From the NCBI GenBank assembly GCA_965224025.1, contig OZ245033.1:2656001-2720000 (forward strand): a DNA stretch of 64,000 nucleotides, in the 5' to 3' direction. The position numbers and the translations under genes were made by a program. Below the pieces are notes generated by a model. That model had not been told where the DNA came from. It was given only the letters and a program-made list of their open reading frames with translations, and searched no databases. Of the stretch, positions 1-64,000 are shown piece by piece (positions within the stretch are counted from its first letter, which is position 1; every line of letters starts with the position of its first letter). Source of the DNA: Candidatus Multivorans sp. (GTDB taxonomy: Bacteria > Acidobacteriota > Thermoanaerobaculia > Multivoradales > Multivoraceae).

Positions 1-171
1 CCTCGTCGACCCGAGACGGAGGAGTGGAGTCTCGTTGTATTCTGGCCCCTGCTCACGATCACTTCTCGGTGGAGAGCACCCGACTTGCGCTGACGGGAAC
101 CGGCACTGGTAGAGTCAGCCCATGGCCCAAGCGCCGACGTTCGACAGACCCCAAGAGGAGGATGTAGACCC

Positions 172-828
172 ATGACAAATCGAGTTGTGCGTCCCATCTC
201 GATCCCACTCACCGTTCTTGTGTGCGGCCTTCTGGCCGTCGCGCTGTTCGCCGGCCCGGCGCTGGCCTCGGAATCGGAGCGGCCGGAGACAGCCGGCTTC
301 GTCGGCGTGGACCAGGCGGCCGAGATCGAGCAGGCCGAGGGCGATCTCGAACCCTGCGTCGCGAGTGAGACCGTCATGTGTCTTCATGGCGACCGCTACG
401 AAGTGACGATCGAGTGGGAGAACCCCCAAGGGGCCAGGGGGGACGCGAAGGTGGTCAGGGGGGGGGCGCGACCTATCGGCACGAGTGAATCGGGCATGTT
501 CTACTTCTTCAGCCCGAGCAACTGGGAAGTGCTGCTCAAGGTGCTTGATGCCTGCACTCACAATCGGCATCACTGGGTGTATGCAGCGTCGGCGAGCGAT
601 GTCGGCATGACGCTGGTCGTTCGGGATACGAGCCTCCCGAACTACGATGCGGACGGCAGGATGATCGTCAACTCCAGGACCTACACCTTCGCGCCTCATA
701 GCAGACGGCCGCAGAACCCGGGTGAGTCGGATGAGGACTACCGGACGAATGTTCTAGCGAAGGGACACCCGGCGCTTACTGAGAGTGGTGCGTTCCCCGA
801 CGCGTGCCCTGCCCCTGCGGACGCATAG
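172..828 (+). CDS. Secreted hypothetical protein with a Cys-containing domain of a type seen in Acidobacteria secreted proteins
   Basis: N-terminal signal peptide (…LLAVALFAGPALA); motifs CLHGDRYEV, SGMFYFFSPSNWEVLLKVLDAC, HWVYAAS and terminal AFPDAC; GGAGGA RBS upstream. Confidence 0.75.
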   Translation: MTNRVVRPISIPLTVLVCGLLAVALFAGPALASESERPETAGFVGVDQAAEIEQAEGDLEPCVASETVMCLHGDRYEVTIEWENPQGARGDAKVVRGGARPIGTSESGMFYFFSPSNWEVLLKVLDACTHNRHHWVYAASASDVGMTLVVRDTSLPNYDADGRMIVNSRTYTFAPHSRRPQNPGESDEDYRTNVLAKGHPALTESGAFPDACPAPADA

Positions 829-876
829 CTGAGTTCGCGGCTCGGCCTAGCCCCGCGCGATGCCGACTCTTGAACG

Positions 877-1842
877 TCAGCTCATCAGGCCGGCCAACAG
901 TCGGATCGACTCCTCGACCTCCCATGGCGCCGCGTCGGGGACCCCGCAGCGGGCAATGACGTGGGTCATGCCGATTTGCTCGCGGTAGCGATCGAGGCCG
1001 GCGCGAACCTCGTCGCTGTCGCCCACGATCGCCCAGTTCTCCACGTCGGCCAGCTCCTCCTCCTGGACCAGACGTGTGCCGGAGCGCACCATGCGGATCG
1101 CCTGGGCAGTCAGAGCGGAGCGGACGCGGTCGCAGGTCTGCGGGTTGTCCGCAACGAAGACGGTGCGCATGACCGGCACGATGGGGCGGGGGGCGTCCTC
1201 CGGGAGAGCGGTCCGATGGAGTTCGTGGTTCCTGGTCAGGCGCTGGATCGTTTCCAGCGGTGACGACAAGTAGGGCAGGCCGAGTTCGCCGGCCTGCTTG
1301 AGCGCCAGCGGGCCGAAGGCGGCCACCCACAGTTCGGGGTGTGGCTTCTGCACCGGTAACGGCGCCAGCCTAACCGGCTGCCGCGCATCCGGTGCACCGA
1401 CTTCGATCGCTTCGCCGGCCCAGGCCCGTCGCATCAGGTCGAGGGATTCGGAGAAGCGCTGGCGTTTGGTCCGCGGATCGACGCCGAACGCCGCGAACAG
1501 CGCCGGGCGGAAACCGCGTCCCAGGCCGAGGATCACCCGGCCGTTCGAGACCTGGTCGAGGACCGCGACATCTTCGGCGGCCTGGAACGGGTTCCGGATC
1601 GGCAGCAGATAGGACGTCGTGCCCAAGCGGAGCCGGCTCGTTCGCGCCGCCGCGGCTGCGAGAACGACGAGCGGCGACGGGCAGGAGGCGGCGCCGCTGA
1701 AGTGGCTCTCCGGCAGGAACAGGGAATGGAAGCCGAGTTGATCCGCGAACTCCGCCTGCTCGGCGATGGCGGCCGCCTGGTCGCCCAAACGGTCAACCCA
1801 AGGCGTGAGTCCGACCTGGATCCTGTTCGCTTCCTCCACCAT
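877..1842 (-). CDS. LLM-class (luciferase-like) flavin-dependent oxidoreductase
   Basis: GFHSLFLPESHF, AARTSRLRLGT, AEDVAVLDQVSNGRVILGLGRG and PLPVQKPHPELWVA motifs. Confidence 0.9.
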   Translation of the reverse strand: MVEEANRIQVGLTPWVDRLGDQAAAIAEQAEFADQLGFHSLFLPESHFSGAASCPSPLVVLAAAAARTSRLRLGTTSYLLPIRNPFQAAEDVAVLDQVSNGRVILGLGRGFRPALFAAFGVDPRTKRQRFSESLDLMRRAWAGEAIEVGAPDARQPVRLAPLPVQKPHPELWVAAFGPLALKQAGELGLPYLSSPLETIQRLTRNHELHRTALPEDAPRPIVPVMRTVFVADNPQTCDRVRSALTAQAIRMVRSGTRLVQEEELADVENWAIVGDSDEVRAGLDRYREQIGMTHVIARCGVPDAAPWEVEESIRLLAGLMS

Positions 1843-1863
1843 CCGCCGGCCCGGCGGCGCCGA

Positions 1864-3951
1864 TCAGGAGCGCCAGTCGCTGAAGCTCTTGCCCTTGGCG
1901 GCCAGGTCGGCGAGCAGACCTGACGGCTGCCAGAAGTCGTCACCGCTCTCGCCCGCGAACTCGCGCATCCGGTCGACGATCTTGCCCAAGCCGACGCTGT
2001 CGCTCCAGTGCATCGGACCGCCCCGGTACACCGGCCAGCCGTAGCCGTTGACCCAGATCACGTCGATGTCGGAGGGCCGGATCGCGATCCCTTCTTCGAG
2101 GATCTTCGCGCCCTCGTTGACCATCGGATAGAGGCAGCGTTCGAGGATCTCGTCTTCGCCGACTTCGCGCTGTTCAATGCCCTGGGCGGCGCCGAAATCG
2201 CTGATGATCTGTAGCACTTCCGGATCGGGCGCCGAGGCGCGGGTTTCGGGATCGTAGACGTAGTAGCCGCGGCCGTTCTTCTGGCCGCGCCGGCCGGACT
2301 CGCAGAGGATCTCGCGGATGTCGCGAGACGCCGACTCCTTCTCGTTCCAGCCGATGTCGAGACCGGCGAGGTCGCTCATCGCGAACGGACCCATGGGGAA
2401 GCCGAAGTCGTACAGGACGCGGTCCACGTCGTAGTATCTGGCGCCTTCCAGGATGATCTGCTGTGCCTGCGTCTGGCGCTGGAACAGGATCCGGTTGCCG
2501 ACGAAGCCGCGGCAGACGCCCACGAGCACCGGCACCTTGCCGATCTGCTTGGAGATCGTCATCGAGGTGTGGATCACGTCCTTCGCCGTCTTCTCGCCCC
2601 GCACGACCTCGAGCAGGCGCATGATGTTCGCGGGCGAGAAGAAGTGCATGCCGATCACGTCCTCGGGCCTCGCCGTGGCGGCCGCGATCTCGTTCACGTC
2701 GAGGGCCGAGGTGTTCGTGGCCAGGATGGCGCCCGGCTTCACGATCCGGTCGAGGCTGGCGAAGATCTCCTTCTTCAGATCCATGTTCTCGAACACCGCC
2801 TCGATCACCAGGTCGCGGTCGGCGAGCGCCTCGCGGTCGGTGACGCCGTTGAGCAGTCCCATGCACTGGTCGACCTGTTCCATCGTCATGCGGCCGCGGC
2901 TGGCGGTCCGTTCGTAGTTCTTGCGGATGACGCCGAAGCCGTGGTCGAGCCGGCTCTGCTCGGCCTCGACGATCGTCACGCCGATGCCGCGGTTCGCGAA
3001 GTTCATCGAGATGCCGCCGCCCATCGTGCCGCATCCGAGGACCCCGACCTTCTCGATCTTCCGCATCTTGGTGGTGCGGGGCACATCGGGCACCTTGGCG
3101 GCCTCGCGCTCGGCGAAGAAGTAGTAGCGCTGAGCGATCGACTGCTTGCCGGCCATCAGCTCCGCGAACAGTTGACGTTCGTAGTCGAGCGCTTCGTCGA
3201 AGGACATGTCGAGGCCGGCCTCGATCGCCCGCGCGTTGGCCTCCGGCGCCTCAAAGCCGCGCGTCCGCCGGGCGATCTTGCGCCGGAAGCCGTCGAAGAT
3301 CTCCTTCCGGTTGGCCCGCGCCTCGTTCACCTTCTCGTCGAGGTCGCGGATCTTCTTGAGCGGCCGGTCTTCGGCGATCAGTTTCTCGGCGAAGGCGACC
3401 CCGCCCTCGAACACGTCGCCTGTGATCTCGTCGATCAGGCCGCCTTCGAGCGCCTCCGCGGCGCCGATGGGGTTGCCGATCACGCACATTTCGAGCGCCT
3501 TCGGATAGCCGACGAGTCGGGGCAGCCGCTGCGTGCCGCCCGCGCCCGGCAGAATCCCCAGCTTGACCTCGGGCTGGCCGAAACGGGCGGACGCCACGCC
3601 GACCCGGTAGTGGCAGGCCATCGCCGTCTCCAGGCCGCCGCCGAGTGCCGTGCCGTGAATCGAAGCGATGACGGGCTTGGACGCATGCTCCATCGCCTCG
3701 ATCGCTTCGTTCAGGCCGGGCTCCTTCATCGGCTTGCCGAACTCGGTGATGTCGGCGCCGGCGATGAAGGTGCGGCCCTTGCACACCAGGAGGACGGCGG
3801 CTACATCGTCGTCCGCCTCCGCCCTGGCGAGTCCTTCGACCATTCCGGCCCGCACGCCGTGGCTGAGAGCGTTGACGGGAGGATTGTCGATCACGATCAG
3901 GGCGACTTCGCCGCGAACTTCGTAGTCGACCATGTCTGTCAATGGGGTCAT
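1864..3951 (-). CDS. Multifunctional enoyl-CoA hydratase / 3-hydroxyacyl-CoA dehydrogenase (FadB-like)
   Basis: Crotonase motifs (NPPVNAL, FIAGADI, GGGLE, PEVKLG), Rossmann GCGTMG, ATNTS, GMHFFSPA; start moved to ATG 3951, which follows a GGAG RBS. Confidence 0.93.
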   Translation of the reverse strand: MTPLTDMVDYEVRGEVALIVIDNPPVNALSHGVRAGMVEGLARAEADDDVAAVLLVCKGRTFIAGADITEFGKPMKEPGLNEAIEAMEHASKPVIASIHGTALGGGLETAMACHYRVGVASARFGQPEVKLGILPGAGGTQRLPRLVGYPKALEMCVIGNPIGAAEALEGGLIDEITGDVFEGGVAFAEKLIAEDRPLKKIRDLDEKVNEARANRKEIFDGFRRKIARRTRGFEAPEANARAIEAGLDMSFDEALDYERQLFAELMAGKQSIAQRYYFFAEREAAKVPDVPRTTKMRKIEKVGVLGCGTMGGGISMNFANRGIGVTIVEAEQSRLDHGFGVIRKNYERTASRGRMTMEQVDQCMGLLNGVTDREALADRDLVIEAVFENMDLKKEIFASLDRIVKPGAILATNTSALDVNEIAAATARPEDVIGMHFFSPANIMRLLEVVRGEKTAKDVIHTSMTISKQIGKVPVLVGVCRGFVGNRILFQRQTQAQQIILEGARYYDVDRVLYDFGFPMGPFAMSDLAGLDIGWNEKESASRDIREILCESGRRGQKNGRGYYVYDPETRASAPDPEVLQIISDFGAAQGIEQREVGEDEILERCLYPMVNEGAKILEEGIAIRPSDIDVIWVNGYGWPVYRGGPMHWSDSVGLGKIVDRMREFAGESGDDFWQPSGLLADLAAKGKSFSDWRS

Positions 3952-4034
3952 GCTTCTGTTCTCTCCTGGCGCGGGCGCGCCGATGGGTTGCTTGGGAAGT
4001 TGCCGCCGGGGTTGGCGCCGGAAGGAAACGGAAT

Positions 4035-4697
4035 CTAGTCGCCGGCGCCGAGCAGGTCCAGGAAGCTGCTGATGCGGTCCGCGTTCTTGCCCAGGTCGCC
4101 GACGCCGACGCGGGACACGGAGCGCACGTCGACAGCGGCGCCGCCGGCCTCGGCGCGGACGCGGACTGCTATGTAGTCGACGAACCGGAACCACGGCGTG
4201 GTGTCGGAGAACTCGAACAGGCCGTTCTGCTCGTCCTCGCGCACTGGCGTCCAGCCGAGGTCCTCGGCCGCGTGCTGGACCCGCCAGATCGCCTCGTTGG
4301 TGGCGATGTCGAACCTGGCGGTGTCGAGATCGGCGTATGCCTGCCGCTGCAGGTCCGGCACCTGGTCGCCGCCGCTCGGGTAGGCGAAGCCGGCGCCGCG
4401 ACTGTCGAGGGAGGCGGCTGCCGCGAAGGCCGGCGGGTCCTCGGGATTCGTCGTGATGTCGTGGATGGGCGGGGCCTGGGCAGCCCCGCCGCGGCGCTCT
4501 CTGGGCCGCGTGCGGACCAGGCCGATCAGGCCCAGAAGCAGCGCCAGCGCGGCGCCCAGAGGCAGCAGGAAGGCGAACAGGGCAAAGCCCGGCAGGGAGG
4601 AGACCAGGCCGAACCGGGCGCCGACAGCGCCGACCAGTCCGGTTACCATCGCCAGGCTGGCCACCAGCGGCGAAGCGAGTGCGGTCGTGGAGTTCAT
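4035..4697 (-). CDS. DUF1499-like membrane protein
   Basis: Two N-terminal TM segments, then PPIHDITT, WFRFVDYIAVRV and VDVRSVSRVGVGDLGKNADRI. Confidence 0.8.
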   Translation of the reverse strand: MNSTTALASPLVASLAMVTGLVGAVGARFGLVSSLPGFALFAFLLPLGAALALLLGLIGLVRTRPRERRGGAAQAPPIHDITTNPEDPPAFAAAASLDSRGAGFAYPSGGDQVPDLQRQAYADLDTARFDIATNEAIWRVQHAAEDLGWTPVREDEQNGLFEFSDTTPWFRFVDYIAVRVRAEAGGAAVDVRSVSRVGVGDLGKNADRISSFLDLLGAGD

Positions 4698-4738
4698 AGG
4701 GCGCGGAGGGTAACAGGGACTGCTACGGTTCTGCCGTT

Positions 4739-4814
4739 CCATCCGTGCGCCCGATGACGGGCCCACGGAGTGGTTCGCGTGTGGCGCGGGTCGCGCCACA
4801 CGGGTTTGCCGCGC
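4739..4814 (+). repeat. Intergenic palindromic repeat family A (REP/MITE-like), copy
   Basis: ccatccgtgcgcccgatgacgggcccacgga...gtggcgcgggtcgcgccac double hairpin shared with copies at 6195, 19978, 25646 and 38851. Confidence 0.85.
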
Positions 4815-4845
4815 AGCCGATCCGAACGCCGCAGCAGCCATCGCC

Positions 4846-6192
4846 GTGCAGGAAGACCGATTCGCAGCCGCCCTGGTGCTTCTGTTCGTCTCGCTGGCCG
4901 GGTGCGGCGGCGAGCGGGCGGCCGACGGTCGCGCGGAACGCCGGCCCAACGTGGTCCTGTACGTCGTCGACACGGTCCGCGCGGACCGGCTCGGCATATA
5001 CGGCTACGACAAGCCGACCTCGCCGCGGCTCGACGCGTTCGCGGAAGATGGCGTCGTGTTCGCGAACGCCTACGCCCAGTCTTCATGGACCCGGCCGGCG
5101 ATGGCGTCCCTCTTCACCGGCCTCCTGCCGCCGGCGCACCGGACCGTCGGCCGCCGTTCCGTGTTGCCCGGGGACGCGACGACCCTGGCCGAGATCCTGG
5201 CCGCCAACGGCTACGAGGGAATGGGCCTCGTCCGCAACCCGAACGTCGGCCGGGCCTTCGGCTTCGCCCAGGGGTTCACCCGCTTTCGCAGCGAGGATCG
5301 CGAGCGGGACGAGACGATGCTCGACCGGGTTCGGCTGTGGCTGGACGAGCGACAGGACACTGGATCGCCGTTCTTCCTCTATCTGCACGCGATCGACCCC
5401 CACGGGCCCTACGACCCGGCGCCCGAGTTCGAGCGGATGTTCGACGCCGGCGGCGCGCCCGGGCACTACCGCACGGTCCGGTACCTGCTTCAGTTGAACC
5501 GGGGCGAGGTGGAGCCCGATGCGGGCACCGCCGAGGCCTTGTCCCGTCTGTACGACGCGGAGGTGGCCCAGAACGACCGCGCCTTCGGCCAGCTTCTCGA
5601 CGAGCTCAACGTTCGTGGACTGGTTGGCGACACGGCGGTGATCTACGTGTCCGATCACGGTGAAGAGTTCGAGGAGCACGGCCGCTGGGAACATGGCATC
5701 TCTCTCTATGAGGAAGTGCTGCGGATCCCTCTGGTGATGGGTCTCCCGGGAGTGACGGCGCGGCGGGTCGAGACGCCGGCGCAGCACGTCGACCTGCTGC
5801 CGACCCTGCTCGCCTACCTGGGCATCGAGACGCCGGCGACGGACGGTCGCGATCTGCTTTCGGAGCCGAAACGGGGAGATGAACGGTCAGACGTCTACGC
5901 TCACCTCGACGTCGACAACCACCGGAGCTCCGCTGTGATCCGCGGCCACTACAAGTTGGTTCTGCCGCAGTCACGCTCCCAGGGCAGCGAGCCGATGCTC
6001 TTCGACCTGGAGGTGGACCCGGACGAGCGCGCGAACCTGGCGCCGAGCCGGCCGGAGATCGTCACGCGGATGACGGAGTTACTCGCTGGCAGAGGGCTCG
6101 CGGGCGAAGTCGAGCCCGCAGTCGAACTCGAAGATGACCAGATCGATGAGGACCTGCGGCGCAGGCTGAAGGCGCTGGGCTACGTCGACTAG
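4846..6192 (+). CDS. Sulfatase-like hydrolase/transferase, predicted lipoprotein
   Basis: Lipobox LAGC; RPNVVLYVVDTVRAD, DPHGPY, SDHGEEF, PMLFDL; WTRPAMAS in place of the canonical CxPxR. Confidence 0.85.
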   Translation: MQEDRFAAALVLLFVSLAGCGGERAADGRAERRPNVVLYVVDTVRADRLGIYGYDKPTSPRLDAFAEDGVVFANAYAQSSWTRPAMASLFTGLLPPAHRTVGRRSVLPGDATTLAEILAANGYEGMGLVRNPNVGRAFGFAQGFTRFRSEDRERDETMLDRVRLWLDERQDTGSPFFLYLHAIDPHGPYDPAPEFERMFDAGGAPGHYRTVRYLLQLNRGEVEPDAGTAEALSRLYDAEVAQNDRAFGQLLDELNVRGLVGDTAVIYVSDHGEEFEEHGRWEHGISLYEEVLRIPLVMGLPGVTARRVETPAQHVDLLPTLLAYLGIETPATDGRDLLSEPKRGDERSDVYAHLDVDNHRSSAVIRGHYKLVLPQSRSQGSEPMLFDLEVDPDERANLAPSRPEIVTRMTELLAGRGLAGEVEPAVELEDDQIDEDLRRRLKALGYVD

Positions 6193-6194
6193 CG

Positions 6195-6353
6195 CTAGAA
6201 GCTTGCGCGGCAGAAACTGGGTGCGCCGGCGTGCCATCCGTGCGCCCGAGTGACGGGCGCACGGAATGGTTCACAGGTGGCGCGGATCGCGCCACCTGGG
6301 TTCCCGCCGGCATCCTGCGCGAAGCGTCGGCTTCCGTGAGTTCTGCCGCGCTA
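6195..6353 (+). repeat. Repeat family A, most complete copy, with terminal inverted repeats
   Basis: gcgcggcagaa (6205-6215) ... ttctgccgcgc (6341-6351) enclose the double hairpin; lies between convergent genes. Confidence 0.85.
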
Positions 6354-7511
6354 GCGCTGCGGCGCCAGCTCTCGCAGGCACTCTGCCAGCAGTTCGACCC
6401 CTTCGCGGATCCTGGCGACGGAGGGGCAGGCGTAGGCCAGACGCAGGAACGGCACGTCCTCGCGCCCCGCATGGTAGGCGGCGCCGTGGCCGTATTCGAG
6501 GCCGCGCCGCTCGCCGAGCGCAAAGAGCGCCTTGCGGTCCACTTCCTCCGGCAGGCCGACCCACAGGAACATGGCGCCGGCAGGCTTGCGCCAGGTGCAG
6601 ACGCCGCCGAGCTCCTCGGCGAGCGCGGCCAGCAATGCGTCACGCTTCGGCAGCAGGGCGGCGTTGTTGCGCTCGATCTGAGCCGGCAGGCGGCCGCGCA
6701 GCAGTTCCGCAACGATGCTCGAGGACAACGTGCTCTGGCCGGCATCGAAGCGCCGATCGAGAAACCGCTGTTGGAGCGGCTGCCTGGCCAGGAAGTAGCC
6801 GATCCGGACTCCGGCGCCGAGGATCTTGGACAGCGACCCGATGTAGACGACTCCTTGGCCGCCGGCCAGGCTGTAGAGCGACTGCGGCGGGCGCGGCGCG
6901 TCGTCGTAGTGGACGTCGGCGTAGCAGTTGTCCTCAACCAGAAGGACCTCGAACTCGCGCGCCGCTTCGATCATCTCGAGGCGCCGCTCGCGCGGCATCA
7001 CGGCGCCGGTCGGGTTGTGGTAGGTCGGCAGGGTGTAGATGAAACGCGGCTTCCTGCCGTCCGCGGCCAGGCTCCCCAGCGTTCGGCGCAGTTCGCCGAT
7101 ATCCATGCCCTGCTCGTCCGTCGGCACGCCGACCAGGCGGTAGCCGAGCCCCCGGTAGGCGCCGAGGGTGCCCGAGTAGGTCGTCTCCTCCGTGATCACG
7201 ATGTCGTCCGGCTCTTCCATCAGCGCCCTGCCCACCAGCGTCACCGCCTGCATGGAGCCGTTGGTCAGCGCGACCTCGTCGGGGTCGTACTCCACGCTTT
7301 CGCGGTCCGCTTCGCGCCGGGCAAGCACTTCCCGCAGACCGGGATGGCCGAGATCACCAGGGTAGAAAGCGAAGTTCTTCCCGATGTCGAGAATCGCGCG
7401 TCCGGCCGCCTCGGCCATCTCGGCGGCCGGGAACGCTTCGGGCGCCGTCATGCCGACCCGCATCGGAATCGGGTTCGCAGGCGGGCCACTCGAGTCTGGA
7501 GCGCCGGTCAT
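6351..7511 (-). CDS. PLP-dependent class I/II aminotransferase (MocR/LysN-like catalytic domain)
   Basis: TNGSMQA, YTLPTYHNPTG, VEDNCY, GSLSKILGAGVRIGY, GAMFLWV; start uncertain. Confidence 0.88.
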   Translation of the reverse strand: MTGAPDSSGPPANPIPMRVGMTAPEAFPAAEMAEAAGRAILDIGKNFAFYPGDLGHPGLREVLARREADRESVEYDPDEVALTNGSMQAVTLVGRALMEEPDDIVITEETTYSGTLGAYRGLGYRLVGVPTDEQGMDIGELRRTLGSLAADGRKPRFIYTLPTYHNPTGAVMPRERRLEMIEAAREFEVLLVEDNCYADVHYDDAPRPPQSLYSLAGGQGVVYIGSLSKILGAGVRIGYFLARQPLQQRFLDRRFDAGQSTLSSSIVAELLRGRLPAQIERNNAALLPKRDALLAALAEELGGVCTWRKPAGAMFLWVGLPEEVDRKALFALGERRGLEYGHGAAYHAGREDVPFLRLAYACPSVARIREGVELLAECLRELAPQR

Positions 7512-7591
7512 CGCGGCGGGGACTGTAGCAGCGCCGGGCGGGCTGTTACCCTCTGCCGCCTCACAACCGACAACACTGGGGGAATCGGACG

Positions 7592-8359
7592 ATGAAGGAC
7601 CTCTTCGACCTCACCGGCAGGGTGAGCGTCATCACCGGATCGACGAAGGGCATCGGCAAGGCGATGGCCGAAGGCCTGGCTGCCTTCGGCTCGAAGGTCG
7701 TCATCTCGAGCCGCAAGGCGGATGCCTGCGAAGCGGTTGCGGCCGCGATCAACGAGAGCGGCGGCGAGGCGATGGCGCACCCCTGCCACGTCGGTCACAA
7801 GGATCAGTTGGAACGCCTGGTTGCGGCGACCCGGGAGCGCTGGGGGAAGATCGACAACCTGGTCGTCAACGCCGCGGTCAATCCGTACTTCGGTTCGAGC
7901 CTGGGCATTCCGGACTCCGCGTTCGACAAGGTGATGGAGGTCAACATCAAGAGCGTCCACTGGCTGTGCCAGATGGTGATTCCCGACATGCGGGAGCGCA
8001 AGGACGGGTCGATCATCATCGTGTCCTCGGTCGGCGGCTTCCGCGGCAGCTCGATGCTCGGCGCCTATGCGATCTCCAAGGCCGCGGACATGCAGCTCGC
8101 GCGGAACCTGGCGGCCGAGTTCGGTCCCGACAACATCCGCGTCAACGCCGTGTGCCCCGGCCTGGTCAAGACGGACTTCGCCCGCGCGCTTTGGGAGGAC
8201 CCGGAGCGGGAGCAGGCGGTCGCCGCGAGAACTCCGCTCCGGCGCCTCGGCGAGCCGGAAGACTGCGCCGGGATCGCGGTCTATCTCGCGTCGCGCGCGG
8301 GTTCGTGGACCACGGGCCAGACCTTCACCGTCGACGGCGGGGTCGTGGGCTGCGGTTGA
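7592..8359 (+). CDS. Short-chain dehydrogenase/reductase (DHRS4-like)
   Basis: TGSTKGIG, YAISK, NIRVNAVCPG, TGQTFTVDGG. Confidence 0.93.
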   Translation: MKDLFDLTGRVSVITGSTKGIGKAMAEGLAAFGSKVVISSRKADACEAVAAAINESGGEAMAHPCHVGHKDQLERLVAATRERWGKIDNLVVNAAVNPYFGSSLGIPDSAFDKVMEVNIKSVHWLCQMVIPDMRERKDGSIIIVSSVGGFRGSSMLGAYAISKAADMQLARNLAAEFGPDNIRVNAVCPGLVKTDFARALWEDPEREQAVAARTPLRRLGEPEDCAGIAVYLASRAGSWTTGQTFTVDGGVVGCG

Positions 8360-9777
8360 TCTCGTTCCCCGCGGCGCTGCTGCTCGCCGCCGGTGCGGTG
8401 GCCGCCCAAACGGCCGCCGAGCCCGCCGGCGCGGTGTTCCTCGCCAGCGGCGCCCGGGTCGGAGAAGTGACCGCGACGTCGGCCGTCGTCTGGACCCGGA
8501 CAACGGCCGAACCGCAGCGGCGTGCAGGAGAGGAGATCTCCGGCCGACCGGTCGTGACGCTCGAGCCCGCTGTCGACGTGTCGACGCTCGAAGGAGCGGT
8601 CCCCGGGGCGCCGGGCGAGGTCCGGGCGACCGTGAGGCGCCGGGATGGAAGTGGTGAAGTGCGGCTCGTCGACTGGCGGCCGACCGAGCTCGCTCGCGAC
8701 TTCACCCGTCAGATTCTGCTCGACGACCTGGCCGCCGATACCTCGTATCTCGTCACGGTCGAGGCACGGCCGGCGGCGGATTCCGAAGCGACGGCCCTTG
8801 ACGCCGTGGCGTTCCGCACCGCGCCGCGGCCGGACCAGCGGCGTCCGGTTCGCTTCGCCGCGATGACCTGCCAGCACTACGGGCGCCGCGACCGCACGGA
8901 CGGCTTCCAGATCTACTCGTCGATGGCCGCCGGCGGGCCGGACTTCTACCTGTCCATCGGCGACAACGTGTACTACGACAACGAGTCCCCGCGCGTCACC
9001 TCCGTGGAGTTGGCGCGCTACCACTGGCAGCGGATGTTCACCCTTCCGGCGGTGGCCACCTTCCTGCGTTCGGTGCCCGGCTACTGGCTCAAGGACGATC
9101 ACGACCTGCTGCGGAACGACTCCTGGCCCGGGATCGAACCGGGCATCTCCGCGCCGATGACGTTCGAGGAGGGGCTGGCGGTGTTCGCGGAACAGACGCC
9201 GGCACCCGAACGTCCCTACCGTACCGTCCGCTGGGGCAAGGGGCTGCAACTCTGGCTGGTCGAGGGCCGTGACTTCCGTTCGCCCAACGACATGCCGGAC
9301 GGCCCCGGCAAGACGATCTGGGGCGCCGAACAGCGGCGGTGGCTGCGGGAATCCCTGCTTGCAAGCGACGCGGACTGGAAGATCCTCGTCTCACCGACGC
9401 CGATCGTCGGCCCGGACCGGGGCAACAAGGCGGACAACCACGCCAACGCCGCCTTCAGCCATGAGGGCGACGCGGTCCGCGAGTGGGTCCAGGCGAACAT
9501 GGACGACCGATTCCTGGTCATCGTCGGCGACCGGCACTGGCAGTACCACTCGGTCCATCCGGGGACTGGCCTCGACGAGTTCTCCGTCGGCCCGGCCAGC
9601 GATGCCCATGCCGGCGGCACGCCCGGCGAGGATCCCGACTACCACCGCTTCCACCGCGTCGGCGGCGGCTTTCTCAGCGTCGACGTCGACTGGGTCGGCG
9701 ACCGCCCGCGCATCGTGCTGCGGCACCGGGATGCGTTCGGCCGGATGGTCTACGAGGTCGAGCGTCTCGGTTCGTAG
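8356..9777 (+). CDS. Alkaline phosphatase D family protein
   Basis: Signal peptide from TTG 8356 (overlaps the SDR stop); SAVVWTR, GDNVYYD, KDDHD, GDRHW. Confidence 0.88.
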   Translation: MISFPAALLLAAGAVAAQTAAEPAGAVFLASGARVGEVTATSAVVWTRTTAEPQRRAGEEISGRPVVTLEPAVDVSTLEGAVPGAPGEVRATVRRRDGSGEVRLVDWRPTELARDFTRQILLDDLAADTSYLVTVEARPAADSEATALDAVAFRTAPRPDQRRPVRFAAMTCQHYGRRDRTDGFQIYSSMAAGGPDFYLSIGDNVYYDNESPRVTSVELARYHWQRMFTLPAVATFLRSVPGYWLKDDHDLLRNDSWPGIEPGISAPMTFEEGLAVFAEQTPAPERPYRTVRWGKGLQLWLVEGRDFRSPNDMPDGPGKTIWGAEQRRWLRESLLASDADWKILVSPTPIVGPDRGNKADNHANAAFSHEGDAVREWVQANMDDRFLVIVGDRHWQYHSVHPGTGLDEFSVGPASDAHAGGTPGEDPDYHRFHRVGGGFLSVDVDWVGDRPRIVLRHRDAFGRMVYEVERLGS

Positions 9778-9793
9778 GGGCTGAGCGCTGGCG

Positions 9794-9826
9794 TCAGCCC
9801 TCCGGCTGGACTCGGCCTGGGCTCAC
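9794..9826 (-). pseudogene. Possible 10-codon remnant of a HepT-like toxin gene (MSPGRVQPEG*)
   Basis: GTGA overlap with the mntA-like stop at the position where the HEPN partner normally starts; ends at once in a hairpin. Confidence 0.35.
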
Positions 9827-10278
9827 GGCTGGCGGTTCCTGTTCGCGTAGCGGCGCGCGGCGGCCTGTTTCTTCAGTTGCGGGATGAAGTCGAAGTAGCG
9901 CGAGAGAGCGTAGCCGGCGCGGGTGGTCGTGGCCCTCGGGTCGCGCGTCACCAGCAGTTTGCCGTCGCGCAGGACGCGGTGGTAGAGCAGGGGCGGCGCC
10001 CGGTTCAGCAGGACGACGTCGATGTCGTTCGTTCCCAGCTCGGTCATGAGGTCGGTGATGAGTTTCGCGTCGTAGCCGTACGGGCCCGGCTCGGCGAGGT
10101 CTTCGTCGATGAACACGGCGACGTCGATGTCGCTCAGGGCGCCCGCGTCTCCGCGCGCCCGCGAACCGAAGAGGTAGGCGTCGAGGATCTCGGGCCGGGG
10201 CTCCAGGGCGCGGGTCAGCCGGGCCTGAAGATCCGTGCCCTCGGTGCTCGTTCTTCCGGATTGCGCCTTGCCCATCAT
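9823..10278 (-). CDS. MntA-like minimal nucleotidyltransferase (type VII TA antitoxin family)
   Basis: AYLFGSRARG, SDIDVAV, IDVVLLNRAPPLLYHRVLRDG. Confidence 0.88.
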   Translation of the reverse strand: MMGKAQSGRTSTEGTDLQARLTRALEPRPEILDAYLFGSRARGDAGALSDIDVAVFIDEDLAEPGPYGYDAKLITDLMTELGTNDIDVVLLNRAPPLLYHRVLRDGKLLVTRDPRATTTRAGYALSRYFDFIPQLKKQAAARRYANRNRQP

Positions 10279-10399
10279 CGGTAGTTGCAGAAAGTGGGTT
10301 TCGCGACTCTGCCTGGACGTATCGTACAGCCGACGCGAAGTGCCAGCCCGCTGAAGCCGGTCGACTGCTAGCGTCCGCTGCTCTGGTCCAACGAGGACG

Positions 10400-11227
10400 T
10401 CAGATCGTCGCCTTCGGCACGGCCAGCCCCGCCACCGGCGCCCGGGTCCGGAAGATCGAGCCGCTGCTCGCCGGATCGTCCGGGTCGCCGGCGGTGACGA
10501 CGTAGAGGTCTCGCCGGTCGCTGCCGCCGAAACAGACGCTAGTGATGTTCTTCGCCGGAACTTCCAGGTGGCTCACGATCCGGCCTTCGGCGTCGAAGCG
10601 GGTGACGCAGCCTCCGGCGAAGCAGGCGACCCAGAGGCAGCCCTCTTCGTCGACGGCGAGGCCGTCGGGGCGGCCCCGATCCGGCGAGGCGAGCGGCCCG
10701 CGGTTGCCGCATTGGCCGTCTTCCATCACGTCGTGGGCGACCACGTGGTTGCGGGCGGTGTCGGCATGGTAGAGCGTCCGGCCGTCCGGCGAGAAGCCGA
10801 TGCCGTTGGTCAGGCTGATGTCGCCGTAGAGTTCGGTCGCATTGCCCTCGGACTCGATTCGCCAGCACTCGCCGGGAGTGCGCTCCTTGGCTCCCGTGAA
10901 CGGGCTCGTGCGCATCGTTCCGCAGATGACCCGGCCCTGGGGGTCGACGAACAGGTCGTTGAAGCCGGGCGTGTCCGGCGGGTCGAAGAGGACGCGCGTG
11001 ACGCCGTCCCGAACGTGGCAGATGTTGCGGCCCGAGCAGACGACGCCGCCGTCGGCATGGAGCGCGATGCCTCCTACGCCGCGACGCTTGGGCACGACCG
11101 TTTCGATCTTGCCGTTCGGGCTGCGCCGGTAGACGCCGCCGTTGTGGACGTCGCTGAAGTAGAGGCGGTCCGCGGAGTCGACGCGGGGTCCTTCGATCAG
11201 TGTGTAGCCGGACGCGAGGAGCTCCAT
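10400..11227 (-). CDS. SMP-30/gluconolactonase/LRE family beta-propeller
   Basis: IEGP, FND..VDPQGR, NGIGFSPDGRTLY, PDGLAVDEEG, TSVCFGG. Confidence 0.92.
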   Translation of the reverse strand: MELLASGYTLIEGPRVDSADRLYFSDVHNGGVYRRSPNGKIETVVPKRRGVGGIALHADGGVVCSGRNICHVRDGVTRVLFDPPDTPGFNDLFVDPQGRVICGTMRTSPFTGAKERTPGECWRIESEGNATELYGDISLTNGIGFSPDGRTLYHADTARNHVVAHDVMEDGQCGNRGPLASPDRGRPDGLAVDEEGCLWVACFAGGCVTRFDAEGRIVSHLEVPAKNITSVCFGGSDRRDLYVVTAGDPDDPASSGSIFRTRAPVAGLAVPKATI

Positions 11228-11249
11228 GGGGCGCGGACTGTAGCAGCGC

Positions 11250-12728
11250 TCATCGCCAGCGAATTCCCAGCCAGGCGGCGGGGTGGAGGAAGATCAGCAC
11301 GGTGACGATCTCGAGCCGGCCGATCCACATGTTGAGCGCCAGGTAGACCTTGATCGGATCGGAGAAGTGGGCGTAGTTGCTGAACGGTCCGACGTTTCCC
11401 AGGCCCGGGCCGATGTTGCCGAGGGTGGCGATGCTGGCGGTCACTGCGGTCGGCATGTCCGTACCGGCCAGTCCGACGACGCCGACGCTCGCGGCGAACA
11501 GCACGAGGTAGAGCAGCAGAAAGGACACGACGGCGTGGATCACGTCGTCGGGCACTCTCCGGCCGTCCAGGCGCAGCGGCCGCACCGCCCGCGGGAAAAT
11601 GGTCTGGAAGAGCTCGAGCAGCGTCGACTTCGCGATCAGCCATACCCGCACCAGCTTGGGGCCTCCGGCCGCGGAGCCGCCGCAGCCGCCGCAGAACATG
11701 AGCAGCAGCAGGATGGTCTGGCTTCCCTGCGCCCACAGCGTAAAATCCTCGGTCGCGAATCCGGTTGTCGTCATGATCGCGAGCGCCTGGAAGCCGGCGC
11801 GCCGCAGCGTGTCCTCCGACAGTGCGTCGGTCGCGATCCACTCCCACAGCGGCACCTCGTCGCTCTTGAGGGTGCAGGCCAGAAGCAGGGTCGCGGCGAC
11901 GACGATCAGGAGGTAGAGCCGGAACTCCTCGCTTCGCAGCAGGGTCAGCGGGCGGCCGCGGATGGCCTGGAACTGGAAGGCGTAGTTCGTTCCGGCGAGG
12001 AGCATGAAGGCGATCACGGTCCACTCGATCAGGCTGCTGCCGTAGCCGCCGATGCTGCTCGGATGAGGCGAGAACCCTCCCGCCGACACGGTGCTCAGGG
12101 AGTTGCAGATGGCGTCGAAGGGCGGCATGCCGAAGCGGATCAGGAGGCCGGTTTCGAGAGCGGTCAGGCCGACGTAGAGCGTGTACAGGTAGAGCGCCGT
12201 GTTGCGGATGCGGGGTGTGAGGCGCTCCTCCGTGGGCCCGGGTGCCTCGGCGAAGAACATCTGGCGGCCGGCGATGCGGAGCGCGGGCAGCACGGCGATG
12301 AAGAGGGCGATGATGCCCATGCTGCCCACCCACTCGCTCAGGCTGCGCCACAGGAAGATGCCTTCACTCACCGCGTCGAAGTCGGTGAGGATCGTGGCGC
12401 CGGTGCCGGTCAGGCCCGACATCGACTCGAAGAGCGCGTTGGCGGGGGCGAAGCCGTTCGCGGAGTAGGGGATGGCGCCGATCAGCACGAGCAGGAGCCA
12501 GGCCACGGCCACGGTCGCCAGCCCTTCCATCCGCCGCATCTCGAGTCCCCGGCCGGGCAGCAGCCGGGAAGCCAGACCCAGAAGGACGGCGAGTCCGGCG
12601 GCGGCGAGGAAGGCCAGGGCGCTGCGCCGATGCCCGTAGGCGGCCTCGACCGCCGACGGCGCCAGCAGGACCGCGCCGAAACAGCCGACCAGCGCCAGGG
12701 TCGTGCGGAGAACGAGCGAGACGCGCAT
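11250..12728 (-). CDS. trkH: TrkH family potassium uptake permease
   Basis: FESMSGLTGTGAT, GSMGII, TTTGF, GGCGGSAAGGPK, GNIGPG, WIGRLE. Confidence 0.93.
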   Translation of the reverse strand: MRVSLVLRTTLALVGCFGAVLLAPSAVEAAYGHRRSALAFLAAAGLAVLLGLASRLLPGRGLEMRRMEGLATVAVAWLLLVLIGAIPYSANGFAPANALFESMSGLTGTGATILTDFDAVSEGIFLWRSLSEWVGSMGIIALFIAVLPALRIAGRQMFFAEAPGPTEERLTPRIRNTALYLYTLYVGLTALETGLLIRFGMPPFDAICNSLSTVSAGGFSPHPSSIGGYGSSLIEWTVIAFMLLAGTNYAFQFQAIRGRPLTLLRSEEFRLYLLIVVAATLLLACTLKSDEVPLWEWIATDALSEDTLRRAGFQALAIMTTTGFATEDFTLWAQGSQTILLLLMFCGGCGGSAAGGPKLVRVWLIAKSTLLELFQTIFPRAVRPLRLDGRRVPDDVIHAVVSFLLLYLVLFAASVGVVGLAGTDMPTAVTASIATLGNIGPGLGNVGPFSNYAHFSDPIKVYLALNMWIGRLEIVTVLIFLHPAAWLGIRWR

Positions 12729-12739
12729 CGCCGGCGGCC

Positions 12740-14092
12740 TCAGTCGGCTTCGGGCGCCAGTCCGAAGGCCGGGCCCACGGTGTCGGCGGCCTCCGCCGTG
12801 GCGACGACCAGCAGACGGTCGCCGGGGCGCACTTCGTCGCCTCCACCGGGCACGATCGTGTTGTATTGCCGCAGCACGGCGCCGACGATGACGCCGGTAG
12901 GCATGTCCATCTCGCGCAGGCGCCGAGCCTCGAAATCCGGCGGAATGGCGACTTCGACCACTTCGGCCCGGCCGTCCTCGAGTGTGGCGCGGTACTCCAG
13001 GCGCGGCGCGTGGATCTGGTGCAGGACCTCGGCGATCGCGGCTGCGCGGGCGTTCAGCGTCACGTCGATGCCGACCCGCTCGAACAGTGCGCTGCTCGTG
13101 TCGTGGCTGACGCCGGTGACGACCTTCGGGATCCCGAGTTGTTTGGCGATCAGGGAGCAGAGCAGGTTCGTCTGATCGTCACCGGCCATGGCGACCAGAG
13201 CGTCGCTGCGCGCGACGCCGACTTCCTCCAGCACCCTCAGGTCCGTGCCGTCGCCGCAGAAGACGATCGCCCTGCCCACCTGTCCGGCGATGTCCTCGCA
13301 ACGACGCCGCGAGACCTCGATGACCCGGACTTCGGGCCAGAGGCCCCGCGTCAGTTCCTGGGCCAGGAGCCTGCCGGTGCGGCCGCCGCCGATGATCGTC
13401 ACGGTGCGCACAACGGTCTCGGGGGCGGCGAAGAATCGCTTCGCGACCTGCCGCAGCGCGGTCCGCCGACCCATGAACAGGACCTTGTCGCCTGCTTCCA
13501 GGCGGTCCTGCCCGCGCGGAACGATCAACTCGCCGTTCCTGACCCGGCTGACGGCCAGGGTGTTCCTGGGCAGGGGCGCGTCGGCCAGGGTCGGTCCGCA
13601 CAGCGGGGAGTCCGCCGGCAGCCGGTACTCCATCAACCAGACCCGGCCGCGGTGGAAGTTCTCCACATCCAGGGCTCGGGGCTCGAGCACGATCCGGGCG
13701 ATCTCCCTGGCCAGCGACCACTGGGGCCAGATCAGGTGGTCGATGACCTCTTCGAGTGTCGTCTGCTCCGGGTCGTTGAAGCTCTCGTGGTGTTCGTCCT
13801 GTGAGATGAAGCAGTAGGTCGTCGCCTTCGACCGGCCGCGGGCCGCGAGGCAGGCGATGATGTTGCGCTCGTCCGAGTCGGCGCAGGCGATGAACGTGTC
13901 CCGGTCTGAGAGACCGACATGCTTCAGCGTGGTGCGGCTGGCCGCCGGGCCGACCGTGATCTGCAGGTCGAGGTTCTCGAACCGGCCGCGGGCCGTCTCG
14001 GTGGGCACGACGACGAAGACATCCTCCTCGCGCGCCAGGGAGGACGCGAGCAGGTAGGCGATGTCCCCGCCTCCGGCGATGACGACTGTCAC
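12740..14092 (-). CDS. trkA: Trk potassium transporter regulatory subunit (two RCK pairs)
   Basis: IAGGGDIA and IIGGGRTG Rossmann motifs, GDGTD, DDQTNLL; adjacent to trkH; start set at GTG 14092. Confidence 0.9.
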   Translation of the reverse strand: MTVVIAGGGDIAYLLASSLAREEDVFVVVPTETARGRFENLDLQITVGPAASRTTLKHVGLSDRDTFIACADSDERNIIACLAARGRSKATTYCFISQDEHHESFNDPEQTTLEEVIDHLIWPQWSLAREIARIVLEPRALDVENFHRGRVWLMEYRLPADSPLCGPTLADAPLPRNTLAVSRVRNGELIVPRGQDRLEAGDKVLFMGRRTALRQVAKRFFAAPETVVRTVTIIGGGRTGRLLAQELTRGLWPEVRVIEVSRRRCEDIAGQVGRAIVFCGDGTDLRVLEEVGVARSDALVAMAGDDQTNLLCSLIAKQLGIPKVVTGVSHDTSSALFERVGIDVTLNARAAAIAEVLHQIHAPRLEYRATLEDGRAEVVEVAIPPDFEARRLREMDMPTGVIVGAVLRQYNTIVPGGGDEVRPGDRLLVVATAEAADTVGPAFGLAPEAD

Positions 14093-14157
14093 GTTCGGGA
14101 CGATACCGGACCGCGCCCGGGCTCGCAGCCAGACAGGATTCCCGGATGTGCGGCCGG

Positions 14158-15585
14158 TTAGAAGATCCGGGAGAAGCCGCCGCTCTCGCTGCTCAGTCTG
14201 GAGTTCACGACGTTGTTGTAGATCGAGCCGAAGGTGTACCGCAGCTCGATGCCGCCGCGAAACGTGAGGTCGGTCTCCAATTGGCGCCTGGCGACCAGAA
14301 CCTCCGCGTCGGAGGCCCCGCCCTTCGGCAGGTAGATCTGATCCCGGATCCGCGAGACGCCGGCGTAGATGTCGAAGCTCAAACCGCGCAGGATGCGGTA
14401 CTCGATGTCGGTGTTGAACTCGATGCGGCTGCGGTCGAAGTCGTCGATGAAGTGGCTGTACTGGAGATCGATGTGCGCTTCGCCCCAGGGCCTCTGCATT
14501 CCAAAGGCGACGAAGGCGCCCTGGTCCGCGAAGGTCTCGCGCAGCTTGTCGTAGACGGTGATTTCTTCGTAGTCGAGTCGCGTGCCGCCGATGAAGTAGG
14601 CGAACGTGAACTCCCTCTCGGACGACTCGCCGTACGGGAAGATGTTGTACTCGACCGCGGCCGCGGCGCGATAGGAGTTGTCCAGGTTCAGGTAGGTCGA
14701 CCGCCGGCTGCTGGCGCCGACGCCAACTCCCCAGTGGGGCGCCAGGGTGCGGATCACCTGGCCGAAGTAGTTCGTGCTGCGCGAGACGTTCTTGTAGGCG
14801 CCTCCGTCCTCGAACTCGAAGTTGTCTTCGCGGTAGGAGTAGAACACGCCCATGCCCGTGCGCCACATGTCGGTGGTGCGGCCGGCGGAAGCGCTGGCCC
14901 GATACGTCTGCGAGTCTCGCCGATCCTCGGTGCGAAAGTCGGTCTCCATGCGGAGCCGGTAGACCCAGTGGTTCCAGGGGTCGTCTTCCGCGTCGGCGAC
15001 GAGGGTGTTCGGCTCCGGATGGAAGTGATCGCGATGCGGCTCGCCCTGTCCTTCGCCGTTCTTGAAGTCGACGATCAGACCCTCGGCCTGAGGCGTTTCC
15101 AGGACGTAGCGCACGAGGCCGAGTTCCAGGACGCGGGCAAAGCCGCGGCGGCGCTCGTCGTCCGTTTCGATGGAGGCGGACGTGAACAGCAGTCTCTGGG
15201 CGATGCTCTCGAACCGCTCCAGACCGATGAAGTTGAGCGTGTACTCGCGGGAATTGCCGCCGTACTGGCTGGTCACGCGGACGTGAACCTCCGCGTCCTG
15301 ACGGTCGCGAACCCAGTTCACGTAGGTGATCTGGCTGCGCAGGAAGTCGAAATCGCAGCCGCCGTCGCAATCGAGAAAGAGGCGGAGCGCCTCCGTCCCT
15401 TCGGTGGTCTCGAACGCTGGCGCCGGCCCCGCCAGGCCGGTGAGACCAAACAACGCGAGGGCCGGGAAGATCGGGCGCCATGGGCGGCGTTGTCGATCTC
15501 GAGTCGGCGCCGGCAACTCTCCGCCCCGGGGGCCCCGAACGTCGCTATGATGCCGGACGGACTCCCGTGAGTCTCTCGGTGTCAT
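14158..15585 (-). CDS. Putative outer-membrane beta-barrel protein
   Basis: Signal-like segment, N-terminal LFLDC..GCDFDFLR domain, alternating amphipathic strands, C-terminal YTFGSIYNNVVN...IF; start uncertain. Confidence 0.65.
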   Translation of the reverse strand: MTPRDSRESVRHHSDVRGPRGGELPAPTRDRQRRPWRPIFPALALFGLTGLAGPAPAFETTEGTEALRLFLDCDGGCDFDFLRSQITYVNWVRDRQDAEVHVRVTSQYGGNSREYTLNFIGLERFESIAQRLLFTSASIETDDERRRGFARVLELGLVRYVLETPQAEGLIVDFKNGEGQGEPHRDHFHPEPNTLVADAEDDPWNHWVYRLRMETDFRTEDRRDSQTYRASASAGRTTDMWRTGMGVFYSYREDNFEFEDGGAYKNVSRSTNYFGQVIRTLAPHWGVGVGASSRRSTYLNLDNSYRAAAAVEYNIFPYGESSEREFTFAYFIGGTRLDYEEITVYDKLRETFADQGAFVAFGMQRPWGEAHIDLQYSHFIDDFDRSRIEFNTDIEYRILRGLSFDIYAGVSRIRDQIYLPKGGASDAEVLVARRQLETDLTFRGGIELRYTFGSIYNNVVNSRLSSESGGFSRIF

Positions 15586-15730
15586 CGGTGGGGTGGTCTT
15601 GGGCGGCTTGCAGTGAATGTGCAAGAGGCGCGGGTGGGCGACGACGGAAAGTACCACAGCCTAGAGAGAGAGTTTCAAGCGTGAACAACCTCCCGCGAGA
15701 CGAGCCCGCGGACCGGCGGGGAGATTCCCG

Positions 15731-16594
15731 GTGAGCGTCTTCGACTCGGTCGAGTCGGGTGCCGTGCCGGTACGCGAAACAGGTCCTGGGAGCGACCTCT
15801 GGCGGCGCGTGAAGGCCCTGATCAAGTGGCCGTTCTACGTGGTGTACCAGCGCCGGCTCGAGTCCAAGGTGCGGACCTGGCGGCTGCCCCAGCACATTGG
15901 GCTGATCATGGACGGCAACCGCCGCTTTGCGCGCCAGCAGGGTTTCGGCAACGTCAGCGCCGGGCATTTCCGGGGCGCCGAGAAGCTGTGGGAGGTTCTC
16001 AACTGGTGCTACGAGGCGCAGGTCTCGACGGTCACCGTGTGGAGCATGTCGCTCGACAACTTCAATCGCTCCGCGAAGGAAGTGCGGGCCCTGTTCGATC
16101 TCTTCGAGGAGAAGACCCGGGAACTCACGAACCATGACGACGTCCACGAGAAAGGCATCCGGGTGCGCTTTCTGGGGCAGATCGATCTGCTGCCGGAGAG
16201 CCTTCAGACCGCGATCCTCGAGGCGGAGGCGGCAACCAGCGGCTACGACCGCTACCGGTTGAACATCGCGATGGCGTACGGCGGCCGGGAGGAGATCGCG
16301 AGCGCCTTCCGCAACTACCTGCTGGACAACTCGGCCGTCGGAAAGTCGCTCGACGAGGTCGCCGACGACTTCAGCGCCTCGTCGATCGAGCGCTACCTCT
16401 ACACATCCGGCCAACCCGAGCCCGACCTGATCCTCCGCACGAGCGGCGAGGTCCGCTTGAGCGGGTTCCTGCTCTGGCAGAGCACCTATTCCGAGTACTA
16501 CTTCTGCGACACGCACTGGCCCGCTCTGCGCAAGATCGACCTTCTGCGCGCGCTGCGCTCCTACAGCGGCCGCCAGCGTCGCAGAGGACGTTGA
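15731..16594 (+). CDS. uppS: cis-prenyltransferase (UppS family)
   Basis: PQHIGLIMDGNRRFA, SLDNFNR, YGGREEI, PDLILRTSGEVRLSGFLLWQ. Confidence 0.93.
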   Translation: MSVFDSVESGAVPVRETGPGSDLWRRVKALIKWPFYVVYQRRLESKVRTWRLPQHIGLIMDGNRRFARQQGFGNVSAGHFRGAEKLWEVLNWCYEAQVSTVTVWSMSLDNFNRSAKEVRALFDLFEEKTRELTNHDDVHEKGIRVRFLGQIDLLPESLQTAILEAEAATSGYDRYRLNIAMAYGGREEIASAFRNYLLDNSAVGKSLDEVADDFSASSIERYLYTSGQPEPDLILRTSGEVRLSGFLLWQSTYSEYYFCDTHWPALRKIDLLRALRSYSGRQRRRGR

Positions 16595-16670
16595 GATTCC
16601 GGGACACAAGACAAACTGGACAGGCGCGGTGGTCGCCCGATCGCTACCTGTGGTCGGAGGTCGTGCCGGC

Positions 16671-16863
16671 TGGGAGTTGCCAAGTGAACAAGACAGCCGA
16701 AGTAGCAGCCTTGTCGAGATCGATGGCTTGGCGCTTGGCTGCGGTTGGAGTGTTTGGGAGTAGCAAGTGAACAAGACAGCCCAGGTAGCAGCCTTGTCGA
16801 GATCGATGGCTTGGCGCTTGGCTGCCGTTGGAGTGTTTGGGAGTAGCAAGTGAACAAGACAGC
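16671..16863 (+). repeat. 83-bp tandem repeat (2 full copies plus a partial third) overlapping the M42 gene start
   Basis: caagtgaacaagacagc recurs at 16681, 16764 and 16847. Confidence 0.95.
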
Positions 16864-17923
16864 GCGGAAATTCCTTGTCGATCTGTTGGCCACGCCGAGC
16901 CCCTCGGGCCACGAGGAGCCGGTGCAGGAAGTCGTTCGCGCCTACGCGGGCAAGTTCGCCGACGACGTTTCGACCGACATTCACGGCAATGTGATTGCGG
17001 CCGTGAACGGCGAGGCCGGCGAGAAGCCGGACGGCCGCCGCGTGCTGTTCGCGGGCCACTGCGATCAGATCGGTCTGCTGGTCAGTTACATCGACGACAA
17101 GGGCTTTCTGTGGGTGCAGCCGATCGGCGGCTGGGATCCGCAGCAGTTGATAGGCCAGCGGATGATCGTGTGGGCCAAGGACGGTCCGGTACCCGCGGTC
17201 ATCGCCCGCAAGCCGATCCACCTGCTGGACACGGAGGAGCGTCGGCGCGCGGTCAAGATGGAGAATCTCTGGCTCGACATCGGCGCGACGGATGGCGACG
17301 ACGCGAAGAGCGTGGTGCGGGTCGGTGATCCGGTGACCCTCGATCTCGGTTTCCGGGAACTGCGCAACGGCTTGGCCAATGCTCCGAAGATGGACAACAC
17401 GACCGGCCTCTGGGTGGTCATCGAGGCGCTGCGGCGGGCAGTGAAGCGGAACCCGAAAGTCGCGGTCTACGCGGTATCGACGGTGTGCGAGGAGATCGGC
17501 CTGCGCGGCGCCCGCACGAGCACCCACGGCGTCGACCCCGACGTCGGCATCGCGGTGGACGTGACCCACGCGACGGACTGTCCGACGATCAGCAAGCGGC
17601 AGGAGGGCGACCTGCGCCTGGGCGGCGGGCCCGTCATCGTGCGCGGGCCCAACATGAACCCGAGGGTCAGCGATCGGCTTGAGGCGATCGCGGAAGAAGA
17701 GGAGATTCCGTTCCAGTTGGCGGCCCTGGGGCGCGCGGCGCCGAACGACGCGAACTCGATCCAGATCACCCGTGCCGGCGTCGCGACCGGACTGATCAGC
17801 GTCCCGAACCGTTATATGCACAGCGCCGTCGAGACGATCTCCCTGGACGACATCGATCACTCCGCCGATCTGTTGGCCGGCTTCGCGGCGTCGCTTACTC
17901 CCGACGAGTCTCTGATCCCGTGA
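16850..17923 (+). CDS. M42 family metallopeptidase
   Basis: SPSGHE, GHCDQIG, MDN, CEEIGLRGA, AVDVTHA, RYMHSAVE. Confidence 0.93.
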   Translation: MNKTARKFLVDLLATPSPSGHEEPVQEVVRAYAGKFADDVSTDIHGNVIAAVNGEAGEKPDGRRVLFAGHCDQIGLLVSYIDDKGFLWVQPIGGWDPQQLIGQRMIVWAKDGPVPAVIARKPIHLLDTEERRRAVKMENLWLDIGATDGDDAKSVVRVGDPVTLDLGFRELRNGLANAPKMDNTTGLWVVIEALRRAVKRNPKVAVYAVSTVCEEIGLRGARTSTHGVDPDVGIAVDVTHATDCPTISKRQEGDLRLGGGPVIVRGPNMNPRVSDRLEAIAEEEEIPFQLAALGRAAPNDANSIQITRAGVATGLISVPNRYMHSAVETISLDDIDHSADLLAGFAASLTPDESLIP

Positions 17924-18006
17924 CCTAGCGGGGGACGCCCCGCTGGCTGCTACTCTCCGCGGCCACAATCACCGTCCAACGAAGCGACAAAAGGGGCTAG
18001 AAGCCA

Positions 18007-18780
18007 ATGCCGATGAAGAACCGTCTGCGCGACAGGATCGACAACGGAGAGGCGGCGCTCGGCGCCTGGTTGGCCTTTCCGGACACGCACAGTGCTGAGC
18101 TGATGTCCCGTCTCGGTTTCGACTGGGCGACGATCGACATGCAGCACGGGCTGGTCGACTACCAGCGCGCGACGGAGATGCTGCAGGCGATGACCGCCTC
18201 CGACACGACGCCGATCGTCCGCGTTCCCTGGAACGAGCCCGGGATCATCGGCAAGATGCTCGACGCCGGCGCTCACGGCATCATCATCCCGATGGTGAAC
18301 AGCCGCGCCGAAGCGGAAGCCGCGGCGGCCGCCTGCCGCTATCCGCCGCGCGGAAAGCGCAGCTTCGGTCCCTTCCGGGCCGGCCTGCTCTACGGCGGGA
18401 ACTACCTGGAGGAAGCGAACGAGCAGATCTACTGCATCCCGATGATCGAGACCCAGCAGGCGCTCGACAACCTCGACGACATCCTGTCCGTGCCGGGCCT
18501 CGACGGCGTTTACGTCGGCCCGAGCGACCTCAGCGTGTCGTTGGGGCTCCGACCGGCGGCGGACCAGAAGGATGAGAAGTTCACCTCCGCGATCGACAAG
18601 ATCCTCGATGGCTGCAACCGGTACGGGCTGTTTGCCGGGGTTGCAGGCACCGTCAAGGAGGCGCCGAAGCGGATCAGGCAGGGGTTCCGGTTCGTGGAGG
18701 TGGCGCGCGACGGCGGGTCGATGGCCAAGGCGGCGCTCCAGGATCTGCGCGCCGTGCGGGCTTCCATGGAAGATTCCTGA
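18007..18780 (+). CDS. HpcH/HpaI aldolase family protein
   Basis: GFDWATIDMQHG, VRVPWN, LDAGAHGIIIPMV, MIET, YVGPSDLS. Confidence 0.92.
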   Translation: MPMKNRLRDRIDNGEAALGAWLAFPDTHSAELMSRLGFDWATIDMQHGLVDYQRATEMLQAMTASDTTPIVRVPWNEPGIIGKMLDAGAHGIIIPMVNSRAEAEAAAAACRYPPRGKRSFGPFRAGLLYGGNYLEEANEQIYCIPMIETQQALDNLDDILSVPGLDGVYVGPSDLSVSLGLRPAADQKDEKFTSAIDKILDGCNRYGLFAGVAGTVKEAPKRIRQGFRFVEVARDGGSMAKAALQDLRAVRASMEDS

Positions 18781-19008
18781 GCCGATTGACTCGGTACCTG
18801 GAACGAATCGGCCCGGAGCGCGTTCTCACTACAGAGGCGGGCCGGCTGTGGCGCGCCCGCACGCTATGTGTCCTGTCTCCGACACCGGCGTTTCGGACCG
18901 GATGCTGCGTAGCTCTTGGCGCTGGGCAACATCATGATGCAAGCCAAGGGGAGACAAGACACTAGAATGCAGAGCAAACGCAGAGGCAAACAGGAGAAGG
19001 ATCGAACC

Positions 19009-19944
19009 ATGTCGCGAATGAAGGTCTGGTTGGTAGTGGGTCTGGCACTGGCTATAGCGGTGCCGGCTGTGGCGCAGGACGGCGAGAAGAAGCAGGTTCG
19101 GAAGATCCAGATCAAGAAGATCGTGGAGTGTGCGGACGGCGAGGACTGCGAGGAGCAGGCGAGCCGGATGGTCTTCGTCGGCGACGACGGCGATGTCCGG
19201 GTTCTTCATGGCGACGATACGGAATGGGTGTCGGAGGACAACGTCCGCATTCTCAAGGCGAACGGTCACGACGTGGTTCTGATCGGAGATGAGCACGCGG
19301 ACGGCGAAGCCGGCGAGTCGGTGCGGCGCCGCGTGCATCGGATGATGAAGCAGCTCGGCGAGCGCGGTTCACGCCTGCACCCGCGGCACGGCGGCGGCGC
19401 GTTTCTCGGCGTACAGCTCTCCGATCTGACGCCGGAGCTCCGCACTCACTTCGGCGTGCCCGAGGACGCGGGCGTCATGGTCGGCAAGCTCGTGGACGGC
19501 AGCCCGGCATTCCGTGCGGGCTTGGAGATCGGCGACGTCGTCACCGCGGTCTACGGTGAACCGGTCGCATCCGCGTCGGCGCTGGCGCGGGCCGTCCGCG
19601 GTCACGAGGACGGCGATACCGTCGTGCTCGAGGTCTGGCGCGATGGCCAGATGCAGAAGATCAGCGCCACTCTGGAGGAGCGGGAGCGGGAGCGGCGCGT
19701 CGAGATGTCCAGCGCCGAGGCTGGGGAACACGAAGCCCGCGTGATCGAGGTCAAGGTCGCCTGCGAGGACGGCGAGGACTGCACGGTCGACGTCGACAAC
19801 CTGCACTCGTTCGACTTCGCGGCTTCCGCCTGCGGCGACTCGGGCGAGTGCGAAGTGAATGTCGACTGCACCGGCGGCGACTGCGCCTGCACCGTGAACG
19901 GGGAAGCGGTCGACTGCTCGGCGTTCCCCGGCCTCGCGCAGTAG
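19009..19944 (+). CDS. Secreted PDZ-domain protein with Cys/acidic repeats
   Basis: Signal peptide; FLGVQL..LTPELR..FGV, GSPAFRAGL..GDVV; no protease domain; Cys-rich C-terminus. Confidence 0.82.
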   Translation: MSRMKVWLVVGLALAIAVPAVAQDGEKKQVRKIQIKKIVECADGEDCEEQASRMVFVGDDGDVRVLHGDDTEWVSEDNVRILKANGHDVVLIGDEHADGEAGESVRRRVHRMMKQLGERGSRLHPRHGGGAFLGVQLSDLTPELRTHFGVPEDAGVMVGKLVDGSPAFRAGLEIGDVVTAVYGEPVASASALARAVRGHEDGDTVVLEVWRDGQMQKISATLEERERERRVEMSSAEAGEHEARVIEVKVACEDGEDCTVDVDNLHSFDFAASACGDSGECEVNVDCTGGDCACTVNGEAVDCSAFPGLAQ

Positions 19945-19977
19945 CGCGGACCCGCATCCGGTCCGGGGCGGTCCGAA

Positions 19978-20050
19978 CCGGCGTGCCATCCGTGCGCCCG
20001 ATGACGGGCGCACGGACTCGTTCACGCGTGGCGCGGATCGCGCCGCGCGG
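19978..20050 (+). repeat. Repeat family A copy
   Basis: ccggcgtgccatccgtgcgcccgatgacgggcgcacgga...gtggcgcggatcgcgcc. Confidence 0.88.
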
Positions 20051-20094
20051 AATGTAGAGTCCCGCTCTTCACTGTCGCGGAAAGGACCTCCCGG

Positions 20095-21513
20095 ATGCCC
20101 TTCGAACGTCTCAGCCTGACCGAAGTGCTCGACCAGCTCGACGCCGGAAAGTGCTCCTGCGTCGAGCTGATGGGCGCAACGCTCGACCGCGTCGAGGCGA
20201 CCCACTCTCGCCTGAACGCGGTGGTCAGCGCGAGACCGCGCGAAGAACTGCTGGCCGACGCCGAGGCCGCCGATCGCCGGCGGGCCGCCGGCGAGGCGGG
20301 CCCGCTCGAAGGAGTGCCGCTCGGGGTCAAGGATCTCGAGGACGTGGCGGGCATGGTCACAAGTATGGGCTCGAGGGTGTTCCGGGACAACCTGGCCGGG
20401 AGCGACTCGACACAGGTGGCGCGGTTGCGGGCCGCGGGCGCGATCGTCGTCGGCAAGACGAACACGCCGGAGTTCGGGTTCACCGCGATCACGAAGAACC
20501 CGCTGTTCGGGGTGAGCCGCTCACCGTGGGACCTGGAGCGAACCCCCGGCGGTTCGAGCGGCGGCTCGGCGGCGGTGCTCGCGGGCGGCGTGCTGCCCCT
20601 GGTCACGTCGTCGGACGGAGGCGGCTCGATCCGCATTCCGGCCAGCTTCACGGGCGCCTTCGGCCTCAAGCCGAGCCAGGGCAGGGTGCCTCGGGGGCCG
20701 ATGCGGTCATGGGACTACGGAGGCACCGCGGTGTACGGTCCTCTGACCCGGACCGTGGCAGACGCGGCCCTGTTCCTCGACCTCGTCGCCGGCCCCTCGC
20801 CTTGCGACCCCGGCTCGTTGCCGGCGCCGGGCCTCAGCTACCGCGACGTGTTCGACTCCGCTTTGCCGGCATCCACGCGGATCGCCTGGTCGCCGGACCT
20901 CGGCTATGCCCGGGTCCAGTCGGACGTCGGCCGCGTTGCGGCGCAAGGGGTGGCGGCGTTCGAGGAGGCGGGTTTCCCGGTCGAGGCCCTGGAAGAGCAC
21001 GTCCCCGGCGGTCCGCCGATGCTGACCGCGGCCTGGGGCGCGCTCGGCAACTTCTTCCTTGCCGGTCAACTGCACGAGTCGCTCCGGAACCAGCGCCACG
21101 ACATGACGCACTCCTTTGCCGACGCGCTGGAGCGCTCGTGGGACGTGACGCCCGAGTCGTTCGGCGAGGGCGCGCGCGAGCGCGGACGCCTGAACCAGTG
21201 GTGCGGCGAGGTGTTCGACCGGTTCGACCTGCTCGTGACCCCTACCGTGCCGTACGACCCGCCGCCAGCCCGCGGTCCCTTCCCGACCCACACCGGGGGA
21301 AGGGAACAGATCCCGGCGGGCGTCGCCGCGTTCACGATTCCGTTCAACATGTCGGGTCATCCGGCCGCCACGGTGCGGGCCGGCTTCTCCGACGCCGGTC
21401 TGCCGGTGGGCCTGCACATCGTGGGTCCGCGCCACCGCGACGACCTTGTGCTCCGGGCCGCGCGCGTGTTCGAACGGGCTCGCCCCTGGCACCCGAACTG
21501 GCCGGAGATCTAG
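20095..21513 (+). CDS. Amidase signature family enzyme
   Basis: GVPLGVKDL, GKTNTPEFG, GGSSGGSA, SDGGGSIRIPAS. Confidence 0.94.
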   Translation: MPFERLSLTEVLDQLDAGKCSCVELMGATLDRVEATHSRLNAVVSARPREELLADAEAADRRRAAGEAGPLEGVPLGVKDLEDVAGMVTSMGSRVFRDNLAGSDSTQVARLRAAGAIVVGKTNTPEFGFTAITKNPLFGVSRSPWDLERTPGGSSGGSAAVLAGGVLPLVTSSDGGGSIRIPASFTGAFGLKPSQGRVPRGPMRSWDYGGTAVYGPLTRTVADAALFLDLVAGPSPCDPGSLPAPGLSYRDVFDSALPASTRIAWSPDLGYARVQSDVGRVAAQGVAAFEEAGFPVEALEEHVPGGPPMLTAAWGALGNFFLAGQLHESLRNQRHDMTHSFADALERSWDVTPESFGEGARERGRLNQWCGEVFDRFDLLVTPTVPYDPPPARGPFPTHTGGREQIPAGVAAFTIPFNMSGHPAATVRAGFSDAGLPVGLHIVGPRHRDDLVLRAARVFERARPWHPNWPEI

Positions 21514-21606
21514 CCATAGCGCGGCAGAACGATCGGAGGCCGGCGCTTCGCGCCGGATGCCGGTGGGGACGCCGGCGCACTCAGTTTCCGCCGCGCAAGC
21601 TGCCAG
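21511..21606 (-). repeat. Repeat family A variant lacking the inner double hairpin
   Basis: Reverse complement reads agcttgcgcggcggaaactgagtgcgccggcgt...gcatccggcgcgaagcgccggcct...ttctgccgcgc, collinear with 6195-6353. Confidence 0.75.
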
Positions 21607-21613
21607 GAACGGT

Positions 21614-22648
21614 TCACGGGATCACGGAGACCTTGACCGCACCGGACCGTTTGTCGCCGGCGACTTCGAAGGCGCGCTCGATGTCGTCCAGCGGCACTTC
21701 GTGGGTCAGCAGGCCGGCGTAGTCGCTTCCGGCCGCGGTCAGGATGCGCACCGCCTCCTCGAAGTCCGCTTCGCCGGGGCGGCGCGCGTAGCAGTTGGAC
21801 CACTGAAGGCGTGCCTCCTTGCCCAGGAGGGTCAGAGGATCGAGCGTCAGGGGCCCGAGGAAGACGCCCAGGACGGCGATCGTGCCGCCCGGCGCCAGTG
21901 CCGCCGAGGCCGCATCCATCGTGTCCGCCGTGCCGCCGACCGTCTCGACGACCGCATCGGCGTCGAGGCCGGCCAGATCGTCAGTCGACGCCGCGTCGAG
22001 TGACTCGTGGACGCCGAGCCGCTTCGCCAGGCGCGCCTGGTGCTCGTAGCGGGCCGTGATCGCAATGTCGTCGAACCCCCAGGCGCCCGCGACCGCGGCC
22101 ACCGCCAGGCCGATCGCGCCGGCGCCGAGGATCAACAGCCGTTCGGGCTGCCTGCTGTCGTTGAAGCCGGCCAGACGCAGGCCGTGGACGGCCACCGCGA
22201 AGGGTTCGGCGAGCGCGGCGAGGGCCGGCGGGAGAGTCTCGGGAACCCGGTACAGGCGGTGTGCTGGCACGACCACGGCGTCGGCGAAGCCGCCGGGACG
22301 GCGGAGGCCGTAGAGCTCCAGGTCACGGCAGATGGAGTCCCGGCCTTCGCGGCACGGGCCGCAGTTGCCGCAGGAGGCGAGCGGCTCGACCACGACCGGT
22401 TCGCCGCCGCCCAAGCCCTCGACTTCTGGGCCCAGGGCGTCGACTAGCCCGGCCATCTCATGCCCCATGGTCGAACCCGGGGCGATGATCGGCTGCGGGC
22501 TGTGAACGAGATGCAGATCCGTGCCGCAGAGCCCGCAGGCGGTGATCCGGACGCGGACCTCGCCGGGGCCGGGTTCCGGCAGCGGCCGTACGGCCAGCGC
22601 CACTCTTCCCGGTTCGAGGTAGACGCCGGCGCGCATGGTCGCCGTCAT
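21614..22648 (-). CDS. Zn-dependent medium-chain alcohol dehydrogenase
   Basis: CGLCGTD, GHE, CGNCGPC...C, GAGAIG. Confidence 0.92.
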   Translation of the reverse strand: MTATMRAGVYLEPGRVALAVRPLPEPGPGEVRVRITACGLCGTDLHLVHSPQPIIAPGSTMGHEMAGLVDALGPEVEGLGGGEPVVVEPLASCGNCGPCREGRDSICRDLELYGLRRPGGFADAVVVPAHRLYRVPETLPPALAALAEPFAVAVHGLRLAGFNDSRQPERLLILGAGAIGLAVAAVAGAWGFDDIAITARYEHQARLAKRLGVHESLDAASTDDLAGLDADAVVETVGGTADTMDAASAALAPGGTIAVLGVFLGPLTLDPLTLLGKEARLQWSNCYARRPGEADFEEAVRILTAAGSDYAGLLTHEVPLDDIERAFEVAGDKRSGAVKVSVIP

Positions 22649-23904
22649 GGGGCCGTTCCTTCCTTCCCGTCTCCCAGACACACGGGAAGCGCAAGCAGGA
22701 AGAGCGCCCAGCGCTGGATCTCCGTATCGCGCCAGTTCGCCTCGAACAGGCCCGCGACGTTGAGGGCCAGCAGAGCGAAGAGAACACCCAGATAGAGGTC
22801 CGCGCGGGGTCCGGCTCGCCCTCCCTCGCCGCGGTAGCGCTCGATCGCCGGAGCCGCCGCCGCGCCCATCAGCCACAGGTAGCAAAGCAGCGAAGGGATG
22901 CCGCGACTTGCGGCCATGTGGACGAACGTGTTGTGCAAGTGCTTCACGCGCGCCCGCACGGAGGTCGGATGACGGTAGACCGGGTACCACTCGCGGACCA
23001 TGGCCGGGCCGATGCCTGTGAGCGGCCGGTCCGCGATCATCCGGCCGCCGGCCCACAGCATGCAGAGCCGGTCGTAGTTCGAGGGGTTGCGGACGTCGAC
23101 CACGGACGTGGCGCGTTGCCAGTAGGTCGGCCAGAAGGTGGGCGCCACCGCGGCCAGCGAAACGGCCGCCAGCACCAGGGCGGCGGCGTAGCCCACGAGG
23201 ACCCGGCGACGCTGCAGAGTGAAGGCGGCGGTGGCGACGGCGAAGGCGCCGAGCCAGGCGCTGCGGGTGAGGGTCAAGACGAGCGTTCCGCCGACAATGG
23301 CCAGCACGAGCCAGTTCACCTGCCGGCGCCAACCGTGGCTGCTGGAGACACGCCCGGCGATCAACGCCAGACCGAGCAGGAGCACGCCGGAGAAGGTCAT
23401 GTAGTGCGAGAACGGCCCCGGGATCCGCTGGTGCAGGGGTCCGTAGTCGGTGAAGACGAACTGCGTCAGGCCGTAGACGGCCAGGACCGCCGAGATACCG
23501 ATGACCGCGGCGATCACAACCCTCACCTGCCGTTCGCCCCGGACCAGCAGGAGCGCCAGTGGCAGGGTGAGGACGGAGTAGAGCTGGGAGAGTTCCTGGA
23601 GACTCGTCCCCGGCGCGTAGGAAAGGACCGCCGAGAGGACAAAGCAACCGGTATAGGCGGCCAGGGGGTAGAGGAGCCGCCGCCGTCGCCGGCGATCCTG
23701 GTCGCCGGCTGTGAAGAACAGTCGTCGGCGACTGAACGCGCTCCAGACCAGCGTAAAGAACAGCAGGATGTTCGAGAGCGCGATCCCGAAGGTGGTCACG
23801 AGCTGGCCCAGGAAGAGCCAGAAGCCCGCGTTTCCCCTGGCTTCGCGGCAGGGCCGGGGCACGGCGCGCTCGATCGCCCCCATCGGCCCCTGCGTCCGCT
23901 GCAT
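22645..23904 (-). CDS. O-antigen ligase family membrane protein
   Basis: About 10 TM segments, TLTRSAWLG, R..LW..G..MI.D.PLTGIG, HLHN; the ORF-track start at 23946 runs into the IS end. Confidence 0.85.
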   Translation of the reverse strand: MQRTQGPMGAIERAVPRPCREARGNAGFWLFLGQLVTTFGIALSNILLFFTLVWSAFSRRRLFFTAGDQDRRRRRRLLYPLAAYTGCFVLSAVLSYAPGTSLQELSQLYSVLTLPLALLLVRGERQVRVVIAAVIGISAVLAVYGLTQFVFTDYGPLHQRIPGPFSHYMTFSGVLLLGLALIAGRVSSSHGWRRQVNWLVLAIVGGTLVLTLTRSAWLGAFAVATAAFTLQRRRVLVGYAAALVLAAVSLAAVAPTFWPTYWQRATSVVDVRNPSNYDRLCMLWAGGRMIADRPLTGIGPAMVREWYPVYRHPTSVRARVKHLHNTFVHMAASRGIPSLLCYLWLMGAAAAPAIERYRGEGGRAGPRADLYLGVLFALLALNVAGLFEANWRDTEIQRWALFLLALPVCLGDGKEGTAP

Positions 23905-23991
23905 GGCGGTCAGTCTATGCGGGTCCGGCTCACTGGGACTCTCCACCCTTTAGCAAGTGTGTTTTGGGGAGGCTGCTGCGGGTCAGGGAGG

Positions 23992-25245
23992 TCATGCGAC
24001 CTGGGCATGGCATCGCTTGTTGGGGTCGAAGAGAGTTCGGTCTCGGAGCATGGCGCAGGCGACGCCGAGGAGTCGGTCGACGAGTTGTCTGATGGCGCGT
24101 CCGTGCGTCTTGCCTTCGGCTTTCATGGCGTCGTACTTGGCGCGGCTGATCGGGTCGTGCTGGATGGCGACTCGTCCCCAGTGATAGACGGCGTCGCTGA
24201 GGTGTTCGTTGGCGGCGAGTCGTCGCATGACGATGAGCTTCTTGCCGGACTTGACGGTCACCGGCGCCACTCCGCAGAGGCAACGCAGTGCCTCGTGGTC
24301 TCTGCGGCCCAGGCTTTGATCGGCCTCGGAGAGCAGGGTGGCGAGGCCGACCTTGCCGAGTCCGGGCAGCGACCTGAGGATGGCGGCGTCGCTCGGCTTA
24401 GGGGAGTCGTCGTCGTTTTCCCGTTGGGCCGGGGCCTCGAGTGCGCGGGTCATCCGCTCCAGCCGCTTGTCGGCGTCGGCGAGTTGGCGGCAGACGGTGT
24501 CGAGCACCGGCCGGAGGAGTCCTATGTGTTCGACGGCGGCCTTAACGGTGTCCGGGGAAACGGCGATCGGCTCGGCCCGCAGTTGATCGCGCAGTTGGGC
24601 GGAGGTCAGGCGCCGGATGCGGTGTTCCTTGAGCAGTTTGGCGAGCGTGGCTTCGCGCAGCCGTCGAGCCTTGCCGGGGGTCGGCGCCAGTCGCCACAAG
24701 GCCAGCGCGAAGGGCGCCGACACCTCGTTCTTGACCACGGCGAGAAACTGCGGGTAGTAGCGCCAGAGCTGGTCGCGGACCTGGTTCTCCAGGCGGTTCT
24801 TCTGGCCGACCAACTGCTTGCGGCCGCGGGACACCTCGCGCAGCATGACGATGGCGGCATCGGATGGTTGCACGCGGTTCAGGCACTCGGGGTCGGTGCG
24901 AAGCGCGGCGGCGAGCACCCGTGCATCGCGGCGGTCATCCTTGGCGCCGGCGACGGAGAAGCGGTCCCTGAAGCGGTCGAGCTGCTTGGGGTTGATCGAA
25001 TGGACGGCGAAACCCCGCTCCAGGAGAGTCTCGACCACCGGTCCGTGCGGCACCTCGATGGCGACGCCGATCTCGTCCGGAGACGTCGGTCGGGTATGTC
25101 CAAGGAGCCAGTCGGCCATGGCGGCAAGTCCCTTGCCGCTGTGGTCGAACGCCCGCTCCCCCCTCACCTTGCCGTCCCGATCCAGCACACACACGTGGTG
25201 GGTCTCGGACCCCCAGTCCACGCCGGCGAACCACGTCCTGGTCAT
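23992..25245 (-). CDS. IS110 family recombinase/transposase
   Basis: DEDD motifs GVDWG, AIEVP, KDDRRDA; SLPGLG; GVAPVTVKSGK; start ATG 25245 after AGGAGG. Confidence 0.95.
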   Translation of the reverse strand: MTRTWFAGVDWGSETHHVCVLDRDGKVRGERAFDHSGKGLAAMADWLLGHTRPTSPDEIGVAIEVPHGPVVETLLERGFAVHSINPKQLDRFRDRFSVAGAKDDRRDARVLAAALRTDPECLNRVQPSDAAIVMLREVSRGRKQLVGQKNRLENQVRDQLWRYYPQFLAVVKNEVSAPFALALWRLAPTPGKARRLREATLAKLLKEHRIRRLTSAQLRDQLRAEPIAVSPDTVKAAVEHIGLLRPVLDTVCRQLADADKRLERMTRALEAPAQRENDDDSPKPSDAAILRSLPGLGKVGLATLLSEADQSLGRRDHEALRCLCGVAPVTVKSGKKLIVMRRLAANEHLSDAVYHWGRVAIQHDPISRAKYDAMKAEGKTHGRAIRQLVDRLLGVACAMLRDRTLFDPNKRCHAQVA

Positions 25246-25288
25246 CTCGTCCTCCTTCTCCCTTGCGGTAGTGTTGCCTGGTCGGCAT

Positions 25289-25430
25289 GCCGCGTTGCCT
25301 GCCCGTACCTGTACTGGTGCTCTAAGGCACTGACTCTCCACTGGGCGTCCAACGCGGCGAAGCAGCCAGGGCACGGGTCCCAGCCAGGTGCTCGAAGCAC
25401 AGTGCGCCGGTGGTCGCTCCTGGCTGCTTG
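25289..25430 (-). ncRNA. Predicted bridge RNA (target-binding loop, then donor-binding loop)
   Basis: Two stem-closed loops, each with an inner GTGC/GCAC hairpin flanked by segments matching target or donor; transcript ends unknown. Confidence 0.75.
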
Positions 25431-25645
25431 CCGACCTTCCTTCAGTGACTCCGGCAGGCCGGAAACGCAACCGACCGGCGGTCTCGGCTGCGGAAGCTGC
25501 CGGTCCGGCGGAAAACGGCAGACCGTTTCCCGCCGGACCTTGGAAAACCGGCAAGCCGGTTTCCCACAGCTACCGCAGCCACGACGGCTACTGGTCGATT
25601 CCACCTCTCTCAACGACCCACCAGAATCCACCCGAGAAAGGTACA

Positions 25646-25725
25646 GGTGCGCCGGCGTGCCATCCGTGCGCCCGATGACGGACGCACGGACTGGTTCACG
25701 GGTGGCGCGGATCGCGCCACCCGTG
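25646..25725 (+). repeat. Repeat family A copy carrying the IS110-1 insertion
   Basis: ggtgcgccggcgtgccatccgtgcgcccgatgacggacgcacgga...ggtggcgcggatcgcgccacc starts at the IS core. Confidence 0.88.
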
Positions 25726-25777
25726 TTCTGGCCGGCATCCGCCGCAAGGCGGAATCCGGCTGGGCTCCGAAGGCGGC

Positions 25778-28378
25778 CTACCGTCCCCGGCTCCGCACGC
25801 CCGTTGCCACGAGCCCCGGACGCAGCACTTCGACCCGGATGTCCCTGAGCCCATCCGGGCCGGCCGCCGCGACCGACGGCGGTTCGAAGGCGATCAGGTA
25901 CTGCGAACGAAGAGCGCGCGCAATCTCGCGGTAGATGCGGTCCAGGTCGTCCACCGATTCGGCGGCGTGGTACTGGCCTCCGGTGCGGTCGGCAAGCTTC
26001 CGCAGCGCATCGATCGTCGCCGGGTCGCCTACGCGCAGCGCGATCGGGTAGGTCGCAACGCCGGCCAGCTCGACCTGGGCGAGCACGCGCTCGAAGTCGA
26101 GGTTGCTGTCGGTGTCCGCGCCGTCGCTCAGGATGACGAGAGCCCGCCGGTCCGGCCGTCCGGCGAACGAGGAGACCGCGTAGGCGATGCCGTCGTAGAG
26201 CCGGGTCGCGCCCCAGGCGCGCAGCCCCTCGGCGGCGTAGCGAAGCTGCCGGGCGTCGCCGACAAAGGGCGTCAGCCGTTCGAGATCGTGGTTGAAGACG
26301 AGGAGGCTGGCGGCGTCGCGCTCGGTCAGGACCCGTTCGAAGAAGCGCTGCGCGCTCGTAGCCGCGACCCGTACGCTGCGTCCCAGGGAGCTGGAGACGT
26401 CCATCAGCAGGGCAACGTTCAGCGGCCGGTCCGCGAGGCTGCGGAAGTCATGGACCGGCGCCTCGATGCCCTGGTGAAGAACCCGAAAGTCCCCCGGTCC
26501 GAGGTCCGTCGCCGGGCCGGTCTGCCGGCCGCCGACGGAGACGAGGATGTCGACCAGGCGCACATCGATCTGCTCAGGCGCCCCGGCGCCCAGGAATGCG
26601 AGATCCTCGACCTGCTCGCCGGAGCGGAGCGTGGCCGCGGCGCGAACGAAGCTGAGGGGTAGCCGCAGCCCGGCCGGAACCCGGCAACGGAAGGGTGGCG
26701 CGGTCATCCGCTCGAGCAGGTCCGCGCCCAGGAAGCAATCGACGTGCTCGAGTTCGCGTCCGGACGGCACGTCGACGCGGACGGCCAGGTCGAGCGCCTG
26801 GTCGAGGCGTGCCGGGTCGGGAGGTTCAAGCGCGATCGCGAACGGGCGCTCCTCCCGTTCGACGTCGAGGCCGTGCCGGGCCACGAGCCGCCCCACGCGG
26901 TCAAGGCCACGGAGTTCGATCCGGTGACGCTGCTCCGGCAGATCGATGGCGTGAACGAAGGGCGGCTCGCTGACCGTGGCCACGTTCTCGCCGTCGCGCC
27001 GGAAGACGACCTCGGCGATGCCGGGGCTGGCTGTGGCGCGGGCGGTGAACGTGGCGCCCAGCACCCGGCCGTCCGGCGCCAGAAGTTCGACGCTCGGCAA
27101 CTGGTTCAGGACGATCGTCTCCCGCCGGGTCAGCAGGTGGAGCCCCGGCACGTCGGGCGGTGTGGAAAGCGCCGGCACGTCGACCGTGTTGCTGCTGTGG
27201 AGCAGCCCGCGCCCCAGGCCGTCCTCGGCGCGGAGTTCGAAGCGGTAGGCGCCGGGAGGCAGGCGACGGTAGAAGTCGAGCGCGATGCCCGGCGAACGGT
27301 CACCGGTGTCCGTCGCGTCGACTGGAATGCCGCCGCTGATGTGGTGCGTGACGACGAAGGCGTCGGCGAGCCGGTTGCCGAGGAAGACATCGCCCGTGAT
27401 CGTCACCCGGTCGAGGATCTGGCCGGCGCCGAGTTCGGCGAGATGCTCGGGAGGCAGCCGCAGCCGGCCGCGCATCGCGGTGCGGCGGTTCTCGCTGCCG
27501 AGGGCCTCGAACTCCAGCGAAACACCTGGCATTGCCATGGCAGCGGGATCGAGGACGGCCTCCACGCGCAGGAAGTCGTCGACCCAGCTCGAGGTCCGGT
27601 CTTCGGCCCCGGTCGGTTTCCCTATCCAACCGAGCCGCTCGACGAACCGTCGCCAACCTGCCGCGCGTTCGAGCCGTCGCTGCAACCGGGCGCGTTCGTT
27701 CGCGGTCAGGCAGCGGCGGCGTTCCGCCTGTTCCAGTATCCGGGGCGCGCCGACTCGCGGGGGAGGAGTGGCGTCGTCACTCGGGCTGTCCGAAGCTTTG
27801 GGGGCGAAAGCGAGATCCACGCCGGATTCCGGCGACCACACTCGCATCGATCGGGGGTCGAAGTTCACTTGCTGGACGAACGCGAGCAGGAGTTCGCCCT
27901 CGCCCCGTGGCGGCGGCCGGCCGAGTTGGTGTTCGAGTTGCCATCCGTACCAGGTCCAGATCTCAATCCGGCGCAGGGTCGATTCGCACGGCTCGACCAT
28001 CTGCCGGTCAGCCGGCTTGCCGGCCAGCAGCACGGCGCGCTCCATTGCCGGCGACCGCTCGCGGAGCTGGTCGCGGGCTCGCCGGTTTGCTTGCCAGCGT
28101 TCGAGCAGGCGCGGCGGACGCGCCGCCCAGAAGGCGCGCAGGAAGCGCTCGCGCGCGCCCGGGCCTTCGAGTTGTTCGAAGGCCCGGCGCTCGCGGTCGG
28201 TGAGCAGCGGTTCGACCTCGGCGAACCACTGGGTGTAGAAGTCGGGCAGCCGGGCTTGCGGGCGGCGACTGCCCTGGGCCTCCGTGGGGAGGGCTGCCGA
28301 GAGCAGCACCGTCGCGGCGAACAACGTCGCAGCCGCGATTGGCGGCGCTCCAGCGGCGAGCGCGGGCGACGCGGCCAC
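25778..28378 (-). CDS. Secreted GWxTD-like + Ig-like + VWA domain protein
   Basis: Signal peptide; W..EVEPLLT..ER.AF...RERFLRAFW; C-terminal VWA with LLMDVSSS, GATRLYD, ILSDGAD, LRSQYLI. Confidence 0.82.
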   Translation of the reverse strand: MAASPALAAGAPPIAAATLFAATVLLSAALPTEAQGSRRPQARLPDFYTQWFAEVEPLLTDRERRAFEQLEGPGARERFLRAFWAARPPRLLERWQANRRARDQLRERSPAMERAVLLAGKPADRQMVEPCESTLRRIEIWTWYGWQLEHQLGRPPPRGEGELLLAFVQQVNFDPRSMRVWSPESGVDLAFAPKASDSPSDDATPPPRVGAPRILEQAERRRCLTANERARLQRRLERAAGWRRFVERLGWIGKPTGAEDRTSSWVDDFLRVEAVLDPAAMAMPGVSLEFEALGSENRRTAMRGRLRLPPEHLAELGAGQILDRVTITGDVFLGNRLADAFVVTHHISGGIPVDATDTGDRSPGIALDFYRRLPPGAYRFELRAEDGLGRGLLHSSNTVDVPALSTPPDVPGLHLLTRRETIVLNQLPSVELLAPDGRVLGATFTARATASPGIAEVVFRRDGENVATVSEPPFVHAIDLPEQRHRIELRGLDRVGRLVARHGLDVEREERPFAIALEPPDPARLDQALDLAVRVDVPSGRELEHVDCFLGADLLERMTAPPFRCRVPAGLRLPLSFVRAAATLRSGEQVEDLAFLGAGAPEQIDVRLVDILVSVGGRQTGPATDLGPGDFRVLHQGIEAPVHDFRSLADRPLNVALLMDVSSSLGRSVRVAATSAQRFFERVLTERDAASLLVFNHDLERLTPFVGDARQLRYAAEGLRAWGATRLYDGIAYAVSSFAGRPDRRALVILSDGADTDSNLDFERVLAQVELAGVATYPIALRVGDPATIDALRKLADRTGGQYHAAESVDDLDRIYREIARALRSQYLIAFEPPSVAAAGPDGLRDIRVEVLRPGLVATGVRSRGR

Positions 28379-28427
28379 GCGAACGCGGCCGCCCCGGAGG
28401 AGGCGCTGATCCGACCGGGCCGAGGCC

Positions 28428-29237
28428 CTACTCCGACAGCAACGCCTTGATCGCCTCGGAAGGCTCGAAGACGCTCGGATCGACGTCGTTCCAGGTGACG
28501 GACTCGATGGTCTGGGTCATCTCCATACTCATGAAACTGATGACCACCCTGCTCGGGGCCATCAGACCGCCGAACTCCTTGTAGTCGCTCGAGCTGATCG
28601 TGACATCGACAGTGCCCATCTCATTCGTCTGTGTCGTCTCGATGCCGATCAGGAGGCCGGTGTCCTTGGCGAAGTAGTGCGAGGATTCGTTGCCGTCGGT
28701 GTCGACGAGGTCGAGCTGATAGGCCGCTTGGCCGTTCCACTCTGTTTCCCCGGCCGCCTGCTGCTCGGGGTAGATCTCGGCGTACTCCAACTCGGAGTAG
28801 AAGCGGGCGTCGCGCGCGGCGTCCTTCAGCATCTGGCCATCCAGGAGGCGCGTGCCCTGCATTGGATCGTCGGCCCAGCCGATCTCGCCGTTGTAGACCT
28901 CAAGGGTCTCGCCAAAGCCGGCCAGGTTGGTCGACTCGTAGTACTTGTCGGGCGCCATCTGGTAGATCGTCGTTTCACCGGAGACACCCATTGCGGGCAG
29001 GTCGAACGCGGCCTTGATTGTCGCGGATGTATGCGAGCGCACAGCTTCCTCGCCACCGATCGCTTCAACTAAGCGGGCGATGATCTTCTCTTCCTCTGTC
29101 AGCTCTCGGGGTGGTGGGACTTCTGCCGTCGCCTCTTGGGGTGGTGGATCTGCGTTGTAGGCAGAGCAGGCGCCGAGAATCAGACCGCAGCAGGCAAGTG
29201 CGAGCACGGTGCGGCGGCGAAGGGAATGGAAGGACAT
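28428..29237 (-). CDS. Lipoprotein, LolA-like / lipoprotein-sorting fold candidate
   Basis: Lipobox LGAC; EAIGGEEA, APDK, YNGEIGW, YFAKDTGLL, SDYKEFGG. Confidence 0.7.
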   Translation of the reverse strand: MSFHSLRRRTVLALACCGLILGACSAYNADPPPQEATAEVPPPRELTEEEKIIARLVEAIGGEEAVRSHTSATIKAAFDLPAMGVSGETTIYQMAPDKYYESTNLAGFGETLEVYNGEIGWADDPMQGTRLLDGQMLKDAARDARFYSELEYAEIYPEQQAAGETEWNGQAAYQLDLVDTDGNESSHYFAKDTGLLIGIETTQTNEMGTVDVTISSSDYKEFGGLMAPSRVVISFMSMEMTQTIESVTWNDVDPSVFEPSEAIKALLSE

Positions 29238-29410
29238 GAGCGGGTCTCCTTCGGAGGATGTGTTGGTTGTCGTACCTGACTACGTAGAAGCGGCGGCGCG
29301 GTTGCGGTGCGTTCCCTAGGAGTGTCCGCAGCGTTGTCGCTGCGCTGTCGCGCAGGGAACAGGCAGCGAGTAGCCAACGTTACAGCGGCGTCGTGGGTTC
29401 ATAGAGTTGG

Positions 29411-29567
29411 CCGCGCTGGGCAGCGAGGCCGCGCAGGCACTGGTGTGTTGGCGCCCGACTAGGAGTTTGGCCCGGACCGTGATCGGCGCTCTGACGCTGG
29501 CGGCGCGGCTTGTGTCGCGACCCCGTATGCAAGATTGAGCTTTTCGCCGCGGTCTCTGCCCAGCGCG
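29411..29567 (+). ncRNA. Predicted bridge/seek-type guide RNA with a multibranch fold
   Basis: Outer stem cgcgctgggcag...cgcg / cgcgg...ctgcccagcgcg encloses four segments that match the junction flanks. Confidence 0.62.
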
Positions 29568-29600
29568 ACGATTGGATTCCACATCTACGGGAGGCAGGGG

Positions 29601-30920
29601 ATGGCAAAGCGGAAGGCGGAGCGTCTGGAAGTCGTTCACCCGGATTGCGCCGGTGTGGACGTAGGCAAGCGCAAGCACTACGTGGCGGTGGCCCCGTCGC
29701 GTTTCGAGCGGCCGGTGCGCAATTTCTCGTCGTTCACGGAGGACCTCGAGGCGATGGCCTCGTGGCTTCAGGAGTGCGGCGTGCGTGAGGTGGCGCTGGA
29801 GTCGACGGGGGTGTACTGGATTCCGGTGTTCGAGGTGCTGGACCGGGCGGGGTTCGAGGTGCATCTGGTGAATCCTCGGGCGACCAAGCAGGTGAGTGGC
29901 CGCAAGAGTGACGTTCTGGACTGCCAGTGGATCCGGCAGTTGATGAGCTACGGGCTCCTGCGCGGTGCGTTTCGCGCGCCGGACGAGTTGTGTCCGCTGC
30001 GTTCGTACACGCGGCAGCGCGCCCAGTTGGTCCGCGACCGCAGCCGCGCGGTGCAGCACATCCAGAAGGCTCTGGTGCAGATGAACGTGCAGTTGGACAA
30101 CGTGCTGAGCGACATCATGGGCAAGACCGGCCAGTTGATCGTGCGCGCGATCGTCGCCGGCGAGCGCGACGGCGCGGCGCTGGCCCGTCACCGGGACGGT
30201 CGCTGCAAGGCTGGTCCGGCTGTGATCGCGGCGAGTTTGCAAGGCAACTGGCGAGACGAGCACCTGTTCGCTCTGGGCCAGGCGCTGGCCCGCTACGACA
30301 TGCTGCAAGGCCAGATCGAGATGTGCGAGAAGCGCATCGACGCCGAGCTCGACGGTCTGGCCCAAGACGGCGTCGAGGACGCGCCGCCGCCCGGTTCGAA
30401 GGCGCGCGAGCGCGCCCTGCGGAAGCGGCTGCATCGCATGCTCGGCGTGGACCTGGTCGCCATTCCGACGGTCGGCGTCGAAACCGCGCTGACCTTCGCC
30501 GCTGAGATCGGCCCGGACCTGTCCCGGTTTCCCTCGCAGGGCAACTTCTGCTCGTGGCTGTGTCTGGCTCCACCGACCAACATCAGCGGCGACAAACGGC
30601 TGAACGGCCCTCCCGTGAAGCAGACCAACCGGGTCGGCCAGGCGCTGCGCCAAGCCGCCACCACAGCCCGCAACAGCAAGACCGCCATCGGAGCCTCTCA
30701 CCGCCGGCGTCTCCAGCACATGGAGAAGGCGAAGGCCATCAAGGCCACCGCTCATCAACTCGGCCGACTGATCTACGCCATGCTGACCCACGGCGAAGAG
30801 TACGTCGAGCGCGACCTCGCCGAAATGGAGGCCGTCCGACGCGAACGACAAATCAGAAACCTGCAGCGTCAGGCCCGCCGCCTGAATCTGGCTCTCGTGC
30901 CGACCGAACATGCCGCCTGA
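29601..30920 (+). CDS. IS110 family recombinase/transposase
   Basis: AGVDVG, ALESTGVYW, RKSDVLDC, IPTVG, WLCLAP..NISG; ATG 29601 after GGAGG. Confidence 0.95.
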   Translation: MAKRKAERLEVVHPDCAGVDVGKRKHYVAVAPSRFERPVRNFSSFTEDLEAMASWLQECGVREVALESTGVYWIPVFEVLDRAGFEVHLVNPRATKQVSGRKSDVLDCQWIRQLMSYGLLRGAFRAPDELCPLRSYTRQRAQLVRDRSRAVQHIQKALVQMNVQLDNVLSDIMGKTGQLIVRAIVAGERDGAALARHRDGRCKAGPAVIAASLQGNWRDEHLFALGQALARYDMLQGQIEMCEKRIDAELDGLAQDGVEDAPPPGSKARERALRKRLHRMLGVDLVAIPTVGVETALTFAAEIGPDLSRFPSQGNFCSWLCLAPPTNISGDKRLNGPPVKQTNRVGQALRQAATTARNSKTAIGASHRRRLQHMEKAKAIKATAHQLGRLIYAMLTHGEEYVERDLAEMEAVRRERQIRNLQRQARRLNLALVPTEHAA

Positions 30921-31024
30921 ATCGCGCAACCTGCGCTGCCAACAAGGAACCCCTACCCGTTTGTTCCATGCAAGCGTGCGCGGCAGAACATGGGGTGCGC
31001 CGATTCTTCCTGCGGCGCACGCAG

Positions 31025-32236
31025 CTAGCTTGCCCACTTCCTGGCTGCGGCCAGGGCCTCTTCCGACGGTGGCAGAGTGGGCTTCAGGCGCGCGGTCACG
31101 TTGAAGGGCTCCGTGTCGATCTCGTCGAGGCCCTGCTCGCCGGCGAGGACGGCGCGTTTCCATTCCTGCTGCTGGTCGTCGCGTTCCTGGAACTCGGGCA
31201 TCACTTCGCGCGCGAACAGCTCCAGGCTGCTCTTGATGTCCTCGTGGGTGTTCTTGCCGGCCTGGTTCAGCAGGATGACCTGGTCGACGTGGGCCCGTTC
31301 GAGTTCCAGCAGGCGCTCGCGGATCGTGGCGGGTGAGCCGATCAGTTCGCTGCGCGAGCGCTTCCGGCCTTCGGGCGTCTGCTTCCACTCCTGGTAGCGC
31401 TCCCAGAAGTTGTTCGACCTGGGCTCGAACGGACCTTCCTTGTTGTAGAGCTGCAGGGCGAACTGGAAGAACGTCCAGCCGTCGGCCTTGTGTTGCGCCT
31501 CTTCGTCGGTGGGCGCGCACATGAAGCCGCCGACCACGGCGAGGTTCGGGTTCGTCTGGTAGTCGCAGAGCCTCTGCTGGTCATGGGCGAAGGTGTTGTA
31601 GTACGCGTTGACCCAGGCGCGGGCGGAGTCGAGGTCGACGAACTTGAAGCACAGCGCGCCCATGCCGCGATGCGCGGCGTAGCGGATCGTTTCGAGTTGC
31701 GAGCAGGCGACCCAGAGCGGCGGGTGGGGCCGCTGCAGCGGCTTCGGAATCACGTTGCGCAGCGGGAAGTCGAAGTAGTGGCCGTGATACTCCCAGCCCT
31801 CTTCCCAGAACATCGGCAGGCAGGCCTGGACGGCCTCCTCCCACACGATCCGCTTGTCGCGGAAACTGCGGCCGAAGGGGTGGAGTTCGGTGACGCTCGA
31901 GCCCTCGCCGAGCCCGAGTTCGACGCGGCCGTTCGAAACCAGGTCGAGGGTCGACACCCGCTCGGCGACGCGGGCCGGGTGGTTCGTCGTCAACTGGACG
32001 ATGCCGTGGCCGAGGCGGATGTTCGTCGTGCGCTGCGACGCCGCGGCGAGAAACACCTCGGGCGCCGAGCTGTGCGAGTACTCCTCCAGGAAGTGGTGCT
32101 CCACCTCCCAGGCGTAGTCGTAACCGAGCCGGTCCGCGAGTTCGATCTGCTCCAGGGAGTTCTGGAGCAGGCGGTGCTCCGAGTCCGGTCCCCAGGGCTT
32201 GGGCAACTGGTGCTCGTAGAAGATGCCGAATTTCAT
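31025..32236 (-). CDS. LLM-class flavin-dependent oxidoreductase
   Basis: MKFGIFYEHQLP, EVEHHFLEEYSHSSAPE, LDLVSNGRVELG, PKPLQRPHPPLWVA. Confidence 0.92.
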   Translation of the reverse strand: MKFGIFYEHQLPKPWGPDSEHRLLQNSLEQIELADRLGYDYAWEVEHHFLEEYSHSSAPEVFLAAASQRTTNIRLGHGIVQLTTNHPARVAERVSTLDLVSNGRVELGLGEGSSVTELHPFGRSFRDKRIVWEEAVQACLPMFWEEGWEYHGHYFDFPLRNVIPKPLQRPHPPLWVACSQLETIRYAAHRGMGALCFKFVDLDSARAWVNAYYNTFAHDQQRLCDYQTNPNLAVVGGFMCAPTDEEAQHKADGWTFFQFALQLYNKEGPFEPRSNNFWERYQEWKQTPEGRKRSRSELIGSPATIRERLLELERAHVDQVILLNQAGKNTHEDIKSSLELFAREVMPEFQERDDQQQEWKRAVLAGEQGLDEIDTEPFNVTARLKPTLPPSEEALAAARKWAS

Positions 32237-32318
32237 GGCAGCCGACAGTAGCACTGTGCACGTCACCCGCCCGCCCCGGCACTCCGGGAACACGGACTGC
32301 TAGGGTCGCGCGGCGGAG

Positions 32319-32606
32319 GTGATGGCGATGGCGATGACGGCAGACGAGATCCAGGCGGCTTGCGGGGAACTGAGTGGTTGGGAGGCGGATCTGGAGGCCC
32401 CTTCGATCTCGCGGGCGTACCAGTTCCCGACCTTCCCCGCGGCGGTGCGTTTCGTGGACTTCGTGGCCGAGTTGGCCGAAGCGGCGGACCACCACCCGGA
32501 TATCGACATCCGCTACAACCGGGTCCGGCTCACCTTGAGTACCCACTCTGCGGGCGGGGTAACCGAGAAGGACTTCGCTCTGGCGCGGGCGGTCGATCAC
32601 TGTTGA
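32319..32606 (+). CDS. phhB: Pterin-4-alpha-carbinolamine dehydratase
   Basis: [23 protein letters not shown]. Confidence 0.9.
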
Positions 32607-32625
32607 TGAGGCCGGTTCGCTGCCC

Positions 32626-33474
32626 GTGACTCAACCGTTGGAAGCGGCGCCGCGGCCCGCGCCCGAGGCGCCCTACTACCTGCCGGCCGCCAACGAGGTC
32701 GAGATGTTTCTGGCCGCGTACCGGGCGCGCATGCCGATCCTGCTCAAGGGACCGACCGGCTGCGGAAAGACGCGGTTTCTGGAACACATGACGCACCGCC
32801 TGTACCGCGGCGCCGAGTCGGGCACGCGGGCCGGCATCGAACAGCCCCTGGTCACCGTCGCCTGCCACGAGGATTTGACCGCCACGGACCTGGTCGGCCG
32901 GTACCTGCTGGAGGGCGACGACACCGTCTGGATGGACGGTCCGCTGACCCGGGCGGTGCGCGACGGGTCGATCTGCTACCTCGACGAGATCGTCGAGGCG
33001 CGCAAGGACACGACGGTGCTGATCCACGCGCTGACCGACCACCGGCGCATCCTGCCGATCGAGAAGCGGGGCGAGATCCTGCCGGCCCACCCCGACTTCC
33101 TGCTCGTCTTGTCGTACAACCCGGGCTACCAGAGCGTCGCCAAGGACCTGAAGCCGAGTACCCGCCAGCGGTTCGTGGCGCTCGAGTTCGACTACCCGCC
33201 ACCGGAGCTCGAAGCCGAAATCATCGCGCACGAGGCGGACATCGACGAGACGCTGGCCCGCGACCTGGCCGAACTCGGCAAGCGCATTCGCAACCTGCAT
33301 CACCGCGGCTTCGACGAGGGGGTCAGCACCCGGCTGCTGATCTACACGGCTCAGTTGATCGTGGGCGGCATCAGTGTGCGCGAGGCGTGCGTGGCCGCGA
33401 TCTGCCGGGCGATCACCGACGACGACGAAGTCCAACGCGCGGTGACTGAGGTCGCATCGACTCTCCTGCCTTGA
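32626..33474 (+). CDS. CbbQ/NirQ/NorQ family AAA+ ATPase
   Basis: [48 protein letters not shown]. Confidence 0.93.
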
Positions 33475-33490
33475 CCCTTCCACGTCCCGA

Positions 33491-35791
33491 GTGCGCTTTG
33501 GGAACGCGGGCATCCTGCCCGCATCTGCCCCTGGGAACGCGGGCATCCTGCCCGCATCTGGAACGGTTCGGGACTCTCCTGCCTTGCCCCTCGTAGAACT
33601 CGACGACATCGGACGCATCCTCGAGCTCTACGTCGAGGCGATGCTGGCGCGCCCGGCCGAGGTCCGGCCGCTGGCTGATCTGGAAACCGGCGACCGGTCG
33701 CGCGCCGGTCACCTCGACTTGGAGGGCGCGGCCGCAGCGGGCCGCCCGACGACCGACGGCGCCGCCTTCTACCTGCCGGAGCAGATCGACCGGTTTCCCG
33801 ACCGCTACGGGAACTTCATGGTCTACCGGATGGCGGTGCTGCACCAGTTGGGCGGCGTGCTGTTCGGCACCTACCGCCGGGGTCCGGTCCGGTTTGCCGA
33901 CTTCTTCGCCGGGTTCGACGAGCCCGGCCTCGCCCGTGCGCTGTTTGCGCGACTCGAAGGGGCGCGCATCGACGCTGCGCTGGCGCGCACGTTCCGGGGT
34001 GTCCGCCGGGACCTCCTGCGGCTGATCGACGATGCCCTGGAGTCCTCGGCAGCGCCTCCGTCGAGGGCGAGGCGGCGACATCGGTTCCGCGAAGCGGCTC
34101 TGTTCGATCTGGCGGCCGCGTTGCTGGTGGCCCAGCGATCATTGTTGACTTCGCCCGCATCCGGCTCTGAACTACGCCGCGGAAGCGACCTCCCCAACGA
34201 AGCCGCGTCCCTGCTCCAACCCGGCGCTACCGTCGAGGACACGCGACGCGCAGTGCGCTCCCTCTATCCGGTGTTCGCGGCCCTGCGCTCGCGCGGCCTC
34301 CCGGCCGACCCGGGCGTGCCGGCCGGCGATGCCTGCGCGGAAGATCGCGAGCCGGCGCCCGACGCCGACCCGGTCCCGCAGTCGCTCGAGATGCCGGCGC
34401 CGGCCCATCACGGCGACCCGGCGCCCGAGCGGGTCGAACTGCGAGGCGAGTGGGCCGAACTCGCCGCTGAGGTCGAACTGCGCGACGACGTGGAACCGGG
34501 TCCGGTGGCCTCGGGCCTGATGGACCAGTTGCAGGTCGACGAACTCGGCGTGCTCAGCCTCCAAGACGGCGATCTTTCGGGCACCGCCGGACTGCCGCTC
34601 ACCGACCTCGACGTCACCGGGGCGATCGAGGCCGAGGCCGGCGACGCGGACGCCGAGTCGATCGAACTCGATCCGGAAGAGCTGGCCGCCCGGCTGGAGG
34701 AACTGTCGAAACGGCTCGAGCGCGAGCTTGCGGAGGCGGGCCTCGACCGTGACCGCGAGCAGATCCACTACTACGACGAGTGGGACCACGAGCTTGCCGG
34801 CTACCGTCGCCGCTGGTGCCACCTCCGCGAGAAGGCGATCGAACCGCCACCCGCGAAAGGCGGCGTCGCGGCCGTTTCGGATCGCCGATTCGTCGATGAG
34901 ACGAGACACCACCATGCCGACCTGCTCCGGCGGGTGCGTCGCCAGTTCGAGTTGCTCAAGCCGGAGGAACTCCGGCGCGTGCGCCGTCTGATCGAAGGCG
35001 AGGAACTCGACCTCGACCGGGTGGTGGAGACGCACGTGGACCGCCGCGCCGGCCGGCCGCCGGACGGCGCCGTATACATGAGCCGCCGCCGACAGCATCG
35101 CGACGTGGCGGCGGCGTTCCTGCTCGACATGAGCGCATCGACCGACGCCGAGGCGCCTACCTGTGAGCCGGAACCCCTTCCCGGCAAGACCCCGGCGCCC
35201 GAGTACGTGGGCGTCTTCGACGACTTCGACTGGCCGGACAATCCCCAGCCCCTGCCGCCCGGCCGCCGGGTGATCGACATCGAGAAGGAGTCCCTGGTCC
35301 TGATGGCCGACGCGCTCGAGACCCTGGGCGACGACTACGCGATCTACGGCTTCTCCGGGTTCGGCCGCAAGGAGGTGGAGTTCTTCGTCGCCAAGGAGTT
35401 CGACGACGACCTCAGCCGGGAAGCGGAAGAGCGGATTGCCGCGATGGAACCGAAGCGCAGCACCCGCATGGGACCGGCGATCCGCCACGCGGCGGTGAAG
35501 CTCGCCGAACGCGAAGCGAAGGTCAAGGTGCTGCTCATCCTCTCCGACGGCTACCCCCAGGACTTCGACTACGGCAGCGACCGCGCCTCGCGCGTCTACG
35601 GCATACGCGACACGATGGTCGCCCTGCGCGAGACGGAACGCCAGGGCATCTCGACGTTCTGCATCACCGTCGACCCCGCCGGCCACGACTACCTGCGCGA
35701 GATGTGCCCCGAGCGCCGCTACCTCGTGATCGACGAGATTGCGGCCTTGCCGAGCCAGTTGCCGAAGGTGTACCGGGGCCTGACGGCGTAG
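33491..35791 (+). CDS. NorD/CbbO-like VWA adaptor protein
   Basis: PTTDG, YDEWD, GEELDLD, LLDMSAST, EKESL, TRMGPAIRHA, LSDGYPQD; start uncertain because repeats occupy the 5' end. Confidence 0.88.
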   Translation: MRFGNAGILPASAPGNAGILPASGTVRDSPALPLVELDDIGRILELYVEAMLARPAEVRPLADLETGDRSRAGHLDLEGAAAAGRPTTDGAAFYLPEQIDRFPDRYGNFMVYRMAVLHQLGGVLFGTYRRGPVRFADFFAGFDEPGLARALFARLEGARIDAALARTFRGVRRDLLRLIDDALESSAAPPSRARRRHRFREAALFDLAAALLVAQRSLLTSPASGSELRRGSDLPNEAASLLQPGATVEDTRRAVRSLYPVFAALRSRGLPADPGVPAGDACAEDREPAPDADPVPQSLEMPAPAHHGDPAPERVELRGEWAELAAEVELRDDVEPGPVASGLMDQLQVDELGVLSLQDGDLSGTAGLPLTDLDVTGAIEAEAGDADAESIELDPEELAARLEELSKRLERELAEAGLDRDREQIHYYDEWDHELAGYRRRWCHLREKAIEPPPAKGGVAAVSDRRFVDETRHHHADLLRRVRRQFELLKPEELRRVRRLIEGEELDLDRVVETHVDRRAGRPPDGAVYMSRRRQHRDVAAAFLLDMSASTDAEAPTCEPEPLPGKTPAPEYVGVFDDFDWPDNPQPLPPGRRVIDIEKESLVLMADALETLGDDYAIYGFSGFGRKEVEFFVAKEFDDDLSREAEERIAAMEPKRSTRMGPAIRHAAVKLAEREAKVKVLLILSDGYPQDFDYGSDRASRVYGIRDTMVALRETERQGISTFCITVDPAGHDYLREMCPERRYLVIDEIAALPSQLPKVYRGLTA
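33500..33558 (+). repeat. REP-like family B, two tandem copies (33-bp period)
   Basis: gggaacgcgggcatcctgcccgcatc at 33500 and 33533. Confidence 0.9.
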
Positions 35792-35905
35792 CGGCGCCGC
35801 CTTGGTCGGTCTCAGCCGTCCGCACAGGGGGTCTCACCCGCCCCTCTCGACCCACTGCGCAGGCTGGACGGTGTCGAGCCGGCAAGGCCGCGCTCCGTAG
35901 CTGGT

Positions 35906-37261
35906 CTATCTCGGCGCGAGCACTCCCAACGGGGGTGAGCCGTCGGGGCTCTCGAAGTCGACGTCGAGCAGCAAGGCTATGAGGTCTGCGATGTCGGTGA
36001 GCCCCATGCGGTGTACGGTGCGGCCCGGCTCGAAGCCGGCGCCCCAGCCGACGAAGCCGGTGAGGATCTCGGGGAAGTCGGTGGGGAAGAAGCCGTGGGC
36101 GCCGCCGGCGGTGGGGCGAAGGGCGTCGCCTGAGGCGTCGGAACCGAAGCTGACGCCGAGCGTGCCGGCGAGGGCGAAGGGGGCATTCGGGGCGGCGCCG
36201 ATGGCATCGAGTTCCTCCCGTTCGACGACGCGGAACAGGCGGTGGATGGAAGCGGGCAGAGTGGCGAGGAGCTTGCGCACCGCTGCTTCAGCGTCTCGGT
36301 CGTCGGCGTCCCGCAAGTGCATGAAGGCGCCGCCGCCCGTGGGGTGGAAGGTGGCGCGCCATGTGCCGCGGTCGGGCTCGGTGCCGTGGAGGCCGGCTTC
36401 GGTCAGCCAGACGTTGGGCATGACCTGGGTGTGGAGGTCGACGAAGCCGTGGTCGCCGGTGATCACGAAGGCGGTGCGGTCCAGGATCCCTGCGCGTTCG
36501 GCGGCGTCGCGGATCGCTCCGATCGCCCGGTCGGCGCCGGCGACAGCGCGCCGGGCGATGTCGGACTCCCGCCCCTGTTCGTGCTGGAAGCGGTCGGTGG
36601 AGATCAGGTGGAGGGCCATCAGGGCCGGCCGGTGGGTCTCCAGGACGTACGCCGCGATGGCGGCCGTCGTGTCGTCGCGGGTGATGTAGTTGGCGGAGTA
36701 GTTGCGCAGGTTGAGGCGCCCCGTGGCCTCCCGCTCCAATTCCTGCCACAGACCCGGCGTGCTGCCCTCGCGCATCGGCAGCAGGCGGTCGACGTTGGGG
36801 TCGAGGGAGTAGACCTCGGGGACGAGGAGGTCGATCGGCGCGCCGACGGTCACCGGCCAGGAGATCGCCGCGGCCTCCCTGCCGGCGGCTCGGACCGCGT
36901 CCCAGAGGGTGGGAACCTGGATTGCCGATTCGTGCCAGTACCACTGGCCGGTCTGGCCGGCGGGTTCAAAGGGCCGGTTGTAGTAGACGCCGTGGCGGGC
37001 GGGTAGTGCGCCGGTGACGATCGTCGTGTGCGAGGGATAGGTAACGGAGGGAAACACCCCGTGCACCCCCTCGGCGTGCGCGCCGTCGCGCGCCATCTGC
37101 TGCATGTTCGGTGCCGGCCAGGAGGAACCTGGAATGTAGAAGTCGGGACGGAAGCCGTCCACCGAAATGAGCACGACGTGGTCCGCCCGCGGCTGGGCGG
37201 CCAGGGGGACGGTGGCCAGGACCAGGGCGCCGATGGCTACCAGGAAGCTCCGCGGCATCAT
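35906..37261 (-). CDS. Nucleotide pyrophosphatase/phosphodiesterase (alkaline phosphatase superfamily)
   Basis: Signal peptide; VVLISVDG, PSVTYPSHTTIVTG, GDHGF, GAHGF. Confidence 0.9.
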   Translation of the reverse strand: MMPRSFLVAIGALVLATVPLAAQPRADHVVLISVDGFRPDFYIPGSSWPAPNMQQMARDGAHAEGVHGVFPSVTYPSHTTIVTGALPARHGVYYNRPFEPAGQTGQWYWHESAIQVPTLWDAVRAAGREAAAISWPVTVGAPIDLLVPEVYSLDPNVDRLLPMREGSTPGLWQELEREATGRLNLRNYSANYITRDDTTAAIAAYVLETHRPALMALHLISTDRFQHEQGRESDIARRAVAGADRAIGAIRDAAERAGILDRTAFVITGDHGFVDLHTQVMPNVWLTEAGLHGTEPDRGTWRATFHPTGGGAFMHLRDADDRDAEAAVRKLLATLPASIHRLFRVVEREELDAIGAAPNAPFALAGTLGVSFGSDASGDALRPTAGGAHGFFPTDFPEILTGFVGWGAGFEPGRTVHRMGLTDIADLIALLLDVDFESPDGSPPLGVLAPR

Positions 37262-37278
37262 GTGCCGTTCCGCCCCCT

Positions 37279-37323
37279 GGGAACGCGGGCATCTTGCCCG
37301 CATCCGGCGCGCAGCGCCGGCCT
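37279..37323 (+). repeat. REP-like family B copy
   Basis: gggaacgcgggcatcttgcccgcatccggcgcgcagcgccggcct. Confidence 0.88.
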
Positions 37324-37370
37324 GACACCGCTGACCCTCATTCTCAGGAGGCCGGGCTTCGTCACTTCCG

Positions 37371-38198
37371 CTAGACCGCCGCCGCCAACCGGCGGTCGTA
37401 GACGCTCTGCCGCATCTCTTCCAGCTTGTCGATATAGAGCTGCCGGTAGCCCTCGTAGTCGAGGCCGAAGGGCGCGTTGCCCGGCTCGAAGCCGGCGAAG
37501 GTCTGGTTCGGGTCGTTTTCGGCGAACGGACGCATGGCCTCGACCTGCTCCTCAAACAGGTCGACCAGGCCGGAGTGCTCGGCCAGCAGCCGCTGCAGGA
37601 CGTAGACGCCGAACGCGATGTGGCGGGCCTCGTCACGCTGGATCAACCGGATGCCGCGCTCGAGCGCCGGGAAACGTCCGCTGCGCTCGAAGATCGAGTA
37701 GTACAACGGGTAGCCGGCCTCGGCGCCCACGCCCTCGACGTAGAAGTGGTAGAGCATGATCGCGTTCAGCATCGCCTCGGGGCTGTCATCCGTGAACAGC
37801 GCGCGCATGGCGTGGGGCAGGCGCGTGGAGAACATGTCGCCGTGGAGATCGGGGTACGGAATGTCGACGCCGAAGCGGCCCGGCAGCGTCTCGATCAGCC
37901 AGGTCTCGAAGAACTGGACGTGGCGTGCCTCCTCGTACATCTGGGCGGTGACGAACATCTCCTCCTCGAGCCGGCCCTGCTGGCGGAGCCGGAACTGGAG
38001 CGGCGCGAGTTCGTGGGCCACGCCGCGCTCGCCGACCCGGAAGCCGGACACGAGCCGCAGCAGCAACTGACGTTCGTCGTCCTTGAGCGACAGCCAGTCG
38101 GAGTGCTCCTGGGAGAAGTCGATGTCGGCGGGGTTCCAGGAACGCTCGTGCGAAGCGGTGAACAGCCGCATCGGAAGCGAGGTGTCGTCGAACGGCAT
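37371..38198 (-). CDS. R2-like ligand-binding oxidase (R2lox, ferritin-like dimetal)
   Basis: SLPMRLF, WNPADIDFSQ, GERGV, EEARH, YVEGV, DEARH; ATG after GGAGGT. Confidence 0.85.
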   Translation of the reverse strand: MPFDDTSLPMRLFTASHERSWNPADIDFSQEHSDWLSLKDDERQLLLRLVSGFRVGERGVAHELAPLQFRLRQQGRLEEEMFVTAQMYEEARHVQFFETWLIETLPGRFGVDIPYPDLHGDMFSTRLPHAMRALFTDDSPEAMLNAIMLYHFYVEGVGAEAGYPLYYSIFERSGRFPALERGIRLIQRDEARHIAFGVYVLQRLLAEHSGLVDLFEEQVEAMRPFAENDPNQTFAGFEPGNAPFGLDYEGYRQLYIDKLEEMRQSVYDRRLAAAV

Positions 38199-38269
38199 CA
38201 GGTAGACCTCCTGGTCGCCGATTCTAGTCCAGCGCCTCGCTGGCATCGGGGGCGAAGCGGTCGATTCCT

Positions 38270-38320
38270 GGGAACGCGGGCGTCTCGCCCGCATCCGGCG
38301 CGGTCCTTCAGAGCGCCGGA
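38270..38320 (+). repeat. REP-like family B copy
   Basis: gggaacgcgggcgtctcgcccgcatccggcgc...gcgccgga. Confidence 0.85.
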
Positions 38321-38356
38321 AGAGTCCTTAGGTCGGGGAAGCGCTAGAGTTACACC

Positions 38357-38848
38357 GTGAATACCACGTCTGAGACGACACTGTGGGCTCGGGGACCGGT
38401 ACCGCCCCGCACCGCGGTGCGATCGCGGTTGGTCGCCTTCGGCGCGCTCGCACTGGCCGGAGCATTCCTGGCATGCGCCGAGTCGGTGCCCGAACCGGAC
38501 GAAGGCAGTCTGCGGGCTTCCTTCATTGCGCAGATCGAGGCCGACGAACATGTGAAGGACCTCAAGGTCTACGGCAACGAAATCCACTTCGCTCGCCGTG
38601 ACCGCTCGGGTGAGCACGTCGACTGGCGGGTTCGCATTGACTCGCTGTCGGTGGAGCCCTGGGCCGGTGACGAGGCTGAGTTGGCGGGTCACGTCGTGTC
38701 GGGCTGGAGTGTTGCCGGACGCCCGGTGTCGGTCGAAATCGGGCCGGAGGGTCTGGTCACCGACATGCCGATCTGGGTGCTCGACGCAGGCTTGGCGCCG
38801 GTGTGCTGGGCGCTCTGGGACGAGGACGCGAAAGCCTGGGGCTGGTGA
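38357..38848 (+). CDS. Hypothetical lipoprotein
   Basis: Hydrophobic stretch ending FLAC; Trp-rich globular region; typical codon usage. Confidence 0.6.
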   Translation: MNTTSETTLWARGPVPPRTAVRSRLVAFGALALAGAFLACAESVPEPDEGSLRASFIAQIEADEHVKDLKVYGNEIHFARRDRSGEHVDWRVRIDSLSVEPWAGDEAELAGHVVSGWSVAGRPVSVEIGPEGLVTDMPIWVLDAGLAPVCWALWDEDAKAWGW

Positions 38849-38850
38849 AA

Positions 38851-38931
38851 CCGGGTGGCGCGATCGGCGCGACCCGCGAACTACTCGCCGCGCCCGTCAG
38901 CGGGCGCGGGGATGCACCCGGGTGGGTCGGA
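38851..38931 (-). repeat. Diverged repeat family A copy
   Basis: Reverse complement catccccgcgcccgctgacgggcgcggcga...gttcgcgggtcgcgccgatcgcgccacc keeps both hairpins. Confidence 0.7.
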
Positions 38932-38994
38932 CGCTGCGGCGGGGCAGCTATGATCACGGTGCGCGAATGAACACGCTGGTTGGAGGGCAGGCAC

Positions 38995-40086
38995 ATGAGA
39001 ACGCATGAACGCTTGAACGTCGGATGGACTGTGGCTGTTGTCTCTGTACTGCTGGTTCTTGCCCTTTCCGGCGGCGCGACCGCTGCGGGCAACAACCCCA
39101 ACAACGCCGCCAAGGACGCCGACTGGACCATGCCCCGCACCGGTTCGGGCCACCCCGACCTCCAGGGAGTATGGGCGAACAACAACGCCACGCCGTTGCA
39201 GCGCCCCGCCGCCTGGGCCGGCAAGGAACGCCTGACGGACGCGGAGCTTCAGCAGTTGGTGGCCGCGGCGGCCGAGGCGACGAACCCGGGCGCCGACGCC
39301 CTGTTCGGCGACCAGCTCGTCCTGGCTGCCATCGCGCGCACCGAGGCCACCTCCTACGACCCGACGACCGGCAACTACAACCAGTTCTGGATCGCGGACC
39401 GGGATTGGACGAACCGCACGTCCCTGGTCATCAATCCGCCCGACGGCCTGATCCCGCCCTTCACCGAGCCGGCGAAGAAGCGTCTCTGCAAGCGGGTCAA
39501 GCACCTGATGGAGCACGCCGCCGACTCATGGCTGGACCGCCCGATTCCCGAGCGTTGCATCAGCTACGGCGCTCCCTTCATCTTCCCGGGCTACAACGGC
39601 TACCACCAGGTCTTCCAGAGCGAGGACCACGTCGTGATTCACCAGGAGATGATCCACGACGCGCGGGTCATCCCGCTCGACGGCCGGGCGCAACTGGACG
39701 AGGACGTGCGACTGTGGAACGGCGCCTCCCGCGGTCGCTGGGAGGGCGACACCCTGGTCGTCGAGACGACGAACTACTCGGAGAAGAACGACTTCATGGG
39801 CTCCTCCGAGCAGCTCGCGATCACCGAGCGCTTCACCCTCACCGGGCCGGAAACCCTGGAGTGGGAAATCACGGTCAGTGACCCGGGCACCTGGACCGAG
39901 CCCTGGACCGCGTCGATCCCGCTCAAGCGCACTGAGGACGCGATCTTCGAGTACGCCTGCCACGAGGGCAACTACGCCATGGAGGGCATGCTCGCCGGCG
40001 CCCGCGCGGAGGAGGCGTCGGACAAGCCGAAGCAGCTCGACCCCGGTGCCGCGTTCCGGTACCCCGGCCTGATCTGCGACTTCTGA
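38995..40086 (+). CDS. Conserved secreted hypothetical protein (PDLQGVW ... EYACHEGN type)
   Basis: Signal peptide; GHPDLQGVW, RTSLVINPPDG, ERCI, GRWEGDTLVVETTN, FEYACHEGNY. Confidence 0.8.
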   Translation: MRTHERLNVGWTVAVVSVLLVLALSGGATAAGNNPNNAAKDADWTMPRTGSGHPDLQGVWANNNATPLQRPAAWAGKERLTDAELQQLVAAAAEATNPGADALFGDQLVLAAIARTEATSYDPTTGNYNQFWIADRDWTNRTSLVINPPDGLIPPFTEPAKKRLCKRVKHLMEHAADSWLDRPIPERCISYGAPFIFPGYNGYHQVFQSEDHVVIHQEMIHDARVIPLDGRAQLDEDVRLWNGASRGRWEGDTLVVETTNYSEKNDFMGSSEQLAITERFTLTGPETLEWEITVSDPGTWTEPWTASIPLKRTEDAIFEYACHEGNYAMEGMLAGARAEEASDKPKQLDPGAAFRYPGLICDF

Positions 40087-40106
40087 TCGGTCCGACCTTT
40101 CGTTGA

Positions 40107-40275
40107 GCTTTCGGCTCCAGGCTCGCGCCAGAGCAGGGCCAACAGTGCCGAGGCATCGAGGAGGGCCCGAGTCACCTCAGTCTCGTGCCGCCTCCCGGCG
40201 TCGCTCGGCGATGAAGGCGTCGACTTCGCTTCCCGATGAACCTGTGCCGTACTTCCGAGCAAGCGCCTGGGCTTG
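40107..40275 (-). pseudogene. Remnant of a vapBC-type TA pair (antitoxin C-terminus plus PIN N-terminus)
   Basis: 40275-40177 reads QAQALARKYG...EVDAFIAERRREAARD*; GTG 40175 reads MTRALLDASALLALLWREPGAE, then similarity ends. Confidence 0.7.
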
Positions 40276-40430
40276 TCACGCGGAATGGTATGGCGCCCGG
40301 CTGTACCACGGGAGTGAGAGCAGCTGCCAGTCGCTTGGGCCAGCGGTCAGCACGGTGGAGGGACGGACGAGGGTGACCATACCGTCGCTCCACCGTGCGT
40401 CGCCCGTTGTCGGCGGGTCGGTCGACCCGG

Positions 40431-40727
40431 CTACATACAGATGGTCATGCTCTGGAAGGTCAGGTACATCCCGATGGCGGTCAAGACGGGGGAGCCGACA
40501 ACCTGGCCAGCGGTAGTAAACACCGCTCCGGCAACCGAGTTGGTCCTGCAACTGTGGCGCCGCGCTCCTCCGACCACGCTCGTCAGGTCGGTGGCCGTGA
40601 AGCGGTCGAGGCCATCGTGGCCGATAGTCGATGGTCCGCCCGCTGTCACGGCGTCAGGCGGTATGGCGAAGGAAGCGCCAACGTTCAACACCAGGGCGAT
40701 CAGTGCAATAGCTGAGAATCTCGTCAT
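40431..40727 (-). CDS. Small secreted precursor peptide 1 (signal + GG-type leader + Cys-bridged hydrophobic core)
   Basis: AAAGGA RBS; signal ending GASFA; leader GLDRFTATDLTSVVGG; core ending ICM; paralogous to 41918-42211. Confidence 0.72.
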   Translation of the reverse strand: MTRFSAIALIALVLNVGASFAIPPDAVTAGGPSTIGHDGLDRFTATDLTSVVGGARRHSCRTNSVAGAVFTTAGQVVGSPVLTAIGMYLTFQSMTICM

Positions 40728-40899
40728 GTCCAGGGTTCCTTTCGGTTGTAGAGGATTCGGCAGTCAAGCGGTGGAGGCGGCCGGTAGGCATCTCTCGGCC
40801 CACCTATGGACCAAGACGGAATGGGCGCGGCTGGATTCGTCTCGTGTCCTCGCGTTGCTCAAGGGAAGACGGGCTGCCCGGAAGGAGCGCTATGCATGT

Positions 40900-41592
40900 T
40901 CAGCCGCTGAGCATCTGCTCGCGGCGCTCCGCGCGGGCGAAGGTGAGCGCGATGATGGCGGTAATTATGAGCGCGTAGCCGATGCGGTTCCGGACGGCCA
41001 TCGCGAGCAACTGCTCAGCGTCGGCTCCTTCCACCGTGAGCGGGTTCCAGAACGGCGAAATGCGGAACAGGAACGGGAGTAGGGCAGGCACGCTGACGGC
41101 CAGGCCGAATAGCCCGATGGTTGCCAGGGCGCCGGAAGTCTCGCTGCGGAACAAGGCAGCGAAACCCATGGTCAGTGCCAGACAGAAGACGGCTCCTTGC
41201 GCGGCGCCGTAGAGGGTCTGGAAGACTGGAAAGGCGGTGAAGAATGCGAATGTGAGCACCGCCATCAGGCTCAGGCTGGCAAGCAGGATGAGGCCCGCGG
41301 CGGCGAGCTTCCCAAGCCAGACTCGATGGGCGCCGCCCGGTACGGTGTAGGCGATCTCCAGGGTGTGCTCGTCGAGTTCCCCGGCGATGATCCGGCCGCC
41401 CAGAAACACGGCAAGAGCCGACACCGGCATGCCGATCAGGATGTTCTGGGCTGCGGCGGGTTCAAACCCGGTCTGGCGGGCGGTAACCAGCAAGACCGCC
41501 TGCACGGCAAGCCACGGAAGCGGCAGCAGTGGCAGCAGCCAGTACCGCGGGCCCCCGAGCAGCACGGCGGAGAGACGGATGATGGTGATCAC
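40900..41592 (-). CDS. ABC-2 type permease-like membrane protein (paralog 2)
   Basis: About 6 TM segments; I.GELDEHTLEIAYTVPGG, FRISPFWNP; clearly paralogous to 42472-43161; GTG start 41592. Confidence 0.85.
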   Translation of the reverse strand: MITIIRLSAVLLGGPRYWLLPLLPLPWLAVQAVLLVTARQTGFEPAAAQNILIGMPVSALAVFLGGRIIAGELDEHTLEIAYTVPGGAHRVWLGKLAAAGLILLASLSLMAVLTFAFFTAFPVFQTLYGAAQGAVFCLALTMGFAALFRSETSGALATIGLFGLAVSVPALLPFLFRISPFWNPLTVEGADAEQLLAMAVRNRIGYALIITAIIALTFARAERREQMLSG

Positions 41593-41917
41593 GCCAGAGT
41601 TCCGAGGGTCGCCAGACCGGGGCGGACATGTTTGGGTTCGACGCCAAGGAGCGATTGCTGCGAAAGAAGAGTTGGGAGTGACGCGAGGGCGACGAATACC
41701 AGCGGTGTCCACGCGACGCAGCCGACCGCTGATCGGCGCGTCCGCGTCGTCAGAGGCCCGGCGGCCGGTCCGACGTGGCATCCCGGTTGGTTCACTGGAC
41801 GTCGCCCTCGCGCCCACGCGGGAGGAAGGATATTGGCCCACCGGCGCTCTCGGAAGAGAGAATCCTCATCAATACGATCGCGTGTAGACTCTCGGGTGGC
41901 GCCGGTGGAGAGATTGG

Positions 41918-42211
41918 TTACACGCAGATAGCACCGACAAGGCCGAGGCCGGCACCCTGCCCGATTGGATCCCCTGCGATGGTGGCGGCTACGAAGAGCA
42001 GGTAGCCGAGACCCTTGACGGCCAGAGTGCAAGCTCCCGACCGCCACCCTTCACCGGTCACGGCGACCATGTCGGCATCCGTGAGTTGTTCGAGCCCGGG
42101 ATTGTCCGCGCCCGATGTGTCGCCCGCCACGGCCGTGACAGGGGGTTCTGCGAAGGCGCCGCCGACGCTCAGCACAAGCGCTGCCACTGCGAGAGTTAGA
42201 ACTTTCTTCAT
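41918..42211 (-). CDS. Small secreted precursor peptide 2
   Basis: AAAGGA RBS; signal MKKVLTLAVAALVLSVGGAFA; leader GLEQLTDADMVAVTG; core ending ICV. Confidence 0.78.
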   Translation of the reverse strand: MKKVLTLAVAALVLSVGGAFAEPPVTAVAGDTSGADNPGLEQLTDADMVAVTGEGWRSGACTLAVKGLGYLLFVAATIAGDPIGQGAGLGLVGAICV

Positions 42212-42471
42212 GATTCCTGGTTCCTTTCCGTTTCATTGGTTTGTGTTGCCGTCGACCCCGTTCGGAGAGGCCGACGACGCTGGTAGGCGGTGAGGTCCGG
42301 CGGAAGCCGAGAAGGCTTCGCAGGTCCGGCGACCCGCAGCGCCTCGTGGCGCCGCAGGGACTGTGCCCGCCTATAGACCTAAGACGGAATTCGGAGCGGT
42401 TCTTGTCGCGAGGAACCTGAGAGGGGGGCTGGGTGGCGGTGGATGCGTGTCAGTCGATGGCGGAACCCGGC

Positions 42472-43161
42472 TCAGCCACCGAGCATCTTCTCCCGCCGTT
42501 CCGCTCGGGCGAAGGTAAGTGCCACGATGGCGACGATCGCGAGTGCGATGCCAATACGGTTCTGGACGCTCATGGCGAGCATCCGCGCCGCGTCGGCGTC
42601 CTCGATCGCGAGCGGATTCCATAGCGGCGAAATGCGGAACTGGATAGCGCCGAAGCTGGTGATCAAGCCGTTTAGGCCGAGGAGGCCGATCGTGGCCAGG
42701 GTACCGGCGACCTCGCTGCGGAACAGGGTGGCGAACCCCATCGCGGCAACGAGGTAGAAGACGACTCCCTGGCCCGCGCCGTAGAGGCTCTGGAGGACGG
42801 GGAAAGAGGTGAAGAAGGCGAACGAGACGGCCGCCATGAGAATCATGCTGGAGAGCAGGATCAGGATCGCGGCCGCGAGCTTGCTTAGCCAGACGCGATG
42901 GGCGCCTCCCGGCACGGTGTAGGCAATCTCCAGGCTGTGCTCGTCGAGTTCGCCTGTGATCGTCCGCCCACCCAGGAAGATGGCAAGGACTGCTACCGGC
43001 ACGCCGATCAGGGTGTTCTGGGCCGCCGCGGGCTCGAGCGTGGGCCGTCCCGCAAGCAGTAGCGCTGCCTGGATCGTCAGCCAAACGAGGGGCAGAAAAG
43101 GCAGCAACCAGTAGCGCCGCCCGGCCAGCAGCACCGCGGAGAGACGCAGCACGCCGATCAC
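42472..43161 (-). CDS. ABC-2 type permease-like membrane protein (paralog 1)
   Basis: About 6 TM segments; GELDEHSLEIAYTVPGG; GTGA-coupled to the upstream fusion gene. Confidence 0.85.
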   Translation of the reverse strand: MIGVLRLSAVLLAGRRYWLLPFLPLVWLTIQAALLLAGRPTLEPAAAQNTLIGVPVAVLAIFLGGRTITGELDEHSLEIAYTVPGGAHRVWLSKLAAAILILLSSMILMAAVSFAFFTSFPVLQSLYGAGQGVVFYLVAAMGFATLFRSEVAGTLATIGLLGLNGLITSFGAIQFRISPLWNPLAIEDADAARMLAMSVQNRIGIALAIVAIVALTFARAERREKMLGG

Positions 43162-46100
43162 GCCGGGGTTCCACCGCGCGCCGCCCGCGCCAGCCAGAGG
43201 TAGCCGTCCTCGAGCGTGGGTTCGACCGGTTCGGCGCGTTGATCGGGGCGATCCGCGGCCAGCACGCGCAGGCGGCTGCTGCCGTCGGGCTCGGGTTGGC
43301 GATCAGCGAGCACGGACGTCTGGGGCAGCTCCGGCTCTTCATCTCCGGGCGCCGTCCAGGACCAGACGCGGCCTTCTGCCTCCCGGGACAGCGCCGCCGG
43401 CTCGCCGTCGAACACCATGCGGCCGCCGGTGAGCACCAGCACGCGCTCGCAGGCCACGGCCACGTCCTCGACGACGTGGGTGGAGAAGAGGACGATGCGG
43501 TCCTTGGCCAGGCGCGAGAGCAGGTTGCGGAAGCGGACGCGCTCGCGGGGGTCGAGACCGACGGTCGGCTCGTCGACGACGATGATCGGCGGCAGGCGCA
43601 GCAGCGTGCGGGCCACCGCGACCCGCTGCCGCATGCCGCCGGAGTAGCCACCGATCGGTTCGTCCGCGCGCTCGTCGAGTCCGACCTCGCGCAGCAGGGA
43701 CGCAATGCGCTCGGCTCGCTCCGACGCCTCGATCTGGTAGAGCGCGGCGTAGTACTCGAGGTACTGGCGGGCCGTCAGGCGCGCCGGCAGGCCGGCGTCC
43801 TGCGGCAGGTAGCCGACGTAGCGGGCCAGCCGCTTCCGGACGCTGAGCAGCGGCACGCCGCCCAGCGTGATCCGGCCGCGGGTCGAATCGAGAATGCCGG
43901 TCACCTGGCGGAGCAGGGTCGTCTTGCCGGCACCGTTCGGACCCAGCACGCCGACCATGCCTCGCTCGACTTCGAAGCTCACCGCGGCCAGCGCCTTCAC
44001 CGTGTCGATCGGCAGGTCGAGGCCGAAGATCCGGCTTGCAACCGCGCGCCAGAGGCGGATCAACATGCCGCGCCAGCCCCGTGTGCGCCGCTGGCGCGCC
44101 TCTCGCTGCTCCCGGCGCACCGTCTCGAGGCGCGCCGTGCGACGTCCGAGTTGGATGAAGAGAGTGATGGTGGAGAGGATGGTCACGACGACGAACCCGC
44201 CCACCGCGGGTTCGCTCGCGAGAGCCGGACCGGCGAGGCCCGCGAGAAGCGCCCAGGGCAGCAGGGCGGACAGCACGCCCTCGATGCCGCCCGGCTCGAC
44301 TCGTCCGAGCGCGTCGGCCCGGCCACGGGCACGCCGGACCTCGGTCAGCAACCGGGAAGCGATCAGCAGTGCGGCGATCCAGGCGCCCAGTTGGATCAGG
44401 TCGGCACGAAACCTCAGAGCCATGGCGACCGCGCCGGCGAGCAACAGGAGCAACGGCGGGATGCATTCCCGCGCGTCGGCGGGGTGGAACGCTTCACCGC
44501 CGCGGTCGACCACCTGCCTGGCGAAATCGGTCGACGCCCGCAGCGCCCGGCGCACCGGTCCCGCGAGGCCGTATGTCTTGCGCAGGTGGCGGACCACGAG
44601 GCGGGGCGGTCCGGCGCCGGCCTCCGGCTCCGGCGTCGGCGGCTTCGGCACCAGCCACACGGCGAGCCCGAGCAGCGCGCCGGCGATGAGGACCGTCGTC
44701 GTGATCTGCCAAAGCATGGACTCGATCACGCCGAGCACGAACAACGGGGCGGTGGCCGCGATGACCGCGCCGAGCCAGGTCAGCACCATCCAGGGTCCGA
44801 CGCGGCTGAACAGGTCGTCCAGGCGGCGCAGAAAGACGTAGCCGACCGGGATGACGAGCAGCGTGAGCACGGTCGAGGTCAGAAGACCGCCGATCACGAG
44901 TGTCGCGAAGGGCGGCCAGATCTCGTTCTCGCGTCCGGTGGCGATGGCCAGCGGCGCCAGCGCCGCGATTGTTGTCGCGCTCGTCATCAGCACCGGACGC
45001 GCGCGCTCCCGAACCGCGGCCAGGGCGGCGGCGCCGGCGCTCCAGCCGGCGCCGAGTACACGCTGCTGCATCCGGTCGACGAGCAGGACGGCGGGATTCA
45101 CCGCCAACCCCAGCAGGACGAGCGCCCCGAGCAGCGCCATCGGATCGAGCCCGATGCCTGAGAACATGAGCACCCACAGCGAGCCGAGCAGGGCCAGCGG
45201 CAGGGCCAGCAGGACGAGGATCGGCAGGGTCATCGATTCGAACGCCACCGCCAGAACCAGGAACACGAGCATCACGACCGGGCCGAGGACGCGCCGGAAC
45301 CAGCTCGTGTTCTCGTCCGAGCGGTCGAGCTCGATTGTCGTTCCGGGCGGGCGGTGGACGCTGGCGAGGGCCTCGTCCAGGTTGCGGTCGAACTCCAGCC
45401 GGGCCGCTCCGCTGCTTGGTACGTCGGACGAGACGCTGTAGATGACCTCCCGCTCGCGGCGGCCGTTGTGGTGGGTGATCACCGGGGAAGCCGGCGCGCG
45501 GCGGACCTGCGCCAGCGCCGCCACCGGCAGCACGCCGGCGCCGGTGGAGACGCGCAGCCGGGACAGGCCACTGAGCGACACTTCGCGGTCAGGACTCATC
45601 CCGTCTTCGGGCGTCGCGTCGCTGGGCCGAGCTTCCAGGCGTTGGACGACGATCGGAAGCTCGCGGCCGCTCGGAAGCGGGAAGCCGCTGTTGATGCTCG
45701 TGCCCTCGCGGCCGGCGAGATTCAGCATCGGCAGCACATCGTCGAGCAGCACGCCGAAGGTGTCGAAAGCGCGCCGGTTCGGGCTGACGTGGATCTCCTC
45801 GGGGCCGGGTCGCGAGGAGGGGAAGGCGCCGCTGATCCCCTCGATCTCCTTCAGCCGCTCGGCAACCTCGGCAGCGAGACCGGTCAACTGATCGTTGTCG
45901 TTTCCGGACAGGATGACCTTTTGGGGGCCGCCGCCGAGCAACTCCTGGGCGCCGCCCCCGCCGCCGGGGCCGCCGCCGCGACCGCCCGGGCCTTCGCCTT
46001 CGCCGGGTCGCAGAATCTCGGTGCCGGCGCGCCGGTTCGCGGCCCTGCGTACGAGCTGACGGATTCGCCGCGCGGTCAGTTCCTCGGGACGGTCCTCGAG

Positions 46101-47975
46101 GGGCTCGAGGTGCACCGTCAACGAGCCCCCCTCCTCGCGGATCATGCTTTCGACGCGGTCCACACCGTCGACTTCATGAACCGCTTCCAGGGGCTGAAAG
46201 GCGCGCACCGCGGCATCGAGCGAACTGCGGCTCTCGTCGAGGCGCACCGAGAGCTGGACCTGGTCTGCGATTTCTGCGTCCGGCGACACCGTGTTTCCGA
46301 GCACAAAGGGCAGGGCCACGAGCGCGGTGACGACGACGGCGAGAGCCACCGACGTGACCCAGCTCGCGGGCCGCCTCAATGCCGAGGCGAGAACTCCCGC
46401 GAACAGGATGCGGGTCGGGTCGGGCGGCGCCTGTCCGGCGAAGCGTTCGCGTCGCCGGCGCAGTCGGTCCAGCCGGCGGATTGCCGCGGGCGCGGCCAGA
46501 TGGCGGGCCAGCAGCGGTACGAGACCGATCGCCACCAGCAGGGAACCGAACAGCGGCAGCAGGATCGAGAGGGCGGCGATCGCGATCAGGTTGCGGATGA
46601 ACGACGATCCCAGGTCGACGAGCAACGGCGGCACGAACACGACCGCGGTGGTCACCGACGCGGCGATGATCGCGCGGGCGGTGCGACGAATGCCCCCCGC
46701 CGCGGCGTCGTCGGGACTTCGTCCTCGTTCGAGGCGCCGCTGGACGGACTCGAAGACGACGACGCTGTTGTCGACCAGGAGGCCGACCCCGACCGCCAGG
46801 CCGAAGAGGCTGATCAGGTTCAGCGTCTGGCCCGCCAGATAGAGGAAAGCCAGGGCCGAGGCCAGACTGACCGGCACGGCGATGGCGACAACCGCCACTG
46901 CCCGCCACTGTCGGAGGAAAAGGAACAGGACGGCGAGAGCGATCAGGAAACCGGTCAGACCGAGTTTCTTGAGCCGGTCGATCTGGGTCTCGACGAGCTC
47001 CGCGGCGTCGAAGCTGCTCAGCAGGCGAATGCCCAGCGGCTGGAGATCTTCGTTGATCTCTTCGATTCGGCGGCGGAGGTCGCGGCCGAGGCGAACCAGG
47101 TTCGCACCCTCTTCCTGGAGCACCATGACTCCGACCGAGGGGTCGCCGTTGACCCGGAACAGCGTTTGCCGCCGGCCGGGGCCGACCTCGATTTCGGCGA
47201 CGTGGCGCACCAGGGCCGGCCGGTCCGGCACGATCCGGACTTCGCCCATGGACACCGGCCCGATCGGGCGGCCGTCGAGCATCACCGCCATCCTCCCGGC
47301 CTCGTCCTCCAGGCTGCCGAGGTAGCGCAGGCGGCCGGCCGCGGCGCGCACCGCCGCCGTCACCTGCTCCGTGGTGACGCCGAGCGCGGCACAGCGGTTC
47401 GGGTCGACCCAGACGGTCAACTGGCGCGCCGCGCCGCCGCCGACCATCGCCTGGCTGACGCCCGAAACCGCGGCCAGCCGCGGAGTGACGAGTTCGTCGA
47501 CCAAACCGCGCAGGGCGTTCTGATCGGCCGCGCCGGTGACCTGCAGAACCATGGCGAAACTGGAAAGAAAGCCGGTGTCCTGGGACTGGACATCGAGGAA
47601 GGCATTCCGCGGCTGGGTGCGGGCCAGGTCCGCGGCGATCCGGCGCACCTCCAGCTCGCGCACCTTCAGGTCGACGCCACGCTCGAAGAGGATCGTGAAG
47701 CTGCCGCCGGAGCCGATGACCTCGCCCCAGGTTTCGGCGACCCGCGGCAGGGTCCGTACCCGGGCCTCCAGAGGCATCAGGATCTCCCGCTCGATGGTCT
47801 CCGGTTCGCTGCCCGGGCGGAAGAAGTTGACGTAGAGCTGGTCGCCGGTCAGGGCGGGGAAGAGTTCCACCGGCAACCTTTGCCATGCGAACAGCCCCAT
47901 GATCACCAGCCCCAGGAAGAACATCGCCACGGCGACGGGGCGGCGAATGGCGAGGGTGTCGAGACCGGCTCTCAC
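43158..47975 (-). CDS. RND (AcrB-like) permease fused to a C-terminal ABC ATPase
   Basis: RRPVAV, LPVELFP, GLLVDNSVVV, RARPVLMTS; then GPNGAGKTT, SGGMRQR, VDEP and STH in one 1605-aa ORF. Confidence 0.9.
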   Translation of the reverse strand: MRAGLDTLAIRRPVAVAMFFLGLVIMGLFAWQRLPVELFPALTGDQLYVNFFRPGSEPETIEREILMPLEARVRTLPRVAETWGEVIGSGGSFTILFERGVDLKVRELEVRRIAADLARTQPRNAFLDVQSQDTGFLSSFAMVLQVTGAADQNALRGLVDELVTPRLAAVSGVSQAMVGGGAARQLTVWVDPNRCAALGVTTEQVTAAVRAAAGRLRYLGSLEDEAGRMAVMLDGRPIGPVSMGEVRIVPDRPALVRHVAEIEVGPGRRQTLFRVNGDPSVGVMVLQEEGANLVRLGRDLRRRIEEINEDLQPLGIRLLSSFDAAELVETQIDRLKKLGLTGFLIALAVLFLFLRQWRAVAVVAIAVPVSLASALAFLYLAGQTLNLISLFGLAVGVGLLVDNSVVVFESVQRRLERGRSPDDAAAGGIRRTARAIIAASVTTAVVFVPPLLVDLGSSFIRNLIAIAALSILLPLFGSLLVAIGLVPLLARHLAAPAAIRRLDRLRRRRERFAGQAPPDPTRILFAGVLASALRRPASWVTSVALAVVVTALVALPFVLGNTVSPDAEIADQVQLSVRLDESRSSLDAAVRAFQPLEAVHEVDGVDRVESMIREEGGSLTVHLEPLEDRPEELTARRIRQLVRRAANRRAGTEILRPGEGEGPGGRGGGPGGGGGAQELLGGGPQKVILSGNDNDQLTGLAAEVAERLKEIEGISGAFPSSRPGPEEIHVSPNRRAFDTFGVLLDDVLPMLNLAGREGTSINSGFPLPSGRELPIVVQRLEARPSDATPEDGMSPDREVSLSGLSRLRVSTGAGVLPVAALAQVRRAPASPVITHHNGRREREVIYSVSSDVPSSGAARLEFDRNLDEALASVHRPPGTTIELDRSDENTSWFRRVLGPVVMLVFLVLAVAFESMTLPILVLLALPLALLGSLWVLMFSGIGLDPMALLGALVLLGLAVNPAVLLVDRMQQRVLGAGWSAGAAALAAVRERARPVLMTSATTIAALAPLAIATGRENEIWPPFATLVIGGLLTSTVLTLLVIPVGYVFLRRLDDLFSRVGPWMVLTWLGAVIAATAPLFVLGVIESMLWQITTTVLIAGALLGLAVWLVPKPPTPEPEAGAGPPRLVVRHLRKTYGLAGPVRRALRASTDFARQVVDRGGEAFHPADARECIPPLLLLLAGAVAMALRFRADLIQLGAWIAALLIASRLLTEVRRARGRADALGRVEPGGIEGVLSALLPWALLAGLAGPALASEPAVGGFVVVTILSTITLFIQLGRRTARLETVRREQREARQRRTRGWRGMLIRLWRAVASRIFGLDLPIDTVKALAAVSFEVERGMVGVLGPNGAGKTTLLRQVTGILDSTRGRITLGGVPLLSVRKRLARYVGYLPQDAGLPARLTARQYLEYYAALYQIEASERAERIASLLREVGLDERADEPIGGYSGGMRQRVAVARTLLRLPPIIVVDEPTVGLDPRERVRFRNLLSRLAKDRIVLFSTHVVEDVAVACERVLVLTGGRMVFDGEPAALSREAEGRVWSWTAPGDEEPELPQTSVLADRQPEPDGSSRLRVLAADRPDQRAEPVEPTLEDGYLWLARAARGGTPA

Positions 47976-47988
47976 GTCGCCTTCCGGT

Positions 47989-50900
47989 TCAGGCCCCGGC
48001 CGGGGCGCGGCGGCGCCGGGTCAGTCGCATCGAGTCGAGGATCAGGTAGAGGCAGGGCAGGACGAGGAGCGAGCCGACGGTGGAAGTCAGGATGCCTCCG
48101 ATGATCGTGTACGCCATCGGGCTCCGCAGTTCCGCGGCCTCGCCGGCGCCGAGAGCGAGCGGCGCCAGCACCAGGACGGTGGTCAGAGTCGTCATCAGGA
48201 TCGGCCGCAGCCGGATCGCCGCGGCCCGGGCCAGCGCGGCGTGCCGCTCCATGCCGGCGGCGAGCAGGCGCCGGGCGGTGGCGATCAGCAGGACCGCGTC
48301 GTTCACCGCCACGCCCGCGAGCACGATGAGGCCGAGCAGCGCCATGACCCCGACCGGCCGCCCGAGGAAGCCGAGGGTGCAGGCGACGCCGACCAGAGCC
48401 AGGGGGATCGAGAACAGCACCGTGAGCGGTTGGAGCAGGGACTCGAACGTTCCGGCCAGGACCATCAGCACGAGAACGAGTGCCAGCAGGCCCGCCCAGC
48501 GCAGTTCGCCGACGGCGCGCTCGCGTTCCTCCTCCTCGCCGGCCAGACGGACCCCCAGACCGGAGGGCAGGTCGGTTGCCGCGATCGCCTCGCCGGCTGC
48601 CGCGACAGCGCGCGGGTAGTCGCTGTCCTCGGCGACCCGGGCGGTCACCTGGGCGACGCGGCGCTGGTCGCGGCGGAAGACCTCGCGGGCGCCCTCGGCG
48701 GGGACGAAGCGGGCGACCTGGCCGAGGGCGAGATCCGCGCCGGCGTTGCTTGTGAAGCGCAGTTCGGCGAGTTCTTCGGGCCGCGGCTGGGGCAGAGAGA
48801 GGACGACATGGCGCTCCTCGTCTCCGGTCGAGAGCAGGGTGACCCTGCGGCCGTCGAGTGCGGACTGGAGCACTCGGGCGATCGTCTCCAGGCCGACGCC
48901 CAGACCGTCGGCCATCGCGCGGTCGAGTTCGATCCGCAGTTCCGGCGGCCCGCCCTCGAACGAGGAGCGGACGTTCCAGAGTTCGGATTGTGCGGCGAGG
49001 GCGTCGCGCAGTCTGGTGGCCGCCAGGCGCAGGTCGGGTAGCGACTGGCCGGCGATCTCGACCACGATCGGCGGCCCCGCGGAGCCAAGCGCGCGCGACA
49101 GGGCGGAGGCCCCGACCTCCCACTCGATCTCGGTACCCGGCAGGTCTTCGAAGTTGGGCTGCAGGGCGGCCACGATCTGGCCGCCGGTCGGCCCTTCGGC
49201 GGACATCCGGACGAGCAGGCGGGCCGTGTTCTCTTCGGTCAGCTCCGTGGTCACCAGCCGATCGTCCTCGGGCAGGCGGCCGACCTCGGCCTGGATCGCC
49301 TCCAGGTGCTCGCCGGCAGCCTGCCGGACCGCCTCTTCCAGCGTCGCAACGGCGCCGGCGGTGGCCTCGACGCGCTGGCCGGGCGGGCCCACCATGCGCA
49401 CCGAGAACTGCCGCGGGTCGGCGGGCGGCAGCAGCTCGCTGCCGAGTCCGAGCAGAACGTGGACGCCGCCGGCGGCGGCGAGCACCGCCGTCGCGACGAC
49501 CAGCCAGCGCAGCCGGAGCAGGGAGAGAACCAGGCGCTCGACGGCGCCGAAGGCCCAGCCCAGCGGGCGCGCCTCGTCTTCGTCGGGGTCCGCGGTTGTG
49601 CCGGTGGTTGCCGCCTCCGATGCCTCCTCAGTGGCCTCGGGCGCGGCGGTTTCCGGCTTCGCGCGCGGCAGGAGCCAGCGCGACAGGGCCGGAATCAGCA
49701 TGATCGCGACCGCCAGGGAGGCGCCGAGAGAGGCGGTGACGGTGAAGGCGATGCCCTCGATCAGACGCGCCGCCAGCCCCTGGACGAAGAGGACGGGTAG
49801 GAAGACCACGCAGGTGGTGAGCGTCGAGGCGGCGATTGCGCCCGCGACCTCGCCCGTGCCCCTGGCGGCCGTGTCGGCTGCCGAAGCGCCGGGGCGGTGG
49901 CGGCGGTGGATGCTCTCGACAACGACGATCGCGTTGTCCACCAGCATGCCGGCGCCGAGCGCCAGCCCGGCCAGGGTGATGATGTTCAGGGAGTGCTCCC
50001 ACAGCCGCATCGCGAACAGGGCGACGAACAGGGACACCGGCACTGCCGAGGCCACGACCACGGTCGGACCGAGGGAGCGCAGGAACAGCGCCAGGACGAC
50101 GACGGCGAGGGCGATGCCGATCAGGGCCGCGTTCAACAGATCGTCCATCGCGTCCTCGACCAGGGCGGCGTCGTCGTTGACCATCGAGACGCTGACCCGG
50201 GGCAGGTCGCGCTCCAGGTCGTCGAGCGCCGCGCGCACGGTGCGCGAGACCTCCACGGTGTTCGCGCCGGCCTCCTTGAACACCTGGAGACCGACGCCCT
50301 CCCGGCCGTTCACCCGCACCAGGTGGTCGATCTCGGCGTGGGCGAGTTCGACCTCGGCGACATCGGAGACCCGGATCGGCTGACGGACCTGCTGGCCTCC
50401 CCCCACCTGCTGAGTGCGGTAGCGCACGACGACCCGCTCGACATCGCGGGAGTTCCGGAACCGGGAGATGCCGCGAACGAGATAGACTTGACCGCCGTCC
50501 TCCAGGGTGCCGGCGTCGATGTCGACGTTCTCGGCTACGAGTCGCTGCTCGAGTTGATTCAACGTGACGCCGAACGCCTGCAGGCGGTAGCGGTCGACGC
50601 GTACACGGACCTCCAGGTCGCGTCCGCCGAGGACCCGGACCTCGGCGACGTCGGCAAGCTGCTCCATGGCCGGCGCCACTTGGCGGCGCGCCAGGCGGCG
50701 GAGCTCGGCGAGATCGGGTCCTTCGGGCTCGGCGGCCAGCCCCAGGGTGATCACCGGCGACTGCCGCGGATCGAGTTGACGGACCAGGACCTCGTCGACT
50801 TCGGGGTCGGCGGCGACCGGATTGACCGCCTTCTGCACCTCGATCAGCGCCAAGTCCATGTCGGCGTCCCAGTCGAAGCGGACGGTGGCGATCAGGCGGC

Positions 50901-51183
50901 CGGTGCGGGCCACCTGGTGAACCTCGCGGAGGCCGCGCACCGTGAACAGGCGCTGCTCGACCTGCTCGCCGTAGAGCCGCTCCATCTCGGTCGGCGGCCG
51001 GTCGCCGGAACGCACGGCGACGACGATGGTCGGCGAACGCAGGTCGGGCAGGAGGTCGATCGGCAGTTCGCGCCACGACATCCAGCCCACCAGGGCGAAG
51101 GCCAGGGCGGTGACGGTGACCGCTACGGGCCGGCGCGCAGCCAGGCGGGCGGGACCGAAGGTCTCACCGGATGTTCGAGTCAT
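47989..51183 (-). CDS. RND (AcrB-like) efflux permease
   Basis: RRPVAV, LPIDLLP, GMLVDNAIVVVE, RLRPILMTT. Confidence 0.93.
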   Translation of the reverse strand: MTRTSGETFGPARLAARRPVAVTVTALAFALVGWMSWRELPIDLLPDLRSPTIVVAVRSGDRPPTEMERLYGEQVEQRLFTVRGLREVHQVARTGRLIATVRFDWDADMDLALIEVQKAVNPVAADPEVDEVLVRQLDPRQSPVITLGLAAEPEGPDLAELRRLARRQVAPAMEQLADVAEVRVLGGRDLEVRVRVDRYRLQAFGVTLNQLEQRLVAENVDIDAGTLEDGGQVYLVRGISRFRNSRDVERVVVRYRTQQVGGGQQVRQPIRVSDVAEVELAHAEIDHLVRVNGREGVGLQVFKEAGANTVEVSRTVRAALDDLERDLPRVSVSMVNDDAALVEDAMDDLLNAALIGIALAVVVLALFLRSLGPTVVVASAVPVSLFVALFAMRLWEHSLNIITLAGLALGAGMLVDNAIVVVESIHRRHRPGASAADTAARGTGEVAGAIAASTLTTCVVFLPVLFVQGLAARLIEGIAFTVTASLGASLAVAIMLIPALSRWLLPRAKPETAAPEATEEASEAATTGTTADPDEDEARPLGWAFGAVERLVLSLLRLRWLVVATAVLAAAGGVHVLLGLGSELLPPADPRQFSVRMVGPPGQRVEATAGAVATLEEAVRQAAGEHLEAIQAEVGRLPEDDRLVTTELTEENTARLLVRMSAEGPTGGQIVAALQPNFEDLPGTEIEWEVGASALSRALGSAGPPIVVEIAGQSLPDLRLAATRLRDALAAQSELWNVRSSFEGGPPELRIELDRAMADGLGVGLETIARVLQSALDGRRVTLLSTGDEERHVVLSLPQPRPEELAELRFTSNAGADLALGQVARFVPAEGAREVFRRDQRRVAQVTARVAEDSDYPRAVAAAGEAIAATDLPSGLGVRLAGEEEERERAVGELRWAGLLALVLVLMVLAGTFESLLQPLTVLFSIPLALVGVACTLGFLGRPVGVMALLGLIVLAGVAVNDAVLLIATARRLLAAGMERHAALARAAAIRLRPILMTTLTTVLVLAPLALGAGEAAELRSPMAYTIIGGILTSTVGSLLVLPCLYLILDSMRLTRRRRAPAGA

Positions 51184-51222
51184 CGTGCCGGGCTCCGGTG
51201 GTCAGAGCTGCCGAATCGGCTC

Positions 51223-52329
51223 CTATTGGGAGACCCGGACGCGTGTACCGTCGGTCAGGGTCTCGAGACCGCGTACGACGACCCGCTCGCCGAGCTCGAG
51301 CCCCTGGCGAATCTCGGTGATCTCGTCGTCGCCGAGGCCGAGAACGACTTCGCGCCGCACCGCGCGCTGGCCGTCGAGGACGAAGACGACGCGCCGGCCG
51401 CCGCGCTCGGTAACCGCCTCGCGCGGAATGACGGGGACGTCGTTTCGCTGCTCGACGACCAGGGTCACTTCGACGAACATGCCCGGCCGCAGCAGGCCGC
51501 CGGGATTGCGCACGGCGACCTCGGCGCGGAAGGTGTGGGCGACCGGGTCGACCTCGGGGGACAGGCGAACGACCGCGCCTGCGAACGTCTGGCCCTCCCA
51601 GGCGAAGTGCCTGAGCCGGCCCTGCTGCCTGGGGTGGACCCGCGCCAGTTCGGGGCCCACGAGGTCGATGTCGGCGACCAGGGAGTCGACCGGAGCGATC
51701 CGGGCCACCTGGAAGCCCTGGGAGACGAGCTGGCCGTCGGCGATCGGCATGCCGTTCGGGTCGCGCGCGAGTTCCATCAGCACACCGCCGATCGGAGTCA
51801 GCATCTTCGCGCGGTCCTCGGTCAGGAGGCTCTGCTCCCAGGTCGCCTTCGCGTCCTCGAGCGCGATCTCGGCGCGGCGCAGTTCCTCGGCACTGATCAG
51901 TTCCTGCTCGAACAGCTTGGCGCGGGCGTCTCGTTCGGCCTCGGCGCCCAGGTAGGCCTGGTGGGTTGCTTCGACCCGGGCCGCAAGGCGTGCGTCCTCG
52001 CCGGTGACCTCCGCGATCATCTGGTCGGGGACGACGCGGTCGCCCTCGGCCAGCCGGTCGCCGGAACCGTTGCGGCCGATCAGCAGTCTCCCGGGCGTTT
52101 CGACCTGCAGGACGATGCTCTCGGCCGCTCGCAGAGTGCCGGTGGCGACGATCAGATCCTCGACGCTGCCGGTTTCGACCTCGGCCGCGGTGACCGGCAC
52201 CAGGAAGTCGACGGGGTCCGTGCTGCCGCCGCCTTCGCAGGCGACGATCGCGGCGCAGGCCGCAATCGCAATTGCGAGGCCCGCGCGCCGGAAGTTGGCG
52301 GTCGGGCGGGATGGCTGCCGCGCGCTCAT
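51223..52329 (-). CDS. RND periplasmic adaptor (MFP), lipoprotein
   Basis: Lipobox IVAC; TPIGGV, LRPGMFV, VIPREAV, GLELGERVVVRG; ATGA overlap with the upstream gene. Confidence 0.92.
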   Translation of the reverse strand: MSARQPSRPTANFRRAGLAIAIAACAAIVACEGGGSTDPVDFLVPVTAAEVETGSVEDLIVATGTLRAAESIVLQVETPGRLLIGRNGSGDRLAEGDRVVPDQMIAEVTGEDARLAARVEATHQAYLGAEAERDARAKLFEQELISAEELRRAEIALEDAKATWEQSLLTEDRAKMLTPIGGVLMELARDPNGMPIADGQLVSQGFQVARIAPVDSLVADIDLVGPELARVHPRQQGRLRHFAWEGQTFAGAVVRLSPEVDPVAHTFRAEVAVRNPGGLLRPGMFVEVTLVVEQRNDVPVIPREAVTERGGRRVVFVLDGQRAVRREVVLGLGDDEITEIRQGLELGERVVVRGLETLTDGTRVRVSQ

Positions 52330-55300
52330 GGCCCCGCGCCCCCGGTCTCGGCACGGCCGGCGGCGGCGCCGTTGTCGAGCCGCACGAAGCGCACGGCGTC
52401 CGCGGCGACCGCTCTGCCGGAGGTCTCGTCGCTCAGGACCAGTTCGGTCGGGCCGCCGGCCAGATCGAAGTCTCCGAGCACCGCCCATCCGGTTCCCGCG
52501 GCCGCGGCGTCGAAGTCGATCGGCCGGGAGACGCCGCCGTTCTGCAGTTCGAGGTCGTAGGTACCGAGATTCAGGCCCAGGTTCACCGAGATCCGCACGC
52601 CGTCGCCGTCGTTCCCTCTTCGCTGAGCGTTTCCTCCATCGTTGCCGACCCGCACTTCCCGACGCACGCCCGCGGCGCCGGCTGGCAGCGGCGAGAGCGA
52701 CGGTACGTGCAGTTCGACTCGCCAGCGGCCGTCTGCCGGCAACTCCGTCCGGTAGATCGCGCGGCTGGTCCCTTCGCCCGCTGGCGCCAGGGCGGTCGTG
52801 CGGCGGTAGCGCCCCCAACTCGTGGGCTGTTCGTAGCGCGACCATTCTGTCGGCGTTCCGCCGAAGCTCTGGTAAACGAGCAGGCCCTGATCCGTCTGGT
52901 TCGACGGTGCGAAGAAGCCGGCGAGACCGCCCTGCAGCCGGAAGCCGCCGGTATCCGCTTCATCCGTCTCGATCGAGAAGCCGGGGTCCAGGTCGTCGAC
53001 GACGACCATGTCGGTCGCTGATCGCAGGAAGGCGGGCAGCCAGTCGGCCGGTCGCGTGCCGCGTAGCGGTTCGGCCTCGACGATCGATTCGTCGTCGACA
53101 TCAGGCAGATCGATCGGGAACTCCCGGCGGTTCAGCGACAGATACGGGGAAGCGAGCATCCTGCCCGGCGCCCTGGACGTGACCAGGCCGAATTCGACGG
53201 AGGTGTTTCCCGGGATCAGAGTTGGCTCGCTGGTCTCCCAGCGCACCCCGCTCGGTGCGCGAACGGCGTAGCGGAGCCGGAAGAGGCCGGGCGCTTTCTC
53301 GCCGTTGTGGACGAAGAGACGGGTCTGGTACTGCGGCAGGCCCTGGTCGTCGTCCGCCAGCCGCACGAGTTCGGCTGCGGAGACGACGAAGCCGGGCAGG
53401 TCGGTCTGGTGGAGGAAGTCGCCGACCAGGCCGGCGAGGTCCACGCCGGCTTCCTGAGCGGCCCGTTCGAGGTCGGCGGCGGTGAAGGTCGAGCCCCGGT
53501 GGTCGCGCATGAGGTTGGCGATCATCGCGGCGGTCCGTTCCCGGCCGGCGCCGTCCAGGATTGCGGTGGCCAGGGCCGAGGTCTTCAGGTAGAGCGCGTT
53601 GAGCGCCTTCTTCGGCTCCTCTTCGACCTCCATTTTCGTCAGCGAGGCGCCGAGCACGGCGTCCCAGACTTCGGGGCGGTCCGTGAGGCTCCTCACGATC
53701 GAACTGGAGATGGGTGCGCCGCCTCCGCCGAGCTGGCCCAACACGGCGCCCTGTACCACGCTGCCGATCGTCCAGCCGAACTCGCGGTCGAACAGGTGGG
53801 CCGAGAAGTACGATTCGCCGCCGCTCACCAGCCGGTTCACCAGGTTGTTGCACAGTTCGTCGAGCGCCAGCGCCTCCGGACCGCGGGCGGCGGTCTGATA
53901 CAGGAACAGGTTGCGGATGCCGCCCACCTCCACGTTGCCGCCCGAGAAGTCGTTGCGGAAGAACTGCTGCAGTCTGAAGGCCTTTGCCCGCGCCAGACCG
54001 CCCTCCTGCTCCTCGAACTGCTCAGGGTTGCGGAACGGGAACTCGAAGCGAGCGGTCGGCAGGCTGCTCTCGCTGATCAGCACCATGCCCGGCGGTGCGC
54101 GCTCGGTGTCCATGCGCCAACCGCCGCCGTAGGAACGCAGCGTCCAGGGCACTTCGACCAGGGTGAGTTGGCGGTAGGGGTAGGGCAGACCGAGCTCGCG
54201 GGCAGTGGCGAAGCGCTCGGCGGCGACCGCTTCGATCTCTTCCCTGGCATCGGCGAAGAACTCCACGTTTCTGAGATGGCGGGGGTGGACGAGCAGTTCG
54301 ATCTCGACGCCCTCGATCTCCGTCGTCCGGCGATCGAACCGTCCGGCGATCAGGGCCGCTTCAGGCACGACCCCCACCGGTGCGAACCGTTGCCGGTCGC
54401 CTGCCGCCTCGCCTCTGCCTGGCCCGGCGACCGTCCAGCCCGAGGGGGCGCCGACCTCCAGGTCGAGTTCGAAGAAGTCTCTGGGACGCCTTCGCGGATC
54501 GGCGAGGCCAACTGAAGCGCCGGGGCGTGGCAGCCAGGCCAGCGCGGCGGGCAGCGCGACGTAGCGACGCTCCGCAAAGCCGTTCAGGGCGCCGAGAATG
54601 ATGATCTGCGCGTCCTGGAACTTGATCCGGTTGAAATCGATCGCGGAATCCAGGTGGGCGAAGCGAAGGTCAGGCCGTCCGTGGGCGCGCAGGCGAAGGT
54701 CGACGGCTTGGCCCGCGGCCTGCGAGCGCCCGAGGTCGACTTCGAGCAGGCCGGCGCCGTGGTTGAAGGCGAGCGGCGCGCCGGCAGAGTCCTCGACGGC
54801 ATCGACGTCAAGGCCGGGGTTCAGGCTGAAGAGGGCCCGCGAACCTCCGGCGGCGAGGAACCGGACGTTGACGTCGAGGGTCAGACGACCCCGCGGTTCG
54901 ATGTCGACGGAGCCGTGGATCCGCTCCAGGTCAAGGACCGGTTCCTCCTGACGTTCCGCGTGGGCGATCCGCCAGTCGTCGATCTCGTCGACCTGGTTGG
55001 TGGCGGTCACCGCGGCGGCCGCGATCGTGCCGATGGCCGCGACCAGAAGGCCGGCGCCGGCGGTGGCCCACAGGCGTCGCCGGGCGTCGTCGAGCCGGGG
55101 ATGGACGGCGACGGCGACCGCAAGCAGACCAACGGCCAGCGCCGCGACCGTGGCCCGGTTCATCAGGTTCAGGGCGGTCCATATCTGGGGCGCGACTTCG
55201 GACGGATTGCTGCCGAAGCCGCCCTGGAGCGACAGGATGGGCAGGATGTAGGTCGGTACGCGGAAGGAGAGAATCCATGGACCGATGGCCAGCCCGAGGC

Positions 55301-55874
55301 CAAGAAGCGCGGCCACCAGGCGGTTGCGGCTCAGGAGCGACGCCACCTGGACGAAGGCGATGGTCATGGCCAGCGCCGGCAGCGCCTCGGTCAGCAGGTA
55401 GGCCCAGACGGAACTCCAGATCGCCGGTTCGCCCACGTACCAACCGAGCGCCACTCCGAGATGGCCGAAGCCCTGGATGAGCATCATGCCGATGAAGGCG
55501 ACGCCCCAGATCAGGATCAGGGCGCCCAGGAACCTGCCCAGGACGAGTTCCGCGTTCGAATAGGGCCGGCTGTCCAGGACCTCGATCACGCGGTCGCGCC
55601 GGTCCCGTGCGCGCACGTCGAAGGCCAGAAAGACGACGCCGATCGCCAGGACCATCGTCTGGATCGAACCCATCTGGGCGAGCAGGAACTTCGGGCTGAA
55701 CGAGCCGACCGTCGCCGACCAGGACGAGAAGAGGCCGTGGATAGCCCAGTAGTAGCCGTACGACAGCAGGCCGATGAGGATTGCAAGGCCCGAGAACAAC
55801 CAGAAGCGGAACAGCCGGCGGATGGTGCGCATCTCGGCGCGGGCCAGGGACCAGACGGCGGCGAGTGAGATCAC
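52326..55874 (-). CDS. ABC permease fused to a degenerate M1-aminopeptidase-like ectodomain and a C-terminal carbohydrate-binding-like beta domain
   Basis: About 7 TM segments with RDRRDRVIEVLDSRP; FSLNPGL, PYPYRQLTLVEVP, YLK; no HExxH; tail GWAVLGDF...AADAVRFV; GTG start 55874. Confidence 0.78.
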   Translation of the reverse strand: MISLAAVWSLARAEMRTIRRLFRFWLFSGLAILIGLLSYGYYWAIHGLFSSWSATVGSFSPKFLLAQMGSIQTMVLAIGVVFLAFDVRARDRRDRVIEVLDSRPYSNAELVLGRFLGALILIWGVAFIGMMLIQGFGHLGVALGWYVGEPAIWSSVWAYLLTEALPALAMTIAFVQVASLLSRNRLVAALLGLGLAIGPWILSFRVPTYILPILSLQGGFGSNPSEVAPQIWTALNLMNRATVAALAVGLLAVAVAVHPRLDDARRRLWATAGAGLLVAAIGTIAAAAVTATNQVDEIDDWRIAHAERQEEPVLDLERIHGSVDIEPRGRLTLDVNVRFLAAGGSRALFSLNPGLDVDAVEDSAGAPLAFNHGAGLLEVDLGRSQAAGQAVDLRLRAHGRPDLRFAHLDSAIDFNRIKFQDAQIIILGALNGFAERRYVALPAALAWLPRPGASVGLADPRRRPRDFFELDLEVGAPSGWTVAGPGRGEAAGDRQRFAPVGVVPEAALIAGRFDRRTTEIEGVEIELLVHPRHLRNVEFFADAREEIEAVAAERFATARELGLPYPYRQLTLVEVPWTLRSYGGGWRMDTERAPPGMVLISESSLPTARFEFPFRNPEQFEEQEGGLARAKAFRLQQFFRNDFSGGNVEVGGIRNLFLYQTAARGPEALALDELCNNLVNRLVSGGESYFSAHLFDREFGWTIGSVVQGAVLGQLGGGGAPISSSIVRSLTDRPEVWDAVLGASLTKMEVEEEPKKALNALYLKTSALATAILDGAGRERTAAMIANLMRDHRGSTFTAADLERAAQEAGVDLAGLVGDFLHQTDLPGFVVSAAELVRLADDDQGLPQYQTRLFVHNGEKAPGLFRLRYAVRAPSGVRWETSEPTLIPGNTSVEFGLVTSRAPGRMLASPYLSLNRREFPIDLPDVDDESIVEAEPLRGTRPADWLPAFLRSATDMVVVDDLDPGFSIETDEADTGGFRLQGGLAGFFAPSNQTDQGLLVYQSFGGTPTEWSRYEQPTSWGRYRRTTALAPAGEGTSRAIYRTELPADGRWRVELHVPSLSPLPAGAAGVRREVRVGNDGGNAQRRGNDGDGVRISVNLGLNLGTYDLELQNGGVSRPIDFDAAAAGTGWAVLGDFDLAGGPTELVLSDETSGRAVAADAVRFVRLDNGAAAGRAETGGAGP

Positions 55875-55888
55875 TGTCGGGCCCTCCT

Positions 55889-55917
55889 GGGAACGCGGGC
55901 GTCTCGCCCGCATCCGG
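55889..55917 (+). repeat. REP-like family B copy
   Basis: gggaacgcgggcgtctcgcccgcatccgg inside the export operon. Confidence 0.85.
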
Positions 55918-55944
55918 CTCGGGGCCAGACCACGGCGAGCGGCA

Positions 55945-56952
55945 TCACGGTTGAGCCTCCTTGCCGGACACGCCTCCGTCGGGTGGCGCTGTTGCGCCGG
56001 GAGACCCTGGGCCCTCCAAGTCTTCGGCAAGTCCGGCGCCTTCGCTCTCGCCGAAGTGCTTCTCGGTCACGATGGCCTCGGCGCGGCCGCGCGCGACCAT
56101 GAAGGCGAGGTATCCCTCCTCGAGGGTCGGCGACGAGGCGATCCGGGCGTCCGCCGGCACGCCGCCGGGCGCCGCGACGCCGCGGTAGGTCGTTTCGTTC
56201 ATGCTGGCGGTGCGCGAGACGATCTCGAAGCCGCCCTCGGGTTGCGGCGCGGATGTCGGCAGGGTCAGCTCGAAGACTTGGCCCTGGGCGCGCTCGAGCA
56301 GGCCTGACGGAGAGCCGCGAAAGACGATCTTGCCCGCGTCGAGCAGGGCGAGGTCGCTGCAGCCGGTACCCAGGTCGGCGACGATGTGGGTAGAGAGGAT
56401 GATCGTCCGTTCGCGGCCGAGGTTCGCCATCAGTTGGCGGAAGCGCAGGCGCTCCTCGGGATCCAGGCCGACCGTGGGTTCGTCGACCACCAGCAGGCGG
56501 GGTTGGTGGATCAGCGCCTGGGCGATGCCGAGGCGGCGGGTCATGCCGCCGGACAGCTTCTTCACCTTGCGGTGGGCGACCTCGCCGAGGCCGACGCTGT
56601 CGAGGACGGAGTCGACCCGGGCCCGGCGGGCGCCGCGGCCGTCCAGGCCCGAGAGCTCGGCCAGGGTGTCGAGGACTTCCTCCACGCGGTGCAGGCGCCA
56701 GGCGCCGAACTCCTGCGGAAGGTAGCCCAGGTGTGCGCGGACGCCGCGTCGCTGAGAGACCACGTCGTGGCCGAAGACCGTTGCCGCCCCGCCGCTGGGC
56801 TTGAGCAGCGTGCAGACGATCCGCATCAGGGTGCTCTTGCCGGCGCCGTTGGGGCCCAGCAGACCGAAAAGGCCGGCGCCGATCTCCAGATCGACGCCGT
56901 TGAGGGCTACTGTGCCGCCGCGATAGACGTGGCGGAGGCCGCGGGCGGCCAC
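55945..56952 (-). CDS. ABC transporter ATP-binding protein
   Basis: GPNGAGKST, LSGGM, VDEPTVGLDPEER, STH, PTLEEGYL. Confidence 0.94.
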   Translation of the reverse strand: MAARGLRHVYRGGTVALNGVDLEIGAGLFGLLGPNGAGKSTLMRIVCTLLKPSGGAATVFGHDVVSQRRGVRAHLGYLPQEFGAWRLHRVEEVLDTLAELSGLDGRGARRARVDSVLDSVGLGEVAHRKVKKLSGGMTRRLGIAQALIHQPRLLVVDEPTVGLDPEERLRFRQLMANLGRERTIILSTHIVADLGTGCSDLALLDAGKIVFRGSPSGLLERAQGQVFELTLPTSAPQPEGGFEIVSRTASMNETTYRGVAAPGGVPADARIASSPTLEEGYLAFMVARGRAEAIVTEKHFGESEGAGLAEDLEGPGSPGATAPPDGGVSGKEAQP

Positions 56953-57156
56953 TGTCGTCGTCAGAGTTGTCTCCTCCCGAAAGGTCTATACGGATGACAG
57001 CGGTGCATGGTTTACAAGGCTCTGAAGCCGAGATCTCGGTTCGCTTGCGATGAAACTCAGCCCTGTGGCTCGGCGTACGTCCTATAGTATGCGGGCGCCG
57101 GCCCGGACACTCTTTCCGACAACATCTCTGGACACCCCCCAACGGAGGCTTCAAGA

Positions 57157-58641
57157 ATGATCCGTTCCCAGTTCTCGCTCGTGAGTCGTGCGCTCGCACT
57201 CGGCGCCGTCTGTTCGCTGGCCTTCTCCGGCCTCGCCGCTGCCGCCGCGGTCGACCCCGAGCCGGTCACCTTCTACCGCGACGTGGCGCCCGTGCTGCAG
57301 CAGGAATGCCAGGTCTGCCATCGGCCCAACGGCGCCAACCTCGGCGGCATGGTGGCGCCGATGGCGCTCACGACGTACGAAGAGACGCGGCCCTGGGCGC
57401 GTTCGATCGCGCGCCAGATCGCTGCGCGCGCGATGCCTCCCTGGGATGCCTCCCCGGCACACAACGGTGTGTTCTCCAACGAGCGCACGCTGACCCAGGA
57501 AGAGATCGACCTGATCGTGCGCTGGGCGGAATCCGGCGCTCCGGCCGGCGACCCGGCGGACGCCCCGGCCGCCATCGAGTGGCCGAGCAGCGACGGCTGG
57601 CTGATCGGCGAGCCGGACCTCGTCCTGCAGTTCGACGAGCCCTTCTGGGTCGAGGACGACGTGGACGACCTCTACATCTACCGGAAGACGACGGTGACCG
57701 AGGACATGATCCCCGAGGACCGCTTCGTCAAGGCGATCGAGTTCCGGCCCGGCAGCTCGGCGGTTCACCACATCATCGTTCCGGGCCTGGGCGGCATCGC
57801 TCCCGGCAACGACCCGGTGATCCACGCGGACGGCATGGCGGACGTGCTCAAGGCCGGCCGCGACCTGACTTGGCAGATGCATTACCACAAGGAGCCGGGC
57901 GAGGGCACCGGATCCTGGGATCAGTCCTCGGTGGCGCTCAAGTTCTATGACAGCGAAGACGAGGTGAAGTACGAGGTCTTCAACGCGGACATGGGCAAGT
58001 ACGACTTCGCCGTTCCGCCCGGCGCCTCCGACTACACGATCCAGACCGAGTGGATCTTCCCGACGGACTCGGAGATCGTGGGTTACCTGCCGCACATGCA
58101 CCTGCGCGGCAAGGCGGCGAAGTACGAGGCCTACTACCCGGACGGCAGCCACGAAGTCCTGCTCGACGTGCCGAACTACGACTTCAACTGGCAGACCACC
58201 TACAAGTACCAGGAGCGGAAGAAGGTGCCGGCAGGCACTCGGGTGGTCCTGACCACGGTCTTCGACAACTCGGAAGACAACCCGGCCAACCCGGATCCGT
58301 CGATGACGGTGCGCTGGGGCGAGCCGACCACCGACGAGATGAGCTTCGGCTTCATGTCCTACATCAACGAAGAGAACAAGGGCCGCGGCGCTTTCCAGGG
58401 CCAGGACGGGAGCATTGACGTCACGGCCATCGTGGCCTTCTCGGACGAGAGCCGTGACGGCCTGATGCAGCTTGAGGAGGCGCCGGACATGGTCAAGCCC
58501 TACTTCGAGATGATGGACCAGAACAAGGACGGCGCCGTCGACATGGAGGAGGCGAAGGCAGCCAACGGCGTCCTCGAGCAGATGGCGGAAGGCGGGGCGG
58601 AGGCCGACACGCCCGCCGCCGGAGCGGCCGGCGGGCAGTAG
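57157..58641 (+). CDS. Secreted cytochrome c + copper type II monooxygenase-like (PHM/DBH fold) protein with an EF-hand-like tail
   Basis: CQVCH; AVHHII, QMHYH, PHMHLRGK, DEM; DQNKDGAVDMEE. Confidence 0.82.
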   Translation: MIRSQFSLVSRALALGAVCSLAFSGLAAAAAVDPEPVTFYRDVAPVLQQECQVCHRPNGANLGGMVAPMALTTYEETRPWARSIARQIAARAMPPWDASPAHNGVFSNERTLTQEEIDLIVRWAESGAPAGDPADAPAAIEWPSSDGWLIGEPDLVLQFDEPFWVEDDVDDLYIYRKTTVTEDMIPEDRFVKAIEFRPGSSAVHHIIVPGLGGIAPGNDPVIHADGMADVLKAGRDLTWQMHYHKEPGEGTGSWDQSSVALKFYDSEDEVKYEVFNADMGKYDFAVPPGASDYTIQTEWIFPTDSEIVGYLPHMHLRGKAAKYEAYYPDGSHEVLLDVPNYDFNWQTTYKYQERKKVPAGTRVVLTTVFDNSEDNPANPDPSMTVRWGEPTTDEMSFGFMSYINEENKGRGAFQGQDGSIDVTAIVAFSDESRDGLMQLEEAPDMVKPYFEMMDQNKDGAVDMEEAKAANGVLEQMAEGGAEADTPAAGAAGGQ

Positions 58642-58666
58642 CCCCCTTGGGCAGTCCGTTCAGTTC

Positions 58667-58701
58667 GAACCGCCGGCGCGCCGAAAGGCCGCCGGCGGTT
58701 C
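58667..58701. terminator. Hairpin between convergent genes, possible bidirectional terminator
   Basis: gaaccgccggcg...cgccggcggttc stem; no clear U-tract. Confidence 0.5.
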
Positions 58702-58712
58702 TGCGTGTCGGG

Positions 58713-59480
58713 TCAGATGTCGTAGGCGTGACGAATTGCCGCCGCGGCCAACAGGCGCGCAGGATCCAGCAACGGCCTCTCCGCAACCTCCGCCCCGTCA
58801 AGCGCCAGTGGAATCTCAGTACACCCCGCCACCAGGACATCAACGCCGCCCTCATCGACAAGCCGCTGGGCCGCCTCCTCGAGCAACGCACACGCCTCAG
58901 CCGACCCGCCATCCGTCTTGATCCCGCCTCCCTGATGCCGTTCGTCGATCCAGGGCCCGTAGATCGGCTCCATCACGCAACGGAGCTGCAACGCTTCGCC
59001 GTTCTCCAGGTCGAGCGGGCTCATAGCCGCTAGGCCTCGCTCCGCCAGCGGATCGTGGTACAGGCGCGAGCGCAGCGTGCCGGAGGTGGCGAGCAGCCCG
59101 ACGCACCTTTCCGGCGCGATGCGGGAGGCCTCGTCGGCGGTGGCCTCGATCAGGCTGAGAATCGGCAGCGGGCTCTCCTCGCGCAGTGGCGCCAGGAACA
59201 GGTGCGCCGTGTTGCAGGCGACCACGGCGAAGTCCGCTCCGGCCCGCCGCACCCGTTCCAGGCTTCGAAGCAGCACCGGGGTCGGGTCCTCGGCGTGGCC
59301 CAGGAAGGCTTCGGTCCGGTCCGGAGTCTGCGGGATGCTCGAAAGCACCCACTGCGGGAAGTCTTGATCGCGCCGGGCCCCGATCAGCTCGCTCGCAGCG
59401 TCCAGCAGCTTCCGCTCGAAGTCCAGATGCGCGAACGGCCCGAGTCCTCCGACGATCCCGATGAGCCGTCGTTGCTGCAT
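58713..59480 (-). CDS. Aspartate/glutamate racemase family protein
   Basis: IGIVGGLGP, PDRT, ACNTAH, GCTEIPL. Confidence 0.92.
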   Translation of the reverse strand: MQQRRLIGIVGGLGPFAHLDFERKLLDAASELIGARRDQDFPQWVLSSIPQTPDRTEAFLGHAEDPTPVLLRSLERVRRAGADFAVVACNTAHLFLAPLREESPLPILSLIEATADEASRIAPERCVGLLATSGTLRSRLYHDPLAERGLAAMSPLDLENGEALQLRCVMEPIYGPWIDERHQGGGIKTDGGSAEACALLEEAAQRLVDEGGVDVLVAGCTEIPLALDGAEVAERPLLDPARLLAAAAIRHAYDI

Positions 59481-59506
59481 GCGAGTTGTCAGCCCCGCCT
59501 GAAGGC

Positions 59507-61051
59507 TCAGGGTCGAGCGGCTCGCGGGCGGAGGGCTCCGGGACTGCGACGCGGAAGGCTCGGATGGCGTGGTGCGCCTCCCAAGTAGGGATAGTCGTCG
59601 AAGGCGTCGCCGTTGCCCGTGGCGCGGGGGTCGCCGGTCGATCGCAGTCGCTCCATCAGCCGCTCGCCCAGCTCGTCGCGGATCGCCTCATACTCCGGAT
59701 CGCCGCCGACATTCACCTGTTGGTCCGGATCGTTGCGGAGGTCGTAGAGCTCGACCGCCGGGCGCTTCGCGAACGCCAGGTCGTAGAGCCGTCGGTGGTC
59801 GGCGTCCCGATCGCGATGCTCGATCATGTAGGTCTTCGTCGGCCCGTTGTCCGTGTCCGCGTACCAGGCGCCGGGGTAGGCGGCCTGTTCGTAGTTCGGC
59901 GTACCGTTCGGCCAGCGGTCGGGCCGGAAGTTGCGGATGTAGAGGAAGTCGTGGGTGCGGATCGCGCGGCTCGGATAGCCGCCCATGTCTGGCGCTTCCT
60001 GCGCCGGCGTGTGACGCTCCTTGCCGGTCAGCACGTGATCGCGTCCGTTGGCCACGATGACTGCCTGTAGGAACTCGCTGGCATTGCCGGATCCGAGCAG
60101 GGGGATGAGGCTCTTGCCCGTCATCGCCTCCGGCGGCGGAAGGCCGGCGGCTTTCAGGAACGTCGGCGCGAAGTCCGTCAGGCTGATGAAAGCGGTGATC
60201 TCGAGGCCGGGCTCGACCCGGCCAGGCCAACGGATCGCCAGCGGCACCCGCGACCCGCAGTCGTAGACGTTGCTCTTGCAGCGCGGGAAGGGCATGCCAT
60301 GGTCGCTCGTCATCACCACAATCGTGTCGCTGGCGAGACCCTGTTCGTCGAGCAGCCGCAGCGCGTCTCCGACCAGGGCGTCGAACCGCTGGACCTCCCA
60401 GTAGTAGTCCGCCACGTCGCCCCGGGTGTCCGGGTGGTCTGGAAAGGCAGCCGGAAGCTGGATCGCTCCCAAGTCCATGCCGCTCTCCTCGCCCGATCCG
60501 AGGCGGAAGGGGCGGTGCGGATCGGAGGTGCCGAGCCAGAAGGCGAAGGGCTGGCTCTCGCCCTGCCCGGCCAGGAACTCTTCGAAGTTCCCAAAGCGTC
60601 GCCCGGCGAGTTGCCGCCCCTCGGTTTCGGTGCGCCCGGGCCCCCAGCCCTTCCCGGTGACCCCGGTGCGGTAGCCGGCGCCCTTCAGTAACTCCTGGTA
60701 GGTCTCGAAGCGATCGGGAAAGACGCTCCACAGGTTCGCTGCGCCCCCGAGCCGCCAGTGCCACTGCCCGGTGAGGATCGCGCCGCGCGACGGCGTACAC
60801 GAGGGCGAGGAGACATAGGCGTGATGTGCCAGGGCCCCCTCGCTCGCGATCCGGTCGAAGCTTGGCGTCTTCACCACCGGGTCGCCGTAGGCGGAGCCGT
60901 GCGGCCAGCCCCAGTCGTCGGCGATTGCGAACAGGATGTTGGGGGGTTCGTTCTGGGCCGCGACCGGGACGGAAGAAGACATGACTGCGGCGAGGCAGGC
61001 TCCGAGTATCGTGCGGGCGGTGAGTGAGGCTGTGTGTCGAGTGCTTGGCAT
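59507..61051 (-). CDS. Cys-type sulfatase (sulfamidase-like)
   Basis: PNILFAIADD, CTPSR, DPHRPF, SDHGMPFPR, ELYDLRNDP. Confidence 0.92.
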   Translation of the reverse strand: MPSTRHTASLTARTILGACLAAVMSSSVPVAAQNEPPNILFAIADDWGWPHGSAYGDPVVKTPSFDRIASEGALAHHAYVSSPSCTPSRGAILTGQWHWRLGGAANLWSVFPDRFETYQELLKGAGYRTGVTGKGWGPGRTETEGRQLAGRRFGNFEEFLAGQGESQPFAFWLGTSDPHRPFRLGSGEESGMDLGAIQLPAAFPDHPDTRGDVADYYWEVQRFDALVGDALRLLDEQGLASDTIVVMTSDHGMPFPRCKSNVYDCGSRVPLAIRWPGRVEPGLEITAFISLTDFAPTFLKAAGLPPPEAMTGKSLIPLLGSGNASEFLQAVIVANGRDHVLTGKERHTPAQEAPDMGGYPSRAIRTHDFLYIRNFRPDRWPNGTPNYEQAAYPGAWYADTDNGPTKTYMIEHRDRDADHRRLYDLAFAKRPAVELYDLRNDPDQQVNVGGDPEYEAIRDELGERLMERLRSTGDPRATGNGDAFDDYPYLGGAPRHPSLPRRSPGALRPRAARP

Positions 61052-61127
61052 GCTCGGATGATCCTAGCTTCCAGGGTGCGTTCACCTGCCGGTGGCTTGA
61101 TGAGGCTTCATCGGCGGTGGCTAGTCT

Positions 61128-61154
61128 GGATGGCATAATGGACTTATGTCTGAC
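61128..61154. other. dif-like palindromic site
   Basis: GGATGGCATAA-TGGAC-TTATGTCTGAC; the spacer is 5 bp, not the canonical 6. Confidence 0.3.
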
Positions 61155-61270
61155 GCATCACTCCCTTGTTGGTCCGACCTTATTGGGGGGCGACTGCAAT
61201 CAACTGAGCGCCCGGATGGGGGGCCACGATTCCAGTAGCGGCCACTTTGCGCCACCTCGCGGCCACTTGA

Positions 61271-62768
61271 GCCTCTTTCGAGTTGCGAGTGGGTAGGGCG
61301 CGGGCGAGTGCAGATGCTGAGGGGGTCTTGGGAGAGCGGCCTCCGCCGCCGTAGCCGCCGCCGTCGGGCTGTGGAATCTGCGGAAGACCGGTAGCGGCGA
61401 GGGCGCAAGCTGTCCGGTGGGGAGGGCGTTCGCGGCGATTTCGGGTGGCGGCTGTAGTCGCGGGCGATCGGAATGAGCAAGACTCGTCTCTCCTGTTCCG
61501 ACTGAAGGAGGACGAGAGATGCAGAGGGAATTGTTCGCGAGAGCGCTGGGCGTGTCGGCGCCGTGGTTCGTTGACGGCGTGGACTTCTGTGAGAGGGAGC
61601 GTCGGTTGACGATACGGATCGACTTCAGGAAGGGCAGCCGATTCGCCCACGAGGGGGACGGCGGTTCTCATCCGGTGCACGACACGCAGATCAAGCGCTA
61701 TCGGCACCTCAACTTCTTCCAGCACGAGTGCCTGCTCGAGGCGCGAGTGCCCCGTGTGCGACTCCCCGACCAGCGGGTGGCGTTGGTGACTCCGCCCTGG
61801 TCGGGCAGATTGTCCGGCTTCACGCTGCTGTTCGAAGCCTTGATTCTGGCCATGTGCCGAGACATGACCTTCGCTGCGGTGGCCCGGTTGACCGGGGTGT
61901 CGTGGCATCGGGTGCACGCGATCTGCAAGCGCTACGTCGAGCTGGCGGTCGACCGGGACGACCTCTCCGAACTGCGCCACGTGGCCATTGACGAGACTTC
62001 CCGCGCCAAGGGGCACGACTACGTGACCGCGGTCGCCGACAGCGAGCGCCGGCGCGTGGTGTTCCTCGCCGAGGGACGCAAGTCCGGCACGATCGAGGAG
62101 TTCGCCGACGATCTGCAAAGGCGCGGCGGCGATCCCGCCGCGATCAGCCGGGCGTCCATCGACATGTCGGCCGCCTTCCTCAAGGGCGTCGCCGAGAATC
62201 TCCCCAACGCCGAGGTGACCCTCGACAAGTTCCACGTCATGGCCCTGGCCTCGAAGGCGGTGGACGAGACCCGGCGCCTCGAACAGCGCCTCGATCCGTC
62301 GCTGAAGGGCCTGCGCTGGACGCTGCTCAAGAACCGCGACTCCCTGACGCCGGCCCAACGGGCCGACCTCGACCGCTTCGTCAAGAGGGTCGCCAGCCGA
62401 CGCACCGCACGCGCCTGGCTCTATCGGGAGCAACTCCGCGAAATTCTCAACCGCAAGCAGATCAACGTCGTGCTGCGAATGCTCCATCAGTGGTGCACCA
62501 ACGTGAACCGCTCCAAGGTCGAACCCATGAAGGCCGTCGCCCGCACCATCCGAAAGCACCTGCAAGCGATCGCTGCCTGGGCGCGAACCCGGCAGACCAA
62601 CGGCTTCCTCGAAGCCCTCAACGGACTCTTCCAGTCCGCCAAACGCAAGGCCAGAGGCTACAAGCGATTCGACACCATACGCATCGCCTTCTTCCTCATC
62701 GCCGGCAAACTCGACTTCCACACGCTCAACCCGCACACCGCTTGACCCACTCGTAATTCAAAAGAGCC
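61271..62768 (+). mobile_element. ISL3-family insertion sequence
   Basis: Terminal IRs GCCTCTTTCGAGTTGCGAGTGGGT / GGCTCTTTTGAATTACGAGTGGGT (20/24 match); no evident target duplication. Confidence 0.88.
61519..62745 (+). CDS. ISL3 family transposase
   Basis: RHLNFFQH, AIDETS, IDMS, DKFHV, TNGFLEALN, KRKARGY. Confidence 0.95.
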   Translation: MQRELFARALGVSAPWFVDGVDFCERERRLTIRIDFRKGSRFAHEGDGGSHPVHDTQIKRYRHLNFFQHECLLEARVPRVRLPDQRVALVTPPWSGRLSGFTLLFEALILAMCRDMTFAAVARLTGVSWHRVHAICKRYVELAVDRDDLSELRHVAIDETSRAKGHDYVTAVADSERRRVVFLAEGRKSGTIEEFADDLQRRGGDPAAISRASIDMSAAFLKGVAENLPNAEVTLDKFHVMALASKAVDETRRLEQRLDPSLKGLRWTLLKNRDSLTPAQRADLDRFVKRVASRRTARAWLYREQLREILNRKQINVVLRMLHQWCTNVNRSKVEPMKAVARTIRKHLQAIAAWARTRQTNGFLEALNGLFQSAKRKARGYKRFDTIRIAFFLIAGKLDFHTLNPHTA

Positions 62769-63081
62769 CTTTGAAGTCGTGTCGACGTATCTAACAACGG
62801 CCCGGATCGAGGACGAGGGCGGGCAGGCCGTGTACCGCTCCAGCAACGCATGGAACACCGCGACCGGTTTGCCTTCGCCGCCACGCTCCGGGAATTCGTG
62901 CGGCGCCGGCGGAGGTCGACGTCCGCGTGTTCGCCGACGCGGCGGCTAGGCCGCCACCGTCGACTTCGACCAGGTGCTGGCCGCCGGGTGGTACTGGAGC
63001 CGCCTGGAGTCGGCAGGGGTCGTCCAAGCCGGCGAGACTCGGCTTCGTGCAAAGGCCTTGCACTAGGAAAGGAGCCACTTC

Positions 63082-63630
63082 ATGGCTGAACGCCCAGTAG
63101 TCATGATCCACGGTTGGAGCGCCACGTCCGAAGGACTAGAGCGGTTGGCAACTTTCGTTCGGGCCCAACTCAACACACAGATCTCGGTTATTCGTCTCGC
63201 CGATTACGTCAGCATGGAAGACGAAGTACGCTTCGACGACGTCGTGTCGGCAATGAACAGGGCTTGGGACGCCGAAGGGCTCCCCCGGACGAAAGGTGGC
63301 GTGGATGCCCTCGTCCACAGCACCGGTGGTCCGGTCGTTCGGGATTGGTTGGATCGCAACTTCGGCCCGGACGAGTCGCCCATAATGCACTTGGTCATGC
63401 TCGCGCCTGCGAACTTCGGCTCGCCGCTGGCCCACAAGGGAGGTCCTTTATCGCGCGTGCGTTCAAGGGCTTCATCGCGAAGAAACCGGAGGGCGAGCCC
63501 TTTGAGACGGGCACAAAGATCCTGAAGGGGCTGGAACTGGCGAGTCCCTATACGTGGAACTTGGCGCATCGCGACAGGTTCGGCGAAGGCGGCACACGCT
63601 ACCAACCCGGGAACGTGCTATGTACCGTCC
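63082..63630 (+). pseudogene. Alpha/beta hydrolase, frameshifted and truncated by IS630
   Basis: IHGWS, VHSTGG, LAPANFGSPLAHKG; reading continues in another frame (RSFIARAFKG...LKGLELASP) from about 63440 and stops at the IS end. Confidence 0.8.
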
Positions 63631-64000
63631 TAGTGTAGTGTCTCCGACATGGGTTGACAGTTTCGGTTAAGTTCGTCAGTATTCCGTTCATGTGGGAACC
63701 AGCGGAACGACTTGACATCGAAGAGAGCGATCGAGCGCTTCTCAAGAAATGGGTAGAGGCGCCGACGACGCCACAACGCACGGTCCGGCGTAGCCGGATC
63801 GTGCTCGCTGCGGCGGAGGGCACGGCCAATCGGGCGATCGCGGCGAAACTCGGAGTTTCGCGGCCCACGGTGCTGCTGTGGCGTCGTCGGTTCGCGGAGG
63901 ACGGGCCTTCGGGGCTGACCAGGGATCGTCCCCGCGGTTGCGGAAAGCCGCCGCTCTCGGAGTCGGTCGTGCGTAAAGTGATCGAAGCGACGCTGCACGA
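63631..64000 (+). mobile_element. IS630-family element, left end (runs off the window)
   Basis: TA followed by GTGTAGTGTCTCCGA end sequence; TTGACA-17-CAGTAT promoter-like motif at 63654-63682. Confidence 0.8.
63690..64000 (+). CDS. IS630 family transposase, N-terminal HTH part
   Basis: MWEPAERL...RSRIVLAAAEG..NRAIAAKLGVSRPTVLLWRRRF...G..GL; absent from the ORF track because it has no stop in the window. Confidence 0.88.
   Translation, partial: MWEPAERLDIEESDRALLKKWVEAPTTPQRTVRRSRIVLAAAEGTANRAIAAKLGVSRPTVLLWRRRFAEDGPSGLTRDRPRGCGKPPLSESVVRKVIEATLH

Follow-up and report, generated by a model that had tools for sequence, protein, structure and literature searches.

The window, the whole 64,000-nucleotide stretch of DNA analysed here, holds two insertion sequences, ISa and ISb (IS110-1 and IS110-2 in the preliminary description), and an unoccupied mosaic repeat with a sulfatase gene on one side and an aminotransferase gene on the other (Table 1). 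Both recombinases score above the curated cut-offs for the two family domains, with 116.8 bits for PF01548 and 48.4 bits for PF02371 in ISa and 90.6 and 44.5 bits in ISb; PF01548 has 32 matches genome-wide, 15 of them of the ISa type and 14 of the ISb type. The two elements are divergent, as first described (BLASTP, 28% identity over 177 aa, E = 7e-8), and lie in opposite orientations: with the repeat read on the plus strand, the ISa transposase is on the minus strand and that of ISb is on the plus strand. A 2-bp core, GG for ISa and AG for ISb, is present at both junctions and only once in empty sites, a trait of the IS110 family, and terminal inverted repeats are absent from both elements (9/30 end identities in ISa and 11/30 in ISb). 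Each has a long 5' leader and a short 3' tail (400 and 54 nt in ISa, 278 and 52 nt in ISb), and on these lengths we place both in the IS110 subgroup, the IS1111 type being described as having the reverse arrangement along with subterminal inverted repeats (PMC11187229). ISa and ISb are thus IS110-family elements and are predicted to be RNA-guided. The contamination estimate of the assembly is 5.66%.

Re-reading of the sequence bore out every sequence observation of the preliminary description. ISa begins with ACTCTCC after ACTG-GG and finishes with GGTACA before GG-TGCGCCGGC, and ISb begins with TGTCCGCAG after CTAGG-AG and finishes with CCATGCA before AG-CGTGCGCGGCAG; removal of ISb restores the string given in the preliminary description. 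BLAST-style ends for ISa (23932 and 25656) take in conserved target bases and are wider than the element proper. Positions 6195-6229 likewise read CTAGAAG CTTGCGCGGCAGAA ACTGGGTGCGCCGG, with AG at 6200-6201 and GG at the place assigned to it. The mosaic repeat consists of an outer inverted head, CTAGAAGCTTGCGCGGCAGAA, and tail, TTCTGCCGCGCTAG, within which lies a REP hairpin whose loop contains a 75-bp nested repeat, and the copy number of these segments, counted as BLAST hits, is ∼10-30 for the head, ∼40-115 for the REP arm, and ∼155 for the 75-bp core. Its ISb-type heptamer differs by a single G>A change from the CTAGGAG to which the ISb guide corresponds, and its ISa target is CCGGCGCA-CC-CAGT as ISa reads the minus strand, so placed that the ISa and ISb cores are 20 bp apart on opposite strands. 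The 57-bp palindrome occupied by ISb has only a 21-nt head module in common with this repeat.

Table 1. Coordinates of the two elements, their predicted RNAs, and the associated repeats in the window
Feature	Position	Strand	Details
Empty mosaic repeat	6195..6354	+	From sequence, copy number per segment, neighbouring genes
ISb-type left target and core, unoccupied	6195..6201	+	CTAGAAG; compared with 14 occupied ISb sites
ISa target, perfect, unoccupied	6216..6229	-	ACTG-GG-TGCGCCGG; GG core 6220-6221
ISa, 1708 bp	23938-25645	-	GG cores 23936-7 and 25646-7; with cores 23936..25647; 15 copies
ISa recombinase CDS, 417 aa	23992..25245	-	DEDD_Tnp_IS110 and Transposase_20 domains
ISa predicted bridge RNA	25286..25433	-	Two stem-loops with internal loops; from guide matches, fold, covariation
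ISa RDG	25308-25314	-	GUACAGG
ISa LDG	25332-25341	-	GUGGAGAGUC
ISa RTG	25379-25384	-	GCUGGG
ISa LTG	25401-25410	-	CCGGCGCACU
ISa right flank	25646..25790	+	REP arm GGTGCGCCGGC, 75-bp nested repeat, partner arm
ISb, 1650 bp	29323-30972	+	AG cores 29321-2 and 30973-4; left target CTAGG 29316-20; with target and cores 29316..30974; 14 copies
ISb predicted structured leader RNA	29424..29593	+	Bridge-RNA homologue; from guide covariation, fold
ISb LTG	29459-29465	+	CUAGGAG
ISb LDG	29527-29533	+	AUGCAAG (own right end)
ISb recombinase CDS, 439 aa	29601..30920	+	DEDD_Tnp_IS110 and Transposase_20 domains
57-bp palindromic repeat occupied by ISb	30973..31029	+	Head CTAGG-AG-CGTGCGCGGCAG

Insertion sites in the genome and in relatives

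Site-specific insertion of both elements into multicopy intergenic repeat sequence, as proposed at the outset, held genome-wide and well in excess of chance, all mapped copies lying at their own motif. The ISa copies, 97.5-99.3% identical, are inserted at RCTG-GG-TGCGCCGG, a sequence that makes up one of the arms of a REP hairpin. Their left junctions all read RCTGGG or ACCGGG (ACTGGG in 9, GCTGGG in 4, and ACCGGG in 2 of the 15), and the 13 copies that have the right end all show GGT(G/A)CGCCGGC there (GGTGCGCCGGC in 10 and GGTACGCCGGC in 3); every one of these junctions is in the REP arm and the orientation is always the same. A clear GCCGG partner arm is found directly beside the left target at 11 of these 13 sites. 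Upstream of the ISa copy at 2022366 there is only a distorted CCAGGAG version of the ISb-type module.

The ISb copies are 99.5-99.9% identical and are inserted at CTAGG-AG-NN, where several other families of palindromic repeats terminate. All 14 copies are at CTAGGAG, a heptamer that occurs only 136 times in 5.14 Mb. NNTG follows the core at 12 of the 14 occupied sites, compared to 41 of 122 empty CTAGGAG sites, an enrichment which hints at a specificity beyond 7 bp but which could alternatively reflect purifying selection against genic insertions. Relatives of ISb in other genera combine the identical heptamer with unrelated right flanks, the right flanks differ among identical ISb-lineage copies in another genome, and no common hairpin was found at ISb sites. 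The effective target of ISb is probably ∼7 bp, CTAGG-AG, a sequence that clusters, in a genome poor in CTAG, at the heads of a number of palindromic repeat/MITE families.

Among the relatives and one metagenome contig, we found no true same-strain empty allele, with the REP present and the IS absent. Both lack the repeat as well as the IS: at the orthologous site, relatives are without the whole REP cluster to the right of ISa, and in one metagenome contig 23930 is joined directly to 25814.

Guides in the leader RNAs

ISa carries a predicted canonical two-loop bridge RNA, which would be made from its 400-nt leader. Under the pairing rules published for IS621 (PMC11208160), all four ISa guides match the target and the element ends, and they lie in the IS621 order inside the two predicted stem-loops. 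The 5' side of the target loop corresponds to the left target and core and its 3' side is complementary to the core and right target, such that the loop would pair over ∼14 bp with CCGGCGCA-CC-CAGY, one arm of a REP hairpin class. In the donor loop, LDG and RDG were both located and LDG covaries among relatives; this loop would pair with the joined ends of ISa, across which a hybrid junction promoter (TTGCTA, 17 nt, TACCTT) is found. No Rfam family matched at E <= 1.

The ISa guides change together with the sequences that they match. In a relative that is 84% identical (G016), LTG UCCGCGCACC and RTG UCUCUGGG match the element's own flanks, GGTCCGCGCACC and CCCAGAGAT; in another (G013), LTG AUCGGCGCACU fits its own flank, GTCGGCGCACC; and in a third (G010), LDG GUGGGGAGU fits its own end in 6 copies. 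A shift between REP classes in the ISa lineage entails 2-3 guide changes, and the flanks change to match. Within the genome, the agreement of guide and site is imperfect: among 16 copies or fragments that were aligned, 5 have a C>U variant of LTG, and a copy with the C-type LTG at a GTACGCCGG site has a C:A mismatch. Wobble pairing of the guides would explain most of the ISa target variants, and one occupied site would need either a mismatch or a guide acting in trans.

ISb probably represents a different lineage, and its leader is predicted to fold differently, with a long-range helix around two hairpins and LDG. The structure comprises 33 pairs, with 97.8% of cells paired versus 35-51% when slid, and 9 pairs show compensatory changes. 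The LTG 7-mer recurs at the left junction, 110-160 nt upstream, in 33 of 42 related loci, versus 4 of 1050 for control 7-mers. In the ISb lineage, each of seven LTG variants agrees with the flank beside it, and LDG variants agree with the right ends of the elements that carry them. As to the right guides, RTG was not located in the leader and a systematic scan for complementarity yielded no RDG; the ISb mechanism is thus only half read, and recognition by the protein or of structure may contribute.

Based on these guides and junctions, we consider it very probable that ISa and ISb each expanded independently, by RNA-guided site-specific insertion into their own short motif. Recombination would follow the IS621 route, by way of a circular intermediate and pairing of the bridge RNA, and the repeats would provide harmless landing sites.

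Separate motifs in a modular repeat system

The genome-wide counts show that ISa and ISb follow motif preferences independent of each other, within a repeat system built of modules. The intergenic repeats of this genome appear to be mosaics of such modules, and a minority of the mosaics have the ISb head followed 20 bp on by the ISa REP arm.

The ISb lineage may itself make part of the host repeats, through non-autonomous derivatives of ∼59 bp and solo ends that would be mobilised in trans and would both occupy and create landing sites, a possibility that we hold to be rather doubtful and that adds to the independent expansion of the two elements without excluding it. A 59-bp unit that begins like the left end of ISb and closes with the ISb right end, GTTCCATGCA-AG, occurs in 24 copies in the genome, all 24 ending in AG. 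On the left, CTAGGAG flanks 9 of them (10 with one shorter variant), CCAGGAG 5, the ATGCAAG end of another element 2, and near variants 7; on the right, the flank is frequently NNTGCGC..., which ISb flanks show too, and units stand in tandem at C1:3516468-3516585. MITEPpu9, described in association with ISPpu9 (PMC12288879), offers a precedent. However, it is physically implausible for a circle of 59 bp to serve as donor, the unit resembles the ISb left end only moderately as judged by eye, and the palindromes headed by CTAGGAG are themselves without similarity to ISb ends. Four points together nevertheless lead us to suggest, tentatively, that the ISb lineage represents a separate variant of bridge RNA and creates landing sites of its own as well: the nested fold, in which the long-range helix directly follows LTG; the lack of detectable right guides, leaving an RNA-read specificity of only ∼7 bp; the switching of target guides in sister lineages; and the ∼59-bp end-to-end mini-elements to which the lineage has given rise, at the same sites as ISb. 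The sister-lineage guides correspond either to the repeat head (CTAGGAG/CCAGGAG) or to the element's own right end (ATGCAAG/ATGAAAG/ATGCGAG), and the latter kind would lead to head-to-tail stacking. If this proposal is true, part of the mosaic host repeats in these bacteria is a by-product of IS110 elements.

The preliminary description went further than independent expansion and had ISa and ISb converge on one host repeat, a shared safe harbour with sites partitioned 20 bp apart, which would permit coexistence as well as repeat-to-repeat rearrangement. Part of this stood: the motifs are adjacent in the mosaic at 6195, and at G000:C1:5042507-5045399 ISb, a 59-bp mini-element, and ISa fill one diverged mosaic, a doubly occupied locus (C1, 5.044 Mb) that keeps the AG + 18 nt + GG spacing, while a REP-type arm lies downstream of two more ISb copies. 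The adjacency is nevertheless confined to a minority mosaic, and a REP-type arm at the 20-bp position follows only 3 of the 14 ISb copies (225362, 3024487, and 5042514) and is missing from the other 11, while an ISb-type module is lacking upstream of 14 of the 15 ISa copies. Empty sites give the same result, in that an ISb-like module precedes only 6 of 51 ISa-compatible sites, with an exact CTAGGAG in 0, and a REP arm follows only 3 of 41 CTAGGAGNNTG sites, each belonging to the GCGCGGG class, with which the ISa LTG is mismatched; not one empty site genome-wide suits both elements perfectly. The unrelated right flanks of ISb relatives in other genera also speak against a common repeat, and one double occupancy is close to the expectation for independent insertion, for which a rough estimate gives 0.4 over ∼7 mosaics. 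Since each element reads its own motif, and the motifs belong to different and usually separate modules, the partitioned harbour could not be upheld and we regard it as improbable; nor were rearrangements borne out, the flanks of both window copies being collinear with those of genus relatives. Adjacent insertion sites in one repeat copy are no proof of a shared, partitioned safe harbour.

We find it hardly credible that the recombinase picks its target mainly by reading REP hairpin structure, with the RNA matches incidental, for even though the partner arm frequently adjoins the ISa left target and a preprint on ISPpu10 describes the target stem-loop as an extra layer of specificity (10.64898/2026.03.19.712850), the same preprint keeps base pairing as the primary match, guides and flanks change together in three ISa-lineage relatives and in the seven ISb-lineage LTG variants, and ISb sites share no hairpin.

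Comparison with known IS110-family elements

Independent expansion of ISa and ISb would mean that bridge-RNA programming can be read in two natural cases within a single genome. For ISa, all four guides are resolved and natural retargeting is seen among close relatives; the specificity of ISb appears to be much shorter. For the diversity of bridge recombinases, leads come from the ISb leader and from the mini-elements, and the rest is ordinary mobile-element biology.

ISa resembles IS621 of E. coli in features published for the latter (PMC11208160). The order of parts is alike (LTG, hairpin, RTG, LDG, hairpin, RDG), the left guides read as the top strand, to which the right guides are complementary, each pairing takes in the core, the target is in a REP, and a hybrid promoter spans the joined ends. 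The target guides of ISa are longer than those described for IS621, at ∼10 nt for LTG and ∼6 nt for RTG (the G016 relative has an RTG of 8 nt). In the ISb leader, the fold differs from that of IS621, and right guides were not found.

Repeat-targeting behaviour is already known from ISPpu9 and ISPpu10 in the REPs of Pseudomonas putida KT2440, of which ISa and ISb are a fresh example. As described for that strain (PMC1525189, PMC12288879), and as here, one genome has two dissimilar IS110-family elements, every copy lies within REP sequence and shows a 2-bp repeat where element and target join, clustered REPs are preferred, and a MITE-like derivative, MITEPpu9, is known. According to these accounts, ISPpu9 and ISPpu10 share one point of one REP, between bases 9 and 10, with CT as the core, whereas the cores here are GG/CC and AG and ISa and ISb use different motifs, on opposite strands and in different modules, that are adjacent only in the minority mosaic. 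In the genome studied here, a GC-rich REP stem-loop directly precedes the ISa left target in the orientation of the transposase, and the 5' stem-loop extension in the dual match of sequence and structure described for ISPpu10 (bioRxiv 10.64898/2026.03.19.712850) resembles this arrangement.

Two IS110 elements and their junctions

The 5.14-Mb genome of Candidatus Multivorans sp. (G000; 67.6% G+C, 3 contigs) gave 32 matches to DEDD_Tnp_IS110 in a whole-genome Pfam search, and BLAST found two multicopy elements in the window region, ISa and ISb. ISa is present in G000 in 15 copies of 97.5-99.3% identity, ISb in 14 copies of 99.5-99.9% identity plus a degenerate one at 85%. Both proteins contain PF01548 and PF02371 and are just 28% identical over 177 residues, so the preliminary description was right to speak of two divergent IS110 elements. 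Its three reconstructed strings (the empty copy at 6195 and the sequences left on removal of either element) and the positions it gave for the two cores, the 2-bp junction dinucleotides, are exact, which confirms the underlying sequence observation.

Junctions were read from an alignment of all ISa or ISb copies plus flanks. The 15 left junctions of ISa are ACTGGG (9), GCTGGG (4), or ACCGGG (2), and the other end, kept in 13 copies (two are truncated), meets GGTGCGCCGGC (10) or GGTACGCCGGC (3). Beyond that end, a GCCGG partner arm follows in 11 of the 13 copies, separated by 4-6 nt or, for the window copy, by a nested 75-bp repeat; flank and partner arm together are a REP hairpin. CTAGGAG stands at the left of ISb in 14/14 copies, with unrelated sequence farther upstream. 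Mapping every copy, as had been proposed, therefore places ISa at a REP arm and ISb at CTAGGAG throughout. When the element ends were compared, neither ISa nor ISb had terminal inverted repeats. The joined ends of ISa bring together TTGCTA and TACCTT across 17 nt, a predicted hybrid promoter of a kind known for the IS110 family from the accessible part of PMC12288879. The right end of ISa adjoins an O-antigen-ligase-like gene (Wzy_C) at its start; since the ORF start as listed falls within ISa, the true start and promoter of this gene may be affected.

Coordinates of the elements, guides, and repeats (window positions unless a contig is named; C1, contig 1 of G000; the window is C1:2656001-2720000)
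Feature	Position	Strand	Sequence or remark
ISa	23938-25645; cores 23936-7 and 25646-7	minus (transposase)	ACTG-GG-[ACTCTCC ... GGTACA]-GG-TGCGCCGGC (window orientation)
ISa bridge RNA	25286-25433
ISa left target guide (LTG)			CCGGCGCACU, identical to left target + core
ISa right target guide (RTG)			GCUGGG, complementary to CCCAGY
ISa left donor guide (LDG)			GUGGAGAGUC, identical to the element's right end
ISa right donor guide (RDG)			GUACAGG, complementary to core + left end
ISb	29323-30972	plus (transposase)	CTAGG-AG-[TGTCCGCAG ... CCATGCA]-AG-NNTGCGC...
ISb leader RNA	29424-29593
Wzy_C gene	22648-23946	minus	ISa right end adjoins its start at 23930-23946
Empty mosaic repeat	6195-6354; cores 6200-01 and 6220-21		ISb-type head and ISa REP arm
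~75-bp repeat	6231-6305; 25657-25731
57-bp palindrome	30973-31029
~59-bp unit, examples	C1:5044164-5044222; tandem pair C1:3516468-3516585		0 copies in the window
Doubly occupied locus	C1:5042507-5045399		CTAGG-AG-[ISb]-AG-[59-bp unit]-AG, 18 nt, GG-[ISa, truncated]
Inverted copy at contig end	C1:5045400-5047675		last 2.27 kb, exact copy of 5007822-5010092

Guides in the ISa and ISb leaders

As set out in the accessible part of PMC11208160, the left guides of a bridge RNA equal the top strand, core included, and the right guides are complementary to the core and the right side. Assigned by these pairing rules, four guide segments stand in the expected order in the ISa leader, where two predicted stem-loops carry them on their 5' and 3' sides. 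Variants of the ISa target are mostly wobble-tolerated (A/G opposite guide G, T/C opposite guide U). A C>U variant of the LTG, found in 5/16 aligned copies or fragments, gives perfect pairing with the REP arm in its GTACGCCGG form; this U-type guide occurs at 2/3 GTACGCCGG sites versus 2/9 GTGCGCCGG sites with their own guide read, numbers too few to test. The same change (window 25404, G>A on the plus strand) is seen in contigs of all four public runs, and a second variant adjoining the RTG (25385 C>A) is found in the runs and absent from the G000 copies.

In genus relatives, the guides change together with the flanks. An ISa-type copy in G016, 84% identical, has LTG UCCGCGCACC and RTG UCUCUGGG and is flanked by GGTCCGCGCACC and CCCAGAGAT, a different REP class; in the ISa-type copy of G013, AUCGGCGCACU adjoins GTCGGCGCACC; and six copies in G010, 70% identical, share their REP arm with ISa, and their LDG tracks their own altered right end. 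We regard this covariation as real and, judging from sequence, consider ISa to be RNA guided, with readable guides.

The ISb leader contains CUAGGAG and, 68 nt on, AUGCAAG, which is the right end of ISb itself; the two corresponding guides of ISa are 69 nt apart. We compared 59 related loci from other genomes, labelled Pseudomonadales MAGs and including Candidatus Multivorans, Ca. Foliamicus, and Azotimanducaceae. Leaders of the ISb lineage are conserved outside one hypervariable patch, where the LTG lies, and the 7-mer at that position is found again at the left junction, 110-160 nt upstream, in 33 of the 42 loci with enough upstream DNA, versus 4/1050 for control 7-mers from the same leaders. 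Seven LTG variants match their own flank (CUAGGAG, CCAGGAG, AUGCAAG, AUGAAAG, AUGCGAG, AUUGUAG, and AUGGAAG), and the LDG variants agree with their own right ends. An alignment of 21 leaders supports 33 base pairs, with 97.8% of cells paired versus 35-51% when the partners are slid, and with both-side changes in nine pairs, a count equalled in 1/500 shuffles. Directly 3' of the LTG begins a long-range helix, inside which lie two hairpins and the LDG. This structure rests on the alignment, because the single-sequence fold was no better than shuffles (z = +1.92).

When the ISb leader was scanned for exact and wobble complementarity to the right target and the left end, no consistent right guide emerged. 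Two candidates were set aside: a variable 4-5-nt patch after GGCG, which is a hairpin loop tracking neither flank, and an 8-mer 5' of the LTG, which, as judged by eye, forms one side of a helix. Since right guides were not found and the post-core bases vary among copies in one genome with 13 near-identical members, the RNA-read target of the ISb lineage looks to be about 7 bp long. We propose that ISb is RNA guided as well, half of its guide set having been found. A search of Rfam found no bridge-RNA family, the two matches being at chance level (E 0.38 and 0.59). The ISb lineage may be unusual in its leader fold, its very short RNA-read target, the switch of its guide between a host repeat head and its own end, and its 59-bp derivatives.

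In several ISb relatives (L025, L026, L044, L047, L049, L050, and L074), the target guide is the same, or nearly the same, as the right end of its own element (ATGCAAG, ATGAAAG, or ATGCGAG), and these elements lie directly 3' of right-end-like sequence, with left-end-like sequence sometimes next, an arrangement that suggests head-to-tail homing. In another species of the genus, an ISb copy (L011, G052:C2:1347615-1349300) is 99% identical to that of the window versus 80-94% for the orthologous flanking genes, suggesting recent horizontal spread of ISb.

Repeats and their occupation

The interpretation in the preliminary description, RNA-guided use by both elements of one shared host repeat with partitioned sites, was partly supported. 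The intergenic repeats of G000 are mosaics. CTAGGAG occurs 136 times versus about 571 expected from base composition, at 14 occupied and 122 empty sites; 41 of the empty sites continue with NNTG and 21 with NNTGCGC, the former being heads of several distinct palindromic families, and 81 are nonrepeat sites. Empty ISa-compatible 14-mers number 40, or 51 with wobble variants, and 38 of the 51 have the partner arm. The two motifs seldom occur together: an ISb-like head is present at 6/51 ISa-compatible empty sites, with exact CTAGGAG in none of the six (the window copy has CTAGAAG), and a REP arm follows 20-21 bp after 3/41 empty CTAGGAGNNTG sites, each time of the GCGCGGG class, mismatched to the ISa LTG. 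Likewise, 14/15 ISa copies have no ISb-type head upstream, and a REP-type arm lies downstream of 3/14 ISb copies; the window copy of ISb sits in the 57-bp palindrome, which has only the head in common with the repeat at 6195. What does stand is that both motifs are occupied at one locus, whose 18-nt spacer is identical to that of the 6195 repeat at 13/18 positions. By our estimate, chance would give roughly 0.4 loci of this type, given about seven mosaics and occupation of about a quarter of the sites of each motif, so a single case is evidence of neither attraction nor partition. The best explanation is very probably that ISa and ISb are bridge-RNA elements programmed independently of each other, in a landscape of modular repeats.

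At the end of C1, the inverted 2.27-kb copy is joined to a truncated ISa at a breakpoint inside the element, away from the IS end, and the same junction letters form a loose end of a contig from public run X3; the junction may reflect either a true rearrangement or an artefact of assembly.

The ~59-bp unit (24 copies in G000) starts like the left end of ISb and finishes with its right end, GTTCCATGCA-AG; its left flanks are CTAGGAG (9-10), CCAGGAG (5), the right end of another element (2), or near variants (7). The unit resembles a MITE derived from the ISb lineage. The 57-bp palindrome is multicopy across the genus, with a perfect three-unit tandem of period 57 in G054. The ~75-bp repeat, located in the REP hairpin loop between two GCCGGC arms, gives about 155 BLAST hits in G000 and occurs at many loci in genus relatives at 85-96% identity.

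In genus relatives, the genes on either side of each window copy lie next to each other in collinear order. G055, G054, and G052 carry just ...TTCC-CTAG-CTTGCCC... at the ISb site, with neither ISb nor the 57-bp palindrome, so that the palindrome seems to have been inserted at (Y)TAG. At the ISa site, the entire REP cluster is absent from G003 and others and from one contig of run X1 (about 95-96% identical), which joins 23930 to 25814 via 21 other letters. Since the repeats are absent at both sites, they are themselves recent arrivals. The proposed comparison with empty alleles thus found the IS absent, but the repeat was missing with it, so that no immediate pre-insertion allele was seen in the relatives or the metagenome contig. 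A composite transposon formed by ISa and ISb is rejected: the 3.6 kb between them is ordinary conserved sequence, with a VWA-domain gene and one unassigned gene, and is collinear in relatives together with both flanks. Mobilisation of the repeats by a RAYT is likewise rejected, as the Y1 transposase family (PF01797) had 0 matches in G000, despite hundreds of REP-like hairpins, and control genomes matched.

Comparison with known REP-targeting elements

Descriptions of IS110-family elements that target REPs go back to 2006, and the case of ISa and ISb fits them. In the accessible text of PMC1525189, ISPpu9 and ISPpu10, which are not highly similar, occupy the same point of the Pseudomonas putida REP in 7/7 copies each. 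According to the corresponding part of PMC12288879, both favour clustered REPs, and a MITE-like satellite accompanies ISPpu9; an extra role of the REP stem-loop is reported for ISPpu10 in the available portion of 10.64898/2026.03.19.712850. The difference is that ISPpu9 and ISPpu10 have one common insertion point, whereas ISa and ISb use separate modules read on opposite strands.

What the first reader, a model, noticed from the sequence alone, without database searches (positions are those of the whole stretch)
23931..25655. IS110-1: complete bridge-RNA code readable from the sequence
Seen (plus strand): rejoined target cactgGGtgcgccgg and circle donor ggtacaGGactctccac. Loop 1 is closed by 25360-70/25419-29 and holds cccag (25379-83, reverse complement of ctgGG), a hairpin, and gtgcgccgg (25402-10). 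Loop 2 is closed by 25289-97/25350-58 and holds cctgtac (25308-14, reverse complement of gtacaGG), a hairpin, and gactctccac (25332-41). Known: IS621 bridge RNA lies upstream of the recombinase with the target loop before the donor loop, the same order as here on the minus strand. Inference: a programmable recombinase with a CC/GG core.
Basis: partly seen in the sequence, partly recalled or inferred. Interest (0 to 1): 0.8.

Follow-up and report, generated by a model that had tools for sequence, protein, structure and literature searches.

The report
IS110 insertion sequence with bridge RNA
This is an intact, multi-copy IS110-family jumping gene whose own small RNA carries short guides that match its insertion site and its joined ends, an already known mechanism, here with a CC crossover dinucleotide where the studied examples have CT.

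Summary
Window 23938-25647 is a 1710-bp IS110-group element. Its 417-aa DEDD/Ser transposase lies on the minus strand and scores above cut-off for NCBIfam "IS110 family RNA-guided transposase". The left end is 400 nt and the right end 54 nt.

The genome holds 12 full-length copies (97.4-100% identical). All sit in the same REP-like target, ccggcg[c/t]a|CC|c[a/g]g.

A 163-nt RNA (25439-25277, minus strand) folds into two internal loops:
- Loop 1 carries CCGGCGCAC, identical to the left target, and CUGGG, complementary to the right target.

This is the strand logic published for IS621. Across 30 orthologous RNAs the stems covary. Across 90 loci the guides change together with about 11 different target sequences. 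Handshake bases and a promoter-like TTGnnn-N17-TAnnnT across the circle junction are conserved.

It differs from the studied elements in two ways: the core is CC rather than CT, and an extra ~165-nt hairpin-rich segment lies between the left terminus and the RNA.

No RNA, circle or activity data were obtainable. Verdict: a real new member of a known kind, of moderate interest.

The parts
23931..23937 (-). Right target half in IS orientation: core copy CC (23937-23936) followed by cagtg. This is the flank next to the right end.
   Evidence: 11 of 12 copies have CC+cag here and 1 (L007) has CC+cgg.
23938..25647 (-). The whole IS110-group element: 1710 bp counting one CC core copy at 25647-25646.
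   Evidence: 12 full-length copies at 97.4-100% identity; identical ends in all 12.
23938..23991 (-). Right end (RE), 54 nt. Its last 9 nt, gtggagagt (23946-23938), are the left donor half.
23951..23956 (-). -35-like hexamer TTGCTA in the RE. It lies 17 nt from TACCTT of the left end once the ends are joined.
   Evidence: TTGnnn-N17-TAnnnT in 17 of 17 distinct junctions. Function is inferred.
23992..25245 (-). Transposase/recombinase CDS, 417 aa. D10, E64, D104, D107 and S333 align with the IS621 catalytic residues.
   Evidence: PF01548 at 1e-33 and PF02371 at 1.3e-12. NF033542 at 175.6 bits against a cut-off of 140..
25250..25255 (-). Ribosome-binding site GGAGGA upstream of the ATG at 25245.
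   Evidence: Read from the sequence.
25277..25439 (-). Bridge RNA region, about 163 nt. [quoted passage not shown]
   Evidence: Model R1 finds 16 copies in the genome.
25419..25429 (-). Target-binding loop stem, 5' arm (aagcagccagg).
   Evidence: 6 of 12 pairs of this helix have compensatory changes.
25402..25410 (-). Left target guide CCGGCGCAC, identical to the top strand ccggcgcaC (8 nt plus the first core base). U25401 could wobble with the second core position. Position 25404 is C or U among copies.
25388..25400 (-). Conserved hairpin inside the target-binding loop (gtgcttcgagcac).
   Evidence: helix 3.
25379..25383 (-). Right target guide CUGGG, complementary to the top strand CCcag. G25384 adds a pair with the C-variant flank or a wobble with the T-variant flank.
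25377..25378 (-). Handshake guide AC of the target-binding loop. It is complementary to donor positions 7 and 6 (T, G) and mismatched with the element's own target.
   Evidence: A pairs with T in 90 of 90 loci. The second base pairs in 86 loci and wobbles in 4. The concept comes from PMC11208158.
25360..25370 (-). Target-binding loop stem, 3' arm (cctggctgctt).
25350..25358 (-). Donor-binding loop stem, 5' arm (gccgcgttg).
   Evidence: helix 4.
25332..25341 (-). Left donor guide GUGGAGAGUC, identical to the last 9 nt of the RE plus the first core base.
25317..25330 (-). Conserved hairpin inside the donor-binding loop (gtgccttagagcac).
   Evidence: helix 6, one compensatory pair.
25308..25314 (-). 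Right donor guide GUACAGG, complementary to CC plus tgtac at the left-end terminus.
25306..25307 (-). Handshake guide UA of the donor-binding loop. U is complementary to target position 7 (A).
   Evidence: the first base is Watson-Crick with target position 7 in 87 of 89 loci through three pair types (U:A, G:C, C:G), and wobbles in 2.
25289..25297 (-). Donor-binding loop stem, 3' arm (caacgcggc).
25470..25593 (-). Hairpin-rich 124-nt module inside the left end, between the terminus and the bridge RNA. It is also present near the end of an IS21-family element.
   Evidence: The Vicinamibacterales orthologues lack about 165 nt here.
25638..25643 (-). -10-like hexamer TACCTT at the left-end terminus.
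25641..25647 (-). Left-end terminus: core CC (25647-25646) plus tgtac, the right donor half.
25648..25690 (-). Left target half ccggcgca (25655-25648), preceded by a GC-rich stem-loop of the REP-like target repeat.

Best explanation
Window 23938-25647 is an intact copy of an IS110-group insertion sequence that moves by bridge-RNA-guided recombination.

Inferred cycle, by analogy with IS621:
1. The element excises as a circle by recombination between the two CC cores.
2. The abutted right and left ends create a promoter, TTGCTA-N17-TACCTT, that transcribes the left end.
3. The left end contains a ~163-nt bridge RNA (25439-25277, minus strand), and the transposase gene lies downstream of it.
4. 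The RNA's first internal loop pairs with both strands of the REP-like target CCGGCG[C/T]A-CC-CAG. The left guide CCGGCGCAC pairs with the bottom strand and the right guide CUGGG with the top strand.
5. [quoted passage not shown]
6. The DEDD/Ser recombinase exchanges strands at the CC core.
7. After top-strand exchange, the handshake bases AC and U pair with the newly arrived strands.

What is shown here:
- The anatomy, the copy ends and the targets.
- Covariation of the stems.
- Covariation of guides with targets, and of handshake bases with targets.
- Conservation of the promoter-like junction motif.

What is inferred: transcription, the circle, catalysis and reprogrammability.
For: Protein:
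- PF01548 at 1e-33 and PF02371 at 1.3e-12.
- NF033542 'IS110 family RNA-guided transposase' at 175.6 bits against a cut-off of 140.
- IS621 structure 8wt6 at E = 3.6e-11 over both domains. D10, E64, D104, D107 and S333 align with the residues the paper gives as D11, E60, D102, D105 and S241.
- The GxDW, KDDxRDA and SG motifs are present in 80 of 80 relatives.

Element and target:
- 12 full-length copies at 97.4-100% identity; 10 of 12 have an intact 417-aa ORF.
- 12 of 12 copies are flanked by ccggcg[c/t]a|CC ... CC|c[a/g]g.
- 44 unoccupied copies of the target exist in the genome.

RNA structure:
- MFE z = -4.35.
- 12 of 34 pairs are compensatory in 30 sequences.
- Covariation score is 0.235 against 0.120 in shuffles, with 0 of 500 shuffles reaching it.

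Guides:
- The strand logic and guide lengths match the published rule.
- There are 24 guide classes and about 11 target specificities over 90 loci.
- The exact cognate match of the left target guide has median 8 nt (n = 23), against 3 nt for non-cognate pairs (n = 440).
- For the right target guide the medians are 6.5 nt (n = 22) and 2 nt (n = 396).
- Handshake bases fit in 87 of 89 and 90 of 90 loci.

Promoter-like motif: present in 17 of 17 distinct junctions, with no sigma-70-like site in the linear sequence. This parallels the junction promoter described for IS621.
Against: There is no direct evidence of function.
- No RNA run holds the stretch.
- Only contigs could be laid, and they cannot show a circle junction.
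- Rfam has no family that matches, so the RNA assignment rests on my own alignment.
- The RNA starts about 207 nt from the left-end terminus, against about 45 nt in the Vicinamibacterales orthologues, so transcription from the junction promoter would have to cross a hairpin-rich segment.
- The right target guide is only 5 nt in this copy, which alone would be near chance.
- Some copies sit in targets that mismatch their own guide. L006 has a C guide in a T target; L010, L011, L021 and L022 have a U guide in a C target. This needs wobble pairing or RNA supplied in trans.
- The core is CC, not the CT that the IS621 papers describe as nearly invariant at its second base.
- 2 of 80 relatives (L058, L092) lack a parsable RNA and were dropped.
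Confidence: 0.93

Rival explanations
1. The element is a genuine bridge-RNA IS, but this lineage is now poorly mobile or immobile. The ~165-nt hairpin-rich segment acquired in the left end would separate the junction promoter from the RNA, leaving the copies as recent fossils.
For: - The distance from the left terminus to the right donor guide is 320-331 nt here, against 161-168 nt in the Vicinamibacterales orthologues.
- There is no sigma-70-like site in the linear element.
- 2 of 12 copies carry frameshifts.
- Truncated and split copies and a decayed orphan RNA exist.
Against: - All 12 full-length copies and the 91-93% identical relatives carry the segment, yet they occupy many different sites. 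Transposition therefore continued after the segment was acquired.
- Copies are up to 99.4% identical to one another.
- 10 of 12 ORFs are intact.
- Guides, stems and handshake bases are intact in all 12 copies. Only 4 variable columns fall in the RNA region.
Confidence: 0.08
2. The matches between the left end and the target and ends are DNA-level features, such as subterminal protein-binding repeats or remnants of target capture. On this view site choice is made by the protein, not by an RNA guide.
For: - No RNA was observed.
- The target is a repeat with a stem-loop that a protein could read.
- The donor guides are nearly invariant in the clade, so they give little covariation.
Against: - Compensatory changes keep the stems paired across orthologues, which is selection at the RNA level.
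- Both guide segments of the target loop change in step with about 11 different targets, while the neighbouring nucleotides stay fixed.
- The donor-loop handshake base covaries with target position 7 through U:A, G:C and C:G.
- The protein family is experimentally RNA-guided (PMC11208160 and PMC11208158, passages read).
Confidence: 0.02
3. The crossover region is not exactly the CC dinucleotide. Exchange could take place at a single C or at a longer shared stretch, so 'CC core' would be a by-product of how the ends are drawn.
For: - Sequence alone shows only the overlap shared by target and donor.
- In some orthologues the base after the core is T in both target and donor, for example the CCt of the CCtttt targets and the CCt of CCtgtac, so the overlap there is 3 nt.
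Against: - In this genome the bases on each side of CC differ between target (a|CC|c) and donor (t|CC|t) in all 12 copies. The shared stretch is therefore exactly 2 nt.
- Both right-hand guides pair with both C's, and both left-hand guides pair with the first C.
- All 90 loci examined have CC.
Confidence: 0.1

Closest known systems
IS621 of Escherichia coli (IS110 group; Durrant et al. 2024 PMC11208160; Hiraizumi et al. 2024 PMC11208158; passages read)
   Same: - DEDD RuvC-like domain plus a Tnp domain with a catalytic Ser.
- No long terminal inverted repeats, and a dinucleotide core at both ends.
- Long left end and short right end.
- Bridge RNA in the left end, upstream of the gene, with the target loop before the donor loop.
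[quoted passage not shown]
- Handshake guides 3' of the right-hand guides.
[quoted passage not shown]
- The target is a REP-type repeat.
   Different: - The protein is only distantly related (E = 3.6e-11) and longer, 417 against 326 aa.
- The core is CC instead of CT.
- The loop after the catalytic Glu reads E[V/T]P[H/R/S]GP here, against EATGT in the IS621 chain.
- The left end is 400 nt against 191 bp, with an extra hairpin-rich segment before the RNA.
- Nothing has been tested experimentally here.
ISPpu10 of Pseudomonas putida (bioRxiv 10.64898/2026.03.19.712850; abstract and passages read)
   Same: - All insertions lie in copies of one REP sequence whose GC-rich 5' extension forms a stem-loop.
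- A junction promoter P_junc spans the core.
- A C-to-U guide change is tolerated through G.U wobble. That matches the natural C/U variant of the left target guide here, where U-guide copies sit in both target variants (4 and 4) and C-guide copies almost only in the C target (24 and 1).
   Different: - CT core.
- Different host phylum.
- Activity, the circle and the role of the stem-loop were shown experimentally there. Here I only show that 91% of 44 empty sites and 100% of 17 occupied sites fold at -15 kcal/mol or lower, against 24% of 500 random windows.
IS622/ISCro4 (bioRxiv 10.1101/2025.05.14.653916; passages read)
   Same: Same two-loop RNA with handshake guides. The PDB chain 9t56 'ISCro4 transposase' matches the Tnp half of this protein at E = 2.6e-9.
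   Different: It is a close relative of IS621 (88% by that paper) with a CT core and was engineered for human cells. This element is a distant lineage from Acidobacteriota-type genomes.
IS1111-group elements with seekRNA (ISPpu9, PMC12288879, passages read; Siddiquee et al. PMC11187229, passages read)
   Same: A DEDD transposase of the same superfamily, RNA-guided site choice, a circular intermediate joined at a dinucleotide, and REP targets.
   Different: In the IS1111 group the non-coding RNA region lies downstream of the gene, the subterminal inverted repeats are long, and the order of the strand-matching segments is reversed. Here the RNA is upstream and the left end is long, so the element belongs to the IS110 group.

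Membership tests
IS110 family (IS110 group) bridge-RNA insertion sequences | Transposase with an N-terminal DEDD RuvC-like domain (PF01548) and a C-terminal Tnp domain (PF02371) | tested here: met
   PF01548 at 1e-33 (residues 7-165) and PF02371 at 1.3e-12 (residues 288-371). NF033542 at 175.6 bits against a cut-off of 140.
IS110 family (IS110 group) bridge-RNA insertion sequences | Catalytic D, E, D, D and Ser residues (IS621 D11, E60, D102, D105, S241) | tested here: met
   The alignment to 8wt6 places D10, E64, D104, D107 and S333 (numbering) opposite them. The residue list comes from PMC11208158. The motifs are kept in 80 of 80 relatives, and the Glu motif was found by my pattern in 66 of 80.
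IS110 family (IS110 group) bridge-RNA insertion sequences | No long terminal inverted repeats; the same dinucleotide core at both element boundaries; site-specific insertion | tested here: met
   all 12 copies are bounded by CC and lie in the same target. By eye there is a 5-bp subterminal inverted repeat, AAAGG...CCTTT, flanking the donor region.
IS110 family (IS110 group) bridge-RNA insertion sequences | Long left end and short right end, with a structured ncRNA in the left end upstream of the gene | tested here: met
   The left end is 400 nt and the right end 54 nt. The RNA is supported.
IS110 family (IS110 group) bridge-RNA insertion sequences | Two internal loops. The 5' side pairs with the bottom strand (8-9 nt) and the 3' side with the top strand (4-7 nt), of the target in the first loop and of the donor in the second. 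The core is included. | tested here: met
   The target loop has 9 and 5 nt and the donor loop 10 and 7 nt. The right-hand guides cover both core bases and the left-hand guides cover the first.
IS110 family (IS110 group) bridge-RNA insertion sequences | Guides covary with target sequences among orthologues | tested here: met
   cognate against non-cognate median exact match is 8 against 3 nt for the left target guide, and 6.5 against 2 nt for the right target guide.
IS110 family (IS110 group) bridge-RNA insertion sequences | Handshake guides 3' of the right-hand guides, complementary to position 7 of the other substrate | tested here: met
   87 of 89 loci for the donor loop against the target, and 90 of 90 for the target loop against the donor.
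IS110 family (IS110 group) bridge-RNA insertion sequences | [quoted passage not shown] | tested here: inconclusive
   The TTGnnn-N17-TAnnnT motif is conserved in 17 of 17 distinct junctions, and no such site is in the linear element. Promoter activity was not tested, and acidobacterial promoters are poorly known.
IS110 family (IS110 group) bridge-RNA insertion sequences | Circular double-stranded intermediate and RNA bound by the recombinase | not testable with these tools
   Only assembled contigs were available and there were no RNA runs.
IS621-like subgroup | CT core dinucleotide with a nearly invariant T at the second position | tested here: not met
   The core is CC in all 12 copies and in all 90 loci parsed. 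The CT statement is from PMC11208158.
IS1111 group (seekRNA downstream of the gene) | Long right end carrying the RNA, and 7-17-bp subterminal inverted repeats | tested here: not met
   The right end is 54 nt and the RNA lies in the left end. The definition is from PMC11208160.

The most novel reading that the evidence does not exclude
This element would represent a natural lineage of bridge recombinases that exchange strands at a CC core, whereas all experimentally studied IS110/IS1111 elements use CT (AG on the other strand).
- The lineage is found in Thermoanaerobaculia and Vicinamibacterales MAGs and a few other records.
- The loop following the catalytic Glu is different: E[V/T]P[H/R/S]GP.
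- At least 11 natural reprogrammings of the target loop are visible.

If the recombinase really requires C at the second core position, it would open target sites closed to IS621-type enzymes. It would also give a natural experiment on how the protein reads the core.

Two secondary points:
- The natural C/U variant of the left target guide widens the target range by wobble pairing.
- The left end has taken up a hairpin module that it shares with an IS21 element.
Probability: 0.35. Interest if true: 0.55.

Novelty: new member of a known kind. Interest (0 to 1): 0.35.

Why it matters
The element confirms, in a distant high-GC lineage and from sequence alone, the whole published bridge-RNA rule set: strand logic, core inclusion, handshake bases, junction promoter and a stem-loop REP target. 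It also supplies a ready series of about 11 naturally reprogrammed orthologues.

The practical interest is the CC core. The studied recombinases prefer CT, and only changes at the first position have been tested, according to the passages I read. A CC-core enzyme would enlarge the set of addressable sites.

For genome annotation, it explains 16 repeats of the RNA, about 17 occupied sites and 44 empty REP-type sites in this genome.

Tried and rejected
Rfam: searched over 23500-26100 at E up to 1. It gave only two chance-level matches, mir-4660 at E = 0.68 and Cgb105 at E = 0.21. Both lie in the hairpin module and are far below their gathering scores. No bridge-RNA family matched.

Promoter scan: the sigma-70 scan of the linear element found 0 sites, and 2 terminator-like sites on the plus strand inside the CDS, as many as shuffles give.

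Sequencing runs: no RNA holder is listed, which says nothing on expression. Contigs of 4 runs were laid and showed no circle junction, which contigs could not be expected to show. One contig in each of X1 and X2 (the same sample) joins 23930 to 25814 with 21 other letters between. It comes from a relative (6 of 139 and 19 of 230 letters differ) that lacks the IS together with 166 nt of the REP-bearing flank. It is therefore not a precise empty site and does not test the boundaries.

Hairpin module: I asked whether the solo copies of the 124-nt module were left ends of another IS110 element. They are not. They lie next to an IstB (IS21) gene. The first frames I scanned gave no Pfam family.

Orphan RNA: the copy in L017 is a truncated, mutated fragment.

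LTG polymorphism: the link between the C/U variant of the left target guide and the C/T target variant gives Fisher p = 0.0076. The copies are related and the RNA can act in trans, so I treat this as suggestive only.

Rows dropped:
- L058 and L092 were left out of alignment A1 and the guide tables. In L058 the 5' half of the target loop is replaced; L092 has no homologous RNA.
- L094 lacks the left flank.
- About 20 loci end before the right end. The counts of n reflect this.

Literature: two searches for a CC core in IS110 papers found none.

One search was an unfinished script that printed only the element's ends.
Full report
**What is in the sequence**

On the minus strand an ORF runs from 25245 to 23992 (417 aa), preceded by GGAGGA.
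- It carries DEDD_Tnp_IS110 (PF01548, 1e-33) and Transposase_20 (PF02371, 1.3e-12).
- It passes the curated cut-off of NCBIfam NF033542, "IS110 family RNA-guided transposase", with 175.6 bits against 140.
- Its nearest solved structure is the IS621 transposase 8wt6 (E = 3.6e-11, both domains). In that alignment D10, E64, D104, D107 and S333 (numbering) lie opposite the residues that Hiraizumi et al. name as catalytic: D11, E60, D102, D105 and S241 (PMC11208158, passages read).

**Ends, copies and target**

A search of the window's own genome with 23938-25647 gives 12 full-length copies at 97.4-100% identity, plus truncated ones. Ten of the 12 have an intact 417-aa ORF; L009 and L012 carry frameshifts.

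Read in the orientation of the transposase, all 12 copies begin CC-TGTACCTTTC and end AAAGGGTGGAGAGT. All 12 are preceded by ccggcg[c/t]a. They are followed by CC-cag in 11 copies and by CC-cgg in one.

The element is 1710 bp with one core copy. The stretch shared by target and donor is exactly CC, because the neighbouring bases differ (a|CC|c against t|CC|t).

The genome holds 44 unoccupied copies of CCGGCG[C/T]ACCCAG and 17 left-end junctions. The target is a REP-like repeat whose GC-rich stem-loop lies 5' of, and partly inside, the left target half. Of the 42-nt windows, 91% of empty sites and 100% of occupied sites fold at -15 kcal/mol or lower, against 24% of 500 random windows.

**The RNA**

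The minus strand 25439-25277 folds with z = -4.35, and none of 200 shuffles folds as well.

I collected 80 loci that encode relatives of the transposase. By their record titles they fall into these groups:
- 91-93% identity: Candidatus Multivorans MAGs.
- 77% identity: one further Candidatus Multivorans MAG.
- 65% identity: other Thermoanaerobaculia MAGs.
- 56-60% identity: mostly Vicinamibacterales MAGs, plus single records titled Azospirillum canadense, a Gammaproteobacteria MAG, an Acidobacteria MAG and a Bifidobacteriaceae MAG.

The 230 nt upstream of the genes reduce to 32 distinct sequences, the window's included. I dropped two with a broken or absent RNA (L058, L092) and aligned 30.
- RNAalifold returns the same architecture, with 34 pairs of which 12 have compensatory changes.
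- On that structure 98.0% of cells pair, against 92.0% in column shuffles (0 of 500 reach it) and 32-43% when partners are slid by 1-3 columns.
- The covariation score is 0.235 against 0.120 (0 of 500).
- The sequences are related and the structure was derived from them, so these controls are generous. The compensatory pairs in five of the six helices are still clear.
- A covariance model built from the alignment finds 16 copies in the own genome. It finds matches in 3 of 150 other genomes sampled from the phylum, a patchy spread as expected of an insertion sequence.

**The guide code**

In the first loop the 5' segment CCGGCGCAC (25410-25402) is identical to the top strand of the left target plus the first core base. 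The 3' segment CUGGG (25383-25379) is complementary to the core plus cag.

In the second loop GUGGAGAGUC (25341-25332) is identical to the last 9 nt of the right end plus the first core base. GUACAGG (25314-25308) is complementary to the core plus tgtac of the left end.

[quoted passage not shown] They place the target loop first and include the core in the pairings (PMC11208160, passages read). The element fits on every point.

**Natural reprogramming**

In the alignment the two guide segments of the first loop are the most variable columns, lying between invariant neighbours. I parsed the guides and located the element ends in 90 loci: 12 own copies and 78 relatives.
- There are 24 guide classes and about 11 distinct targets, all with a CC core.
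- Examples of rejoined target sequences are GGGGTC-CC-TTTTC, GCGATC-CC-ATTTG, GTGGACG-CC-TCCCC, TTCGTC-CC-CTCCC and AGCGGAT-CC-ACTTG. Each is matched by its own guides.
- The exact match between a left target guide and its own flank has median 8 nt (n = 23 classes), against 3 nt for other classes' flanks (n = 440 pairs).
- For the right target guide the medians are 6.5 nt (n = 22) and 2 nt (n = 396), where 2 is the shared core.
- Exceptions exist and are listed. Some have single mismatches. L072, L089 and L090 have a right flank that does not fit; in two of them the flank looks like another copy's left end.

**Handshake bases**

Hiraizumi et al. describe bases just 3' of the right-hand guides that pair, after top-strand exchange, with position 7 of the other substrate.
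- The base after GUACAGG is complementary to the last base of the left target in 87 of 89 loci and wobbles in 2. It does so through three pair types: U:A, G:C and C:G.
- The bases AC (AU in 4 loci) after the right target guide pair with the last two bases (GT) of the right end in all 90 loci.
- Both are mismatched with their own substrate before exchange in nearly all loci.

**Promoter**

The linear element has no sigma-70-like site. When right and left ends are abutted, TTGCTA (23956-23951) lies 17 nt from TACCTT (25643-25638).

The same TTGnnn-N17-TAnnnT arrangement is found in 17 of 17 distinct junctions of the relatives, with TTGACA or TTGCAA in several. This parallels the junction promoter reported for IS621 and ISPpu10. 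Its activity here is inferred.

**What differs from the studied elements**

1. The core is CC. The IS621 papers describe CT, with the T almost invariant and read by the main chain at G63, and they tested only AT, GT and TT. ISPpu10 uses CT and ISPpu9 uses AG, the same dinucleotide on the other strand. The loop after the catalytic Glu is E[V/T]P[H/R/S]GP in this lineage, against EATGT in the IS621 chain. Whether that explains the core is unknown. Two literature searches found no IS110 paper that mentions a CC core, but I could not see supplements.
2. The distance from the left terminus to the right donor guide is 320-331 nt in this element and its Thermoanaerobaculia relatives, against 161-168 nt in the others. 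Part of the extra segment (25593-25470) recurs at 86-88% identity beside the IstB gene of an IS21-family element.
3. Position 25404 of the left target guide is C in 8 of the 12 own copies and U in 4, and the matching target position is C or T. Taken together with the closest relatives, C-guide copies sit in 24 C targets and 1 T target, and U-guide copies in 4 and 4 (Fisher p = 0.0076, copies not independent). That fits U pairing with either G or A, and the ISPpu10 report that a C-to-U guide change is tolerated by wobble.

**Verdict**

The element is a member of the IS110 group of bridge-RNA insertion sequences. It fails only the CT-core feature of the IS621-like subgroup.

The mechanism is known, and NCBI's annotation model already names the protein RNA-guided, so a specialist would not be surprised. 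The interest lies in the CC core, in the clean natural series of reprogrammed guides, and in the left-end module.

Expression, the circle and activity remain untested. No RNA runs were listed, and only contigs could be laid.

Noticed in passing
window about 29649-30083 (+), = G000:C1:2685649-2686083: A second, different IS110-family transposase family is present. It has about 15 copies in the genome at 92.5 bits to PF01548. The bridge-RNA model R1 does not hit it, so it should carry a different guide RNA.
   Followed up: no
window 25470-25593 (minus strand); L018:1501-1623: A 124-nt hairpin-rich module in the left end of the IS recurs at 86-88% identity near the end of an IS21-family element (IstB PF01695 at 2.6e-77, L018:435-1448). 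It lies in the opposite orientation relative to the transposase genes. Two unrelated mobile elements therefore share a non-coding module of unknown role.
   Followed up: partly
G000:C1, 44 empty sites (list); window 25648-25690: The target is a REP-like repeat family with at least two forms of GC-rich stem-loop 5' of CCGGCGCA-CC-CAGT. One form has gccggcg-ggga-cgccggc directly adjacent. The other has gtgcgcccg-tcat-cgggcgcac further upstream, as at the window copy. Some sites occur in tandem within 35 nt.
   Followed up: partly
L017:1495-1701 (G000:C1:4322363-4322573): An orphan bridge-RNA fragment without a transposase gene. It is truncated in the donor-loop stem, and its right donor guide is mutated to GUGCAGG. 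It looks like a decayed remnant.
   Followed up: yes
G000:C1:5044245-5045405 and G000:C1:13083-13637: One IS copy is split near IS position 554 into two halves. They lie about 15 kb apart if contig C1 is circular. A copy of the second IS110 family lies next to one half. This points to a later insertion or rearrangement.
   Followed up: no
L013, L014 (G000:C1:3853427-3855044 and 598849-600478): Two copies lack IS positions about 62-141 of the left end, and their first ~61 nt are only 87-91% identical to the rest of the family. They carry a variant left end with an internal deletion in the hairpin segment, yet keep an intact bridge RNA.
   Followed up: no
window 22645-23946 (-) and 25778-28378 (-): The IS sits between two minus-strand ORFs. 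The long ORF call for the downstream gene (433 aa, start at 23946) runs 9 nt into the IS right end, so its true start is probably an internal Met. In the contigs of runs X1 and X2, a relative has this intergenic region without the IS and without the REP flank.
   Followed up: partly

Follow-up and report, generated by a model that had tools for sequence, protein, structure and literature searches.

Taken together, our results make it quite probable that the left end of an ISPpu9-like insertion sequence works as a bridge RNA, with two guide loops in tandem and strand exchange at an AG dinucleotide. Namely, an IS110-family insertion sequence is present in multiple copies, and its left end encodes a predicted guide RNA of the bridge/seek type in which, judging from covariation, two separate guide loops, each with a closing helix of its own, follow one another inside a single outer stem. 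All coordinates below are positions within the window, i.e. the whole 64,000-nt stretch of DNA analysed, and the RNA, the gene and the element lie on its + strand. The element and its immediate surroundings comprise the following features:

29316 to 29322, + strand: left half of the target, CTAGG (left target) followed by the core AG, the same in 14/14 copies
29323 to 30974, + strand: IS110-family insertion sequence, right-hand AG included, 14 copies at 100% identity over exactly the same span
29323 to 29360, + strand: left-end box, with the right-donor start TGTCC, two overlapping palindromes and the repeat GGAAC (29356-60)
29601 to 30920, + strand: transposase/recombinase gene, 439 aa, identified by Pfam and NCBIfam matches
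30963 to 30974, + strand: right end, with the subterminal repeat GTTCC, the left donor ATGCA and the core AG
30975 to 31024, + strand: right half of the target repeat, from CGTGCGC to GCAGCTAG, with a near-identical unoccupied paralog on contig C3

The 14 identical copies in the genome carry AG at each junction, and every one of them is inserted within a repeat, at CTAGG-AG-nnTGCGC. The left junction reads CTAGG+AG and the right junction GTTCCATGCA+AG in 14/14 copies, and the sequence to the left of CTAGGAG is unrelated from copy to copy. In addition, the genome holds 21 element-free CTAGGAGnnTGCGC sites, and contigs of three sequencing runs join 29315 to 31025. These uniform junctions and empty sites bear out the way in which an earlier note on this DNA had read the target and the donor. 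Insertion is site-specific, the core is short and shared, and long terminal inverted repeats are absent, as is typical of IS110 elements. The 439-aa protein combines an N-terminal DEDD/RuvC-like domain (DEDD_Tnp_IS110, PF01548, 1.1e-25) with a C-terminal Transposase_20 domain (PF02371, 2e-11), as IS110 recombinases do, and matches NCBIfam NF033542 with 271 bits (cut-off 140); the nearest Pseudomonas homolog among those fetched (L055) is 58% identical to it. The IS621 recombinase, by comparison, is shorter, with about 326 aa. In the portions of the source that were available, recombinases of the branch of IS621 have 315-330 aa and transposases of the IS1111 group 330-350 aa (Siddiquee 2024, PMC11187229).

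Outside the gene, the element has 278 nt of non-coding sequence at the left end and 54 nt at the right. The subterminal repeat is 5-6 bp long, its left-end copy lies at +34 to +38, away from the core, and the two copies covary between right and left end (GTTCC/GGAAC, GTTTG/CAAAC, GTTAG/CTAAC, GTTTC/GAAAC). Further states of this repeat were read by eye. GTTCC had earlier been placed in front of each core: the right-end one is this real, covarying repeat, but the one before the left core is found in 1/14 copies only. Finally, 11 mini-elements have the left donor, the core and the subterminal repeat in common, and most of them start their left end differently, with TCGAG.

Two alignments underlie the RNA structure: one of 31 homologs, folded by RNAalifold (A1), and one of 51 distinct RNAs, fitted to the resulting model (A2). 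The structure is conserved over 29410-29569; like bridge RNAs of the IS621 type, the RNA precedes the recombinase gene and shares its strand. It has the following predicted parts:

29410 to 29420, + strand: 5' strand of the outer stem P1, pairing with 29559-69, with two-sided changes in 9/11 pairs in A1 and 11/11 in A2
29427 to 29430, + strand: 5' strand (GGCC) of helix H2, pairing with 29469-72 and closing the target loop, 100% of cells paired
29431 to 29438, + strand: right-target guide GCGCAGG (29431-37), the top-strand complement of +1 to +7 right of the core, and C29438 opposite the core G
29441 to 29457, + strand: hairpin hX within the target loop, 97.3% of cells paired and 2/6 pairs compensatory
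29459 to 29465, + strand: left-target guide CUAGGAG, equal to the left target plus core and predicted to pair with the bottom strand
[quoted passage not shown]
29475 to 29488, + strand: 5' strand (GACCG ugau CGGCG) of helix H1, pairing with 29545-54 and closing the donor loop
29489 to 29498, + strand: 5' arm of the donor loop, CUCUGACGCU, the best candidate for a right-donor guide, in this element only
29498 to 29525, + strand: hairpin hY within the donor loop, 9/12 pairs compensatory
29527 to 29533, + strand: left-donor guide AUGCAAG, equal to the last 5 nt of the element plus the core

In A1, 91.2% of cells pair and 27/43 pairs show compensatory changes; not one of 500 shuffles reaches the observed pairing, and controls in which the structure was slid along the alignment give 36-45%. 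The corresponding values in A2, an alignment that was itself fitted to the model, are 91.6% and 35/43. In particular, H2 is found as GGCC/GGCC, UGCC/GGCA, AACC/GGUU and GACC/GGUC across homologs, and the two halves of H1 (29475-79 and 29484-88, paired with 29545-54) have compensatory changes in 4/5 and 1/5 pairs in A1 and in 5/5 and 5/5 in A2. It is because such changes support P1, H1 and H2 that we favour an architecture of two loops. The loops are, moreover, pseudo-symmetric, the pattern CCCGn-guide-nnUG being found in the target and donor loops alike, and the first of them covaries with the target and the second with the donor, as would be expected of an IS621-type RNA. Since shuffles fold as well as the single sequence by minimum free energy (z = 0.43), we do not count this fold as evidence. 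A search of Rfam gave no family match, the sole hit being gntR-DTE on the minus strand, whose 20.3 bits (E = 0.88) fall short of the gathering score of 63.6.

The earlier note, which had also proposed an RNA of the bridge/seek type here, drew it as one multibranch loop within a stem of 20-22 bp, with four guides ordered right-donor, left-target, right-target and left-donor. The four segments do stand where it put them (ggcact at 29436-41, ctaggag at 29459-65, acgct at 29494-98 and atgcaag at 29527-33), and the outer half of its long stem (29410-20/29559-69) is real, with compensatory changes. The inner half (29425-33/29548-56), however, lacks covariation, as 67.0% of its cells pair where shuffles average 66.9%, and 253/500 shuffles score as high, and H1 and H2 divide the enclosed region into two separately closed loops. 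Two of the small hairpins said to separate the segments, 29441-57 and 29498-29525, are supported, but the stretch between ctaggag and acgct forms no hairpin: two long-range helices meet in it, one with its 3' strand and the next with its 5' strand. As for the guides themselves, GGCACU in this copy can pair with AGTGTC, given one wobble, and ACGCU with AGCGT. Against this, ACGCU pairs contiguously with AG and the flank in only 1/14 copies, although the RNA is identical in all of them, and reaches z = 1.2 among homologs in the register required, while the CA and U of ggcact are invariant where the left-end start varies (z = 2.1 in its register, 15/500 permutations as high). What is more, when the 278-nt left end is shuffled 20,000 times, 22% of the shuffles contain ACGCT and 72% a 6-mer that could pair with AGTGTC if wobbles are permitted; the real left end has three such 6-mers, at 29436, 29485 and 29493. 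CTAGGAG, on the other hand, occurs in 1.7% of the shuffles, ATGCAAG in 0.5%, and both together in 1/20,000. Going by these frequencies, the caution about chance that accompanied the four matches holds for the two short ones, but both 7-mers are far beyond chance. A single loop with four guides is thus very improbable.

Covariation across homologs, which had been suggested as a check, separates the segments in the same way: CUAGGAG and AUGCAAG track the flank and the element end, respectively, whereas ggcact and acgct are conserved without covarying. Both 7-mers had been correctly placed as left-target and left-donor guides, and they covary across the 51 distinct RNAs. In the case of the left-target guide, 28-29/29 elements are concordant with the left flank at its columns (z 4.8-6.7), and the 7-mer stands exactly at the element boundary in 40/51 distinct RNAs, 9 others differing there by a single mismatch, and is represented by 25 distinct 7-mers. 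For the left-donor guide, the variable columns agree with the right end of the element in 26/26 cases, and the 7-mer is found exactly at that end in 42/51 distinct RNAs, with 15 distinct 7-mers and two more found separately. On this comparative evidence, we regard the predicted guides at 29459-65 and 29527-33 as confirmed. Could the left end nevertheless be only a structured 5' UTR that regulates translation of the transposase, with the flank matches as by-products of site-specific insertion? ISPpu9 does have a structured, translation-inhibiting 5' UTR, according to the available parts of its description (PMC12288879). However, regulation alone does not predict that 25 left-target and 15 left-donor 7-mers change along with the flank and the end. 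The family is, moreover, annotated as RNA-guided, and both roles could coexist. We consider regulation as the sole function extremely unlikely.

The true right-target guide appears to lie just 5' of ggcact, at 29431-37. Here, 117/182 cells pair with the right flank, where permutations average 0.51 (z = 4.4, 0/500 permutations as high), bearing in mind that permutation statistics are inflated by the relatedness of the sequences. At the 14 sites of this element, 9-13/14 pair at each position. Between relatives, single compensatory steps can be followed, GCAGG/CCTGC versus GCACG/CGTGC, and this element differs from a 13-copy relative by a compensatory A/T versus G/C at +3 of the right flank. Elements in which the left-target guide reads ATGnnAG have no right-target complementarity and dilute the diagonal, which in a distant clade is not significant (45/112, z = 1.2). 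The base at 29466 equals the first base of the left end in 25/29 elements, and in 16/18 of the distant clade, but matches the base that opens the right flank in 5/26 only; a handshake-like role for it is suggestive only, as independent changes are few. A further association, and an association only, concerns position 29440, third in the CAN linker, and the base preceding the core, which combine as C-G in 10, A-T in 4, G-A in 5 and otherwise in 7 of 26 cases. From covariation, then, the guide order reads right-target, left-target, a conserved arm and left-donor, in place of the order given in the earlier note.

As for the conserved arm (29489-98), which forms the 5' side of the donor loop, it may be a right-donor guide that reads just the core, CU against AG, and one to four further bases; the subterminal repeat and the left-end palindromes would then be what the recombinase uses to recognise the remainder of that end. 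In this element, GACGCU can indeed pair with AG+TGTC, a 6-bp match with one wobble that is peculiar to it; the arm occupies the place in the donor loop that the right-target guide has in the target loop, and its final two bases are always [C/U]U, able to pair with AG. The covariation of the subterminal repeat fits as well, as does the fact that the mini-elements keep the left donor, core and repeat and mostly exchange the left-end start. On the other side, the arm is conserved though this start varies, most relatives could pair only the core and about one base, and the part played by the protein is pure inference. In particular, a search for a right-donor diagonal among 26-28 distinct elements and 18 distant ones gave no consistent signal at any offset; it covered the 5' arms of both loops at offsets of -6 to +4 (-7 to +3 in the distant clade) and the stretches flanking both left guides, on both strands. 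A diagonal in the distant clade at offset -7 (z = 3.1, 1/400) falls in the H1 strand and was distrusted. By eye, the arm's final five bases (GACGC here; UUCAC in a distant clade) resemble a left-end motif 4 nt before the subterminal repeat; with so few independent states and no evident mechanism, we draw nothing from this resemblance. The absence of a detectable guide contrasts with ISPpu9, in which, in the portions of the source at hand, mutating bases just within the left AG impairs end recognition (PMC12288879). On balance, we see the minimal right-donor guide as a serious possibility, albeit one that falls somewhat short of being the probable answer.

Returning to the tandem-loop bridge RNA as a whole, one of the closest known systems is IS621, for which we took the pairing rule and the arm order from the accessible parts of two reports (Durrant 2024, Hiraizumi 2024; PMC11208160, PMC11208158). 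As in IS621, the left end carries the RNA ahead of the recombinase gene, the target loop precedes the donor loop, each loop consists of stem, arm, hairpin and arm, the core is of 2 nt, the loops are pseudo-symmetric, and one arm has the top-strand sequence including the core, the other being complementary to the top strand. In IS621, however, the left guide is the 5' arm, paired with the bottom strand, and the right guide the 3' arm, paired with the top strand, whereas here the top-strand-complementary arm comes 5', as seen in the target loop; that the order departs from IS621 in this sense had already been noticed. On the RNA-sense strand the core is AG, in contrast to CT in IS621, one outer stem encloses both loops, and the right-donor guide is not identifiable. 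Since the opposite DNA strand gives both a CT core and the IS621 arm order, which the RNA-sense strand does not, we infer that the genes are inverted relative to the polarity of the site.

Other relatives, described here from partial texts, share different features. In the IS1111 seekRNAs of ISEc11, ISPa11 and ISKpn4, the complement of the top strand likewise lies 5' of that of the bottom strand, and subterminal inverted repeats exist in that group, too (PMC11187229). There, however, the non-coding RNA region is downstream of the gene, and the repeats are of 7-17 bp, compared with 5-6 bp here, where the left copy is set 33 nt into the element. An IS110-group element of Pseudomonas putida, ISPpu9, has AG at both ends and recombines at AG, inserts into extragenic repeats, and carries two boxes, the left one ('A box') of 43 bp and containing an inverted repeat, the right one ('B box') short; its small non-autonomous modules between A'/B' boxes recall our 11 mini-elements (PMC12288879). 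Our element has the AG ends, the repeat target, the left box with an inverted repeat and the short right box, and is ISPpu9-like in these traits. In the literature searched, consisting of partial texts, we found no published dissection of a bridge RNA of the ISPpu9 type (Pares-Guillen 2025). ISPpu10 is again an IS110 element with an extragenic-repeat target and a two-loop bridge RNA, but is described as having a CT core, the pairing logic of IS621 and a target stem-loop 5' of the site (10.64898/2026.03.19.712850).

Building on the observed boundaries, target, helices and covariation of three guides, and assuming by analogy that RNA-DNA pairing and chemistry follow IS621, one can propose the following course of events. 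The outer stem 29410-20/29559-69 would hold both guide loops. The target loop, closed by GGCC/GGCC (29427-30/29469-72), would have its hairpin inside, and the donor loop, closed by 29475-88/29545-54, would present the conserved 5' arm, a hairpin and then the left-donor guide, with AUGCAAG reading the right end of the element, ATGCA+AG. The recombinase would synapse the circle junction ATGCA-AG-TGTCC with CTAGG-AG-nnTGCGC, and strands would be exchanged at AG. A bolder reading would hold that this IS110-type lineage, with its upstream RNA, recombinase of roughly 440 aa, AG core and ISPpu9-like character, uses the opposite strand for the recombination geometry of IS621, its RNA and recombinase genes being inverted with respect to the CT-core polarity; that programmable RNA guides serve only three of the four half-sites; and that the left-end side is read by the conserved RNA arm together with the covarying 5-bp repeat, held 33 nt off by the palindromes. 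That all of this holds jointly we regard as a tentative and rather unlikely proposition. If it were true, the lineage would be an intermediate between the IS110 and IS1111 groups.

The individual traits have precedents, as the reversed arm order is already described for IS1111 seekRNAs and the AG core for ISPpu9. The structural diversity of bridge RNAs has, moreover, been documented at scale, with 86 covariance models in the available part of one study (10.64898/2026.10.21.760802), and this clade may already be within published sets of such models. The present case is one of an upstream-encoded bridge RNA with the arm order so far reported for downstream IS1111 seekRNAs, with an AG core and with a donor loop in which one arm only is clearly programmable. 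Bridge recombinases are being developed as programmable tools for genome rearrangement, and the rules for reprogramming them depend on guide positions; with 14 identical copies, 21 empty sites and 11 mini-elements, this genome offers a well-controlled natural data set for such rules. If confirmed, our results would mean that a natural system with fewer programmed bases for donor recognition may exist, and that, in the evolution of the family, where the RNA lies and how its arms are ordered are separable characters.

An insertion sequence of the IS110 family lies in the window, and its 278-nt left end would, judging from sequence comparisons, encode a bridge RNA. An earlier note on this DNA had proposed a distinct bridge or seek RNA there, with four guides in a single multibranch loop, of which the observations are partly confirmed and the proposal partly supported. 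Namely, covarying guides and a two-loop structure argue for a bridge RNA, two of the four proposed guides were right, and the guide order is non-canonical. The features are as follows (the RNA elements come from RNAalifold on 31 distinct homologs, then explicit pair counting).

29323-30974, IS110-family insertion sequence
29601-30920, + strand, recombinase gene, 439 aa (Pfam DEDD_Tnp_IS110, 1.1e-25; Transposase_20, 2e-11)
29410-20/29559-69, outer stem of the RNA
29427-30/29469-72, helix H2, GGCC with GGCC
29441-57, hairpin
29475-79 plus 29484-88/29545-54, helix H1
29498-29525, hairpin

The 439-aa protein scores 271 bits against NCBIfam NF033542, 'IS110 family RNA-guided transposase' (cut-off 140), and the genome holds 14 copies of the element at 100% identity and one at 85%, plus fragments. 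All 14 copies carry CTAGG-AG-TGTCC at the left junction and ...GTTCC-ATGCA-AG at the right one; the outer left flanks are unrelated to one another, and the right flanks fit nnTGCGC in 11 of 14. Because these junctions and the 21 element-free CTAGGAGnnTGCGC sites of the same genome read so, the target ctagg-AG-cgtgc and the donor atgca-AG-tgtcc of the earlier note are correct, and the core is AG. One empty site, on contig C3 of this genome, is nearly identical to the right flank of the window copy. In contigs from three sequencing runs in three studies (X1, X3 and X6), 29315 is followed at once by 31025, and CTAG fits either side. Their flanks are approximately 90-96% like the window, so they come from a relative. 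Since this relative is without 29316-31024, which holds the insertion sequence and the entire target repeat of roughly 55 bp, the repeat itself looks, in sequence, like an insertion flanked by CTAG. A second, different IS110-family type lies at about 24751-25227 on the minus strand (DEDD_Tnp_IS110 match of approximately 119 bits), with 13 copies in the genome as against 14 of the element studied.

Across the 31 homologs, 91.2% of the cells in all helices are paired, with changes on both sides in 27 of 43 pairs; none of 500 shuffles reaches the observed pairing, and slid controls give 36-45%. In a larger alignment of 51 distinct RNAs (A2), which was fitted to the model and is therefore biased towards the structure by construction, 91.6% of cells are paired and 35 of 43 pairs are compensatory, including 10 of 10 in H1 and 3 of 4 in H2. 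The inner stem extension of the earlier note (29425-33/29548-56), which competes with H1 and H2, is paired in 67.0% of cells, where shuffles average 66.9% and 253 of 500 reach at least as much, and finds no support. Because covariation supports H1 and H2, and not this inner stem, the region is split into two loops in place of the single multibranch loop: H2 is predicted to close a target loop consisting of a 5' arm, a hairpin and the left-target guide, and H1 a donor loop consisting of a 5' arm, a hairpin and the left-donor guide. There is pseudo-symmetry between the loops, in that both left guides stand in the context CCCGn-[7-mer]-nnUG and in both hairpins an invariant U-G pair comes first and GG/CC pairs come next.

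The homolog set comprised 59 loci at 45-86% protein identity and 22 further, more distant ones at 37-49%. In every lineage of this set, the left flank followed by AG recurs as the 7-mer at the position of 29459-65 (for example ATGCAAG, CCAGGAG, ATGAAAG, ATGCGAG, ATTGTAG, GAGGGAG, ATTCTAG, ATTTTAG, AAATGAG, ATAGGAG and TTCTGAG), and each alignment column shows concordance with the bottom strand in 28-29 of 29 (z 4.8-6.7). Among the 51 distinct RNAs, which carry 25 distinct 7-mers here, this 7-mer lies exactly at the left boundary in 40 and with one mismatch in 9; it was not found in two, one of these at a contig edge. Likewise, 42 of the 51 carry at the position of 29527-33 a 7-mer identical to the final five bases of their element followed by AG, two more being found separately, with 15 distinct 7-mers. 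Both 7-mers occur together in the left end by chance in 1 of 20,000 shuffles. On these comparisons, we take ctaggag and atgcaag to be genuine left-target and left-donor guides, just as had been proposed. At L081, a locus in a genome of the same genus (G061), an identical protein stands at a different CTAGG-AG site, and the right end reads CTGCA-AG, not ATGCA-AG, i.e. with a one-base mismatch to the presumed left-donor guide.

The other two proposed segments, ggcact as right-donor guide and acgct as right-target guide, did not hold up. GGCACU (29436-41) spans the last two right-target guide bases, the conserved CAC linker and the base that opens the hairpin; its CA and U are invariant, left-end starts vary (TGTCC, TACCC, TTCTC, CTGTC, CCCAC, GGTTC and others), and in the proposed register it scores z = 2.1 against the left-end start, a value reached in 15 of 500 permutations. 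ACGCU (29494-98), the conserved end of the donor loop 5' arm, pairs contiguously with the right flank in 1 of 14 copies with the same RNA (z = 1.2 across homologs). Such short matches arise by chance in 22% (ACGCU type) and 72% (GGCACU type) of shuffles.

Where, then, would the right target be read? Pairing with the sites points to 29431-37 as the right-target guide. Namely, GCGCAGG, which directly precedes the conserved CAN-U, is complementary to positions +1..+7 of the top strand, counted rightwards from the core. Over 26 distinct combinations of element and site, 117 of 182 cells are paired on this diagonal (permutation mean 0.51, z = 4.4, 0/500), and no other offset stands out for this segment against the right flank. 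At the genome's own 14 sites, the successive positions pair in 9, 13, 12, 13, 13, 11 and 12 of 14. Compensatory steps are seen between loci L037 and L039 (GCAGG/CCTGC vs GCACG/CGTGC) and at +3, which is A/T here and G/C in a 13-copy relative (11 of 13 sites); C29438 would stand opposite the core G. The diagonal falls short of significance in the distant clade (45/112, z = 1.2), and elements with the left-target guide ATGnnAG, aimed at right ends of related elements, show no such right-target complementarity.

From its position, the donor loop 5' arm (29489-98) would be expected to serve as the right-donor guide, and GACGCU can pair with AG+TGTC in the element studied. This arm is conserved across relatives whose left-end starts differ (in the close relatives L040 and L041, donor loops are identical and left-end starts different), and no right-donor diagonal was seen at any offset tested or in neighbouring segments among homologs including the distant clade. 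The left-end side matters in at least one relative, since in ISPpu9 mutating bases just inside the left AG is described as misdirecting circle formation (Pares-Guillen 2025, PMC12288879).

The base directly following the left-target guide (U29466) is identical to the first left-end base in 25 of 29 homologs and 16 of 18 distant elements; the base at this position equals the first right-flank base in 5 of 26 only. A handshake-type pairing with the recombinant junction would have the register observed, and this reading is suggestive only, because independent changes are few. An unpublished genome, G179 (locus L093), enters the tally of 16/18, the A2 counts and the distant-clade diagonals, none of which rests on it alone. 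What is more, the ends carry a covarying 5-bp subterminal inverted repeat: GTTCC (30963-67) adjoins the left donor, and GGAAC (29356-60) lies at +34..+38 of the left end, 33 nt inside the element and beyond two overlapping palindromes. Further states are GTTTG/CAAAC, GTTAG/CTAAC and GTTTC/GAAAC, with three more read by eye (GTTCA/TGAAC, GTTCT/AGAAC, GTTAC/GTAAC).

Mini-elements of 54-62 nt stand at 11 places in the genome (e.g. the right flanks of loci L010 and L012), at CTAGG-AG, as for the full element, or at CCAGG-AG, and are laid out as left-end-like start, palindrome, GGAAAC/GGGAAC and GTTCC-ATGCA-AG. They share ATGCA-AG and the subterminal repeat with the full element, and most start with TCGAG instead of TGTCC. 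In appearance, they resemble the A'/B' modules of ISPpu9 with no cargo, and they are presumably mobilised in trans. A target half-site also lies within the RNA gene itself, as homologs in other genomes show: at L032 the 13-copy relative is inserted directly after CTAGGAG of another copy's left-target guide, and at L074 a mini-element splits the RNA gene at the corresponding place. At L021/L022, L040, L045 and L016 the left-target guide equals a left-donor guide, ATGCAAG or ATGAAAG, so that these elements would be aimed at right-end junctions of elements like themselves; full or mini elements adjoin them in tandem. L045 has two RNA genes, 1.9 kb apart, and at L016, in the genome studied, an RNA gene of this sort is followed by no transposase.

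For IS621, with core CT, each loop is described as pairing through its 5' arm with the bottom strand and through its 3' arm with the top strand (PMC11208160, PMC11208158), whereas the element studied has the reversed arm order in the target loop and core AG. To this extent the claim of a guide order unlike that of IS621 stands; the particular order proposed, with its two right-guide assignments, was wrong. IS1111-type seekRNAs are reported to have the top-strand complement first and the RNA downstream of the gene, and the IS110-type ISEc21 an IS621-like arm order, with transposases of 330-350 aa in IS1111 and 395-455 aa in the IS110 subgroup proper (Siddiquee 2024, PMC11187229). Like the IS1111 seekRNAs, our element has the top-strand complement 5'; unlike these, its RNA lies upstream of the gene. 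ISPpu9, of the IS110 group, is described as recombining at AG, targeting extragenic repeats, carrying a box at either end (43 bp with an inverted repeat on the left, short on the right), and mobilising small modules flanked by left/right-type boxes (PMC12288879); in the literature searched, we found no paper dissecting its bridge RNA. Because AG core, repeat target, boxes and modules match, the element is, by analogy, best filed as ISPpu9-like IS110-type, with an upstream bridge RNA whose arm order is known from IS1111. Its clade may be among the 86 covariance models of a 2026 preprint (10.64898/2026.10.21.760802), which covers 32,190 bridge RNAs, many of them unlike that of IS621. Finally, seen from the DNA strand antisense to the RNA, the site would read [7 nt]-CT-[5 nt], with arms in IS621 order and of IS621-like lengths. 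The physical difference from IS621 would then be the orientation of the element's genes relative to crossover-site polarity.
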